Part shown: positions 1 to 64,000 of the stretch, piece after piece | Position numbering within the stretch: position 1 is the first letter of the stretch | Layout of the letters: each line of letters begins with the position of its first letter | Assembly (NCBI GenBank): GCA_026770705.1 | Contig: JANJGN010000008.1 | Span: 161,882,001-161,946,000 of the forward strand | Direction: 5' to 3' | Origin: Isurus oxyrinchus | Taxonomy: Eukaryota | DNA length: 64,000 nt | Notes under the pieces: model-generated | Told to the model about the DNA's origin: nothing | The model's input: the letters and a program-made list of their open reading frames with translations, nothing else | Database searches by the model: none | Position numbers and translations under genes: made by a program

Positions 1-3000
1 ATTGTGAGTTTGGGCCTTCTTTTAATGATATGCTTAGAGATGGTTTGGTGCGCAGTATAAACAAAAACGTGATTTGGAAGAGATTACTGGTTGAATGAAA
101 TCTAGATTTTCAGAAGGCGTTGGAAATCATTCTTGCAATGGAAGGCACAGTACAAGACTCAGAAGCCATTCGGAGAGTGCAAACTGGCGCCGTCCTCCAT
201 GTTGGGCGTGGTGCTTCAACAAAAAAAAGTATGAAAGAGCAGAGCTTTGTTCTGAAGCAGGAAGCAGTCACCGCTAGTGAACAAATTAAAAAGGAAATCT
301 TTGCAGCAAATAGTGGCAAAATAGTGACAGTGGTGGAAACAGACAGCCCTGTATTGGAAAACAGTTTAAAAGAATTGAATGTTTCTTCTGCATCATAATG
401 GACACCTCATGAGACATTGCAAAGATAGAATCAGGCAGACTTTCAGACAAAAGCAAAGACCCAATGAGATTAACAGTGTTGAAAAGCCTGAAGTAATAGA
501 TGCTGATATCTATTTGTCATATAATTTAATGATAGGAAGAACAGAGCCAATGTAACCATGAGAGTGAATGAGATGTTTCTCAGAATGGAAGTGGGTACCA
601 GGGAAGCCACTACGGTGATTAGTGAGCATACGGTTAAATACCTGAATCATGGAGAATGTAAGTTGAATTTAGAAGGGACTAATGACAAATTAAGAACTTA
701 CACAGGAGAAGACACACAAGTCAAGGGTATAAAGTCACAGAACACGATGAAGGTCAAACAGTGAGGTTGCCCTTGATGGTAGTAGCAGGTGAGGCACCTA
801 GTCTTCTCTGATGAAACTGGCTGAAAGAAATTAAGTTGGAATGGACAGAGTAGCCCTGAGAACTAATGGGTTATCACAGCTACTACAAAAATATGCCTCA
901 GTTTTCAAGGAGGAACTTGGAAAAATTGAAGGGCTGCAAGCAAGATTCATGTAGATCCATAGGCAACCCCAAGATTCATGAAGGCAAGAACAGTACCTCA
1001 TCCAAAGCGGGATAAAGTAAATGCCGAACTGGACAGATTAGAAAAACTGGGAGTGATACAGCCAGTGCAATTTTCAGAGTGGACAGCACCAATTGTATCT
1101 GTTCTCAAACCTAACCAAAGCGTTTGGGGACTATAAAATAATAGTTAATAAAGTGGCAAAATTGGATAGACCACCCATACTAAAATTGAAGATTTATATG
1201 CAAAATTGGCAGGTGGAAAGGCAGTTAGATATGAGTTAAGCCTACGAGCAATTGGAATTAGAGAAGGTATCCCAAAAGTTTGTCACCATAAATACGCATA
1301 AGAGATTGTACAAATACACCCATTTACCATTTGGCGTATCGTCTGCTTGCACAATATTCCAAAGAACCATGGAAAGTTTACTACAAGGAATGCCCCATGT
1401 TGTAGTTTATTTGGATGATGTTCTCGTGACTGGACTCACTGAAAAGGAACATTTGATGAACTTAGAAGGAGCTCTGAAACGTTTTGTCACAGGCTGGAGT
1501 GAGATCGAAAAAGGAAAAGTGCACTTTCCAGGCCAAAGAGGGAACTTACCTAGGTCACAGGGTAGGTTCACAAGGCTGAACCCAGTTGAAGAAAAAGTGA
1601 AAGCCATTAAAGAAACCCCCGCACCAAAGAACACATCCAAACTGAAATCATCCTTGGGGATGATCAATTACTATGGACATTTCTTGCCTAATTTGTCGAC
1701 AGAACTGGCTCCCCTTTATTACTTGCTCAAGAAAAACCAGAGATGGTCATGGAAAACACCGCAAGAAGAAGCTTTCACAAAAGTAAAAAAATTGCTACAA
1801 TCTTCTACACTGTTAGTACATTTTGATCCAAAGAAAGAGTTAGTATTAACGTGCGACGCATCACCTTATGGAGTAGGAGCGATGCTTTCCCATCGAATGG
1901 ATGATGGATCAGAATGACCTATAGGATATGTGTCAAGAACACTTAATACTGCAGAGAAAAGGTACTCACAAATTGAAAAAGAAGCCCTGGCAATCATTTT
2001 CAGTGTTTAAAAAGTTTCAATATGTACATGGTTGTCATTTTACTATTATAGCAGACCACAAACCATTATTAGGACTATTCGTTGAAGACAAGGCTCTACC
2101 TCCTATAGCTTCAGCAGTGTATGATTATACATTTCTTCACAGACCTGGAAATCAAACGAGAAGCACTCAGTCATTTACCCTTGCAAGTAAAAGATGAGGA
2201 TGTTCCAATTCCTCAGGAATTCACCTTATTGTTGAACTTCCTGGACCCATCCCCGATATGTACTAAACAAATTAAAGATTGGATGAATGGAGACCCAGTT
2301 TTATCCAAAGTGAAGAATCAAGTTCTTCATGGTTGGTCACAAACACAAGAGTCTGATGAAGTGAACCCGTATTTCCAGAGAAGATACAAGATAACCAGCC
2401 AAGAAGATATCTTATTGTGGGCAGCACGAGTGATTGTTGCTCCAGAAAGGACAAAAGCCATTGTTATCTGAACCTCACAGTGCACATCCCAGAATTTCCA
2501 AAATGAAATGCAATAGCACACAGCTATATGTGGTGGCCGGGAATGGATGGAGAGATAGAAAACTTAGTGATAAGTTGTATGCAGTGTCAACAAGTGCAAA
2601 AATTACCTACAACAGCTCTGTTACAACCCTGAGAGTGGCTAGGAAGGCCATGAGTATGAGTATGCATCGACTATGTGGGACCTTTTATGGGAACAATGTT
2701 TCTCCTTATCATAGACTCTCATTCCAAATGGATGGACATATATGAAGTGAGGTCACCCACATTTTCAGCGACAATAGACAAGCTATGACAAAGCTTCACT
2801 ATAAATGGACAACCTAAAGTGCTAGTATCAGATAATGAAACAGTATTTACAAGTGCTGAGTTTAACCAATTTACAAGACTCAATAGTATTGTTCATGTGA
2901 AAACATCTGCTTACCACCCTTCTTCAAACAAACTCGCCGAGAGAGCAGTTCAGACATTCAAATCTGGTATGAAGAAATTACCTGGAGATTCGATTGCAAC

Positions 3001-3600
3001 TAAATTAGCACGAGTTCTTTTCCATTATAGAACCACCCCTCATTCGGCGTATTAGGTGTCACACTTGCTGAATTGTTGATGAAGTGCCGTCTCCGATCGA
3101 GACTGAGCCTAATTATGCCAAACGTGTGGGGAAGGTAGAGAGAAAGCAGGAAAGCCAGAAAATGGGACATGATTGTCACAGTCGCAACACAAAATTTAAC
3201 GTAGGAGAGAAGCTATTTGTGAAAAATTTTACAGAAGGATCAGCACGGTTGTTTGGTGAAATAAGTGCTGTAGCAGGACCACTTTCCTACCACATGAAAG
3301 TTGGAGATCAAATAGTAAGAAGACATGTGGATCACATATGAAGTGGCGAAACCAAAATTCCAGAAGTGATTCCACCAGTGCTCGAGACTGAACTAACGTT
3401 TCCTGTTGAAAGAACTCAACCAAGTACAAATGTTCTTGAAGGGCCGACTGTACCTGAAAGAGTTGAAGAAACAAATTTACAGGAACCTGCTGTAGAACCT
3501 GGCACTCAGACAACTTCAGTAAGGGAGATTCCAAAACAGACTCCAGAAGCTGTAGAGCTGAGACATTCCACACGCATAAGGTAACCCCCAGAGAGACTGG
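1..3600 (+). mobile_element. Decayed Gypsy/Ty3 LTR retrotransposon internal region (gag remnant, protease, RT, RNase H, integrase); 5' part runs off the window
   Basis: ORF fragments in Gypsy order: degenerate protease (MEVGTREATTVIS), RT (LPFGVSSA..FQRTME, YLDDVLV), RNase H (CDASPYGVGA, DHKPL), integrase (VSDN, YHPSSNKLAERAVQTFK, YRTTPH) and C-terminal RRHVDHI. Many stops and frameshifts. Confidence 0.93.
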
Positions 3601-3677
3601 TTTTGTAAATAATTGATCTGTGTAAATAACTTGATACATTGAAAAATTGTAAAATGTATTTTTCAGTAAAGGGGGTA

Positions 3678-3940
3678 TGTGGTCATCTGATAATATACCT
3701 TTAAGACAAGTATTGTGATGTAAGGTCACATGATCAAATACCCAACAGCAGAGTAGCGCGGGCTACCTCTATGTGTAGAGTCTTGAGTTAGTCACTGATG
3801 AGTGAAGACAGAGTTTTAAGTTTTGAGTACACAAGTGTGGCTGCTGAGTTTAGTTTGTAAATAAACAGCATGTGTTTATTCTAACAACAATCTCAGGGTG
3901 TTCTCTGTCTCTGTATCAACTCGGTCATCCCGAAACAAGC
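3678..3940 (+). repeat. 3' LTR of the Gypsy element (right end approximate)
   Basis: Polypurine tract aaaggggg (3668-3675) is followed by TGT at 3678, with AATAAA at 3860-3865. A minus-strand LINE fragment begins shortly after. Confidence 0.65.
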
Positions 3941-3989
3941 AACCCAGATACTTTAACCCCTACAAATCAAGGGCACTGCATCCAACAAT

Positions 3990-4185
3990 ATCCAACCAGT
4001 TTTTAAATGTAATGAGAGTCTCTGCCACTACCACCCTTTCAGGCAGTGCGTTCCAGAACCATTGGCAAAACTTTTCTCCCTAACTCTTCTCTAATCCTTC
4101 ATCCGATCATTTTAAGTCTGTGCTACCTCATTATTGACTTCTCTGCAAATGGAAACAGGTCCTTCCCATCCACCATCTAGGCCCC
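3990..4185 (-). mobile_element. CR1 LINE 3' fragment
   Basis: Reverse complement resembles the CR1 ORF2 3' ends elsewhere in the window (tggaacgcactgcctgaaagggtggt). Confidence 0.6.
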
Positions 4186-4532
4186 TATGTGTTGAAAAAG
4201 ACTTCTGGGCTCTATTTTTTGTTAACCACTTATCTATTCTCATACTATCTCTTTTCCCCTTTTATTCACTCTCTTTTAGATCTCTGTACTTTCTACAAAG
4301 CTATATCTGAAAAGCCTTAGCAATTTGGAACTTTCATCTTCATATGCAGTGACACGTAGGCTTCTCCTCATACAAGCTTTGGGAAAAATCTTCTCTCAAG
4401 TCAATGTGCGTAAAACTGAAAATTGGTAAACAATTTATAAATACTTAAGAGAAATGTAGATTGCAGGCTAGTAAACTGCGCCAGTAAGGAGAGGAATTGT
4501 CAACTTAGATCCAAATCTAGTGGTGAAATCTT

Positions 4533-6415
4533 GGGCTGGGTTTCATGGGGAAGGGGCCTATTGCTCACCACCCGCCCTCACAGCCCTACCCCTACACCCA
4601 CCCCCCCACCCCCAATTGCAAGAGACGGCCGGCAGCTGACACACCTGAACAAGCCTGTCCAGCAGCCATAATGCGCTGCCGGTGGGATAAACAGGCAAAG
4701 AGTGGGATTTCTGCCACTCAGCAGGAGTAAGGCCCGCCTTCGAGAGCTGACGGCCAATCATATTGGCTAGCAGCTCCAGCAGTCCCAGCAGCGCCAGAGC
4801 TCAGTAGTGGGCGCTGCTGGGATAGCAAGGAGACCTGTCAGGAAGAGCGAAGGTGTCCGGAGTGAGTTAAGTCCTGATCTTTCAGAGCGGGAAGGGGTCT
4901 GGCAACCAAGGGCGTGGGCGAGGGGAGATGGGGGAAGGATTTTGGAGGCTGGGGGGGAGAGGAACAAAGTGGAGGGTGGGGGGTAACATCTTGGGGTTGG
5001 AGACGGTGCCCTGGATATGCACAGGGCACTGCCCAAAAGACAATCCCCGCCTCATTATTTATGCATTCCAGAGAAACATGCCATTTCCATGGTGACTGGG
5101 CTGTCATTCGCTCGCTCGCTCGCTCGCATCACCCCACTGTTGCATCACGCTGGCCGCCATCTATAAAAGGCAGCCGCCAGCAAAGTGCTCTTCACCACCA
5201 GCTCACCACCGCTGCCTGGGAGACATGGCCAGCAAAGGAACAAAGACTGCAGCCCCCCCCGCTTCAATGCTGGGTCTCACTCAAGCGACTGCTCGAGGAG
5301 GCCCCGCCATGTTGTGCTCTATCTCTGCCCCGGCCGCAGGATGGGCGGCAAAGTCACCAATCCGGCTTGGGAGGCAATGACAGCGGTGGTCAGCGCGTAT
5401 GCCCTGCAGAGGAGGACAGCCACCCAGTGCCACATAAGGATGAATGATCTTCTCCGTTCCACCAGGGTAAGTCACTCTTTTCATCGCTCCCAACTCTCAC
5501 ACTCACAAACCCATCACACACCCACAGGGCCCTCATTCACTGCCACTGCAAGAGACATCACCATTCACTCTTTCACACACACTGTCATTGTCCTCATCCC
5601 ATCCATGGGACCACTCACCACCCACACAGGCCAGGTATACTTATCATCTGGCCTGGCAGGCATCCTGATACACCCTCCCCACCTCTATCCACGCAGGACA
5701 AACTGGCTCACAACAGGAGGGAAAGGTTGCTGACAGGTGGAGGGATGCCGGAGGTCAACGTTCTGACAGAATTTGAAAACAGAACCATCCAGCTGGCCGG
5801 CGATGACCGGGACTGGTCTTGTGTTGACGGTGAGGTTGGCACTGCTCTACCAAGTGAGGATCCAGCAATATTCATCAGACAGTCATGCTGTGAGTGACAT
5901 GCCCTCTTTCACAGGCCACTCCCGTGCACTAATTATCTCCCCTTGCTTTCACAGGCATATCTGCCAAACAGCCGTCAGAGTCCATGATCCAGAGCCTCCA
6001 ATCAAGCCCTGAAGAAGCCCATGATGAGGACTCTGGAAGCACCCTCCCTTAAGATCCATCACAGCGCTCACCCACATCCTCCACCAGTGCAGAGACACAC
6101 ACCTCAGTGGGACCTAGCTTTTAGAGTAGTCTTGGGATCACAATCTGATGAGCACATTGCACTTTCTGATCCACAGAAGGCAGGGACAGAGACTTCCCAG
6201 GTGTCCGGCACTCAGAGGACTGTTGGAGGTCAGGACATTGCTGAGCCTCTGGACTTGGTCATGTCTCAGTTGATGGACCTACAAAGGCAAGCTTGGGAAC
6301 ATCAGGAAGGGATGTCTGCTGCACTCCTCAGCTTGCAAGGCATGATGGAGGAATCCGTCCATCTTCAGGCTGAGGTGACAGCGCCAGCATTGCAACCCAC
6401 CGAGGTCAACACTGG
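4533..6415 (+). mobile_element. PIF/Harbinger-type DNA transposon remnant carrying a Myb/SANT-like gene
   Basis: GC-rich segment starting gggctgggtttc, like the MITE termini nearby. It contains the Myb-like gene below and is cut off at ~6415 by a LINE fragment. Confidence 0.6.
5225..6415 (+). pseudogene. Myb/SANT-like DNA-binding protein pseudogene, 3 exons (5225-5466, 5697-5853, 5955-~6415)
   Basis: TATAAAA at 5162 and ATG at 5225 (MASKGTKTAAP..RFN). Myb-like helix WEAMTAVVSAYALQRRTATQCHIRMNDLLRSTR ends at AGG|gtaagt 5467. Acceptor cgcag|5697 gives DKLAHNRRERLLTGGGMPEVNVLTEFE, donor A|gtgagg at 5854, acceptor ttcacag|5955. Frameshifts in exon 1 and stops in exon 3. Confidence 0.75.
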
Positions 6416-6803
6416 TATGGCGATATGGTTCCAAGTCAGGGCGGTGTGTGGTTTGGAGGGGAACTTGCAGGTGGTCCTTGTTCCTATGCATCTGCTGCCC
6501 TTGTCCTTCCAGGTGGGAGAGGTCATGGGTTTGGAAGGTGCTGTTGAAAGAATTTCCACAGTGCCTCTTGCAGATGGCACACACTGCTGCCATTGTGCAT
6601 TGAGGAGGAGGGAATGAATGTTGAAGGTGGTGGATGGAGTATCAGTCAAATGGGCTGCTTTGCCTTGGATGGTGTTGAGCTTTTTGAGTGTTGTGGGAGC
6701 TGCACTCATCCAGTTCAGTAACTGGTCCATGGTAACCCCCAGGATGTTGATAGTGGGGGATTCAGTGATGGCAATGCCATTGATTGTCAAGGGGAGATGG
6801 TGA
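6416..6803 (-). mobile_element. LINE (CR1/L2 group) ORF2 3' fragment
   Basis: Minus ORF 6365-6790 (ITESPTINILGVTMDQLLNW..SAAPTTLKKLNTIQGKAA) is a typical post-RT C-terminus. It is homologous to 12080-12410. Confidence 0.75.
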
Positions 6804-6946
6804 ATGCTCTTGTATTACATTTCAGATTTATTAAACAATAGTTATTTCATAATCCCGCTCCGAGCCAGGTCTGTGTGTCCGTTTCTGTGTTGGATACTTA
6901 AGCTTGGGGAGCAGGTTTTGAACTCACCTCAACTGACTAATCACCT

Positions 6947-7570
6947 GGGCAGAAATTTTAGGTTGGCGTGTGGGCTTGCGCCCGACTCGATCGGGCATGA
7001 CATTGCGCGCAATGACATCGGGCGCGAGTCCCAACGTCGTCCTGTGCTCGCGCGGCATTTCAGTCGGCAGTTGCACGCAAAAGTCGGAAGTGCGTCCGCC
7101 GCCGATTAAGAGGCCAAATTGCGCAACTGAAATTGTAATTGTCTCCCATTTTTCGTGGTCTGTCCAACCTTACAGTTGGCGGCCAGTGAATCGGCCAGGT
7201 GGACTTTGCATTTTTCATGAAACCTCATCCAAGGGTGGGATGAGGTTTCTGTTATCAAATTAAAAATGTATGGGCAGAATTTTTATCAAGTATATGTTCC
7301 GATGACTGATTGTGATGCGTAGACATTTTTTTCTGGATTTAAGAAACTTTATTTATTGGTTTTAAAGTCTTCAACTCCCTGAGGCAGCTCTCTGCCTTCA
7401 GGGAACTTCCATGCAGCACTCGCCAGCGCCTGCCCTTATCCCACCCCCACTCTGGCAGCGTCCACCATTTCTATGTGTGTTTCATGTTAGCTGGCTGTTA
7501 ATTGGCCAGCTAGCGTGAAATCATGGCTGGGGTCCATTACCCAGCCACTCCCAAACTAAAAATCCTGCCC
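6947..7570. mobile_element. MITE (Harbinger-like non-autonomous DNA transposon)
   Basis: Terminal inverted repeats gggcagaaatttta / taaaaatcctgccc (12/14 match), CpG-rich subterminal regions, non-coding. Confidence 0.7.
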
Positions 7571-7994
7571 ACTATCTCCAAATTAAGCAGAACAATTAAC
7601 CTTACAAAAACGAAAATCTGTTTGATCTTGAATGAGTTAAGTAGTGGAGGGGTGATGAGCTGCTTCACGACATAGAGGCTCATTGTAGCAGGAAACGAGG
7701 AGGGTTTGAGCCTGAGTCGTGAATCAGAGACAGATACATTTTGACTTGTCCTGCTTGGGAGGTATCCATCCCCTCAGTGGATGGGAGTGGTATTGTCTGA
7801 TAATGATGCAGGTTCATAACGCAATGATCATTACTTGTCAGATAAAGGCTATAAAGATTGACTAAATGTCTTGCAGGAAGCGCGAGTGATTTATTGTTGC
7901 TTAGCTCGCTCACAAGCTGACATCTTTGCTGCCAATGTGATTTTGAAAATGTTATCAATGCTAACGTTGTAGGTGGTAACAGTAGAACTTGGCA

Positions 7995-8568
7995 GAGTAT
8001 GTGACACCATTGTTAAATTACATGTCCTGCTCACAGATCCTGATCTCAGAGCTCTTTCCAATTAAATTTAGCTCACTAGATTTTAGTTTTTTAAGTCAGA
8101 TATCTATTTTCAAGGAAATTTCAAAAGGAAATTGCTGTCCCAGATGCTGCACCTCTCCAATGTTAATCAGTCTGCCATTAGCAACCAAGTCTTCAGCTGT
8201 CTTTGCCCTAAGCTCTGGAATTTGCTCTCTGAACATCTCCGCCTTTCTAACTCTCTCCCCTCCTTTTATAGACTCATAGATGTTTACAGCCCATTCAGCT
8301 TATTGTGTCCGCATTGGTCAACAAAGATCTGACTACACTAACCCCATTTTCCAGTGCTTGGCCCATAGCCCTGGAGGCTATGGCAACGCAAGTGAATATC
8401 TAAATATGTAAATATCTTTTAATCTACTTCTTTGACCAAGCTGTTGCTTTTCCTTCCTAATATCTCCTTATATGGCTCGGTGTACAATGTTGTTTGACAA
8501 TGTTCCTATGAAGCATCTCGGAAGATTTAACTACATTAATGGTGCTGTATAAATGCAAGTTGTTGTTG
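7995..8568 (+). mobile_element. L2 LINE 3' fragment interrupted by a minus-strand CR1 3' tip (~8272-8410)
   Basis: L2-type tail (ctttgaccaagc...ggctcggtgt...tataaatgcaagttgttgttg). Homologous in reverse to 45985-46290. Confidence 0.6.
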
Positions 8569-8839
8569 GTCCCTTTCTATTTGGGCCTGGGGTAGGCATT
8601 GGAAGCAGCTGAAGTTTCTAGTGGAATATTTCAAAGGAGTAAAGAAGGGGATTGTTCCATTTTGCAGATGGTTGCCAAGTCCCAGACTGAAGCTCTAAAT
8701 GCAGTGCCCAGAGTTTTGCTCATGGACAGTGCTGGGGAAGCAGCAGGTCCTGTCTTGCTTGATGACTTGAGACTCATCCATGTCCCTAACACTATGCACC
8801 TCGGTCATCCCTTTGGAGCCCTTCGGTTGCCACTGGCCT

Positions 8840-9433
8840 TAATTTTGGCCTTTATCGCAATGGGATTGGAGTACAAGAATAAAGAAGTCGTGCTACAGTC
8901 ATATAGGGTTTTGGAGAGACCACATCTGGAATACTGTATGCAGTTTTGGTCTCGACATTTAAGAAAGGATATACTTGAATTGAAGGTGCAGCACAGCAAA
9001 AGTTGGTCCCTGGGATGAGGCGGCTGTCCTATGATGAAAGTCTAAGTAAATTGGGCTTATATTTCCTGGCACTTAGAAGAATGAGAGGCAATCTCATTGA
9101 AACCGGCAAAATCCTTAAGGGGCTTCATAAGGTCGACGCAGAGACTGTTTCCTCTGGATGAAGGGTCGATCTTTTAGGACTGAGATGAGGAGAAGTTACT
9201 TCATTCAAAGGGTTGTGAATTTTTGGAATTCTCTACCCCAGAGGGTTGTGGATGCAGCATCATTGAATTCATTTAAGGCTGGGACAGACAGATTTTTGGT
9301 CTCTCAGGGAATTAAGGGAGCAGGTGGGAAAAATGTAATGGAATCTCAAGATCAGCCATGCTCGTATTGAATGGTGGAGCAGGCTTGATGGGCTGCGTGG
9401 TCTACTGCTGCTCCTATTTGTGTTCTTATGTTC
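8840..9433 (+). mobile_element. 5'-truncated CR1 LINE
   Basis: AFIAMGLEYKNKEVVLQSYRVLERPHLEYCMQFWS and QRVVNFWNSLPQRVV, ending ctcctatttgtgttcttatgttc. Confidence 0.9.
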
Positions 9434-9657
9434 ACTGAATCGTAACAATCAGAGTGTAAGAAATAGGAGCAGGAGCAATAGAAACGGCATGGCTCTGAAA
9501 ATCCAGCAACACAATTGCTGGGTCTTAACACTGTGCGCTCTTGCTCTGAGCCATTTTTCAGGGCCAGGTTTAACTTTTGTTGCAAAACACTGTTCTGTTA
9601 ACATTGATGTGGCATGGAATAAGTTGCAGTAACTTTTATACCAAACAAAAGCCCACA

Positions 9658-9816
9658 GGCCTGAAATTCTATTGTTGACGCTGTTTGCTTGTTATCCCAC
9701 ATTGCTGCACCTGTGGACACTAAACGGCTGCCCTGAATTTTCTTCTTCAGTTGTATTAGAATGAGTCACTTTGCTGTTGGACAGAGGCCATGCAGGCCCA
9801 GTGAGAAATTCTGGCC
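9658..9816. mobile_element. Short MITE, Harbinger-like termini
   Basis: TIRs ggcctgaaattct / agaaattctggcc (11/13 match). Confidence 0.5.
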
Positions 9817-9833
9817 AACAGGCCCAACATAAA

Positions 9834-10078
9834 CAAAAACAGAATTACGTGGAAAAACTCAGCAGGTCTGGCAGCATCGGCGGAGAAGAAAAGAGTTGAC
9901 GTTTCGAGTCCTCGTGACCCTTCAACAGAACTAGTTCTGTCGAAGGGTCACGAGGACTCGAAACGTCAACTCTTTTCTTCTCCGCCGATGCTGCCAGACC
10001 TGCTGAGTTTTTCCAGGTAATTCTGTTTTTGTTTTGGATTTCCAGCATCCGCAGTTTTTTGTTTTTGTTTTTATTTTT
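9834..10078. mobile_element. Palindromic Penelope-like (inverted pseudo-LTR) element with hammerhead motifs, copy 1
   Basis: 102-bp arms 9831-9932 / 9933-10034 with 2 mismatches. 14-bp TSD aggcccaacataaa at 9820-9833 and 10079-10092. Confidence 0.85.
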
Positions 10079-10539
10079 AGGCCCAACATAAAGGCATGTG
10101 TGCACTTAGAGAAGTTCAAATTAATTTCAATCTTTATCAACCTTTAAAATGAAATTTAGATACTCGCTAACTTTGGCCCAGACTTGGGGAAGAGGAGTGT
10201 GAGACGAAATGCAATGTGGAGGCAAGACTGATTCTGGGGCCAAAAGAACACCCTTGACCCTCTGTTTGATGGCTGCAAGGAGGGTTGCTTAATTTGATCG
10301 GCTTCATGGGACTCACTCTAGAAGAGAATATCAGAGTACCATTCCTAGCAGCAAGTGAACACTCTGTACATTACCTGCAGGGCCTGGGAACAGATACACA
10401 GCCAGCACACTTCAAGGAATCTGGCAAGTAACCAGCACCGTGTATCTTTTGGATAGCTCCAAGGATTGCTTCTTGGAAAGCTTGTCCTTTCCACATGATG
10501 CTCCTCACCCATGGTAAGTCCTCATGTGACCTTAGAGGT

Positions 10540-10925
10540 ATGTCCTCTGGGATGAGGTAGCTGTCCTATGATGAAAGGCTAAGTAAATTGAGCTTATATT
10601 TCCTGGAACTTGGAAGAATGAGAGGCGATCCCATTGAAACCTGCAAAATCCTTAAGGGGCTTGATGAGGTGGATGTTGAGAGATTGTTTCTGCTGGATAA
10701 GGGGCCGATCACTTAGGACTGAGATGAGGAGAAATTACTTTATTCAAAGGGTTGTGAATCTTTGGAATTCTTTACCCCAGAGGGTTGTGAATGCAGCATC
10801 ATTGAAGGCTGGGATAGACAGATCTTTGGTCTCTCAGGGGATCAAGGGATATGGGAAGCTGGTAGGAACGGAACCCCAAGATCAGCTATGATAATATTGG
10901 ATGGTGGAGCAGGGTCGATGGGCAG
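10540..10925 (+). mobile_element. CR1 LINE 3' fragment
   Basis: RTEMRRNYFIQRVVNLWNSLPQRVV; very similar to 9010-9400. Confidence 0.85.
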
Positions 10926-12079
10926 TGTGGGCCAATTCCTGGAGGTACACCTTCATAGTCACATCTTTGTCAGACTAAGGTTTCTCAAGGCCGTGCACTA
11001 CAAGTCATTTCACAGCAATCTAACTGCATGAATGATGCACAGCCATTTACGGACACCCAGGTTGGCGATTTGTACCCAGCTCTGTCACTGTGCATGTATT
11101 CCTTCAACTTTCAACCTCTCGAGGCTATTCCTCTGATAGTTTATCCAGATGCCACCTGGGGAGCACATGCCCACCTGCAGAAAGGCTTCCCTGGTCAAAT
11201 GTAGGTGCCGGAGGCACATTCTCACTGACATACCCAAGGAGCTCAGAAGGGATTTGTGATTATCCGGTGGAGTTGGCCAAGCTGCCTTCCGTACAGCCTT
11301 TGATGAATCTTCTGGAAACTCTCACTAGCTTCGGGAGGCGAAGAGGAATTCATAAGGATTGCACATGCTGTTCAGTGGGAGTTGTCGCTCTTGCAGAAAA
11401 AATGTTTTACAAGAGAAAATAATCAAAATGCTTAATATTTTATCAAATATACTGCCTCATTTGAGCTAAATAAAATCTCCTGTCATTAGTCTTTGGTTAC
11501 AGAGTTCACCTGCTGCATACTTTGTGGCATTTATAACTAATTATAGCTATTAAATCACTGACAAAGTATAATTAAAAAGTAACTCAACTGAAAAATTCCT
11601 GCGATTTTTTCCTATAGGAAAACATATGTGCACAATCTATGTAATCTCCTCCCACTGAGCACCTAGTCAGCTCTGTTTATTCTGATAGCACCTGGGCAAA
11701 CACAATCAATGAGTCATACAGTGGTATTCAGACTGGATCACTGTAGGAATGCTTCAGACAGTTTGTTTTAATTTTAGTGAAGCTTGTCCATTATGTTGGC
11801 TGAACAGCCAACATGAATTAAAACTATCAGGGTCACTTTTTGATCTAAAAAGTAGCAGCAGGGTACCTGGTCTCACCTAAAACAGAATTCTAATTCAGAT
11901 TGATGGTTACAATATATCGTAACATGTATATTTCCTTGACAAACCATTGAGGTCCAATGCTCAGTGAAAGAGCTAAGATGCTCTGCCCAGTGGTAGATGA
12001 GGAGTTTTACAAGGTACATTTTGGGAATTGCAAAAATAAAGCACTTTCAAAGAAAGAGCAAGTTAATTTCAGGATTTAA

Positions 12080-12410
12080 AAAAAAAAATCCTTCTTGGGT
12101 ACATCGTTGCTAGCAAGGCTAGCAAATAATTGCCTATCTCTAATTGCCCTTGAGAAAGTGGTAGTCTTCTTGAATAGCTGCAGCTCATTTGGTGTAGGTA
12201 CACCCAGGGTGCTTTTGGAAGCGAATTCCAGGATTTTGACCGTGACAGGGAAGGAATGGAGATATAGTTCCAAGTCAGGATGTTGTGACTTGGAGGGGAA
12301 CTTGCAGGTGGTGACGTTCCCAAACATCTGCTGCCCTTGTCCTTCCAGATGGTAGAGGTCACAGATTTGGAAGGTGCTGTTGAAGGAGCCTTGGCAAGTT
12401 GCTGATTCTG
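12080..12410 (-). mobile_element. LINE (CR1/L2 group) 3' end with A-tail-adjacent terminus
   Basis: Homologous to 6416-6600. Its 3' tail (ttctcaagggcaattagagataggcaa) is shared with the SINEs at 40705 and 63381. Confidence 0.75.
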
Positions 12411-15400
12411 AAGCATTTAATAAATAGTCCATCTGGTCAAAATAATTCTAAAATACATTTTAGGTTATTTGCTAATCTGTAACATTGAGTGTTTGTCTTT
12501 CCTGGCTGTTGTTAGCACTCTCAAAAAATAGTCAGCAAGGACTGGGAAATTGCTGATAACAATTCTGTTTTGTATATGAGCCTAACAATTGCCTTGAGAA
12601 GGGCAGCTACAGCATTGGGTGTATTCATTGCAATGGGTTACACAAGACAACAGCTGCACTGGGAGGAATACCAATATCCACTGTGAAGAAGGGCTGTTGG
12701 CAACAGATTGGACTGGATTTCTGGAATCTGGTAATATCTTTTAACAACTGATTTAATTAAGATCATGCATTTTTCTTGGGTTGTTTAGAACCAATTGGTC
12801 AATTTAGCAAGTGCTACAGAATCACTTTATGCATAATGCAATATTTAGTGTCGCCACGTTTTTAAATGAGGTGTGGGCCAGGAAGTTGTGAGCCTTATCG
12901 AGAAGCACTGGTAGACCATTCAACTGTAGAGGCACTCAGAGGTGAGTCAGATTCTGTCCTCATCTAATATCCAGCCAGGTCACCTAGATACCAATTGGGA
13001 ATGGGAAGCCTTCCTTAAGTTTAAAGTGTCGAGGCTGCTTGTTGCTGCCCTAACAAATTCCCAACCAGGACCTTAGCTTTGAACAATCAGGTTTGTTTTC
13101 CTGCTTCATCACTTTTTGATTCTTTCTCCATGTAAGCTGGTGATGAGGTGAAGGGTGGACTTGTAAGTTGATTATCATTTAGAATGGTACTGGAAATATT
13201 TCTAGTCCAATCTATTACATCAAAAAATTGGTTTAAAAAATGAACACGGTCTATTGACCTCATTAGTTCCCAGGGCACTATTTGCCCCTGCTGAATTGCC
13301 ACTATGATCTTATGACAAGGGTAATTGTTCTTTCAAAGCGTTCTCGAGAGTCAGTCTATTGGTTTATGTGTCAGGCTTTAATTTAGCTCGGTACCATATT
13401 CTGCCATCACTTAATCACATTTCCTTTCCATCTTATTATTTGACAGCTTCTAGCCATCCCGTACTTTACTTAATATGTTTTTTTTTGTTCTGAAGGGAAA
13501 CTAAAAGGCTTACCTCCACAAGGCGCATATATACTTTAGGAACCACTGTTGTATTCACTTTTTAAATAATTTATCATAGTTTCGGCTAAACTTATCCAAT
13601 GCAGTATCAAAAACAAAACACGTACTTTGCGTGGAAGCCACTGTTTTTGAATATCTTGACACCTCCTGATCTGAGGTACTTTTCCACCACCTCCTGGTAC
13701 GTTGTTGAAATGCTCGGGTTCTGCAGTTTTGCTTGGCTGATTTCACTGATTTTATTTTGTCTTTCTCAGGCAAGACTTTCACTTACCTGCATTCACATGA
13801 TATATTCCTGGTTTCTCCAGTGCGTCTAGTGGGACATTTCACAGACAGTATTGAAATTCTAGGTGCTGCTAGTCAAAGATGTAAATATTACACACTCAAA
13901 TGTATAAATTACATGTGAGCTTTTAAATGCATGGAGACTTGTGTTTTCCATTATCTCACTGTAGAGGTGAGGATCCAGGTTTTGGAACTATTCTACAACG
14001 AAGCCACATGGGCCTGTCTCCAGGCAGAGTTTAGTATGATCTCATTATCCCCCTCATTCAGAACGTTCTATTTCATATTAAATTAAAGGAAACATTTTAA
14101 AACTTATAAAGCCCTGCATTCGTAATAACATCCAATAGATAATTACTCATAATATTAATTAACCCAATGAAATCATTAGAATTACCACCTCCCCACCCCC
14201 AGAATCAGTGCCAACCTTCTCTTTCACTATTGTATCCTGGAGAATAGCCAGTAGAATTACTTCATCGCAGGCATCTAAGTCTGGAGGCTGCTATAAATCA
14301 CAGTCACTGCAGAACTAAGTGCCTGTCTGATTGATTTAAAAGCACGATATTGGCTGTCACCCTATTTGTTTCCTTTTGCTTCTCCTTCTTCCCTCTTGAA
14401 GTGTTCAAAAGTCATCAATGAATAAACTACAGGAGTGAGGATTTTTGGAGTGTTCACAACTATGTGTTATAAAACTTACTCCATGGTTCAGATATGAATA
14501 CAACGGAGTTGTTTGGCTAATATACTCTAGAACTGAAATAAAATGGACTTTTGCACAGCGCTATTTGTATCTTGTGTCACAAGCTAGAGAAGGGAGATTT
14601 TCCTGAGACTGGGCCCAGGCGCACTCGATTGTCTTGCAACAACAGATTGACATTGGATAGAGTTATTGTGCATGCTGGCAAAGAAAACAGCACAATTTCC
14701 CTTTTTTCATTCAAAATGGGGAACACTGGGCACTTTCCTTCCATCTGACCCACCCAGGTTTCCAATCCATTGCAGCTGGCTGCAACCCCAGGAACACCTC
14801 CCATAGCGAGGCCATTGATTCTAGTGAACAATGCAACAAGACAACAGTGGCGGCCCTGAGGGATATGGTGAACAGTTAAACTTAAATCATCCTTCACGCA
14901 TTTATCTGATATTCTCTCTATGACAGTATCGTATTATCATATAGACATCACAGCACAGAAACAGACCACGTGGCCCAATTGATTTCTGCTGGTGTTTATG
15001 CTCCAGTTCAGCCTCCTCCTTCTCTATCTTATCTAACTCGAATGGGATATCCTTCTAAATATGTGTACCTACGTACCAGTCTTGAGGAGACACCTCTTAT
15101 TTGTGAAAGCCTATGCCACCGATAGCTGATTATGTTTTCTGCTCTAGGCACTTCAGCAAGAATAATGCTTGTAATACTCGAGTATACAGCACCAGTATCC
15201 ATTATGTTAGGAGCGTTATCAATCTAACTGCAGAAACTGAATTTCCAGAGCAAACCATTTTGGATAGGAAATTACAGCACTCTATTTGTTGCTGATAAAT
15301 TTGGAAGCTACAAAGTCTTTGTTATGATACAGCAGTTGGTAAAGGCTGAGTTGTTTAAATCCCAGAGGGAAACTTGAACAACTGTCATAACCTATATTTT

Positions 15401-16860
15401 CAATTGGTACGTTTGAAATGCAGCTCTGAATTCAGGAATAAGACCACTGAGCCTCAAAAGCTTTTTTTATATATGACTAAATTAAACTTTTACTAATTTA
15501 ACAACAAATTAAACACATACACATGTCTACAAATGACTACCATAATAACTTTTAAACAAATCCCCAAATTAATAACTCCCAGGTAAATTTTCACCAAGGC
15601 ATCAATAACCCATTAACTTTAAACAGACACCAGACAAAGAACATTTGACCTTACAAATTCAAACACGGTCTCTTGCAATTTTGTTCCTTTGCACACACAA
15701 TTGTAGGCTTATAGGCTGGTTAGATCTTAAATGCCTCTGACCTTATAAACACAAACTCCTTTCTGTTTATACTTAGCTTTTTCTTTGCATGTAAATTTTT
15801 TATGGTATCCTAGGCTTTTAACGTCACATCTTCTAACAGTAACATTTTCATCCCACTAATTTTATTAGTAACATAAACACATTGCTAGACATCTCCCAGC
15901 TAGGTGAAAGATTCTACTCATTCCTTTGAATGCTTTATTTAAAAATGCAAATTGCCCCCTTGACACCTATGTTTCTAAACTTCCCCATGTTATCTAATTA
16001 CCATTTCAAACCTGTTGCCCTGCATCTGATTTAACACCGTAGTGCCACTCTCGTTTACTAAAAAATGTCAGCAGTGAAACAGGGAGAATGTCCTTCGGTT
16101 TTAATTTCCTTGGGTAGGATGATTGATCTAAAGCCAACTTATTCAAATGCTAGAGACTCTGTTCAAAGCGCATTACTGTATATTGCTTGATGGATCTACC
16201 TAGATGGCTTTTTCCACTTGGGCTTGTGTAATAACTGTGCCAGCTTGAACCGAGTGATTGCACACTTGCCTCTGACTCAATGTGCTGTTCATTGCCCAGG
16301 ATTTAAGTCCATAATGAGGGAGAAATGAATAGATGGATAGACTAATAGGATTAGATGAAGAAGGATGGGTGAAGGTTGTGTGGAGTACAAGCTCCAGCAT
16401 GGACCGGTTGGGCCAAATGCTGTACATTCTATTAATGCATTGAAGCTATTTGCTTCTGCTTCCTGCTTTAATTTCTCCTACTGCAAGATTGATCTTAAAC
16501 AGAAGGGGACACTGCAGGGATAATTCCTGATGCCTGATGCTCCTTTGATGAACTAATCTTTGCTGTGCTGTAATAACCAGTTGCATATTACAAAAAAGAC
16601 TGAAAAATCATTATTTTACATATTGTTAATATGCGAACGATAGTGGTAGAACCATGGATGTTTCCAACACAGAATAATGCCATTGGCTCCAAGATGTCTG
16701 TGCAGCAAATGGAGTGCAACTGAGGAAACTGAGTGCAGACTTGGATTTTGATGATAGGGGGAGTTTAAAGTGTTAATTTTGTTCTTAAATTTTGCTCTCA
16801 AAATCTAAGCTAGCCTGTAATTAGCAGCAATTGGAAAGTTCTGTGTAAGCAGGCTAATTT

Positions 16861-16903
16861 CTTACCTGGCAGGGGAGAGATCTTCATCGCGTTTCTGCCA
16901 GGG
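16861..16903 (+). ncRNA. U1 snRNA-derived 5' fragment (not a complete U1 gene)
   Basis: CTTACCTGGCAGGGGAGA (16861-16878) equals vertebrate U1 nt 4-21 as recalled. It is followed by a diverged match to stem-loop I (catcgcg ~ GATCACG; tttctgccaggg ~ TTTTCCCAGGG). Confidence 0.75.
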
Positions 16904-16911
16904 AAAGAGCA

Positions 16912-18450
16912 ATGGCTCTAACCAGTCAAACTCCTTACCATGGGGTATCTAACACCATCTGAGTCATGGGGAAGGGCAGTGAGCAAGGAACAGGAATGGA
17001 TAGGACCTTCTTCACCAAGAGGATCCTATTCAAGCTGTGTGGTTTCGAGGCTATAGAGATCTACTGCCTACAGGATTTCCCCAGCGCTGGATTTTTTGAT
17101 GTGACCTTCAAGCAAGTGGCAGCTTGTGTCAAACTCCTGAAGGTGTTTGAGCAAAAGAAAGACCTGCCAGAAATGAAGATCCTGACGGCGGAGCCGCTCT
17201 TTGCTCTACCGTTGCAACGAGAACGGGTTGTGACGGTGCATCTGTACAACCCCTACGTCCCTGTCGCTGATGTGCTCACCTTCCTTACCAGGTACTTCGA
17301 TAAGGTTGGGAGCTGCACTGAGGTTAAAGATAATTTGGGGATCTGGACATGTAAATGCCAGGTTAAGGAAACGCTCAAGACCGACGGTAAGGGAGCCATT
17401 TTCCACGCCCCTTCCAGATTTGCTATCGGGGGAAGCCGTGGCTACCTTGTCTACGCTTGGCAACCCAAACTTTGTCGCTCATGCGGCAAGTCTGGTCATG
17501 TGGCGGCCAACTGCAGCTCCGTCCTCTGCAAGAACTGCAAAAAGGAAGGGCACTAGACAAAAGATTGTAAACAGGCTAAGTGCTGCAACCTGTGTGGCGA
17601 GGCAGGTCACCTCTACAAGGCCTGCCCCAAATGTTGCCGTACTTATGCACAGGCAGCCAAAGCCAACGAGGGGGAAGCAGAAGAAATGCCTCGTGTCACT
17701 CCAACCACCAAGGCCCCCAGGGAGAACAACGGGACAAAGGAGGACACAGAGAGAGACAAGGTGGAGGAAAAGATTGGGGCAACAGACGACCAACCAACAG
17801 CACGGCCCCCTGAACCTCCCACTCCTCAGGAGAGCGAATCAACGGAGGAGGAGGAGACAGCTGTGGGAAAGCAGCAGGGGGAGTGGCAGCTGGTGAAGAG
17901 AGCCAAAAGGAAGAAGGGGCTAAAAAGAAACCAAGCCACTTCCCAGACAAGAGTCAAGAGGCGTCTCCTATCCGACACGGATAACAAGAGCAGCAGCTCT
18001 TCAGACGAAGAAGGGCCAGGGCGGCGCCAACAGAAGAAGCGGCAAAACGCTAGGGAGTTGGAGGATGAGACACCTGAGCTCCAGAACGTTGGAGACAATG
18101 AGGAGACCTGCGCACTCCAACATTGCCCACAACCCGAAGAGGCCAGTGCACCACAACCCCAGGAATCTGGGAACAGTGAGGCGCTCAGCGCACCCCAGCG
18201 CCGGGAAGCCGGGAGCAGCAACGCCCCAGAGGGGGAGAGGATTGGAGAAGCTTCTCCAACAGAGGACATTTCAAACCCCGCTCTCTGCACGGACCCCCAG
18301 ATGCCACCCGAGCAGAACAACGCCAATGGGGAGGTTCAGGACGCTTTCCTCAGCCCATCCCAAGTGAAGCAATTTGAGCACACCATGGGCATGAAGGAGC
18401 AGACCAAAGGTCTGGAACTCTCAGAGACAACAGGTTTGGTAAGTGACTAA
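16912..18450 (+). pseudogene. Tx1 ORF1 (three CCHC zinc knuckles, acidic/basic disordered tail; ZCCHC3-like N-terminus)
   Basis: One frame from ATG 16912 with in-frame stops at 16960 (TGA) and 17554 (TAG). Knuckles CRSCGKSGHVAANC, CKNCKKEGH*TKDC, CNLCGEAGHLYKAC. Confidence 0.9.
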
Positions 18451-18460
18451 CTGCTTTAAA

Positions 18461-21400
18461 ATGGGTGTAAAGATTGTATCCATAAATGTGCGTAGCATTA
18501 AATCTACTACGCGATGTGTTGTGACCTTGGACTACCTTGCCAAGGTCAAAGCTGACCTGTTGTTTCTGCAGGAGTGTGCGATACCGCACCTCAGCTCCTA
18601 CAGGCAATGGTCACGATGGTGGTCCCATGGGCCATCGATCTGGTCAGGAGGAAATGACTCTCGTTCCTCCGGCCTGGAGATTCTGCTGCGGGGAGGCAAC
18701 TTCACCGTCTCCCAGGTTAAGGAGGTGGTGGGCGGACGCCTCCGCGTAGCAGACGTAATGTACAAGAATGCTCCACTCCAGTTAATTAACGTCTATGCCC
18801 CGTCACAAGGGGCTGAGCGGCCAGAGGTTTTTCAGCAGCTCCCACTGGCGACCTCCAGGCCGGTCATTCTGGGCGGTGACTTCAACTGCATCATCGATGC
18901 AGCTGGACAATCCGGCAGGGCTGACAGCAGATTGGATGCTACATCCAGATCCCTGATGGAAACAGTAAAGGATGCCAAGCTGCACGACGTCTTCAGCAAC
19001 CCTGTAGATGGAGCGCAGCGTAGATACACCTGGTCGCGGCCTGACGGGTCCGTCTGTTCCAGGATAGATTTCCTGTTTGTGTCCCGTGCATTCACAATTA
19101 GATCCACCGACGTCAAGCCGGTGTTATTCTCTGACCACTGCCTCCTACTGGCTGACTGTCACTTAGAAAAGGACCAGAGGGTTGGCAGGGGGGCATGGAA
19201 GCTAAACGGGAAACTGCTGACCCCAGAGAACATTGAGGAGCTCAAGAGGGATTACAAAGGTTGGAGAACCATGAAACCCCACTTTGAGTCACTGACACAC
19301 TGGTGGGAAGCGATCAAGGGAAACATCAAGAGGTTTTTCGTCCTCAAAGGCACCCAGAAAGTTAGAAAGGAACAGAGGGAAATGTCCCGACTCCAGAAAA
19401 ACATGCAGAATCTGCTCTGGCTGCAGTCGATGGGGGTCGATGTCAAGGAGGAACTCCAAGAGGTGAAGAGCCAGCAAGCCTCGCTCTTTGTTTCGGAGGC
19501 CTCCAAGATCATCTTCCGTTCCAGAGTCCACTCCGTGGAGCAGGACGAGACATGCTCACGTTTCTTCTTCCAAAAGCTACACAGAGAGAGCTCTGTGATT
19601 AGCAGCCTGAAGGAAGAAGATGGCTCAGTAAAGTCATCACAGTCCGACATTTTGAGGATCAGCAAATCCTTCTATGCTGGATTATATGACGTGAAGCCCA
19701 CAGACAACACGGCCTCCCAGTCCTTCCTGTCCTCTATCACGGAGGTCTTAGACAACAGTACATGGGAGAGTCTGGACAAAGCGCTAACTCCTGACGAACT
19801 GACTGAGGCCCTTGAGTCCTTCGAGAAGAGTAAAACTCCCGGAAGCGACGGCTTGCCGGCGGAGTTGTATTCGGCTCTGTGGGACTGGATCGGCCCGGAC
19901 CTGCTAGAAGTGTATGAGAGTATGCTCCTGACCGGCAGTATGTCAGAATCCATGAGGAAAGGCATTATCACCCTCATCTACAAGCACAAGGGGAAAAGGG
20001 AGGAAATTAGAAATTGGCAACCCATTTCACTGTTGAATGTGGACTATAAGATTCTGTCCAAGGTCATCGCCAATCGGGTCAAATCTGCTCTGGAATTGGT
20101 GATTCACCCTGACCAGACCTGTACTGTGCCGGGCAGGAAGATCTCTGCTGCTCAGGGATATGATTGCCTATGTGCAGGACAGGGGTGTGGATACCTGCCT
20201 CATCAGCCTGGATCAGGAGAAGGCCTTTGACAGAATATCGCACACCTACATGGTGGATGTGCTCTCCAAAATGGGGTTTGGGGAGGGAATTCGCAATTGG
20301 ATCCAACTGCTCTACACTAACATCAGTAGTGCAGTCTCAATCAATGGGTGGGAATCAGATAGATTTCCTATTAAATCTGGAGTCAGGCAGGGCTGCCCTC
20401 TCTCGCCTGTTCTTTTCGTGTGTTGCATAGAACCCTTTGCTGAGTCCATCAGGAAGGATCCGGGCATAAGAGGAGTGACGATCCCAGGTAGTGGAGGCAC
20501 TCAGATCAAAGTTTCCCTGTACATGGATGATGTCGCTGTCTTCTGCTCGGATCCGCTGTTGGTGCACAGACTTATCCACATCTGCGACCAGTTTGAACTG
20601 GCCTCGGGAGCCAAGGTAAATCGTGGGAAGAGCGAGGCCATGTTCTTTTGGAAATGGGCTGACTGATCCTTTGTCCCCTTCACTGTCAGGGCTGATGGCC
20701 TGAAGCTGCTGGGGATACGGTTCGGAGGGACCAGGGCACGCGTTAGAAACTGGAAGGAGCGAGTGTCTATGGTGAAAAGGAAACTGGGCATGTGGGAGCG
20801 ACGCTCCCTCTCCATTGCGGGTAAGAACCTGGTCATCAGGTGTGAGGCACTCTCGCTGTTGCTGTACGTGGCGCAGGTTTGGCCCATTCCACACTCCTGT
20901 GTGGTGGCGATCACCCGAGCCATCTTCCGCTTTATCTGGAGGTCGAAAATGGATCGTGTCCGCAGGGACACGATGTACAAGCCTCTAGATAAAGGGGGAA
21001 AAAATGTGCCCGACATCGCCCTCATACTGATGGCCACCTTTGTGTGCGGCTACATCAAGCGGTGCGTAGACCCTCAGTATGCAAACACCAAGTGTCACTA
21101 CATGCTGAGGTTCTACCTGTCCCCGGTGTTGCGAAGGATGGGTCTGGCCACGATGCCGTGGAACGTTCCAAGTAGTTGGACCGTGCCGTACCACCTGTCC
21201 CTCGTGGGAAAATTTATGCAGAGAAACACATTCGACCACAAGTCCATCAGGCAGTGGTCAGCACGTAACGTGTTAAAGGCCCTGAGGGAAAAGGAGAGGG
21301 TGGATCCTGTGGGATGGTTCCCTGAGCAGACTGACAAAGTCATTTGGCAGAATGCCTCATCACCAGAACTTTCCAACAAACACCTAGATGTAGCTTGGCT

Positions 21401-21851
21401 GGTGGTGAGAAAGGCCCTCCCTGTAAGATCCTTCCTACACGCCAGGAGTCTCACCCCCTCTGCACGTTGCCCTCGAGATGGCTGTGGTGGGGAAGAGACC
21501 GTTGTTCACCTCCTTGTAGATTGTGTCTTTGTGAAGAAGGTCTGGAGAGAGATGCAGTGGTTTCTGTCGAGGTTCATCCCGAGCAGTTCTGTGACAGAGG
21601 ACTCTGTGCTCTACGGGCTGTTCCCAGGGACACACACTGAGACAAACATCAACTGCAGTTGGAGGATCATCAACTCGGTGAAAAACGCTCTTTGGTCTGC
21701 CCGAAACTTGTTGGTTTTCCAGTGCAAAGAGTTGTCCCTGACCGGGTGTTGCAGACTGGCACATTCCAAGGTCCAGGACTACGTGCTGAGGGACACAGTT
21801 AAGCTTGGGGCAGCCGCCACAAAGGCGCAATGGGGAAGGGTCGCTGCCTAA
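18461..21851 (+). pseudogene. Tx1 ORF2 (AP endonuclease, reverse transcriptase, C-terminal CCHC)
   Basis: SINVRSI, LQEC, NVYAP, GGDFN, SRIDF, SDH (APE); PGSDG, PISLLNVDYK, DQEKAFD, GVRQGCPLSP, YMDD (RT); CPRDGC..ETVVHLLVDC. Frameshifting deletion near 20145 and TGA at 20664. Confidence 0.93.
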
Positions 21852-22189
21852 GACCTTTCTGCCACAGTGCACCGAGGGACTGGAAACTGTAAAGAGCCCC
21901 TCAGGCTGTACAGATTAAAATGAATGTCTGCCAATGATTGTAATATTCATTGTTTGTACTGATACATCTTGTGATTCATGTTGTAAAAGTTGAACCTGAT
22001 TGTATTTTTGTAATGGTGATTTGAAATGTTTTTGAAGATTTATGAATGAAGTATATTTTTACAAAAAAAAAGCAGGCTAATTTCTTTTTTCCTTGAAGCT
22101 TAGACAGGATAAACTCTCACACTCTGCTGTGAGAGCTGGGTAGTTAAATAACTAACTGGTTGAATCTGGTTCCTCTAGCCCCAGTTCAG

Positions 22190-25100
22190 ATTGCTATAAA
22201 TACAGGCCTCTTTAGTGTAGCTGAGTAAACTGAATGCAGATTTGGGAATTTGGTGAGAGGGAGAGTTTGGTGAAGGGGGAAAGGAAGGCTTTGTTTCCTT
22301 TTTCTATTTTCCTTACCCTGTAGGAATTGGCTCTTGCTCTACTACAGGGAAAGGAGCTAGCTATTTGTTGAGAATCTGGTGAGAGGCTAAGGTCTATTCT
22401 ATTCTGAAGGTTTAAAATAGTATACAAATTGGTAGTAAATTTAATAAAATATATTTTAAAAAACCATAAATAAGTCAATAACATAATTAAGTAATTACTC
22501 AAAATGCATTAAGGACAGGTGATGTGTCAAGGGAGTTCCTGGATAACATTATGATCCAGAGCAACACATCTTCAGTAAGTGTTTGCGGCTTGAGAAACTT
22601 CAGCTCAGAGTCATTGAGCTAGAGGCTGAGCTGCAGACTCTTCCTTCTCAGGGAGGGAGAAAGTTATCTGGATGCTCTGTACCAGGAGGCAGTCGCACCA
22701 TTTAGGATAGGGTGTTCTAATTTGGTCAATGGTCAGGGACGGGAGTGTGTGACTGTGAGTGAGACAGGTAAAGGGACTCAGAGGGCAGGAATGTAGGAGT
22801 GTGAGCCTCTGCAACTGTCCAATAAGTTGGAGGTTCCCTCAGCCTGTTTGGATGAGACTGGGGGCTGTAGGGTGGATAAGCAAGCTGACCATGGCACCGT
22901 GGTACAGGAAGCCATTCAAGTGGGGGGAAACAAAAAGGAATGTAGTGGTAGTAGGGGACAGAACAGTGAGGGGGATTGACAATGTTCTCTGCAACAGAGG
23001 GTGAGAGCAGTGTTGCCCAGTGTCAGGGTTCAGGACATCTGCTCAGGCTGGAGAGGAACTTGCGGGGGGGTGGGGGGGGGGGGGGCAGGATTCAGGTGCT
23101 GTGGTCCATGTAGGTGCCAATGACATAGGCAGAATTTGGAAAGAGATTTTGCATAGATAGTATGAGGAGCTCGGTACTAAATTGAAATGTAGAATCTTAA
23201 AGGTTATAATCTCTGGATTATTACCTGAGTTGTCTGAAAATTGGCACACAGTACATAAAAGTAGAGAGATGAACATGTTGCTCAAAGACTGGTATGGGAG
23301 AAGTGGGTTCCAGTTTGTGGGGCACTGGCACCAATACTGGAGAAAGTGGGGGCTGTACCGTTGGGACGGTCTACACCTGAACCGAGCTGGGACCAGTGTT
23401 CTTACAAACTAGGAAATAGAAAGGACTTTAAACTAAATAGTGGGGCCAAGGGATCAAAAGTGGAAAGATGTGGTATATCAGAAAATAGAGATAAGGTAAG
23501 AGAGGAAAATAGTAATATGGGAAATGAGGGTTGCGGAATGGCAGAAAGGGACAGAGAGAAAAAAAAGCCTAAGAATGCACCAAGAATCAAGACTAGATGT
23601 CACAAAGATATCAAAAAGACAGAACTAAAGGCTCTGTATCTGAATATGTGTAGCATTCATAACAAAATAAACAAATTGATAGTGCACATTGAAGTAAATA
23701 AATATGATCTGGTAGTTATTACGGAGACGTAGCTGCAGGATGACAAGGATTGTGTCCTGAATATTGAGGGGCATATGACCTTCAAGAAGAATAGGAAGCT
23801 AAGTAAAGGTGGAGGGGTAGCATAGTTAATCAAGGATTTGTGCAATAGTTAGAGATGACCTTGGTTCAGGAGATCAGAATGTAGAATTGGTTTGGGTGGA
23901 GATGAGGAATAGTAGAGGAAAGAAGTCGCTAGTGGAAGTGGTCTTCAGGCCCTCTAACAGTAACCACAATGTAGGTCAAAGTATACAAGAAGAGCTTGTG
24001 ATAAAGGGATGGCAATAATCATGGGTGACTTTAATCCACATATAAACTGGAAAAATTAGAAGGAGTTCATAGAATGCTTTTGAGATAGTTTCTTAGAGCA
24101 GCACGTTCTGAAACTAACTTCAGAGTAGGTTATATTAGATGTGATATTATGTAATGTGACAGGATTAATTAATGACATCAGAGTGAAGCAGCCCTAGGTA
24201 GTAGTGACCAAAATACAATTGAATTTTATATCCAGTATGAAAGGGAGAAGAGTGGGTCTAAGACTAGTATTTTAAACTTAAATAAGGGCAACTATGTGGG
24301 CATGAAAGTTGAGCTGGTTGAAGTTAACTGGGATACTAGGCTAGGGGATAGATCAATAGAGAAGCAGTGGCAGATGCTTAAGGGGATTTTTCAGAATACT
24401 CAGATAAGTATATCCCTACTATTAAGAAAAATCCTAAAGGGAGCACCCATCATCTGTGGTTACCTACAGAAGTTAGGGAAAGCATCAAACTTAAGGAAAA
24501 TTCATATAACTGCACAAAAATGAGTGGCAGATCAGATAACTGGTCAGATATAAAGAATGGCAAAGAATGACTAAAAGGTTAATCAGGAGAAAGAAATTAG
24601 AGTATGAGAGGAAGTTAGCTAGAAATGTAAAAATGGATGGCAAGAGTTTCTACAGTTATTTAAACAGGAAAAGAGTAGGTAAAGTGAGTGTTGGTCTTTT
24701 AGAGAGTGAGAATGGGGAGTCAATCATAGCTAATAAGGAGATAGCAGATGAAATGAACAAATATTTTGCTTCTGACTTTACTATAGAGGATATAAAAAGT
24801 ATTCCAGTAATAGCTATAAATCAAGGGTGGAAGGGAGAGGGAAACTTGATGAAATTACAATCACTAGGGAAATGGTATTGAGCTAACTGATGGAGCCGTG
24901 GGCTGACAAGTTTCCAGGACCTGATAGACTTCATCCTAGGGTCTTAAAAGAGGTGGCTAATGAGGTAGAAGATGTGTTGGTGTTAATTTTCCAAAATTCG
25001 CTAGATTCTGGAAAGGTTCCATCAGACTGGAAAGTAGCGTATATAAGCCCTCTATTCAAGAAGGGAGGGAGGCAGATAACAGGAAACTATAAGCCAGTTA

Positions 25101-26487
25101 GCTTAATATCTGTTGTGGGGAAGTTGTTACATCACTCGTTATAGCAGTCACAGCTGGACACTTAGAAAAACACAAGGTGATCGGGAAGAGTCAGCATTGC
25201 TTCATGAAAGGGAAATCATGTTTAACCAATTTATTAGAGTTCTTTGAAAGAGTAACATATGCTGTGGATAAAGGGGAGCCTGTGGGCATACTATACTTGG
25301 ATTTCCAGAAGATATTTGATAAGGTACCATATCAAAGCTTATTGCAGAAAATAAAAGCTCAAGGTATAAGGGGTAACATCTTAGCCTGGATTGAGGATTG
25401 GCTGTTTGGTAGAAAACAGAGAATATGCATAAATGGGCCTTTGTCTAATTGGAAGGATGTCACTAGTGGAGTCCCACAGGGATCTGTGCTGGGCCCTCAA
25501 GTTTTTACAATTTACATCAATGACTTAGATGAGGTGAGCGAAGACATGGTAGTTAAATTTGCAGATGACACAAAGAGAGGTAGGAAAGTATGTTATGAAG
25601 AAGACATAAGGAGTTTGCAGATGGATATAGATAAGTTGAGTGAGTGGGCAAAAATCTGGCAGAGGGAGTTTAATGTGGGAAAACATGAAGTTGTTCATTT
25701 TGGCAGGAAGAATTAAAAAGCAGAGTATTACTTAAACTGAGAACAGCTGCAGAATTCCGAGGTGCAGAGGGATCTAGGTGTTCTGGTGTATGAGTCACAA
25801 AAAAGTTAGCCTGAACATACAGCATATAATCAAGAAGGCAAATGGAATGCTATCCTTTATTACAAGAAGAATTCAACATTGAAGTAAGGATGTTATGCTT
25901 CAGTTACACAGGGCATTGGTGAGACCACATCTCGAATACTATGTGCAGTTTTGGTCTCCTTATTAAAGAAGGGTGTAAATGCGTTGGAGGCAGTTCAAAG
26001 GAGGTTTACTAGTTTGATACATGGGATGAGGTGGTTATCTTATGAGGATAGGTTGGACAGGCTGGGCTTGTTTCCATTGTTTTTAGAAGTGAGGGTGACT
26101 TGATTGAAGTATATAAGACCCTGAATGGTCTTGACAAGGTGGCTGTGGAAAGGATGTTTCCTCTTGTGGGTGAGTCCAGAGCTAGGGGGCACGGTTTTAA
26201 AATTAGGGGCGCCCTTATATGACAGAGATGAGGGGAATTTTTGTTCTCTCACAGAGTTGTGTGACTTTGGAACTCTGTGCCTCAGAAGGGAGTGGAAGCG
26301 TGGTTATTGAAAATTTTTAAGGCAGAGGTGGATAGATTTTTGTTAGGCAAGGGAATCAAAGGTTATTGGGGGTAGTTTGGACTGTAGAACTCGAAACACA
26401 AACAGATCAACCATGATCTTTTTGAATGATGGAGCAGGCTCGAGCGGCTGAATGGACTACTTCTGTTCCTATCTCGTATGTTCGTAG
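22190..26487 (+). mobile_element. Near full-length decayed CR1 LINE (ORF1 zipper + SGNH esterase ~22515-23430; ORF2 APE-RT ~23620-26370); 5' limit uncertain
   Basis: ORF1: KCLRLEKLQLRVIELEAELQ, VVVVGDRTVRGID, VHVGANDIG, DGLHLN. ORF2: KALYLNMCSIHNK, PGPDRLHPRVLKE, YLDFQKIFDKV, GVPQGSVLGP, FADD. 3' end ctcgtatgttcgt. Confidence 0.92.
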
Positions 26488-27784
26488 TTCTTCACTGGAG
26501 CCACATAAACTAATCCCATTGCCCTATTCTTCCCCCATTGCCCTGTATCTCTGCTTTAAATGTTGATTCTTTTTCCATTAAAGGATGCAACTGTCTCTGC
26601 CTTAGCTACTCCCCATGGAGATTTTATAAATTGTTTTTTTTAAGACTATATTATATTACATAACTATCTAAAAAATAGTAGCAGACTGCTGATTAAAAAA
26701 AGCCCAGAGCTGTGCAATTTCATTTGAGATAAGTTAAAAGACCTACATCCAAAGCTTTGGTTTTCATTCAGTATTAAAGCTACATGTTAAAAATATTTTA
26801 TGCTTGATGCATTTTTCATTAAAGAAATGGATCAAGTTGAAAATGGGTTAACTTAATATTAAGTCTGCTTTCATCTAACATTGGCCCAGAACGTCAAAAT
26901 GCTGCTTAATTCTGTTAAGCTTCAAATATATTTATTGCAAGCTATGAGTATCATATGATATGCCAGAGACATGTCTATAGTGATTGAGTTTACCTTATTC
27001 TGAATTATGCATTGCTCTGGTGCACCAGACAGTAACTTCAAAGCATTTGGAAAGCTGGCTTGAACCTGACAAGGGAAGATGCTAAATTAGCATGCACAAT
27101 TAAAATAACACCATTGCTAAAAGGTCTTGTGTTAATGAATGTACCGCTATAAATCTTAATTCAACTCTCTCAAAATGTCAAACTGATGCCCCATTCATAT
27201 TGCGGAGCTATTATAGAACATACAGAAGCTCAAAATGTTGAATTATGATAACTTTTCATTATTAACCCCAGACCTTCCTCGAAGGGCTGAAGATCATTTG
27301 GTTAGCCTGTACAAGCGGGCTGAGTGCTGTGACATAACGCTGATGGTGTCAGACACCTATGTGCTTGTTTTAGATGAACACTGGGCTATCATTTCCTTTG
27401 GTGAAGGTGGTTGTCAGTGTGCTGTCTGCACTTTGTCAATATTCTCCCAATTACTTCACTGCTGTGGCTTTTTTTTTCTGCTGTGTGATGTCTAACTAGT
27501 GACTAAAGGACAACTGCAGAAGTACGTGATTTAGAAAGCTTGCATCAATTGTTTCCTATCCTGTTATATTCTCGCCACCATTCATAGAACATGATTAACT
27601 CCGTCAGCCCTGACTCATTTGGCTTTTCTGCCCTTCTCACACTTCCACATAAGTCTTTTGAAATACATCAAATGGTTCTTCTGACTTTTGTCATCTGAGC
27701 TGAATTTACATGAAAATCAGTTTAGAATGAGTTTTATTCAAAACTTACTTGCCAAACCATCGCTTGTCAAAAGACCGCCTCCCA

Positions 27785-27890
27785 TAACATTCACCCTTCT
27801 TTCCACAGATGCTGCTTGATGTGCTGAGAGTTTCTAGCTTGGTCTATTTTTTGTTTCAGGCTTCCAGCATCTGTGTTCTTTCCCTTTTTG
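27785..27890 (+). repeat. Old single-arm fragment of the Penelope-like repeat
   Basis: ccacagatgctgcttgatgtgctgagagtttctagc...ttccagcatctg matches the palindrome arms; no hammerhead core. Confidence 0.55.
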
Positions 27891-27959
27891 TTCACAGGAA
27901 TTTCTAACCTTTAATTAACTTCACAAACATTCCAAGCTAACGAAGCTCCTGGATGGTCC

Positions 27960-28685
27960 TTAAGGGCTACAGGAACAGAGAGATCTGTGGGGGGGGGGGG
28001 GGGTGGGGGGGGGGGTTTATGTATATCAAACTTTCAATTTGGCAGGGCAAGTTGATAAATCTGTTTAAAAAAAAAAGCATTTGGGATTCTTGGGCTTATT
28101 GATGGAGGCACAGAGCACAAAAACCATCATTTATAAAATATGGGTTAGCCCTCTGCTGGAATATTGTGTCCAATTCTGGGCACACATTGCTGGGAGGATG
28201 TCAAGGCTTTAGAGAAGATGTAGGAGAGATTCCCCAGAATGGTGCCAACAATGAGCGACTTCAGTTATGCGGAGAGACTTAAGAAGCTGGGGTTGTTCTC
28301 CTCAGAGTAGAGAAGGTTATGAGGGGATTTAATAGTGGTGTTCAAAATCATGAAGGGTTTTGATAGAGTAAATAAGGAGAAACTGTTTCCAGTGGCACAA
28401 AGGGGTTAACCAGAGGATACAGATCCAAGGCCATTGGCAAAAGAACCAGGGGTGACAATTTTAACTCAGTGAGTTATGATCTGGAATGCACCACCAAAGA
28501 AGGGCGATGGAAGGAGATTCAATATTAACTTTAAATATAAGATAGATACTGGAAGGGGGTAAAATACAGAGTTACAGGGAAAGAGCAGGAAAGTGGGATT
28601 AACAGGATAGCACAACCAAAGAGCCGATGCAGGCACAATGGGTCGAATGGTCTCCTTCTGTGCTGCATTATTCTGTGATTCTATA
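27960..28685 (+). mobile_element. 5'-truncated CR1 LINE
   Basis: ctggaatattgtgtccaattctggg (LEYCVQFW), LRGDLI-like region and CR1-type 3' end. Confidence 0.8.
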
Positions 28686-28704
28686 TGCAATGGAAACCAG
28701 CAGT

Positions 28705-28892
28705 TCAAAACAGATCACCTGGGCATTATCACATTGCTGTTTGTTGGAGCTTGCTGTACACACATTCGCTGCCACATTTTCCACATTGTAGCAGTGACTA
28801 AACATCAAAAGAACTTGTTTGGCTGGAAAGTGCATAGGAAAGTCCTGAGGTTGTGAAAGGCCCGATAGAAATGCAAGTCTTTCTTTTTTCTT
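28705..28892 (+). mobile_element. 3' part of a Deu-domain (SacSINE1-like) SINE with L2-type tail
   Basis: attatcacattgctgtttgttggagcttgctgt...gaggttgtgaaaggc..tagaaatgcaagtctttc; similar to 62900-63070. Family name from recall. Confidence 0.55.
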
Positions 28893-29922
28893 TTAATGGG
28901 CCCATACCGTTAAGTAAAAGTCTGGATATCAGTGATGGATAGGATTACGATTAGGCTTGAATTCATCTCACCAGCAAAGGGCCATATTCAATTCTAATAT
29001 AACACCAGCTCCTTCCCAAAACCATCAAGACTGTTGCTGCTGGCTGAATGCATCAGTATTCTATGCTGCTATGCAGCAGTGGAGTGGTGAGAGAATAATC
29101 TGCTCCTCGTTTTGTATGCAGGCTCTGTCCTTTGCTAGTGAACATTAAGCCATCGCACACAATCATGACCGTCCAGGCGTTTGACAAGTTCGACCAAACC
29201 TGAAGAGGCTGCTTCTTGTTCGGAGAAATTAGGCTATTTAAATTTTGATATTTAAGTCTTTAAGAGCTGAGAATAGTGCCTCTGTCATAATGTTGACTAT
29301 TCCCAGGACACTGATGTTTCACTGATGAAAGGTATTCATTAAAATGCTCAATCTGGATAACTATTGGCTATTTGTTACTGCAGTCATGTTGCTAATACAA
29401 ATTATTCATTATTTCTGCACCCCCTTCCCAGAGATGTACTTACTAGTCTCAATAAGTTAGCCAGCTCAAACAGGAGATGAGAATGAATACCTGCTGTCGG
29501 TCTTAGTTAGATACTGAGATGGGCAGACAAGAACTGACAGACTTATAATGAAATGACGTGAGTTCACAGACATTCTGACTGTTGAGAATATTTCTGCCTT
29601 AGTGTTGCTAAGAATGGAAACAATACATAAATTTTTTATGGGTTTTCTTATGAAATAATTAAAATCATATTTTAAATGAACTATTGCGTGGGCTGAAATA
29701 TTCAAGAAAGTAAAGTAGCAGAATGCAATTGAACAGAAAGAAAGGCTCATCAGCACACCCTTACGTAGAGCTGAATTTGAACAGAGGAGGCAATTTTATA
29801 ATTAACATATAGTTAAGATGAATCCTGTTTTTGAAGCTTTGTGATATTATTTCCTCTGATTGTAAAGGCTGCCCCTCGTAGCAGAAGCAAGAGGAAACTT
29901 ACGACAACACTGTTTAAAATCA

Positions 29923-30148
29923 TAAAAACAAAAAACTGCGGATGCTGGAAATCCAAAACAAAAACAGAATTACTTGGAAAAACTCAGCAGGTCTGGCAGC
30001 ATCGACGGAGAAGAAGAGAGTTGACGTTTCGAGTCCTCATGACCCTTCAACAGAACTGAGTTCTGTTGAAGGGTCATGAGGACTCGAAACGTCAACTCTT
30101 TTCTTCTCCGCCGATGCTGCCAGACCTGCTGAGTTTTTCCAGGTAATT
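29923..30148. mobile_element. Palindromic Penelope-like element with hammerhead motifs, copy 2
   Basis: Near-perfect inverted arms centred at 30058. 13-bp TSD ctgtttaaaatca at 29910-29922 and 30149-30161. Confidence 0.85.
30058..30098 (+). ncRNA. Minimal type I hammerhead ribozyme motif (mirror copy on minus strand 30019-30057)
   Basis: Stem I gagtt/aactc; core CUGUUGA(A); stem II gggtc-atgag-gactc; GAAAC; GUC cleavage triplet at 30091-30093. Stem III (ACGU) can form only as a dimer. The core has U at the usual A6. Confidence 0.65.
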
Positions 30149-30833
30149 CTGTTTAAAATCAGGCTGGGCTTCTGTCGAGTGTCTTGTTTTCTTGATGCCG
30201 CCCGAATGGGGACACACAGTGAGGAAAAACAGAAAGGGGAGAAAATGCAAAAAAAAAAAATCTTAAAAAGTTAACAAAAGAGGTACGATTAATTAAAGAT
30301 CTCTGTCAGCCAGCACCAGCTGCTCAATTTGAAACTCTTGATCAGATTAAGGGAACTTTGGTGCAAAAACAGAAGGATCTGCAAAAGCCACCAGGTCATT
30401 CAGCTTCTGCGGAGTGAACAGTCAACATTTTGGGGGGGGGGGGGGTCATACCTTTTGCAAGACTGGAAAATATAGGAGACACAAGAATATTATCAGAATT
30501 AGATAAAAGACGGAGGGGAGGGAAAAAGGAAATAGTGAGGAAGTATCTATGGATTGTCTGGTAGATGAGGTTGCTGATCATTCTCAGTCATCTAATAAAA
30601 CGTATTATAGAAACAAAAGACATTAAAGAAACATGATAAGTGGGAGGCCAAAGAAAAGTGCAACAAAATGTGAGCGATTGTGAACCTTGGGTGAAGAACT
30701 ATATTTCAGTAAAATAGAGTTCAATTCTGAAGATTGCCATTTTAAATGTTGAATATCTGACAACGGCTATCGCTCAAAACAGATGCTATTCTCCTTGGGG
30801 AGGTGAATTCCCTCCCGTCTAGTTTTACCAGTA

Positions 30834-32034
30834 CAGGAGATCCTCGCTGAACGTTGTTAACTAGCTCTGGGAAAGCACGTTATGTGAAACACCATGCAAT
30901 GTTACAAACGGGAGTTACGTTCCTGGGAGAAGGCTTTTGGAATATACATTACTGTACAAACATTAAGAAAACATAGAAAACATCAACAATAAATTTATCG
31001 TACCATGAGAAAGCTACAAAATCAAAACTTGGATACTCACTCGGCTGTGAAGCCTTGTCTCAGTAATGGGAATGGATGAGTGATGGTGAAGGCGGGTTTT
31101 AGTGGAGATTGGGAAGATTATTTTGGAGGGCGATTAAAAGGGTTTTTTTTGAGGACGATTAGTAGGATCCTTTGCAGCATCCTTTGGAGGATTCTTTGAA
31201 GTGGGACTTATAAAGAATTTTTCCAGTGACAGCTGCGCATCTGCTTTTTTTTCTTTTCTCTGTAGAGTTCCTTGTGGCATTTGACTGCATTGTTAATGCT
31301 TGTGATCACTCTTGAACTAAGCTGTCAGGGTCTTCTTCATCAAACCTGGCCATTGCCTCTTCAAACTTGTGCAAGGCACCACCAAAGCTAAATGTCTTGG
31401 TTGGTTGTTCTTCTTGCTCATCTTCCTCCTCCTCTGTTGTTCCATTTTTTTTTTAAGGTCCTTGGTGGACAATACCATGGGAGGTAAGCAACTCTGCAAC
31501 ATCCTCGGTGTTTAGCTCATCCAATCCAATTTGCTTCCTCATTTCCACACAATTGTCTTGGATTTTCTCAACAGGCTCCACAATGCCCTAGGCTCTAACA
31601 CTAATTTGCTACAACTTTCTCCACACACCACAATTCAAGGCAACCAAGATGGTGATGATGGATAACTGCTGTTTTGCCTTCTTCACACACTGGGGTGGCG
31701 CACACTCCACCTGTCAACACACTGTACGAGGCGATGAGTGTTTAGCCAGCAGTCTTTTTAAAAGGACCACTGGAGACCACTACACAACACTGACACCTGG
31801 GCCAAGCAAAATAAAAATCTAGGCTGCTTCCAATATGTCTGCCTGCCAAGATTGCTTCTCCCTACCTCACCCCAGGCCCAGCACTCGCAGGCTCAATATG
31901 GAGTTATGTGAGAATGCTCAGGCATTTGGTGACATTAATACAGGGCAGCAGCAACACAATGTGAATGCAGGGTATCAGACTGACGTTAATGCAAAATGAG
32001 GCTTTGTGGGACAACGTTGAGTGAGGATTTCCTG
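30834..32034 (-). mobile_element. Internally deleted Tigger/pogo-like DNA transposon
   Basis: 23-bp TIRs caggagatcctcgctgaacgttg / caacgttgagtgaggatttcctg (20/23), with TA on the left flank. Minus-strand transposase C-terminus remnant VWRKL..VEKIQDNCVEMRKQIGLDELNTEDVAELLTSH..FDEEDPD..QLSLEKFF. Confidence 0.8.
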
Positions 32035-32946
32035 TGATAGTAAGGCTGACTGTAAATCAGCAGTGATTTTTTCATTAAAATTATTGACAGGACGGTTTTC
32101 ACACTGATCCTTTTTTAGCTGTCAGGTTGGAAAATAACTAACTTATATGACATTTTTAATATAGTGAAATGTACCAAGGCACTTGAAAGGAGCATGATCA
32201 AGCAAAATTTGACAGCGAGCCACGTTAGGAGATATTATCCCAGACTGTCGGACTGTCACCTTTTTGCATTTGTGCAGAATCTTTCTTTTTGTTTATTATT
32301 CTTTGTTCATAATGGTTTGCTTAAATGCACAAGTGGAGCTTTTGCCTGTTTAAGTGTGATGTGATGGTTTTGTGTTGGGCTAAATACTCCCGTTTCTGCT
32401 TATATTTACCCATTAACAACTCAGCCCAATATATGGCTCAACCCTTCGATGTCTGCCTTGCTTAACATTTAAAATCTTGGTTTATGCTTTCCCCTCTCAA
32501 ACTCAATATCAAAGTCAATCATTGTGTGGTCACGACATTTGCAAGCTATTTCCTTATAGTCAGATTCATATCTAATTCTGCTCATTATTAGCACTAAATC
32601 TTGTATGTCCTTATCCCTTGGCAGTCATTAAACCTAATCCTCCAGCAAACTGCCCCAAATACAAACAAGAAAGTCACTGCTGTTCGTAGATGGTCTGCTT
32701 TTTCCAGGTTTGAAAAGTAAGATCTTCTACTATAGTCGCATCTGGGAAACATGGCAGAAACAATCTCCATATTTAAACATGTCCCTCACTACCCCATTGT
32801 CAACTCCCAAAGTCCTGCATCCTTTACTGTTAATGAGGTCTATCAAATCGGAGGAAAGCAGCACCAATTATAAATCTGATAGCTCCTAAATTTGGCAGAG
32901 AAACAGTTCTTCAGGGACAGTAAGGTAGCTGTAATTATTGCTCCTG

Positions 32947-32949
<3 letters not shown>

Positions 32950-32993
<44 letters not shown>
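32950..32993. repeat. (TA)n microsatellite
   Basis: About 22 uninterrupted TA units. Confidence 0.98.
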
Positions 32994-32997
<4 letters not shown>

Positions 32998-34113
32998 TCA
33001 TCCTTACTCTAGGACTCCCATTCAGTCCCTCTTGTACATGTCTTTGTCCCAGATTCACAGAGGGACTGCCATACATCCATGATGTCTTTCAGAGATCAAG
33101 CTACAGACAAACTGTAGGTTTAGTTTTGCATGGAGGCTATGCTGAGAGCACAGCTAGTAGTCAGGATAGGTTGCTTGTAAGGGAAAATCGCAGAATGCGA
33201 AGTGTAGCTGGTACAGTGACCTGGAAACAGTAAAAGCAGAGTGAACAGCAGAAACAAAGACATCCTCTAGCAATCTAGCATTAATGTAGACAGCTTGGAA
33301 AATTTCACAGCTGATCGCATGAGTTGTTGAGCAGTGATGCATGATGGTATGAGCATCAACATAATCCTTTGTGAAGTGACAGCAGAAACATGAACAGTGG
33401 TAGTCTGTTTACCCTTAACAGGCTACTTGGATCTATGAAATGTGTAATAAAGCTTACAATTGAAGCCAATGCAAGAATAGTCAAAACTGATCTCTTCTTC
33501 AATGAGAATTATTACCTTTGAATGTAAAAAGGTCCCACTATGCCTTAAATTATTAAATTTTAGTTAAATGTTTTTCCACATTTACTTTTAACATATTAAT
33601 AAAATGTTGAGCGAATAATACAATGGGAAACTGAGCACTTGAATTTGTCTCCTCTGGCTGCATCAAATACAACACCAGCAGGTTTGGGCCAACTCATGGA
33701 AAACATCCAGGGTTTAAAAGGTTTGCTCATTAAACTCTTCAACAAACCATTTGTTTTGTATCTATGAATAGACCAACTATTTACATTACAGTAGCTCAAC
33801 CATACCAATAAGGCAATAAATAGACTACAACCGGTCATCACACTTACCTTCCCCCAATCTCATTCTCACTTATTTCTGGATCTACATTGCCAGCCCAAGT
33901 GTAGGAACACAAATGTAAGGCATCGCTGCCAATATGGCACTCACTCAATACTGCACTTCATTGCAGACTTGGGTTTCATGTTCAAATCCTAGGGTGATCT
34001 ACAAACGCCTTCAACCTTCTCTTGTAAGGTGTTCATGTCTATCGCCTCCTCTTTAAATCTAATGTAGGGATATTTAACAAATGTTAGAAATGAAGTGAGT
34101 GTGCTGATCTAAA

Positions 34114-34317
34114 TTAAAAATAGAAAACACTGGAAATATTCAGCAGGTCAGGCAGTATCTGTGGAGAGGAACAGTTAACGTTTAAGGTCATCACGAAAGC
34201 TCATCATTGACCTGAAATATTAGCTCTTTCTCACCACAGATGTTGCCTGGCCTGCTGAATATTTCCAGAATTTTCTGTTTTTCTTTCCGATTTCAAGCAT
34301 CTGCAGTGTTTTGCTTT
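34114..34317. mobile_element. Old, diverged palindromic Penelope-like element, copy 3
   Basis: Inverted arms (ctggaaatattcagcaggtcaggcag / gttgcctggcctgctgaatatttccag) with a decayed centre. Possible TSD tgatctaaa/tgagctaaa. Confidence 0.7.
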
Positions 34318-34619
34318 TGAGCTAAACCAAATGTTTAATCGAAACACTCGGGACTCTTGGAGCAGGCGGAGGTCACAAACAGTTCAGAAAAACAGAAGTA
34401 GCTATTTTTAAAAAAGAAACTTGTCTGCATCTATGGCACTAGCTTATGATTTATTTATTTGAGAAGATAACTACATTTAGAAACTGAGGTTTTTGAGTTT
34501 TTGTTTTATGACTTTAGTTTGGCTACGGCTGAATTAGGGGCAGAGTGAGAGGACATTGTGTTCTTGGACTGCTTGGCAATGGCAAGGCATATGACTTACA
34601 GCCAGGGAACTTAATTTAG

Positions 34620-35145
34620 AAGCAATTAGAAGTAGTTCAGAGAGGATTTACCGTTAGCAGCAGTGCAGGAGTGGTTTACTAAACTAACAACAGGAATGGG
34701 TGGCTGTCTTATGAGGAAGGGCTTGGACAGGTTAGGCTTGTATCCACTGGAGTTTAGAAGAGAAACAAGTGACCTGACTGACACCTTTAAGATCCTGAGA
34801 GGTCTTGACAGGGTGGACGCGGAGAGGACGTTTCCTTTTGTGGGAGAATCCAGAACTAGGGGTCACTGTTTAAAAAGAAGGGATTGTCCATTTAAAATGG
34901 AGATGAGAGGAATTTTTTTCTCTCAAGAGGGTTGAGAGTCTTTGGAACTCTTTTCCTCAAAAAGCAGTAAAAGCAGAGTCTTTGAATATATTTAAGGTGG
35001 AGGTAGATAGATTCTTGGTTATCAAGGGGGTAAAAGGTCATCAGGGATAGGCGGGAGATGACAATCAAATCAGCCACAATCTCACTGAGTGGCAGAACAG
35101 GCTCGAGGGGTTGTGGACTACACCTGCTAATTCGTGTGTGCGTTT
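34620..35145 (+). mobile_element. CR1 LINE 3' fragment
   Basis: LDRLGLYPLEFRR..DLTDTFKILRGLDRVDAERTFPFVGESRTRGH. Confidence 0.85.
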
Positions 35146-37385
35146 GTAATTTACTCTACTTGGAGCTGTTAATTTTATCTATCCTGAGTAAAGGGACAGA
35201 CATTTCATTAGGCAACTTTGTGGTCTCCATCAAAGGGCCAATGCCAGTAGCTCCTCACTTCCATAAAGCTTTTTTTTGGGGACACTATTACATAATCTGC
35301 TTTAATGATTGTTGCTTGAAAAAGAAAAAATATTCCTACAGCATGCAATGTTAAATTGTTTGTATTACATTTAGAACTGGTTTGCATTAAATCTTAGACT
35401 GGCTCTAAATCTATGAGCATTGGTAATGGTACTCATCAATAAATTCCCTATAAACAATAGGACATTTATGGTTATTACATAACCTTTACCCCACCCAAGC
35501 TAAATCACTGTTGAGCCATATTCTAGGATAGAAGTTCCTTCCTTTCCCAGCCCCACTATGGGACTGGTGGATGGGTTGTAAATTGAGCAATGCTCTTACT
35601 GTATGAAACTCAAGCTCCCTTCTCAATATATCTGTCTAAAATTGACCATTAATTACCACTTTTTTCCCCTGAGAGCCTGATCACATGACCATTAATTACC
35701 TAATTTTTCCACATGACCACTATTTTTGGGGGATGAAAAGGAGGCTTTTTCCTAAACCCTGACTTTACACCTCTAACCAAAGCTCACTCTCCTCTCCCTG
35801 GAAAATAGCTGCCACTTGAGCCTTTCTACCTAACTTGGTAGTGGTGACAAAGATTATTTTGTCGGAGAGTATAAAATGACTTTTGTTTGTAGAATAAAAG
35901 CAATGCAATTCCAATAAAACAACACAGTTGCCAAGTTATATTATCTGCTAGTTCTAAATGAATGGAGTGGATTAGGTGTACAATGACCCAGATCCCATTA
36001 TATTGAATTTATTCAACATTGGCAACAAGTTCAACATAATTAATCAAAACTCGAGCAAATATTCGATTATTCACATTTTAACAAACAAAGGTAAACATAG
36101 AATTAACAATGATGCTACACTTTGCTGACATTATTCAGCGAGGTAGTGTGTTAAATCTGAATCAAGATGGAAAATACAAGTACGTGATCTCTTAAAATGT
36201 GCAATATATCAAAGCAACAAGGACTATAGAATCTTAACAACTCTACCTTCAACTTAAAATAGCATAATTAAAAGATCAATTTTCGGATCCTGCATTTCAG
36301 TTCCAATATATGTTATGGGCCCATACTGACTGGATATCAAACTGGAAAGTCATAAAGCCAGCTTCAGACTACGCTTTCCGAATACTTTACAGTGCAGTGA
36401 AACTTCTTTATGGCTATTTCCTACTCATTTTCATCCACTGGTTAGGAATAATTTTAAAAAATTATTGCTGAGTCTCCCATTTTAATATGGTTTCTGTCCT
36501 TTACGTCAGTCACCCCTGGCACCATTCCCTCACAAGGCAAGCAAACAATTTGCTCTGTAATTTGTCTCCAGCTGCTGCACTGCAGAATCTGTCCTGCATT
36601 TTTTCAGACCATGCCCTTGGCACCCTGCCCACACCCACCCCCCCTCCCCACCCCCCCCAAACTAGATAGGGCATACATAATCACTCTGTTCTAAAAGTAG
36701 AAATGTTTAATGTGTCCCATATTACATTGCTGTGCGCATTTCTTTTTAAGATCAGGTGACTGTCAGCGCTAAGCCGTTGCTTTTAATAATGAGCCTTAAA
36801 TTATTTGTTTTTAAAAATAGTATGCACTGTGTAGTGCGAACACTATGGGGCCATTTTGACTTTGGTCCGTAGCAAATTGGGAGATATAAAAAAAAATAGG
36901 CTTCCCGTTTGCTAGTTCCCAGTTCACAATGCCCCAAAAACTACCCCTATAATGGCTTGCATATGAACATTGTCAGTTTGGGATTTCTCCACCAAATCAC
37001 TCAAATTCAATAGCAACGACGGACAATTGCTAAGACAAACCAGAATAAGATAAAATATGATTAAAACTTTAAAAAAAATCAAAACATTAAAAATTAAATC
37101 AATACAGAACTATAAGCATTTGGGTCCAATCATCAGCTTCCACGTATGCTAGTGTCACACGTCTTCTCCTTGTCCTAGAATTTTTGTTTCATGCTACAGG
37201 GGGCAAGTGGAAGGCAAGTGGTGGACTGATGAAAGGAAATGAACAATGGCGATTATGATATCAACAGTTGCAACATCAGTGAGGGCCCCAGGCGAGGTAC
37301 CACTTAAAAAGATCTGTATATAATCACAGATATACAAGACTGAACAAAGGCAGCTTTAAAAATAAGTAATTCAGTTTGCCTGCCC

Positions 37386-37526
37386 TTAAGCAGTTGCTTT
37401 AAAATGGGCCTCAATTTGTTCCAGTGTTTTTCCTTTTGTTTCAGGAACAAAGAAAATTGTGAAGAGCAGGTTCATGAGGCAGAAACTGGAAAAGAGCCAG
37501 AAGGTCCCATATTGAGTAATGTTCTC
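37386..37526 (-). CDS. SLC2A8: GLUT8 exon 10 (last coding exon)
   Basis: tttttag|[46 protein letters not shown]; PETKG motif. Confidence 0.95.
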
Positions 37527-37779
37527 CTAAAAAAAGGAAAAATTTGTGACTTCCCAGTAAAAACACACATAGGTATGTAAACACTTAAAGGAAGATCCGA
37601 AGGTTTCCGCATAAGATAAGTACATAAAATAATTTCATAATGAGCATGCCCTTCATTAATACAAAATTATGGTAATAAATTTTCATCCCTTTCTCCAAGT
37701 GCTGCAGTGATCTCACAACTTGAAGCAAGCCACATATATTCTATTTGGAACAGCTGCTGCATTACTGTCTACGAGTCTG

Positions 37780-38630
37780 CCAGGGGAATGAGAAAGGTAA
37801 AGCGAGTGGGCAAAAAATTGGCAGATGGAATATTATATTAAGTTGTCCACTTTGGTGGGAAGAATGGAAAAGCAGAACATTAATTCAGTGGAGAGAGAAT
37901 GCAGAATGCTATGCTACAGAAAGATCATGTCCTCACACATGAATCACGAGAAGTTAATATGCATGTATGGCAAGCAATTAGGAAGGCAAATAGAATGTTA
38001 ATTTTTATTGCAAGAGGGACAGAGTATAAAAGTAGGGAATTCTTGCTACAACTATACAGGGCATTGGTGAGACCGCATCTAGAGTGCTGCATACAGTTTT
38101 GGTCTCTGTAAGGAGAGATATACTTGCATTAGAGGCAGCTCAGAGAAGCTTCACTAGGCTGATTCCTGGGATGAAAGTTTGTCTTATGAGGAAAGACTGA
38201 GCTGCTTGGGCCAGTACTCACTGGAGTTTAGAAGAATGAGAGGTGATCTTATTGAAACATAAAAGATTCTGAGGGGTCTTGACAAGGTAGATGCGGAGAG
38301 GATGTTTTCCCTCGAGGTGGGGGGAATCTAGAACTAGGGGGCACAATTTCAAAATAAAGGGTCTCATTTAGTATGGAGGTGAGGAGGAATTTCCTCTCCT
38401 GGAGGGCCCTTAAATCTTTGGCAATCTGTACCCCAGAGAGCAGTGGGGCCTGGGTTATTGAATAGATTTAAGGCTGAGATTGACAGATTTTTGATCTACA
38501 AGGGGAATCAAACATTATGGAGCCTGGCATGAAAGTGGAGTTGAGGCCACAATTAGATCAGCCATGATCTTATTGAATGGCAGAGCAAGCTCAATGGGCC
38601 AATTGGTTTACTCCTGCTCATGTTCTTATT
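37780..38630 (+). mobile_element. 5'-truncated CR1 LINE in intron 9
   Basis: IRKANRMLIFIARGTEYKSREFLLQLYRALVRPHLECCIQFWS, with CR1 3' end. Confidence 0.88.
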
Positions 38631-38870
38631 CTAAATAAAGTCAAAAATTCAGTCATGTGATAAAGTTTAAAAAAAAACCTCTGTGTAGTGGGGTACAAAT
38701 CTAACTTTTTAATATTAACATTTAAAAATTCTGAATCTACAAACGGTAAGGAACATGTCTTTTTATTTCTGTTGGACTGGGGATTAAGATTACAATGGCT
38801 GCAGGTTGAAAGACATGTCCACTGGAACTGGATGAGAGAAATATTCAACATTGCAGGCTAGAACAGAGTG

Positions 38871-39624
38871 TGCCATGAAAGACAGGATGGCGCTGTAAAG
38901 CAGTCCTGGACCAAGGGAGCTGCCAGGCAACGTTTTAATTGGCTTCTGACCAGGTGGTCAGGTTTTGTGTGAGAGCAGTGTAGCTGAATAGTTCCTAGCC
39001 TGAAAGGATCAAGACCTAAAACCTATTTTTCCTGTGTATGGAAGATTCCAGTAATTCCACAATAATAGCTAGCTGGCTTTTTCTTCTCATATCTCTATGA
39101 CATGCTCTCTCTCTCTGAAAATCCCTGTCAAGAGGCAAAGGGGAAAATCACTGTTAGAGATATTGAAAGGCAAGTGCTCAACCAGCGAATTAGACACTGA
39201 AAGTGCTGGAAGACCACCTTGTGTCATCAACAAGAACTGAAAGGAATTTGGAAGATTTCAATCAAAATCAGCCCATCGAATCCTGTACTCTGGAATTGGT
39301 GCTATTGAACTGTTTTATGCCACCCTTAAAATCCATGTTTTTGTGCATCTTGTGTGTCTTGTATGTGTGGGTATAGGGATTTAAGAAGGGGACAGAGTTT
39401 AAATTATAGCGTTAGAAATTAGCAGTTCAGGTTTCTTTCTGTTGCCACTGGTTAACTATTTACTTATTAAGTTTACAAACCTGGTGCTCATATTCTGTTA
39501 ACTTGAATTAAACAGGTAGAATTGGGGCAATCTGGTGGTTTGATCAAACATTTTCACATTTGTCGTGGCTCAGGGAACAGTGGGGCTTGATATTACAGCG
39601 CACTATCTCCAGTGAGTCGTGGTA
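38871..39624. repeat. Possible solo LTR
   Basis: Imperfect terminal inverted ends tgccatga...tcgtggta around ~750 non-coding bp. No TSD seen. Confidence 0.35.
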
Positions 39625-40270
39625 AAACTGCAACATTTCTCTTCAGGCAATTTATTTAGATAACTTGAGGTCATGCATGTCAGAGTTTCCATTCACAATA
39701 TCGACTGAACTTCCAACAACAAAGGAACCCAAGTTGGATAAGTGAAGGTATTCCTTATGGATGTAAAACCAATGGGCAGTATAAACTTTTCATAAGGAAA
39801 CCATGTTTTACTGGAATTTAAAACATTTGAGGTTTAACTCGTTCAGATTAATAATTTTGCAATTACCGAATTATCCTTGCTGTTTCCTTCCTTTGGTAGG
39901 TTCCTTAAAACATTCCTTAAACTTTCCACTTCTTTGGGGTCTTCCAATTCTACTTCCCATTTTATTCTGCCTCAAATCTTTTAAATTCCTGCTGTGCAAG
40001 GGAAGGCCTATTTTTGATCTCATCCTTTGCTACAATATCAAACTGGAACTCAAAAAGTATTTCTACATCCAGAATACTATCTAGTTTTGATGGGCTAAAT
40101 ACTAAATCTGCCCTAGTTCTTAGTTTCATACCTCATGTTCAGAAGCAGTTCCTAATTCTCTGTAAGGAATGTTTTCAAATGGCCTTGTCAATTTAACCTG
40201 ACATTAAATCATGTAGTAGACAAGAACTTAATTTTGGACAATCGCACAATAAAAGAAGTGTCATACTTAC

Positions 40271-40416
40271 AACAAGGTCATGGAACTCCTTGGTTACCAA
40301 AAATGCAGCTGACCAGTTTGCTAGGACGCATGCTGCACTTGCTATGCCTCTCGCTCTGATGGGAAATATCTCTGACATCACCAACCATGGAATAGGGCCA
40401 CAGCCAAGTGCAAAAC
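40271..40416 (-). CDS. SLC2A8: GLUT8 exon 9 (146 bp)
   Basis: ctcag|[49 protein letters not shown]|gtaagt. Confidence 0.96.
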
Positions 40417-40579
40417 CTGAGGTGGATCATTGTGGCTTTTTAATGCAAGTTGTTTCTTATAAATACTGCAAAACATACAATTACATTTTCGCTCTAATTC
40501 TCAATCCTTCATGTTCCAAATATACATATCTCATTCCCCCCTGGGGTATTCACCATTTGCAGTTGGTGTTGAACTTGAT

Positions 40580-41277
40580 CCTATCCACACCAAGTCCAGA
40601 ACTAGGTGGGGATAGTCTCAAGGTAAACCATTTAAGAATGAGATAAAGGAGAAATTTCTTCACTCAGGAGGGTTGTGAATCTTCGGAATTCTCTGTTCCA
40701 GAGGCAGTGGTTATTTTACTGGACTAACATCCAGACACATAGATGAATGATTTGGAGACAAGTTCAAATCTCTCCATGGCAGCTGGAGAATTTATCATTA
40801 AATAAAATCTTCAATAAAAAGCTAGTATCAGTAATAGTGACCATGGAACTTCCAGATTGTTTTAAAAACCCATCTGGTTCATTAATACCCTTTAGGGAAG
40901 GAAATCACCCGTCTTTGCTTAGTCTGGCATATGTGACTCTTAACTGCCCTCTGAAATGGCCTAGCAACACAGTCATTTTCACAGAATGTGGCTCACCACC
41001 ACCTTCTCAAGGGCAATTGGGGATGGGCAATAAATGCTGACTGTCAGCGACGTTACATTCTGGGAATTATTGAAAGGAAAAGGCTGTGGATGCTCAGTTG
41101 TTCAGCATATTCAGAGCTGAGATCGATAAGATTTTTGGACTCTAAAAATGAATTGAGGGATATGTGGATTGGGTGGGAAAGTGAAGTTGATGTTGAAGAT
41201 CTGCCATGATCTGTTTAAATGGTAGTGCAGGCTCAAGAAGCCGCATAGTCTATTCCTGCTCCTTTTTATGTTCTTAG
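40580..41277 (+). mobile_element. CR1 3' fragment split by a SINE insertion
   Basis: CR1 sequence (ccagaactagg...gttgtgaatcttcggaattctc) stops at ~40705 and resumes at ~41080 (aggctgtggatgctc...ttatgttctta). Confidence 0.7.
40705..41055 (+). mobile_element. tRNA-derived SINE
   Basis: B-box-like agttcaaatc, central domain homologous to 63381-63783, and LINE-derived tail ttctcaagggcaattggggatgggcaataaatgctg. Confidence 0.8.
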
Positions 41278-41669
41278 CGCTATTAACCATCTTGAATCAT
41301 CCTCTAAAGGCACATGATAATCACCCAGCAACGTCAGTCTGTTTAAATATTTTCCCAAAGCTCAGTGTCTGGGAACCTAGCACATGGAGGTGACTGAACC
41401 CAGCTCCACATGTGCACTTTGCTAATAAGGGGCACCATTTTGGTTCCATTGAAACTTTTCCCTCAATGCTCCTGTTACGGGCACTATTTCTAGTGATGGA
41501 GGGCAGAGGGATCTAAAACTTCAAGCTGCCACATCTGATGATACAATGAAATCAGAGACCTATTTGTGACCCAGGGATGAGTAGCAGGCATATGAAAACA
41601 AGATCATCATCCACTCCTTAACCAGTTTCAGAGTCAAATAGTGAACAGCTTTCAAGAGAATGTTTAGTT

Positions 41670-41960
41670 GAGACGTACAGGTCTCAGGTTTCACAGCCCT
41701 GATCTGTGGTGAGTTAACTGATCTTTAAGGTTCACAGTAGTTGAAGCTTCAATTTGCATAAGCACCGTGAGGCAGGGAGGTCCAGTTATTGGTCCAGCTC
41801 CTGCTGGCCATCCAGCAATTACTACTGAAAATTATAGACGAGGACATCAGGAGAGGAAAGGATCAGATTTGATTTTGATCTCTCCTGCAGTCATGATCTA
41901 GGCTTACATATGAATAGAGGCTACTTTGGAAGGATGTCTGACATGCCAATGAGTCTGCAT
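41670..41960 (+). mobile_element. Old SINE, LF-SINE-like
   Basis: ctgatctgtggtgagttaactgatct...gctcctgctggccatccag...ggacatcagg..ggatcag...ctaggcttacatatgaa resembles the recalled LF-SINE-like consensus; highly diverged. Confidence 0.45.
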
Positions 41961-42136
41961 CTTCAGGAGCAGAGTGAAGTGGAGGGGACAACATTAGTGT
42001 ATGAATTTTATTTCACGCTAATGGCATACCCATAACATTGTGAGCACTGACATTGGAAAACTGCTTCTTGCCCATTCCACAAATAAAAAAAATCTAGGAC
42101 TTCTGAAAGACTTATTGCAGCAACTGTTAAATTTAC

Positions 42137-42313
42137 CTGCTATAAAAACAACCAGACAGACGAGAGGTAACCAATTTGGAACACTTTTTGCCTCAGAGAC
42201 CGAATTCACAACAGTTAAAATGTCAGCTTTATGAAGAGAGGAGTTGTTGATATTTGCTTGCCAGATCTTAAAATATACCCCGAAGACAGCTGCACTGATG
42301 GACATGATCAACA
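42137..42313 (-). CDS. SLC2A8: GLUT8 exon 8 (177 bp)
   Basis: ttttcag|VLIMSISAAVFGVYFKIWQANINNSSLHK...NWLPLVCLVVFIA G|gtaaat. N-glycosylation sequons in loop 9, a class III GLUT hallmark. Confidence 0.94.
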
Positions 42314-43429
42314 CTGAAAATAAATACAAAACGGCAATTATCGACCGGTTGAAAGCTCACGTCAAGTGATTTTTAACTAATTACAGACTGGAATTTCCAT
42401 AATCCCCAGTTACGCTGAAATTTCTGGCAGTTTCTGTTCCTGCTGACAAGTGACTCGCACCCAGAAACTCGTTATGTGGATATTGTGAGACTCTGGGCTG
42501 TGCCATACCCAAACTTTTCGCATAAATCTATGCCAATGCAAATCTGATATAAACTGGGCTTTTTGCCATGCAGGTGGGGCTATGTAAGCCAGTGGCAAAG
42601 AGTTTTGGCAGACCCATCATTGAAACAGTAAAGCCATCAAGGAAGCTCATGTTTCAGCGCAGATCAATTACACGCAAGTCCTCTAGCAAAAACACTGGTG
42701 CTACTCTGTAGTTACAGGGAAGCGTTCCAAGAAATTCCAGGAGTTACATTTTCAAGAGATGCTAGACAATGGGAAAAAATGATAACAGTAGTGTTTCATA
42801 ATCCCTGCAATTACTTAATTTTTAGCTCCCTTTAAAATACGAAATCTGAGATGAACTTAGGGCAAGGCCACCTGAATGATGTCTCAGTCGATCAGGAAGC
42901 CCCTAAACCCAGACTACTTGTTTGCTATTCCACGGTCCGCAAACACTGCTTCCTTGCAACTGCTGCGCTACCCGAGGATTCAGTTCTTGCACACGCATTG
43001 TTACCGTAATGGTCATGGTGCTATATTACCTCTCTCACTCTTCCTAGCATCAAAATCCACTTGTGACAAGATAAAGCAAACTGCTAAATTAATAAGATCT
43101 ACCATGGCATGGTGTTTGGAGCACACACTGGTTTAAAATGAGCAATGAGCAAAAAGCCTTGGACACCATGCAGAAGTTCAAGAGAAGAAGACATGGAATT
43201 GCCTGTTATGGTGGGGATGTTCTGCTGTGATCAGTGGTCTCCAATTCTGCAAAATGGCTGCAGCATCTCTAAAATTCAGAGGTGCTTTAAATGTATAAAT
43301 CATTTATAAACTGGCACTGAGTTTAAGCCAGTAATAATCTTTGGATTCTGACAGCACACAAAAGAATGATTCAAAAGAATGAGGATGAAGGTATTGAACT
43401 CGGAAGAGAGGTTCTTGAGCAAATTAATA

Positions 43430-45007
43430 TAGGGGCGACAAGGTATTGGAGGTGTTGGCAGGCTTAAAAGTGGACACATCTCCAGGTCCAGATGATTTGT
43501 GTCCCAGACTGCTGAGGGAGGCAAGGGAGGAGATCGCAGGGGCTCTGACCCAAATTTTTAATTCCTCTCTGGCCACGGGGGAGGTGCCAGAGGACTGGAG
43601 AACAGCTAATGTGGTTCCGCTATTTAAGAAGGGTTGTGGCGAGAAGCCAGGGAACTACAGGCCAGTGAGTCTCACTTCAGTGGTAGGGAAACTATTGGAG
43701 AAAATTCTGAAGGAGAGAATCTATCTCCACTTGATCAGCATGGCTTTGTCAGAGGGAGGTTATGCCTAACAAATTTGATTGAATTTATTGAAGTGATGAC
43801 CAGGTCTGTAGTTGAGGGTAGTGCAGTCGATGTAGTTTATATGGGTTTCAGCAAAGCCTTTGACAAGGTTCCACATGGGAGACTTATAAAGAAGGCAAAT
43901 GCACATGGGATACAGGGTAATTTGATCAGGTGGATTCAAAATTGGCTTAAATGTAGGGTGATGACAGAAGGATGCTTTAGTGACTGGAAGCCAGTGTCCA
44001 GTGGCATGCCACAGGGGTCTGTGCTGGGTCCCCTATTGTTCATCATTTATATAAACAACATAGGTGACTACATGGGGGGTAGGATTAGCAAGTTTGCAGA
44101 TGACACAAAGATTGGCCGGGTGGTTAACAGTGAGGTTGAGTGTCTTGGGCTACAGGAAGATATCGACGGGATGGTCAAATGGGCAGATAAGTGGCAGATG
44201 GAATTTAACCCTGAAAAGTGTGAGGTGATACACTTTGGAAGGAGTAATTTAACAAGGAAGCATTCAATGAACGGCACGACGAAGTTCTGAGGAACAAAGG
44301 GACATTGGCGTGTGCGTCCATAGATCACTGAAGGCAGAGGGGCATGTTAGTGGGGTGGTGAAAAAGGCATATGGGACACTTGCCTTTATCAATCGAGGCA
44401 TAGATTAGAAAAGTAGGGAGGTCATGTTGGAGTTGTATAGAACCTTGGTGAGGCCACAGCTAGAGTACTGTGTGCAGTTCTGGTCGCCACATTATAGGAA
44501 GGATGTGATTGCACTGGAGGGGGAGCAGAGGAGATTCACCAGGATGTTGCCTGGGATGAAACATTTAAGTTATGAAGAGAGGTTGGATAGACTTGGGTTG
44601 GTTTCGTTGGAGCAGAGAAGACTGAGGGGCGACCCGCTCAAGGTGTACAAGATTATGAGGGGCATGAACAGGTTAGATAGGGAGCAGCTGTTCCCCTTAG
44701 TTGAAGGGTCAGTCATGAGGGGACACAAGTTCAAGGTGAGGGACAGGAGGTTTGGGGGGGGAATGTGAGGAAAAACCTTTTTACCCAGAGGGTGGTGACG
44801 GTCTGGAACGCACTATCTGGGAGGGTGGTGGAGGCGGGTTGCTTCACATCCTTGAAAAAGTACCTGGATGAGCACTTGACACATCATAACATTCAAGGCT
44901 ATGGGCCAAGTGCTGGTAAATGGGATTAGGTAGGTAGGTAGGTCAGGTGTTTCTCATGCGTCGGTGCAGACTCGATGGGCCGAAGAGCCTCTTCTGCACT
45001 GTGATTC
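43430..45007 (+). mobile_element. 5'-truncated CR1 LINE in intron 7
   Basis: [55 protein letters not shown]. Confidence 0.93.
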
Positions 45008-45211
45008 AAGCTTTGGTTAAGGTCACTTTCAGAATACCAAGACTGCATTGCTGTTTTGAAAGTTTATTTTATCACACATTTAAACAGCCTGCAGTTCTGA
45101 CAAATCATTTTTTTTCCTTTCAGTTCATGCTGTTGCTTGGGTTTTAAAAGTGCGTGGATGCAGAGTTTTGAATAAACTGAAAGTTGCTTTTTCTTTTAAA
45201 AAGAGGCTCAC

Positions 45212-45320
45212 CTGATACTGCCAGGAGAAGTTTTCTCCCTGCTTTGTCCATGATGAGAGCTGCCACAGCTGTGAAAACTACCTGAACAGCACCAACTATT
45301 ACCGAGCCCTCACTACTGTT
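45212..45320 (-). CDS. SLC2A8: GLUT8 exon 7 (109 bp)
   Basis: tttcag|[36 protein letters not shown]|gtgagc; DxxGRK motif. Confidence 0.96.
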
Positions 45321-45984
45321 CTGAAAGAGAATGGGCAGAACAAAAGTTTTTTGCTTCCATGCTATGGAAAAAGATTTTTAAAACCACCTAGAAGTGACTG
45401 TAAATATTCCTATTCAATTTCCCATAGTTACTGTTTGTTATTTTAGTTTTCATGGTCATTTACAATAGTTGGTTACTTTTTCAGAATTGGTGACGCTGTT
45501 CTGAAGACCAGGCTAAAATATACTCCTTCCTTACCCCACTCATCAACATCAAACCATTGCAAACTTCATGTTTAACTCGGCAAAAATCCTAATCTGTTTC
45601 ACAAGAGAGAATAAATTACTTCATACTCTAAGCGAGAATTCAGTTAGGTGACTGACTGAAAGCAAGCCTGGCACAGGGAGGTTAGAGGTTGGGGGAATAG
45701 AGAGAAAAAGATGAAGTGAGCTGAGACCATGCCAAAATCAGCAATGAGGTCCTATTGCATTACCCAGAAATTCTGATAACTGGGGTTGTGACAGCTTAGC
45801 TTATTGTTAATAGTACCATTGGGGCACTAGGTAAGACATTTTTTTAAACAACGTAGCAGAATGTTAACAAATTAATTAAATTAATTTACAAAAGGGAAAG
45901 GAACTTTCACGGCGATTACTGTTCACGCGTCCAAGTGGAAATTGTGTATATAGTACATAAATATCGACATACAAGGCTATGGAA

Positions 45985-46290
45985 CAAGAAGAACAAGCTC
46001 TATGCTGCATCGCCTTTAACGTCCCACGGTGCTCCACAGAAGCGTCACAAAACCAAATTTGACACCAAGTCGCACAAGGAGCTATTAGGGCAGACGACAA
46101 AGAGCTCAGTCAAAGAGGTAAGTTTTAAGGAGCATCTCAGAGGAAAGAGAGGTATGGGGGGGGCGGGGTGAAGAAGTTTAGAGGCGGAATTCCAGAGTTT
46201 AGGGCGATGACAGCTGAGGCACGTCCACCAATCGTGGAGTGATAAAAATCGGGGATGCTCAAGAGGCCAGAATTGGAGCAGCAGAGATAT
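45985..46290 (-). mobile_element. L2 LINE 3' fragment
   Basis: aaatttgacacc...aaagagctcagtcaaagaggtaagttttaaggagcatc...ggaattccagagtttagggc is the reverse of an L2-type tail. Confidence 0.65.
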
Positions 46291-46796
46291 CTTGGTTATA
46301 TCTTTGTTTTACAACTACATAAAATAGTCAGCACGCTTAAGAGGCGCCTTTATAATTGACATCCATCGTGCAGGCAAATGGTCAGTTCCTTTTCCGATTA
46401 AAGGTGCTTGTCCAGTATAAGCAGGAAACGTCCTCTCCGTTTAAACTGCATAATTTAATAGCGAGTCATCTTGACTCTTGTGCACATTTGGGACGTTGCT
46501 ATGCTAGCCTGGCCTCTGCCTTCAAAGTCACTGCTCTGATGAGGCCATGGAAGGTAAATGGAGCTACTTATAAATCCCTCAGGTCAATTGTCAACAATTT
46601 GCATTTATGCAGATCCTTTTTAACATAAGGAAATGTGCATGTTGACTGCTTGTAAATTTCAGGCTCCAGGGCAATGCCTGGATTTCTTACAAGTGCAAAC
46701 CTTATTAATAAAACAGTGTGATAGATGATTGCTGAACACAACATTTCATAACAAAAACCCAAATATATTGCCTCTGTGGTTCTGCAACTTTATTAC

Positions 46797-46946
46797 CTTA
46801 AAATTTGCTTGTTCAAAGATGGTTTCTGCATAAAACATAACTGCATTGATTCCACTTAACTGCTGAAACAGCATCAGAAATATTCCAATAAGAAGAGGCT
46901 TGTAAATTGTTGGATTTTTTAGCTCTGAAAGTGCAAATTTGGTATC
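46797..46946 (-). CDS. SLC2A8: GLUT8 exon 6 (150 bp)
   Basis: ttatag|[50 protein letters not shown]|gtaata; QQLSGINA motif. Not in the ORF track. Confidence 0.96.
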
Positions 46947-47037
46947 CTATAAACAAAGCAGAAAAAGCATGATCAGTTAAAACAAAGTGAATCAAACAAT
47001 TGCCATAACTTTGGCAGTTTCCTCCTCTAATTCCAGT

Positions 47038-47954
47038 GGCCTGGAATTTGCAGGGTTTTGATGGCAAAGTGCCTGCGTTTGTCGTCAATACCCTTCTGAA
47101 TTGGATCACAACTTCAGGATTTAACGGCAAGCGCAGGTGAACACAGAATTCCTGAAATAAAAACAGAAAATGCTGGAAAAACTCAGCGGGTCCAACAGCA
47201 TCTGCGGTGAGAGAAACAGAGTTAGTGTTTCGAGTCCGTATGACTTCTTCAGAAGAAGAGTCAGAGGGATTCGAAACGTTAACTCGGTTTCCCGCTCCAC
47301 AGATGCTGTCAGACCTGCTGAGTTTTTCCAGCATTTTGTTTTTATTTCAGATTTCCAGCATCTGCAGTATTTTGCTTTTATCACAGAATTCCTGAGGTTG
47401 CGGCCTGTCATTCACTACTCCAACACAAGTGGCACTGTGCTAACCACGCTCCCCACGTTACCAAAGCTAGCAGTGAAATCAACTGGTCACATGAGCACTT
47501 TCACTCCCATATCGCTGTTAGAAACCCCAAAAGAATTTCAGACTTGCTCAGTTAGATATAATTGGGGTTTTTAAACGGCAATCTGACAAACAACAATTGC
47601 TGAACAGATGACCCGGCTATGAAAAATTAGTGGAATGCTATTCTAAATGCCTAAAATTAATCATTCGGTTTTCTCGAATCAGAATTTAATTAAACTTAAA
47701 CTAAAATTTCATGAAAAATTCATGTTTCCTTTTTACACAGAACAAACAAAAAAGATTGTAAAGTGATTTGATTGTTACTGCTTTTCATTTCCTGGCTAGC
47801 TGCCTGTGAGAATTCGTTAATGTGATTGGCTGTTTGGATAGCAAGATGACATCACTGCAGCTCTTAATTTTCATTGTGCAATTGTGTTGTTTCGAGCTCT
47901 CGCTAGAGATCACACCATCTCTTAGTGGCCAGTAGTGAGCACAAAATCTAGGCC
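47038..47954. mobile_element. Harbinger-like MITE hosting palindrome copy 4
   Basis: Termini ggcctggaatttg / caaaatctaggcc are imperfect inverted repeats of the same type as 6947 and 9658. Confidence 0.5.
47156..47381. mobile_element. Palindromic Penelope-like element with hammerhead motifs, copy 4 (intron 5)
   Basis: Inverted arms; 14-bp TSD cacagaattcctga at 47142-47155 and 47382-47395. The minus arm has a canonical CUGAAGA...GAAAC core. Confidence 0.85.
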
Positions 47955-48629
47955 AATGTTACTATAGCTGTAATTTGCTAAACCAAGGCTACTTATTGTG
48001 TGCAGGTCATCTAAATTCACTACTATATTCAATTATCGTTAAAACTACAGTAAAGACCCACTGTTCGCAGGGGTTATGTTTCCTCCAAAACCCTCAAACA
48101 CGAAATTGCAAACAATTAACATGTTTTTCCAATGGGGCTCGAGATTGGTTCCAGCAAATTGTGGTGCAGTACCTCCATACGACAGACGGGGGAGCCTCTG
48201 AGCAATACAGGGCAGTGAAGATTTCAAAATTGTTTGGGCTGCACTTCAGCTCCTAGAATAATAATAATAATAATAATTTGACCAAACATAGAGGAGAGAG
48301 GGAGAAAAAACACGGATGAGTGAATATTGTACACTGCATCGCCTATCGCGTGAGCAAAGTGCTGGTAAGTGAAAACGTGAACAAGCAAGGCGCGAAAGGC
48401 AGGACCTTAGCTGGATAAGGCATCAGGCTTTAAATTCAAGTGCAACAAACTGCTATTTGTCATATTGTTTCACAGTCCACTTGATATGCTGCTTGTTTTT
48501 TTTTGCAAAGCTTGTAGTTATTCAAAATAGGTGCCTGATGAAAGGCAGGGGGGAGGAGGGGGTGAATTTCAATTCAAAAGCACATGTGGCTATCGACTTA
48601 AAGGTTCAGCTCTGGGTTAATACAATTAC

Positions 48630-48841
48630 CTGTTCATTGCAACTTGTTTCGATCTGCCTAAATTCCCATTCAGAGTCCACTTCAGGTCCTCTGAGCCATA
48701 CCAGCACCTGTCGTGCTTCAGCACGTTTGTCCTTACACAGCAGGTACCTTGGAGTTTCTGGCATGAAGCTCATTAGTACAACCATGATGGTTGGTGGTAA
48801 GGAACATAGCACAGCAAGCCAATACCAGGGTAAGACCATTC
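48630..48841 (-). CDS. SLC2A8: GLUT8 exon 5 (212 bp)
   Basis: ttatcag|GMVLPWYWLAVLCSLPPTIMVVLMSFMPETPRYLL...ETSCNEQ|gtaatt; PETPR motif. Confidence 0.96.
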
Positions 48842-49956
48842 CTGATAAAAATGAAAAAAAACACACTGTTGTTACCTTCAACCACAACCTAGTTGAGCTA
48901 CTGCAATCCTAATTTTACTACGATTTTAAACAGAATAGGAGGTTGGATCAGATTCAAGACTGAAGCTCCAAAAATACAGGCAATTCTACTTGCTAAGTGG
49001 GAGCTCTGGTCTCTTAAAGTTCACAGCAGGCAGATCAGCTTTTCTGAGTCTCAGTGAGTGTTACTGATCTAGCTGTGTCTAGTACAGTGCTGGCAACGAC
49101 ATAATCACAGCATATCTACTTGATAAGGTCACATGCATGTCACAGTCCTGTACAAGCTGTGCGTGTTGCAGTGTTATTGTTGGAGGTGCATTATGTTTTA
49201 TGCACTTGGTGGTTAACTTATCAGTCCCTCCGTGTGCACAATTCCCCTTTACTGCAAGTGCACAGGGAGGTCAGTAGCCTGACTTTGAAGTAAGCTCACA
49301 AGAGTAGTAGTTCTAAGCTGCTCTTCAAAAAGCCAGAAGGCTTGCATTCAAACCCCCGCGTTGGTTGTAGAGTAAACGAGCCTGAACCCAGGCTGGTTTC
49401 CCAACAGTGCGAGTTCAAATGCAGCCTAGCAAAACATGCAAACCAACTGCAAGACCAAATCTCTTCTGTGGCAACTTTGTTCACCAACCCACACAATAAT
49501 CCCCGTCAATGCCATTTATTGTCACAATAGGGGTGATCAAGGGCTGGAATTCTGCCCGACTTGTAGATGAAGAGAAGACATCCAAGCAAGGTTGAATGTG
49601 ACATGCCTTTTCTTTGTAAAGGAGAGTAGTTAGACAATTGGCACTTCCAAACGAATTAACTAAACAAACCGACTGAAGCTATCGAAGCAACGCTGAAAAT
49701 AAATTGCAGGTAAAGCCATCACCACCACAACACTCTGCATATCTCAATGCTCTTTACAAGAGGATGGCAGAAAATTGAGCAAGTGACAAAATTGTCAGGT
49801 GATAAAGGAAAAGCCAAAGATGATGCCTCGAAAAGGCTGCAAGGATGAGGAGAGAATTAGCAAGACAGGTGTGACAGGGGAATGCACAATTAAGGTTCAC
49901 AATAGCTTTGGCCTTTTAAAAATCCTTCAATCGTAAACGAAAAGCTCCATTCATAC

Positions 49957-50056
49957 CGCCGACATATGCACCCATAATTCCGGTTACCACCATCAGCTGC
50001 ACACTGGACCCTAACAGCCCTCGTACTTTAGGGTGGGCTGTTTCCGAAATGTACAC
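49957..50056 (-). CDS. SLC2A8: GLUT8 exon 4 (100 bp)
   Basis: ttttccag|[33 protein letters not shown]|gtatga. Not in the ORF track. Confidence 0.96.
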
Positions 50057-50984
50057 CTGGAAAAGAAAAGAGTCCCAAAAACCATAAGCTTTGTTTCAAA
50101 AGTTTTTCAGTGAAAACATTACTGCACATCAATTAAATGACATTCCAAAAATAGTCCGTGTTACATGGTTTGAAATTGGATAAAATCAAACTGGAGAGGA
50201 TTGCAGCAGTTGTGTTCAGATCACCCAGAGTAAAGAACCTGTCATTCCTGTGATACATTGCTATTACTCAGTTCTCCATCTCTGAGTTGTTGACATTTCT
50301 CATGGGAACCATAACAAACCAGTTTTCAAGAACTCAAAATTAGATAGGTTCTTAAAATACTGTATGTTACCAATTTCCCAGCTAGGATCGCCCTCTATTG
50401 GTTTAGCAGGGTTCCTACAAGCTTCATTTTAGGCCAAAGAGCAAGTGGTGAGCGTTTTAAATTACTGTAGTGCTAATTTTTAAAAAAAACTCACCTTTCT
50501 CAAGGAAACGTTTAATTGAAAAGGTGGCGATTAAAATCCAGAAAGCAGCCATTCCAGGCAAGTGGAGAAGCTGATGCTTTCTGGCATTAAACAGGGGCAC
50601 CTCCATAGGTCTGTCTACTGGTCTGATTTCTGAGGAGTTGGCTTGTTTACACACTAAACAGTGATCACAAGGGCAATAAAATTGCTGGCATTGAACTATG
50701 CCTTCTACACAAGTCATCACCGTGTGAAGATGGGGGGGGGGGGGTGGGGGCGGTGTTTGGGGGAAAAGAATGAGGCAGGCAAAGAAAGACAAAAATGAAA
50801 CCTGACCACTTTGGTTTCATCCTGCTCAGTATACATAGTACAATGCAGCATTTTTGGTTCAAGTAAGTTTTTTTTTGGAAGGAATTCAGTTTTGGCTCTT
50901 TTGGGAAGATTGTTCCGGCACACGTACTTTCCACGCAATTTATCCTTGTACTCAATCTTCTGACGTTTTATTTATTCCTCAAGG

Positions 50985-52184
50985 GGGGTCATGCCTGACA
51001 AATCTGTTAGAATTCTTTGAGGAGGTAACCAGTAGGTTAGACAAAGGAGAGCCGATGGATGTTATCTACTTGGATTTCCAGAAGGCCTTTGACAAGGTGC
51101 CACACGGGAGGCTGCTCGGTAAAATAAGAGCCCATGGTGCTAGAGGCAAGGTACTAGCATGGATAGAAGATTGGCTGTCTGGCAGGAGGCAGAGAGTGGG
51201 GATAAGGGGGTCCTTCTCAGGATGGCGGCCGGTGACTAGTGGAGTTCCGCAGGGACCACAAATTTTCACTTTATACATTAATGATCCAGATGAAGGAACT
51301 GAGGGCATCCTGGCCAAGTTTGCAGATGATACAAAGATAGGTGGAGGGACAGGTAGTATTTAGGAGGTGGGGAGGCTGCAGAAGGATTTGGACAGGTTAG
51401 GAGAATGGGCAAAGAAGTGGCAGATGGAATATAACGTGGGGAAGTGTGAGGTCATGCACTTTGGTAGGAAGAATAGAGGCATAGACTATTTTCTAAATGG
51501 GGAGAGAATTCAGAAACCTGGAGTGCAAAGGGACTTGGGAGTCCTAGTCCAGGATTCTCTTAAGGTTAACTTGCAGGTTGAGTCGGTAGTTAGGAAGGCA
51601 AATGCAATGTTGGCATTTATTTTGAGAGGACTAGAATATAAAAGCAGGGATGTGGGCCCCGTATTTCAGGAAGGATGTGCTGGCCCTAGAGAGGGTTCAG
51701 AGGAGGTTCACAAGAATGATCCCTGGAATGAAAGGCTTAACATATGAGGAATGTTTGAGGACTCTGAGTCTATACTCGATGGAGTTTAGAAGGATGAGGG
51801 GGGATCTGATTGAAACTTACAGAATACTGAAAGGCCTGGATAGAGTGGACGTGGGGAAGATGTCTCCATTAGTAGGAGAGACCAGGACCCGAGGGCACAG
51901 CCTCAGAGTAAAGGGAAGACCTATTAGAACAGAGATGAGGAGAAACTTCTTTAGCCAGAGAGTGGTGAATCTATGGAATTCATTGCCACAGAAGGCTGTG
52001 GAGACCAGGTCATTGAGTGTATTTAAGACCGAGATAGATAGGTTCTTGATTGGTAAGGGGACCAAAGGTTATGGGGAGAAGGCGGGAGAATTGGGTTGAG
52101 AAACTTAGCAGCCATGATTGAAAGGCGGAGCAGACTCGATGGGCTGATTGGCCTAATTTCTGCTCCTATGTCTTATGGTCTTAT
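50985..52184 (+). mobile_element. 5'-truncated CR1 LINE in intron 3
   Basis: [38 protein letters not shown]; ends tatgtcttatggtcttat. Confidence 0.93.
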
Positions 52185-53868
52185 TTGGAAAATTTGGTAT
52201 TGCATCCACCAACTGAATTTTGTAAAAAAGAAAAACTGCAATAGAAGCCATTTTTGTTTTTTCACAAAATTGTGAAGAATTTTGAAATGGTCGAAAGGTC
52301 ATGGAATTACTCAGATGCAGACAATCCTGGTTAATAATTGTGGTACTTTGAAATGAACGTGCAGAGGTTAGCTGTGATCATGTGAAGTGTGTGAAATAAA
52401 ATACCCTTTTCCAGGCTTGGAACAACTTCCTATCAAACCACATAGAGTTGATGGGCTATAATCTTTTGGATCAAGACGGACCAGTAAGATTTTAATGTAC
52501 AAAAGAGATCACAAAACATAAAAGCTAAAACTACATAATTTTTATGCAGTTAAACTTTCCATATTCAGCATATTTTTCCTTGCCCTTGTCCAATATAATT
52601 CAAAAACTCAATGATTTACCAGCTAAATTGTGCAATCTGAGCAAATCAGGATTAACAGCATGGCCCCTTTGAACTGTTACTAGATTGTGATTTGAAAGGC
52701 ATGGTTAGCAAAGGCCAAACACATGCGAAACTCTCAATCAAGGGAGCAACTCGTTGGGGGTTGGGTGGTTGTGGGGGGGGGGGGGGCGGGGGCGAGGTGT
52801 GCAGATCTTTAACCGAGTTCACTCATCAGAAGAAGGAGGCGGATTTGGGTCAGGTGCTGGTTTTGCATTGCACCCAACTTTGAGCAGATGACTAACAATG
52901 GACAGGGTGTAAACAGGCACATGATGAGCAAAAATAGACATTGAACTATTTGCTGCACTCCAGGTTAAGTTACAATTATCCACTTGTTGTCTTGTTCTCT
53001 TGCTATGATCCAGTCCCCATTCGGTCACTGAGTCCGCACTTTGCTCCTCGGGCTGTCGGCCTTGGCTGACTTCAGATATGATAATATACGAAATAATACG
53101 GAGACGCCTCACTTGAGGCTGCAACTGTAGTAAAGCTGTCTGCAGAAAACTACAATTCATTTACCTTAAGGGTTTCTGATGGGGTGAAACTTAATCACCT
53201 GCCACATCTCACTTTAACTTAACCATCATTTGGCAGTTTTCTAAGAGGCGGCAATTTAATTTCATTTCCACTGTCAATCTTTGAGAGAACAGATAGGCAC
53301 AGAGCAGGAGAAAATTCGGGTAATTGGTAAAAGACAGGAGTTCATTACATATTGAGCGACTGCCATGTGTTGTTCATTGGCTTGGCCTTTTACTTTGTTC
53401 TAAAATCTTTTTGTACAGAGCAATTATACAGGAGATCAGCCTGCAGCAAATAACTCAATGCCCCTATCAAATATAGAATTTTTGCAATGTATCATAATTT
53501 TATTTTAACCACAAACGATTAAGTGCTGAGTAACTGGAAAAAAAAAAGGGCATCTAAGCCAAGCTGTCCAGTAATTACTAAATTAGTCTAATACATTTCT
53601 GGCATCCCTTACAGGTCACAAAATAGTGTCGGGAGCAAGCATCGCAGGAATGATCGCTCACGCATCCCAACTGCTGGAACTGTCAGGGATACAGGAACCG
53701 GACTAGGTTCGGGGGGAGATCACACATAGTAAGGAAATGAGTGTGGCTGAAATTTACTTTGCATACTGCCTTTTTACAGATTTAAAATGGGCTGTTTTTG
53801 TCAAACAATTCCAAGATTTTTACGTGAATACGGCCCACTGTAGCTCAGCGTGGAGACATTGTACTTAC

Positions 53869-54075
53869 TGGCACAACAAGCGAGGTCACGCCACTGGCCA
53901 TTCCAGTCAATACTCGACCACCATACAACATCCAGACATTCTGTGCTGCAATGATCATCGTAAACCCAGCAACATAGGGAACAGCACAGATCATCAGGCT
54001 CGGCTTTCTGCCAATTTTATCAATAATCCAGCCTCCAATTATGCCGCCCACGGCTGCTCCTATCGTAACCAAGGA
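53869..54075 (-). CDS. SLC2A8: GLUT8 exon 3 (207 bp)
   Basis: ttgtag|[38 protein letters not shown]...[17 protein letters not shown]|gtaagt. Confidence 0.96.
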
Positions 54076-54677
54076 CTACAAAGAAGTTAGAGGACAATGA
54101 AATCAATTTTACTTTCATTTCGTTTTAATGAAACAAACATTTAAATTTCAATTCTTCCACTTACATTAATTGGGCTGTAAACACACACAACTCTCAATAA
54201 GGGAAAGCATTCATGTAATCAACCAATTTAGGTTAATTCACTCTGAATTCAGACAGTTTCTACATGCAAAATGGTGTAAATCTTCACGTTAAAAAAATCC
54301 AACGTTCAGCTCTAGACTTCCGTATTCCAAATAAGTCAAAAAGGTGACTAGCTGGGAGCATAGTACGATGCCACAAAGGCTGACTGACAGAGGAAGTGTG
54401 GAAATGGAGGAGATAGATAAGCTGCCTAAAAATTCTGTCTGAACAGTATATTCGCCAAACCTATGTTAACCGCCACCACAGTCATCCCAACGTTAGATGG
54501 TGCAGGGCGGGATGAATGGAAAATTAAAGGGGAAAATCAAACATCCTATGTCAAGTTCAGTAACAGGAAGAGTACATCAGTTAAGGGGACTAAAATGGAA
54601 TATTTAAAGAATTGGCCCAACTACACCACATGCAACGGTTGAAAGAACATCCCATAGATTCTTAAGTAGATGCTTAC

Positions 54678-54840
54678 CCCAAACCAGGAAGCCTGAGTGG
54701 AATCAAGATTCAGGTATGGGTTTGGAGTAGCTTCCAATTCTGGAATGGCAGGAGAACTGTAACCAAGGACAAATCCAAAACTAAGAGGCCCCAGAACAGC
54801 AGCGAATGTAGCCAGGTACAGATTTCTGTTGCACACATTA
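54678..54840 (-). CDS. SLC2A8: GLUT8 exon 2 (163 bp, starts in phase 2)
   Basis: ccacag|[36 protein letters not shown]...QASWFG|gtaagc. [17 protein letters not shown] fits GLUT8 rather than GLUT6. Confidence 0.95.
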
Positions 54841-57800
54841 CTGTGGAGATAGAGGAAAACCAAGGCATCTTTTAATCCAAAAAGGTTTGAAGATTTGAGC
54901 ATTTAACACTGAAACAAACACTGTAAACTACACACATGCTGAGTGCAAAATTCATTGCTCATCTCTCAGAGTCACAGCTTAAATTATTTTGTGGCAATGG
55001 CAAGCAGGATTTCTTTACCATACACAAAATCTGCTATTTAACTAGAGGAGAATCGTTTTGATGAAAACATAGATTTGCAGGAGCACAGAGCACCTTCGAA
55101 AGAATCAGACATGAGCAGAGGGAAAAACTAAAGGTTTAGAGTGGTGGTTTAAACAGTTACTTGCTAGCCGAGTACCATTGAGTTGAGTCTGCAGCTACAA
55201 TACTTTCCTTTTTCAATTCATTGGAGAACATACTGCCTGTGTCTGTTCACAACCCTGACCCAATGTTCCTTTGGAGCTTCCTGTGGAGAAGTAACCATGT
55301 GTGCGAGAAAGGAGTTTTGATGTCGGTGTGCTACTGTTTTCAAAGGCAAGAATTTTACAAAAACTAAGGAAAATGGATTATAAAGTGCCCTGTTTGAAAC
55401 TCTATTTATTGATAGTGATAATTTCAGTCATTGTGTAACAGAGGCATTTTCAGGCATGTCTACTTTCCAAATTGAACTAGACTCCATTATTTTTCTGCAT
55501 TCTAGTGGGAAAGATCTACGTGTAAATGATGTTAAATGTTGAAAAATGGACCAGTGAGAGAATGTGCAGTGGATTCTGTCCTATTGGATCAGCTGGTGCT
55601 GAAAAAGAATGAAAGATTATTTAAACGTGCCAGAACACACTGATCTAAAAAGACTTTACAATACACTTGAGTCAAAGGGTGTGCAGTACTGAAAGTCAAA
55701 AGCTAAACCCAATTCTGTTTCAGAAACAGGCATTACCTTCAATGATGAGTGAGGGAAAGGAGTACAATAATGCGATGTTATGGCTGTACAGTTACAAGTG
55801 TTGCACTTGCAATTACATGAGCATGAGGAAATTAGTTTTGACCTCCATGCTATGTTTACTTTTATTATCTATTAAAGAAAGGATACTTAACCTTGTGACT
55901 GGAACGAAGTACATTTTAGAACTGTCTTCCATCTTGCCATTTTAATAAGTATTTTATTTGCAGCCTAAGCATGAAAGGTAAAGTACCTTTGTCGAGAAAC
56001 TAGAATTGAAATCCTGATGAAGTGCCTAATTTATCCCAGGAGGAGGAAATATGTTAGCTTGCTGAAAAGCCTCTATGTAGAAGACTAAATGTTCAGATTG
56101 CAGTTTATTCCTGGGATTTGATCACTTGATTTAACAAAATATTTTTTCAGATTTTGCAGTCAACAGCTCACAGCTACCCAGAGATTTTGCAGACTTCTGA
56201 GTATGGACTTGCTCAAGTCCAGTGTCTCCAGTGCAGCACCTTCTAAAGTGCATCTGTGGAGTCTGCAAGCAGCGCAAGAAACAGCGAGGCTCTTCAACCA
56301 ATCAGATTGAGGAATCCTCACTGAACCCACAAATTCTAAAGCATGGACAGAAAGTGAAAAAGATGGTGTAAGAAACGTTAAAAAAAAGTTTAACTGTTTA
56401 TAAAAGCTCCAAAATGAATTGACTTCTGAAGAAATGAAACTTGGCACTTCCAAAAATAAATTTTCAGGGCCAGAGAGGTTGTTTGGCAGTAATGATCACT
56501 TATCATGCAATTAAGAGTTCACTTAGTTTCGAATGCACCAGCCTAACTTTTTCTTGAGTCTTTGGTGGCCCAACTTCAGGGGTTGCATTAATTTCGGAGC
56601 TGTGCCTTTGATGAGGACCACTATAGTGAACACTGTGGAGGAGCAGGTTATCAGATGGCATCTTCCAGATTCCAGAAGCTGCTGCCAGATTTACTCCATT
56701 ATAAAAGTGTCAGACCCACGTTATTATCTAGTCAAAAATCCAGGCCGTTGAATTTCATTAGCTCTGTGCATCAAATCCAAGTCAAATAATCTTGCATGGA
56801 TATTTTCTATTTCTTATACCTGAATTATGCTTTCTTTTCTTTTTCAGTTCAGGAAACCAAATTTAATTCTCCAAGCCTCTCTTCACAAGTTAGAGCCTAA
56901 GTTTCAGAGCTCCTATGCATCTCCAATCTAAATATAAAATGGTCATTTTCCCTTTAAACCCATAATTTTGATCACCGTGCTTGTAAGTGGTCTCGCTAAT
57001 GATCTAAAGAAGATTAGAAAATTTGTACTCTTTTCCCCCGATTAGATGGCAGTTCCTTACAATTCCATCCCATTCTCTGCCTTTGTAATAAGTTAAGGGT
57101 TGGTACCAATACAACTTTAGCTTCGAAAGTCAACTTGCTGAGCAGGATAGGGAGACAGTAGTAGGCTGCAGCTGATAAACCTTTTAGTACGTGATAGGGA
57201 TGAGCAGTAGCTCAGTTTATAAAAAACCCCCACAATAAATGTTGTTCTGGGCGAAGAGCCGCGACTGCATGGGAAACCAGCCTGGCCAATCGGGATACCA
57301 ATCTTCAGCAGCGTAAACTCTCATCTTCAGAATGAGCTGCATTGTACTGGAAACTTAGAGGGAATGGTTGGTTAAAAATTCAGGAAAATGTGATCGAAGA
57401 ATCTGAATAGGCTACCATAACGTTTTGAGAGAGTTTTAGCATCAAGCTACATGAATGAAAACTTCCAAGCTCAGAGCTGAGAATTTGCTGGAGTTATCAG
57501 TAATCTGAGGGATAGGCCTACACAGACCACATAAGGAACTGATCATGATTCACATTTGAACTAAACATTTAAATTACCAAACACGAGAAGCAATTTTGAG
57601 TTAAGAGACAGTATATAATGAAACATATACGCCACATACATTAACATCAGGAAGTACTGACGCTACGCAATGCTTGTGAATATCAAATCCATTATTAATG
57701 AGATTAGAGATCCTGCCATCAACATGCTACAAGCAAGGAGATTGGAATATCAAAACGTTCTTCTCACCTTCCAGTGACATTTTTAATATGAAACACAGGT

Positions 57801-58230
57801 ACTACAAAACCAATTGCATCTTGATGCATTTGATTGAAATGGGCATCAGTTATGTACGGATTGGAGTGCAATTTATGCTCCTGTAGGATCAATCTTTTAC
57901 TGCCTGGTTTTTGCCATGTAAGTGCAATAACAACAGGCTTAATAAAGCTATTGATTTTGTTCAAATGCGTTGTACACAAATTAGTTGATGTGAGACATTG
58001 GAGCAGGGGAGGAGTTTTTTTGGGATGAGCTTCAACTACTGACATTTTTGTAGTTATTCAACACAAGATCACAACATAAAGCCCGTGCATCAGAAAGTGA
58101 GACCGCTGAATCATAATCAGCTGATCCAACAGTGATTTGGTGCAAATGAACAAAACTCTGAGGGAGAACACACACACATTATGAAACTCATTCTGATTAA
58201 GAATATATAGCCCAACAAACCCTCATTATT

Positions 58231-58442
58231 GGGTCTGGCAGCATCGGCGGAGGAGAAGAGTTGATGTTTCGAGTCCTCATGACCCTTCAACAGAACAGTT
58301 CTGTTGAAGGGTCATGAGGACTCGAAACGCCAACTCTTTTCTTCTCCGCCGATGCTGCCAGACCTGCTGAGTTTTTCCAGGTAATTCTGTTTTTGTTTTG
58401 GATTTCCAGCATCTGCAGTTTTTTGTTTTTATTTTTGTTTTT
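58231..58442. mobile_element. Palindromic Penelope-like element with hammerhead motifs, copy 5
   Basis: Short left arm and full right arm, centre cagaac-a-gttctg. 14-bp TSD aaaccctcattatt at 58217-58230 and 58443-58456. Confidence 0.85.
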
Positions 58443-59186
58443 AAACCCTCATTATTTCTCGTTTCTCTTTACAGCTGCTAACAAAGTTCTGAATTCCCAA
58501 GTTTTTCGACATGTTTGCAATTTATATAGTGCTCCTTGCATGAGAAAAATGTCTCTGAACACTTCATTTAAGAGAACAAGAAAAAGAGGAGATAGCATGT
58601 GAAACTCACCATTTAAAAATACACCTTCAAAGCATTTTCTCTGATGCACTTTACGCTTTAATAAACATTCAAAAGCAAAACTCTGTATAATTGGAGATAA
58701 CAGCCAACATACTGGACTTGCAGCATCTTTTCAACACATTCGATGGATTTTTGCCTATTTGAAGTGACTTAGAGAAGACAGACTAATCCACAGCAATCCA
58801 ACATTATTAGGGGGAGAAGATCTGTTCCAAGCTCTCTTCCAGAGGTCAGTACGAGATAAATGAAAAGCCCAAATATGACGAGTCAATTAGTTTTCCCACA
58901 GGCAGGGACACTGCTTTGACTTTTCCTGGCATATTCCCAGTCAATTGCCATGTGAAGATCTTGTTATCTGTTCTTTTAACAATGAAATGTAACATCAATG
59001 CTTTTTTATTCTTGGTTTACAGATCTGTCCAACTCTGAATAGTGAGTCACATGTTGAGCCTGGAGGTTAACAGCGCATTCATTCTATGATTTAGATATAC
59101 TAATTTCATCAATGATTTCACACAATCACTTTATTATTTGTACTGTTTACTAGCTACCGTGAAGATACCCACTACATTATTTTCCA

Positions 59187-59284
59187 TAACAAAAACAAAA
59201 ACAGCTGGAAAAACTCAGCAGGTCTGGCAGCATCTGCGGAGAGGAACACAGTTAACATTTCGAGTCCAAATGACCCTTCAACAG
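59187..59284 (-). mobile_element. Single-arm Penelope-like element, copy 6
   Basis: The minus strand starts exactly at CTGTTGAAGGGTC..GACTCGAAA and ends T-rich. Imperfect TSD attattttcca / attactttcca. Confidence 0.75.
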
Positions 59285-59319
59285 ATTACTTTCCACATTT
59301 AGCTCGATTTACAATTGTT

Positions 59320-60190
59320 CACCGGATTGGAAACTTGTAAGTGCCGCTCCATTATTGAAAGAGGGACAGGGAAATCAGGTAACCACAAAGTTGTCAGCTT
59401 GGTATCAGTTGTGGGGGTTACTGAAATCTGTAATGGCACTTGGACAGGTATCAGTTGATCAAAGAGTCAGGATGGGTTTGTGAAGGAGAGGGCATGGTCT
59501 GATTTAATCTGGTCAAATTTTGTGAGAAGGGCACTAACATGGTGGATAAGGGAATGTCTATGGATGTTGCCCATGTAGACTTCCAGAAGACATTTGATAA
59601 GGGCCATACAAGAGATTATTTTCAAAAAATTAGAAAGTATGGATTTGGAAGAAGCCTTGAGGCATGAGTTTCTAATTGGTTAGGAGGTAGGAGACAAAGT
59701 AGGGGTTGTTTTGATTGGTGGGATATGACAAGCGGTGTTCTCCAGGGATCTGTACCACAACCATAGCTTCTCATCATATATATTAATAACTTGAATGCAT
59801 TGTGTCTCCAAGTTTGCAAATGAAACTAAGTTAGGAAGCAGAATGTGTTGTGGCGAAGATGGGAGCAGCATGTCATAAAGAGATATACACGACATGGTGA
59901 GCGTACGAAGCTGTAATTGATTTATGTCAACAGAGGGAAGTATGAAGTCATCCACTTTGGATCTGAGATGATAAAAACAATAGAATATTTTCATAATGGT
60001 GAGAGATTAGGAGCTGTGGAGGAACAAAGGGATTTAGGTATCCATGTACTAAAATCCCTAAAAGCTAAGTACATGGCTACAAAATATTCAAAAAGGTTAA
60101 CAGAACGTTGGTGTCTATCTCGTGGAAATTGAAATTCATAAGTGAAGCAATGTGTGCTTCAGTTACACAGACCTTATCTGGAGTAATGTT
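59320..60190 (+). mobile_element. Old CR1 ORF2 (RT) fragment
   Basis: gacttccagaagacatttgataag (DFQK.FDK), ccagggatctgta, aagtttgcaaatga, KYEVIHFG, EEQRDLG. Confidence 0.8.
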
Positions 60191-60839
60191 TGGAACATGA
60201 GATGAATAGTTTAAGCTACTTCAGGTGATTCCTTAGTATTAACCCATCTGTTTAACAGCATCATGGAAATAAGCTGAGAATAAGTTGTTAAAAGATGGGT
60301 GCTAGCCACTGGCAAGAACATGGGATACAGCACAGCTAACAATGCATGGGAACTAAGGTCAGTGTTAAATTTGGAATTTTGGAAACAGGAGAAGAAGAAC
60401 TAGCATCTCTGCTAAAGGCTTCACAGGGACCATTAACCATTAAGGACATAAAATGTTTTTACACAGGCACATTATTCATTCACGTTACAGCAACTGCATC
60501 TGACAACAGCCTCAACAGTCAAAATGGATGATAAAAGGGAGAAGATTGAAATCTGCACAAGCAATGATGTGGTGCACAAGATAGCTGTGTAACTGGGTAA
60601 TGGATTTTGGGTGTAAGCCAGCGATTGTTGAGTGTTACTAAACCAGTATTTGAATTGTAGGAAGGGTATTTAAAAAAGTGTATGCATGAGATCAATATCC
60701 ACTTAGCATCCGTGTATGCTATGTCAGACACTGTTCTCCGATAAACAATAAAAGTTATGCCTGCAGGTGATGACCGACCATTCAACACCTTGTGCAACTA
60801 CACCCTACATACCAAGTTGGATGAAGAGCTGTATTACAT

Positions 60840-61617
60840 TCAGTTGTGAGCACCAAACTTCAGGAAAATTGTACTGGACAAGGGTGGAGTAAGGGGCTCA
60901 AAGAATTAAACTGAGGACAGATTGCATGAACTGGCTTGGAATTCCCTCAAATTTGGAAGGCTGAGGGTTGATCTAATCAAAGTTATTAAAACGATTAAGG
61001 AAATCGATAGGTTAAGAGATATTTTCACTGATGGGGGAAATCTAGAACAAGAGAGCATAATTCTCAATTAAATATTACTATGCAACCTTTAGGATGAAGT
61101 ACCAGCCATTTTCCATTATAGCTGAGGAATAAAATCAACATGACTCCACAATCCATTACAGAGCATGTTGCCTGGGCTTGGGGAGTTTCAGCTATGAAGC
61201 GACTGGTTAGACAAAGATTGTTTTCCTTCGAGCTGAGAAGGCTGAGGGGGGATCTGTTAGAGGTGTAATAAATTATGAGGGGCGCAGATAGGGAAGATAG
61301 GAAGAAACTTTTCCCCTTAGCGGAGATGTCAATAACCAAGGGGCCTAGATTTAAGGTAAGAGGCAGGAGGTTTAGAGGGGATTTGAGGAAAATATTTTTC
61401 ACTCAGAGGGTGGCTGGAATCTGGAACTCACTGCCTGAGGGGGTGGTAGAGGCAGGAACCCTCACAACATTTAAGTCGTGTTTAGCTGAGCACTTGAAAT
61501 GCCATAGCAGATAGAGCTATGGGCCAAGTGCTGGAAAATAGGATTAGAATAGATAGGTGCTTGATGGCCAGCACGGACACAATGGGCCGAAGGGCCTGTT
61601 TCTGTGATGTATAACTC
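60840..61617 (+). mobile_element. Two CR1 3' fragments (~60840-61065 and ~61165-61617)
   Basis: FKVRGRRFRGDLRKIFFTQRVAGIWNSLPEGVVEAGTLTTFK; CR1 end gggccgaagggcctgtttctgtgatgtataact. Confidence 0.8.
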
Positions 61618-62014
61618 CAGGACTCCATTATCCAACACTCCAAGTAACGAGAGCTTGGTCCCTCCTGGCCTGCATGACTCAATGCCACATCTCACAGTCC
61701 ACTAATCTGCTGAGAGGAGAAAATCGTAAAAGGCAAAAAAAAAGGGAAAAGAAACTGTAGTGGTTGTGGGCGAGGAAAATTGATGAGTGCACTAATACCG
61801 AGACATCCTAAAGATGCTGCAGCCGAGACTTTAAAGGATGCATTTTAAAAAAATAAATACTGCTCTTCCCACGTAATTCTTTTGAACAGGGGTATTAACT
61901 CTAAAATAGCAATCTTCTACCCGGACCGGAATCTGCGCGTGATGAAACTCTTTTCTCACAGTGACAAGAAAAAAAAAAATTTGACTACAAAGAAAATATT
62001 AACTACGTACAGAT

Positions 62015-62300
62015 CCACAGAATCATTCAATAGTACAACACAGGAGGCCATGCAGTTTATTGAGCTGAGGCTTTACCTGCGGCTCTTTGCACGAACAATT
62101 CAGTTAAGTCGCACTTCCCTGCTCTTTCCCCATATCCCCATTAACGCTTCCTGCTTCCAGTATTCAATCCCCCTTTCAAAGGATATGATGGAACCTGTGT
62201 CCACTGCACTAGAAGGCAGGGCATTCTAAATCCTAACCACTGCTGCATTAAATAAAGGGGTTTTCCTCATGTTGCCTCTTTTACCGATCACCTTCAAATC
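62015..62300 (-). mobile_element. Old CR1 3' fragment
   Basis: cacagaatcattcaatagtacaacacaggaggccat...gaaggcagggcattctaaatcctaaccac is the reverse of a CR1 3' end. Confidence 0.55.
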
Positions 62301-62664
62301 TGTACATCAGCAGCTTGAAAAAGACCATCAAGCTTTGTTTAATTTGCACCACTTGTAGTTGCTCCTTTTTAAAAATTCACTGTGTTGTGATTCTTTCATT
62401 AATATAACATGACAATAAAGGAGGAAGGGCCTCCTAACTTGTGGTAGATTATTTTTTTTTTGTTGTTGAAATTTCTACTTCCCCAGTCCCCATGGAGATG
62501 AAAGTCTCAGACTAAGGGGACATTTGAGTGATAAAGATTGCAGATGAATCAGGAAATAGACCCAGCGACCCCAGAAGCTGATGTTAGGAATTGGTAACCA
62601 AGCAAAGATAATGTAGCTGAGGCAGGGCTTAGTGCCCCCCACGCTACTCAGATGAAAGACTTGG

Positions 62665-63072
62665 TTCAGTGCTAGTATCCTTGCTTCAAAGCGTGAGAGT
62701 TGAGGATTTGATCCTAGCTCCAGAGACTTGGGTATATCTTCAAGACTGAGAGCCTTTTGGAGTACTCCACGATGGATATGCCGTCTATCAGGTGTTAAAC
62801 AAAGGCCTCGACTGCCTTCTCAGGGAGCTTTGAGAGATTTCATGGCACCATTTCCAAATGGAGTGGGGACTGTCTCCTAGTGTCCTGACTGCTTTTTAAA
62901 TCCTTCAACTGGCAGCACTAACAAACAAAATGGTGCTTTTTTTTGGCATTTGACTGTGAGATTTGACGGCTGTGTTTGTCTATATCACAATAGTTGCAAC
63001 TTTGAGTACATTTGAAGTACCAGGAAGACCCTCAGGATGTGAGGATGTTCTCTAAATGAGAGTCAGATCTTT
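62665..63072 (+). mobile_element. Old Deu-domain (SacSINE1-like) SINE
   Basis: tRNA-like head remnant, core tgttaaacaaaggcc..ctgcc..catggcaccattt..gtgtcctg, L2-type tail. Family name from recall. Confidence 0.5.
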
Positions 63073-63380
63073 CTCCCAACTACTTTTATGCTGGTCCAAG
63101 TATGTGCACAGCTTGCAAACTCTGTTTGTTTACTTCCATTCCCATTAGAGGGCCAACAGGAACAACTGTTTTCATGCTGATGATGATAGCTCTGAGAATC
63201 CAGCAAAGTCACATGCTAGACACTGGCACACAGACTTCTTTGCACTACAGGTCAATGACGCCTTAGCCAACCTAAGAATGGGTACACTGCCACCAAGGTG
63301 CCACTGTGAAATGCAACTGGGTATGCATCAAGGCGTGAATGGTAGCTGTAAACCATAGACATTAAAACATAGGGTGAGAG

Positions 63381-63783
63381 TTTCTTTTTAATTCTTTGAT
63401 GGGTTTTGGGCATCACTGGCAAGGCCAGCATTGGCTGCCCATCCCTAATTGCCCTTGTACTGAGTGGCTTGCTTGGCCATTTTGGAGGGCAGTTAAGAGT
63501 CAAACACATCGCCGTGGATCTAGAATCACATGTAGCCAGACCGGGTAAGGATGGCAGATTTCCTCCCCTAAAGGGTGTTAGTAAACCAGATGGGTTCTTC
63601 TGATAATTAATGATAGTTTCACAGTCACCATCACTGAGACTAGTTTTCAATTCCAGATTTTAATAATTGAATTTAAATTCCACCAGCTGCTGTGGTGGAA
63701 TTTGAACCCATGTCCCCAGAGCATTAGCCTGGGCCTCTGGATTACTAGTCCAATGACATTATCACTACATTACTATCTTCTCC
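63381..63783 (-). mobile_element. Near full-length tRNA-derived SINE
   Basis: On the minus strand: A-box-like head, B box gggttcaaattcc, conserved middle (also at 40705), tail caagggcaattagggatgggca and A-rich end. Confidence 0.85.
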
Positions 63784-64000
63784 TAGATGTCAGATTGTAG
63801 TTACATTGGAACATAGGAAGCATAGCTCCTGCCTACAGGGTTCTTTGTATTTACTTAACCCTGCCTCATTGAATGAATACACTTGCAAGGGAAATCTAAT
63901 ATACGTGCTGCGATTTCTTATACTCCAGAGAGAGGATACTACCTTGAAATCACAATTGCTTTTCTCAGTTTGAAGCAACACCTTAAACAAACAGAACAAA

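Follow-up and report, generated by a model that had tools for sequence, protein, structure and literature searches.

Palindromic Penelope-like element insertions in Isurus oxyrinchus, with junctions clustered at the 5' edge of a hammerhead motif

The window, a stretch of 64 kb within the 4.98-Gb assembly, was searched by nhmmer and blastn using one arm of a palindrome as the query, which revealed 13 arms (nhmmer E 1e-38 to 8e-4) distributed over 8 insertions (Table 1). The five palindromes and two single arms of the original prediction are real by inverted-repeat detection, nhmmer and blastn, and the searches added one decayed arm. TSDs of variable length, 11-14 bp, flank 5 of the 8 insertions, and TSDs of 9-18 bp were found at many loci elsewhere in the genome. 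Controls with reversed patterns gave 0 matches genome-wide. The palindrome centres cagaact/agttctg, cagaact-g-agttctg and cagaac-a-gttctg are as originally described. A hammerhead in each arm had also been proposed, but the complete motif CUGNNGA...GAAAC-GUC is present in only four arms, both of the 9834 palindrome and both of the 29923 palindrome. The core is interrupted by the junction in the 34114 palindrome and in the plus arm of the 47156 palindrome, and the cleavage triplet GUC is replaced by GCC and AUC in the two arms of the 58231 palindrome. The claim that the fold-back point always falls beside the core holds for three of the five window centres, which lie at the 5' edge of the core, whereas the other two lie inside it. 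In samples from elsewhere in the genome the fold-back junctions vary, and some are located kilobases away from the core edge.

Table 1. Insertions, inverted repeats, hammerhead motifs and TSDs in the window.
Feature	Position	Strand	Remarks
Inverted repeat	9831-9932/9933-10034		98% identity
Palindromic PLE insertion	9834..10078	+	untailed inverted arm 9834-9932, tailed arm 9933-10078
Minimal hammerhead (HHR) motifs of 9834 palindrome	9937-9967, 9928-9898	+, -	
TSD of 9834 palindrome	9820..9833, 10079-10092		14 bp
Old single arm	27797..27879	+	starts 3' of ribozyme, without HHR
Inverted repeat	29962-30057/30059-30154		97% identity
Palindromic PLE insertion	29923..30148	-	tailed arm is minus strand
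Minimal hammerhead motifs of 29923 palindrome	30053-30023, 30063-30093	-, +	
TSD of 29923 palindrome	29910-29922, 30149-30161		13 bp
Decayed arm	30354..30429	-	nhmmer E 8e-4, blastn E 5e-5
Inverted repeat	34107-34291		80% identity
Old palindromic insertion, related subfamily (34114 palindrome)	34107..34320	+	junction within core/stem II; clear TSD absent
Inverted repeat	47161-47343		82% identity
Older palindromic insertion	47156..47381	+	minus arm with A6 core; junction in 5' part of core
TSD of 47156 palindrome	47142-47155, 47382-47395		14 bp
Inverted repeat	58232-58364		
Palindromic insertion	58231..58442	+	short inverted arm 58231-58296 plus tailed arm
TSD of 58231 palindrome	58217-58230, 58443-58456		14 bp
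Solo untailed arm	59187..59284	-	truncated at core edge
TSD of 59187 solo arm	59176-59186, 59285-59295		11 bp, 1 mismatch

Among the 30 best genomic matches, many arms run upstream into a non-palindromic 3' UTR and then into an ORF ending in GIY-YIG, and the window arm corresponds to the 3' pLTR of this RT + GIY-YIG ORF. The parent ORF carries the motifs YIDD and DKG, a CxxxxCxxC linker and a CxxC within GIY-YIG. A search for longer copies attached to such an ORF had been suggested as a check, and locus L154 holds an intact unit composed of a 5' pLTR, an uninterrupted 918-aa ORF and a 3' pLTR, with a 3,328-bp period and a 13-bp TSD. Its pLTRs are direct repeats at 3780-4122 and 7111-7450, and a tandem array with a 3,325-bp period was found at L171-L173. 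Pfam matches of the L154 ORF are RVT_1 (residues 408-568, E 3e-6) followed by GIY-YIG (821-851, E 2e-3), both below the curated cut-offs. The EN region reads VYCIRCSQCGLLYIG followed by two His, a CCHH motif as seen by eye in the unaligned sequence. The RT-EN linker CPRKRCNTC falls within the CX2-5CxxC definition, and this linker marks the Neptune/Nematis type according to the accessible text of PMC8557442; judged by the linker motif only, the parent would fit a Neptune/Nematis-type PLE. An exact 28-base anchor detected 104,345 arms genome-wide, and the motif at the start of the ORF occurs at 3,402 places. No DDE transposase is linked. The Penelope assignment is thus borne out by the RT + GIY-YIG parent ORF, the variable TSD length and the lack of a linked DDE transposase. 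The two alternatives that the original prediction had offered fared differently: the copies are extremely truncated products, but not a non-autonomous family, as junctions and fillers vary among copies and the parent is non-palindromic. The palindromes represent insertions of an autonomous RT + GIY-YIG PLE that are truncated at the 5' end and inverted in part.

The element class and its palindromes are already known, since inverted 5'-truncated copies, one-sided tails and palindromes at the junction (PMC8557442; PMC3846280), as well as minimal hammerheads including opposite-strand pairs (PMC4209133), are described in the accessible parts of published work. Similar to the EN+ PLEs of the Neptune/Nematis type, as far as the available text of PMC8557442 and PMC3846280 describes them, the present family has a single ORF with RT and C-terminal GIY-YIG, a CX2-5CxxC linker, pLTRs, partial tandems, an adjacent inverted 5'-truncated copy, junction palindromes, variable TSDs and a 30-40-bp tail at one end. 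It differs from them in its mostly 100-140-nt arms, a sharp hotspot at the 5' edge of the hammerhead, a tail strictly on one arm, and random non-microsatellite targets with clear TSDs. Short hammerhead-bearing derivatives of PLE pLTRs have also been presented as non-LTR retrozymes (bioRxiv 10.64898/2026.07.22.740005, accessible part); these are fixed units in head-to-tail tandem, whereas the copies here, arranged head-to-head or solo, are truncation products that each arose once and whose ends vary. None of the hotspot, the jump pattern described below and the strict tail coupling turned up in the literature searched, which lies outside subscription papers, supplements, Repbase and Dfam.

The candidate hammerhead has stem I AGUU/AACU, stem II GGGUC/GACUC and an ACGU palindromic mini stem III. 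Positions are counted with x = 0 at the G of the arm's GTTCTG, which puts C3 at +3 and the cleavage site of the hammerhead after +33. An extra A follows A9 in 159 of 161 cases. The intact element carries U at core position 6, as do 103 of 116 motifs, and A6 is retained in older subfamilies only, while the other core positions match the consensus; the young core, first given as CTGTTGA, is accordingly corrected to CUGUYGA (A6U). As judged from sequence, the architecture matches that of the PLE minimal hammerhead: loop III is absent, the palindromic ACGU lies at 15.2-16.2, stem I is short, an extra nucleotide stands between A9 and G10.1, and G10.1 would pair with C11.1, all features given in the accessible text of PMC4209133. 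Opposite-strand pairs like those seen here are reported in Schistosoma, at distances of 100-700 bp (PMC4209133). In contrast to the hammerheads described there, stem II of the young, expanding subfamily measures 5 bp and position 6 is U, and a tandem dimer cannot be co-transcribed from its head-to-head copies. In other hammerheads A6C strongly lowers Mg2+ cleavage, and A6U is not mentioned in the accessible part of that source (PMC7151607). Covariation of the stems is weak, with one consistent change at pair 2 of stem II (G-U to A-U, 9 copies), an invariant stem I and a two-sided change suggested by only one decayed copy. The predicted monomer fold is also weak and not significant (z -1.2 to +0.7), and Rfam gave no match to a hammerhead family, only hairpin-driven miRNA matches below the gathering scores. 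A PDB sequence search yielded no relative.

Palindromes were counted over the whole genome by the spacer between the two arms, with the same anchors for all bins (bins 31-45 and 106-135 left out). Spacers of 76-105, which place the junction at the ribozyme 5' edge, were found 8,953 times (298 per spacer value), compared to 435 (14 per value) for spacers 0-30 in the cleavage region, 2,357 (79 per value) for spacers 46-75 in stem II and 897 (30 per value) for spacers 136-165, 22-36 nt upstream. Tighter anchors gave 3,758 palindromes at spacers 0-8 against 2,276 at 9-38 (418 versus 76 per value). The junctions are thus clustered rather than random genome-wide, and the hotspot is at the ribozyme 5' edge and not at the cleavage site, with a 10-21-fold enrichment. 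A sample of arm ends, comprising all 101 anchored arms in a contiguous stretch of about 3.7 Mb at the start of contig C1 (0-3.73 Mb), showed 40 of 101 arms ending in -10..+12 of the core edge (30 of 69 per insertion), with a pile at -1..-4, the mode being at -2 to -4, plus a downstream tail of the distribution. In this sample 12 solo copies, 7 tailed and 5 untailed, also end at the hotspot. The older A6 subfamilies cluster alike, with spacers 0-8 in 27 of the 50 matches listed from 101 palindromes. Since solo copies share it, the hotspot is a 5'-end hotspot independent of inversion, and it is independent of cDNA length as well. A limit on cDNA length as its cause was rejected, as both 3'-end classes have the same 5' hotspot.

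The long copies were used as a second view of the same edge. Ninety loci were taken, covering most of the first 100 of the 3,402 ORF-start places, and 58 contiguous long copies were counted after two array duplicates were dropped. The upstream hammerhead is reached by 46 of these 58, and only 2 of the 46 stop at its edge, significantly fewer than the arms (40/101, p 3e-6) or the insertions (30/69, p 1.5e-6) of the C1 sample, although self-selection of the long copies for processive RT could weaken this contrast. This rarity of edge stops suggests that the ribozyme fold itself is probably not the stop. The original prediction that the ribozyme structure defines where the inversion forms is therefore probably wrong in its direct form, as 44 of 46 long templates are read through and solo copies share the hotspot; the fold or an RNP may play an indirect role by setting the start of the RNA. 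A stall of first-pass RT at the 5' strand of stem I, caused by the fold or a bound protein and triggering fold-back, is unlikely in our judgement. It would account for the coincidence of the hotspot with the 5' boundary of stem I, for the clustering that persists in older subfamilies and for the joining of the 5' strand of stem I to the paired 3' strand in 2 of the 50 matches listed with stem II spacers, and the hammerhead of the Anolis carolinensis Poseidon element (PAc) is protein-assisted according to the available text of PMC11167929. The read-through copies carry the same fold, however, the monomer fold is weak, RT would free the 5' strand before arriving there, and the jump copies end concordantly at sites other than the hotspot, e.g. 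at about -15 and -195.

The 30 other copies comprise 26 jump copies, in which a 5' segment of the ORF is joined to a pLTR segment, and 4 that were set aside (1 without a jump and 3 with internal deletions). The jump sites cluster, at +278-280 in 6 copies and near +1093 in 3, and several jump junctions carry short microhomology, so that they could be internal template switches. In many jump copies one TSD encloses the whole composite. Of the 26 jump copies, 1 has a second pass running past the first end, whereas permutation leads one to expect about 16; in 5-6 of them the second pass stops no more than 7 nt from the first end (one being ambiguous through microhomology), against an expectation of 0.4. 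That the jump copies almost never pass the first end points to a physical 5' end of the RNA. Small circular RNAs composed of pLTR and ORF start, copied by a rolling circle as in retrozymes and with the hotspot as the commonest circle junction, are an improbable form of template. They would explain why junctions that recur inside one element (L169, L192, L233) agree in every letter and why the same junction recurs in both arms (L182, L206, L244, L233), and circular templates have been proposed in the accessible part of PMC4209133. On the other hand, the junctions lie away from the hammerhead cleavage site, most short copies have no jump, and the 5-6 second passes that stop right at the junction are not predicted by a closed circle.

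The idea that hammerhead self-cleavage generates the junction-setting 5' end of the RNA is largely refuted by position and is very improbable: junctions are 21-fold fewer in the cleavage region than at the 5' edge, and the U that prevails at position 6 of the young cores stands where A6C lowers Mg2+ cleavage elsewhere (PMC7151607, accessible part), while a small class whose fold-back point coincides with the ACGT cleavage palindrome (about 4 of the 50 matches listed) and the ends of some long copies at +96..+155 or +39 would agree with it. Self-cleavage at +33 is thus not what sets the junction. A palindromic SINE or MITE that propagates itself and inherits its centre has hardly any probability left; short palindromic repeats in high copy number are shared with MITEs and foldback DNA elements, some centres recur, and the jump copies L220 and L242 share one junction at +1093, but the unequal arms, variable TSD lengths and diverse centres and fillers refute it for the bulk of copies. 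Equal TIRs with a fixed TSD were not found, the parent encodes RT and is non-palindromic, and rare variants are common to the arms of one insertion. Splicing as the cause of the hotspot is unsupported, as upstream bases are kept at the junctions, none of those inspected looked spliced and a strong donor is absent within 450 nt, despite an acceptor-like AG at -1/0 and an intron of D. virilis ending at helix I (PMC4209133, accessible part).

The tails were analyzed in 44 palindromes pooled from the unbiased sample, the tight-spacer matches, the top matches and the window. Of these, 42 have a tail on exactly one arm and none has tails on both. A tailed arm is paired with an arm ending near +100 in 32 palindromes. 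In 11, one arm falls short of both start sites. In addition, 12 rare variants are common to both arms compared to 0.6 for random pairs, to which later gene conversion could contribute. The two end sites separated by the tail recall PAc, which extends both target strands from two internal RT starts bounding the tail, has its hammerhead in the pLTR beside the ORF start, needs the downstream ORF-start RNA and dispenses with hammerhead cleavage in vitro, according to the accessible text of PMC11167929. The present element differs from PAc in clade, by the linker motif, and its ORF starts about 170 nt after the hammerhead, whereas that of PAc starts inside it; the accessible text on PAc contains no analysis of inverted junctions or 5'-end hotspots. 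We see about an even chance that the palindromes arise by twin priming with end-joining, and near-zero spacers, which would be hard to form by intramolecular fold-back, favour such a joining of two cDNAs end to end. Fold-back copying of the first cDNA is rated as somewhat less likely, favoured by the 11 palindromes with a shorter arm and by the jump junctions shared between arms. Self-priming on an antisense template was proposed in PMC3846280 (accessible part); the sense polarity of the tail, the layout of the TSDs and the 5' truncation would fit a sense template.

Based on these results, we propose that the insertions are 5'-truncated and partly inverted, with junctions clustered at the ribozyme 5' edge probably because many of the templates begin there. 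Many template RNAs would physically begin at -1 to -4, as short linear RNAs spanning the hammerhead, the tail and the ORF start. The PLE protein would nick both target strands and prime inside this RNA at two sites about 35 nt apart, at about +135 and about +100, in the way demonstrated in vitro for the anole Poseidon, and the cDNA would run off the 5' end of the RNA after only 100-140 nt. Joining of the cDNA end to the target would give a solo copy, its joining to or copying of the second cDNA end a head-to-head palindrome, and its jump to a site further downstream on that RNA, in many cases +278, a partial tandem. The 5' end itself may be made by an Inr-like YYAGTTC start site, by exonucleolytic trimming to the boundary of the hammerhead or RNP, or by an AG acceptor-like site. 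No cap-derived excess of G at -2 was seen by eye in the non-inverted copies among the first 100 matches listed. Contigs of 4 of 23 runs presumed to be RNA, which are uninformative on RNA ends, showed neither starts nor a GT-AG joint onto the hammerhead edge among the rows listed. Against the proposal also stands that the samples were drawn from the beginning of contig C1. A more elaborate version of the transposition cycle, which we regard as doubtful, has a protein dimer priming both nicks, at two offset sites, on one short RNA that reaches from the ribozyme edge to about +278, with the A6U hammerhead serving as a structural or RNP boundary and not as a cutter. Both cDNAs would run off the same 5' end; a jump of RT onto the partner cDNA would yield a perfect palindrome, and one back onto the RNA reiterative partial tandems.

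The way in which inverted and tandem PLE structures arise and the function of the PLE hammerheads have been called undefined (PMC8557442, accessible part), and the junction regularities offer a hint at the copying mechanism of these poorly understood elements. As annotation the locus is ordinary, but a young family with more than 100,000 arms and an intact ORF allows sharp predictions: the RNA should have its 5' end at -1..-4 and a second end near +278, use of the two start sites should be coupled, and cleavage should have no part in setting junctions. The window itself is about twice as dense in insertions as a random sample of the genome, with 8 in 64 kb compared to 9 in 14 random 10-kb stretches.

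Among the partial tandems, in which a 5' segment of the Penelope ORF is joined to a pLTR segment, the jumps fall repeatedly at two places near the 5' end of the ORF. With x counted from the G of the arm's GTTCTG as 0, six loci (L169, L174, L182, L215, L231 and L245) jump at x = +278 to +280 and three (L159, L220 and L242) at about +1093, and the junction is identical between the L220 and L242 copies. These recurrent sites suggest RNA 3' ends or additional priming sites. Within the long-copy set, the 5' ends of full-length Penelope copies also gather at a second place, between +96 and +155, around the upstream pLTR's tail and start sites.

The uninterrupted full-length element at L154 is a candidate for biochemistry. 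In the youngest subfamily (L172), the stretch immediately 5' of the hammerhead, x = -35 to -1, resembles permuted pieces of the hammerhead 3' half and may permit an alternative fold. At locus L131 (G000:C1:3231201-3231343), two arms are joined tail to tail, the opposite of the usual orientation. Among the other elements in the window, we take the long non-LTR retrotransposon to be Tx1/L1-like, and the LINE RT fragments are presumably CR1-like.

Full-length Penelope-like units, other elements and a neighbouring exon
Feature	Position	Strand	Details
Intact full-length Penelope-like element	L154:3780-7450 (G000:C1:516380-520050)		918-aa ORF without interruption; TSD present
Head-to-tail array of at least 3 full Penelope-like units	L171-L173 (G000:C1:12159788-12166469)		period 3,325 bp
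Long non-LTR retrotransposon	window:16963-21851		zinc-knuckle ORF1 and APE-RT ORF2; few breaks
LTR-retrotransposon-like pol fragment	window:1240-2471		RT/RNase H region
LINE RT fragments	window:25102-25716, 43628-44290, 50839-52099		
Long cadherin-repeat exon (protocadherin-like)	L031 1893-4481	minus	adjoins Penelope copy

Follow-up and report, generated by a model that had tools for sequence, protein, structure and literature searches.

We looked at a window of 64,000 nucleotides, the whole stretch of DNA analysed here, in which lies a 5.2-kb broken Tx1-type LINE with two ORFs, flanked by a 17-bp target-site duplication (Table 1). The clade name is presumably Tx1, which we take from the build of ORF1 and ORF2 and from the first-pass annotation. 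The features of that clade were found: two ORFs, an ORF2 encoding an apurinic-type endonuclease and a reverse transcriptase, a poly(A) tail and a target-site duplication. For the endonuclease region, the nearest proteins were ORF2s of amphibians, all unnamed (45-48%), and a fragment from the horn shark (72%), matches that are consistent with a shark host and a vertebrate Tx1-type element. The element had been called autonomous; this copy is no longer so, since an in-frame stop at 16960 interrupts ORF1 and the two ORFs are both fragmented. Unbroken versions exist in siblings, with an ORF1 of 512 aa (four siblings) and an ORF2 of 1134 aa (sibling L096), and a copy with the two ORFs intact was not seen among the 78 family members examined. 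Target-site duplications of 10-22 bp were detected with a strict script at 43/81 loci, and siblings have poly(A) tails. A scan of the window for further U1, U2 or element matches returned none besides this one copy. A reverse-transcriptase-like ORF fragment from another LINE is located downstream of the Tx1-type element, at 25204-25716.

Table 1. Features of the Tx1-type copy, numbered from the first nucleotide of the window
Feature	Position	Strand	Remarks
5' target-site duplication, 17 bp	16847..16863	+	identical 17-mer at 22070-22086; its final 3 bases overlap the head (microhomology)
U1-derived head	16861..16903	+	compared with the genome's own U1 genes
ORF1, broken	16912..18450	+	two ZCCHC3-type RNA-binding domains and a CCHC knuckle
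ORF2, three pieces	18461..21851	+	apurinic-type endonuclease, reverse transcriptase, zf-RVT
3' UTR, short poly(A) tail	21852..22069	+	mutated poly(A) signal at 22045-22050
3' target-site duplication	22070..22086	+	flank neither U1 nor U2

The 5' UTR of the window copy is 54 nt long and is made mostly of U1 nt 1 to ~52. The first-pass annotation had described an 18-mer equal to U1 nt 4-21 and an ORF1 ATG at 16912, and had placed the 5' end at ~16861-16864 from the target-site duplication; the 18-mer is indeed present at 16861-16878, the ATG at 16912-16914, and the 17-bp duplication gives the same end. The probability of meeting any one specified 18-mer by chance in the window is 1.9e-6, and an overlapping 18-mer (U1 nt 3-20) had 290 exact matches in the genome vs. 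0 for the reversed control. A divergence after nt 21 had also been reported. This was wrong when the host's own U1 was used for comparison, since the window copy matches it exactly over nt 4-23 and is then diverged to ~nt 52, with a 6-nt deletion. Most siblings and the young copies match as far as nt 25-27, older siblings as far as nt 32; past the 6-nt deletion the match resumes and reaches ~nt 52-58 of the U1 genes of this genome. The window copy lacks U1 nt 1-3 because the last 3 bases of the duplication overlap the head. The idea that the variable first 3 bases were enzyme errors was dropped, as they correspond to this microhomology. The Rfam U1 model, suggested as a check, did not detect the head (0 hits at the gathering score and no U1 hit at E<=10), because the head is too short for the model. 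Finally, the flank is without U1 or U2, in accordance with the claim that this copy landed in non-U1 DNA: it is an off-target offspring copy.

When the 5' ends of full-length siblings were compared, the best 39 all started at the head (39/39, query positions 77-84), with flanks unrelated in 27 of the 30 loci listed, and no headless full-length class was seen among these 39. Heads were fetched from 80 of the first 83 matches listed, three known U1 copies being skipped, and from one chosen locus; out of the 81, 78 belonged to this family, two were U1 copies and one was an older relative. An old, family-wide capture had been proposed: the head is family-wide, while a single old capture does not account for the four head types described below. 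The distal head (U1-derived nt 26-52) carries the shared 6-nt deletion and subfamily-specific substitutions, all absent from 20/20 intact U1 genes, and these subfamily-specific changes mean that it was inherited from source elements. The proximal part is nearly that of host U1, with 5 mismatches in 532 positions over U1 nt 7-25 in 28 dispersed copies. Moreover, 26 of the 46 copies keeping U1 +1 have a G at -1 (background 0.216; p 2.8e-7), a position where intact U1 genes have a C. An extra 5' G on L1 and SVA was read as a reverse-transcribed cap (PMC2912911), and from the extra G seen here we infer that the template RNA was capped and started at U1 +1. A hairpin is predicted in the head, in which U1 nt 8-18 pair with its distal part, over the splice-site-pairing segment (z -2.6); fold z-scores of heads range from -1.9 to -2.6, like that of native U1 nt 1-60 (-2.2). 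Selection on this hairpin was not detected (0 fixed differences in 33 columns vs. 45 in 569 for ORF1, p 0.16), in a comparison where nt 4-20 were already fixed by the way the copies were chosen. A mean pairwise identity of 0.896 was set aside, interrupted copies being among those compared.

The genome contains 19 distinct loci at which a poly(A) is followed by U1 nt 37-40 (reversed control, 0), a count including segmental duplicates (C29, C208, C256; C36) and transductions. Eighteen of these loci were examined and in all 18 a tail of this lineage precedes the U1 sequence, at 89-95% identity to the window copy. The exact tail, present 975 times genome-wide, was borne by 6/16 loci checked, one of the six being a transduction; random insertion would give 1.6e-5 exact tails at U1 junctions, assuming 40 U1 loci and a 4-nt window. 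L087 holds a full-length copy with a U1 head and, behind it, U1 40-164 with the 3' box; the native U1 downstream flank was matched over 650-1200 nt by 7 of the 12 loci tested. Native U1 upstream DNA precedes the element at L364, L365, L366 and L370 (4/9 tested; 86-93% over 520-860 nt), reaching to or near the element, and a promoter search added L373 and L374; at L371 the match is to native U1 DNA further upstream only. Upstream U1 promoter DNA and downstream U1 3' halves, both of which the first-pass annotation had proposed to look for, are present, e.g. at L364 and L087. The order at L364 is U1 promoter, single decayed head, full-length element and U1 40-164, with 840 nt of U1 upstream DNA (91%) from which ~7 nt just before +1 are absent. 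An intact source was looked for with the promoter-proximal 4 nt joined to U1 nt 1-20, a string found at 21 places, none of which is a promoter-linked element: 20 are intact U1 genes and one belongs to an element copy that has no U1 DNA upstream (chance match). Set against the 20 intact genes, the 19 junction loci, among which are duplicates and transductions, make disrupted U1 loci about as numerous as intact ones in this assembly. Insertion on target is often accompanied by deletion or rearrangement of the promoter or 5' half of the snRNA gene (L370, L366, L322:5851-6149, L318).

Four loci (L364, L373, L374 and the pseudogene L375) have kept the U1 promoter, and the functional U1 is gone. In these, 27/100 positions of nt 1-25 differ from intact U1 vs. 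29/490 in U1 41-164 (p 8e-9), which is about 4.5-fold more substitutions right past the start site; by comparison, dispersed heads, which were chosen by similarity, have the 5/532 differences given above. This excess may come from mutagenesis at an active start site or from selection against such loci, and hypermutability of snRNA genes has been described (bioRxiv 10.64898/2026.10.12.758683; PMC12658150). Such an excess would make sources short-lived.

Three dispersed copies carry U1 nt 35/40-164 and a common U1 3' flank, two of them with a poly(A) and an outer duplication. L363/L338 is full-length, 94% identical to the window copy and starts at U1 +1, with upstream DNA that lacks a U1 promoter. 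Its tail gives way to U1 40-164, the 3' box and ~260 nt of U1 flank, then to an AATAAA and a poly(A), and the whole is bounded by a 21-bp outer duplication, which repeats the upstream site. L361/L335 is built likewise, outer duplication included, L377 has U1 40-164 and 195 nt of the same U1 flank, and L376 has the flank alone. These four transduced flanks are 92-95% alike mutually and 84-88% alike to the flank of the nearest intact U1 gene. The source copy therefore sat inside a U1 gene and, judging from these sequences, the transductions derive from one source or from few paralogous ones. They establish where the source resided; that it was driven by the U1 promoter is a separate step of the argument. 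The donor locus was not among 40 scored matches, and U1 3' sequence was present in one of the 81 offspring, L087, which is itself on-target. Altogether, the copies inside U1 genes and the 3' transductions support the earlier suggestion that the source element lies within a U1 gene or behind one.

U2 genes are also entered. Tails of the lineage precede U2 nt 38-40 at L248, at L289 (two in tandem) and in the C14 cluster, and exact poly(A)+U2 junctions number 2 genome-wide. Tails typical of U2-headed subfamilies sit in U1 genes (L345, L346, L350) and a tail typical of U1-headed subfamilies sits in U2 genes (L289), which is the situation that head swapping needs. Exact U2-short heads were not found within the main U2 array (0/49). 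In a tandem U2 array with a unit of ~2.06 kb (G000:C30:185000-538000; L318, L319), insertions occur at the edges, one at -45 of a U2 promoter and two at the Keno site, and none was seen inside the units examined. In a variant U2 tandem array remnant with a spacer of ~390-430 nt (L248:735-1160 and its paralogues L291-L304), an element disrupts each of consecutive units. Duplicated units, each with one U1 and one U2 gene and old element copies between them, are located at G000:C29:175000-240000 and 990000-1135000. The U2-headed copies of this C29 U1/U2 cluster were considered as promoter evidence and rejected, being mostly duplication passengers with unrelated upstream DNA. One C29 set lies behind a spacer common to other U2 remnants; it was not counted because this spacer has no match to the promoters of intact U2 genes.

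Four head types were found on this one lineage, two from U1 and two from U2, all with the same ORF1 start. Relatives with other heads came from searches using an older copy (20 loci) and a U2 5' motif (30 loci). The long U1 head, U1 nt 1-34 with a ~200-nt UTR, was seen in L108 and at 6/20 loci of the older-copy search; the long U2 head, U2 nt 1-54 with ~55 nt, at 4/20 and at 4/30 loci of the U2-motif search; and the U2-short head, U2 nt 1-37 abutting a 10-nt spacer, at 4/20 and 21/30, respectively. The distance from the 5' end to the ORF1 ATG ranges from ~47 to ~200 nt across head types, and the start is always snRNA +1. A tree of the endonuclease region (38 rows, midpoint root, without outgroup, many open branches; L270 used solely as a U2-short copy) and its terminal branch lengths suggest that long-UTR U1 and U2 heads came first, then short U2 and then short U1. 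One short-U2 row groups inside the short-U1 rows. Two dispersed offspring are double-headed, each within its own duplication: L142 has U1 4-55 and L372 has U2 1-59 ahead of a U1 head. The ends of these added heads coincide with those of the spacers at tandem on-target junctions (U1 37-50, 40-56 and 40-57; U2 40-57). L223, found from the U2 motif at 1491, is U2-headed and internally deleted, with a 74-nt head and the last ~1 kb of the element, and is possibly a SINEU-like non-autonomous form.

The explanation that we hold to be probable is that the element is co-transcribed from the host snRNA promoter and that heads are exchanged at on-target insertion. It starts from what is observed: the family-wide head, the fixed sites in U1 and U2 genes, the source in a U1 gene, and the four head types with their exchange. 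Transcription from the snRNA promoter is what we infer from the start at +1 whatever the UTR length, the cap G and the absence of any known internal snRNA promoter. A source in a U1 gene would be transcribed from U1 +1, giving a capped RNA headed by U1 sequence. About 99% of new copies would land elsewhere, keep the head, have no promoter and be dead ends, such as the window copy; dispersed insertion sites have a weak motif only (43 sites). A small share would hit another U1 or U2 gene. There, the U1 end of the cDNA could pair with the upstream half of the target, so that promoter, head and element would be rebuilt as a new source (compare L364). Alternatively, if the junction forms where the top strand is cut (U1 nt ~50-57, U2 nt ~54-59), or if the cDNA is truncated at its 5' end, the 5' part of the target gene would become an added or new head, which would explain the U1/U2 head swaps. 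Tandem spacers end at U1 50-57 and U2 57, where added or fixed heads end, and this suggests that new heads arise from top-strand-cut junctions. Several points speak against this explanation: no intact promoter-linked copy turned up in the search described above, L364 lacks ~7 nt just before +1 and has a decayed head, most offspring carry no U1 3' sequence, exact U2-short heads are missing from the main U2 array, the motif at dispersed sites is weak, and snRNA promoters are normally coupled to 3'-box processing and not to polyadenylation. In four public runs, no contig bridging promoter and head was found among assembled contigs of guessed RNA status, with a common repeat swamping the tables; assembled contigs, again of guessed RNA status, cover ORF1 in organisms A and B. 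With less assurance, we lean towards a wider statement, that this is a promoterless LINE lineage persisting only by cycling through U1 and U2 genes. It would borrow their Pol II promoter, take its head from the last snRNA gene entered (at least two U1/U2 swaps), restore the promoter junction with this head serving as homology arm, and shed ~99% of its copies as dead dispersed repeats. It would then be the first demonstrated case of a retrotransposon that targets U1 genes, and would illustrate a general origin of snRNA-headed LINEs and of SINEU.

Among the alternatives, the one that survives best, though we find it improbable, is that the head was acquired by template switching to U1 RNA and then inherited by an element with its own internal Pol II promoter. 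Any copy could then be a source, and the U1 and U2 insertions would be a leftover Keno-type preference. This would fit with the mostly dispersed copies and with the failure to find an intact promoter-linked copy. Template switching has a precedent in SINEU-2, whose 5' U1 additions are ascribed to it by Kojima 2015 (PMC4494074), and tailless U1/U2 fragments (L090, L243, L244) indicate that the enzyme is able to copy snRNAs. However, four sibling flanks trace to one U1-gene source although on-target copies make up ~1% of tails, the distance from head to ATG varies about four-fold across subfamilies while the start stays fixed at snRNA +1, and added heads end at on-target top-strand cuts. It is very improbable that the reverse transcriptase jumps onto U1 snRNA in every round and so acquires the U1 5' end afresh, in which case a headless source would suffice: nt 1-25 equal to host U1 in nearly all copies and the two double-headed offspring agree with it, but nt 26-52 share a deletion and subfamily substitutions that none of the 20 intact U1 genes has, and a headless full-length class is lacking among the best 39 siblings. 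A one-off chimera or a chance resemblance at the window locus, with which the silence of the Rfam U1 model would agree, can be dismissed given that the best 39 siblings start at the head within unrelated flanks and that 78/81 fetched heads belong to the family.

The proposed co-transcription from the snRNA promoter can be set beside known systems. A U1 head on an autonomous shark LINE had been noted as not known to be described, but U1 heads are already reported on the crocodilian Tx1-2_Crp, Tx1-2B_Crp and Tx1-4_AMi, and a U2 head on Tx1-11_Crp (Kojima 2015, PMC4494074). In the main text of that paper, SINEU are also U1/U2-headed, the snRNA heads are explained by template switching, the crocodilian snRNA-headed group clusters with Keno in the tree, and transcription is left open, snRNA promoters being outside the transcript and no internal one being known. 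Crocodilian Tx1-Mar elements resemble ours in their U1/U2-derived 5' ends and in recurrent head addition and exchange (PMC4494074). They differ in favouring Mariner-N4_AMi or LTR elements, and U1-gene insertion is absent from the main text, whereas the window lineage enters U1 and U2 genes, has younger copies (93-96% to the window copy) and has a visible U1-gene source. Flanks of our dispersed copies, compared among themselves, look unrelated, with a weak motif. SINEU are short (<500 bp) and non-coding, unlike the window element with its 5.2 kb and two ORFs. Keno, as presented in PMC4494074 and PMC4640811, likewise has an apurinic-type endonuclease and inserts before U2 nt 38-40; it is described there as U2-specific, whereas the window lineage is mostly dispersed, also uses U1 nt 39/40 and exports an snRNA head off-target. 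Strict U2 specificity does not apply here, with 975 exact tails, 2 poly(A)+U2 junctions and 19 poly(A)+U1 junctions. The 3' U2 flank is common to Keno and Utopia, and begins at nt 39 in Phytophthora Utopia (PMC4640811); Utopia uses the same U2 site as the window lineage but with a restriction-like endonuclease, and Dada-U1 also targets U1 genes but is a DNA transposon (PMC4640811). R2 of 28S rDNA depends on transcription of the target gene (co-transcription cited in PMC4494074), as the window lineage probably does, and in both the upstream target sequence carried by the RNA may help to place the 5' junction. It is unlike in its restriction-like endonuclease, Pol I host gene and self-cleaving ribozyme, whereas the RNA of the window lineage appears to be capped at snRNA +1 and its insertions are mostly off-target.

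The text of PMC4640811 (2015) names only Keno, Utopia, Dada-U1 and Dada-U6 as snRNA-targeting elements, and that of PMC8869645 adds no further U1-targeting retrotransposon. None was found in the literature searched, which comprised few subscription papers, with Repbase and Dfam outside its scope. U1 targeting, the dual use of U1 and U2 and the genomic evidence for promoter borrowing therefore appear new, the head alone being known, as judged against the main text of PMC4494074, whose Fig. 1B and supplements may show relevant heads or flanks. U1 genes join the list of retrotransposon targets. Promoter borrowing, if true, would answer how snRNA-headed retrotransposons get transcribed, and the life cycle would be one of source and sink, a mostly dispersed LINE depending on rare targeted copies. 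The genome keeps intermediates, namely on-target U1 and U2 copies, U1-carrying offspring, double-headed offspring and four successive heads, and the transcription question therefore becomes testable. Dispersed U1 retrocopies are present as well (L047, L049, L050, L035); three of them include the 3' box region, being precursor copies, and L047 has a clear outer duplication.
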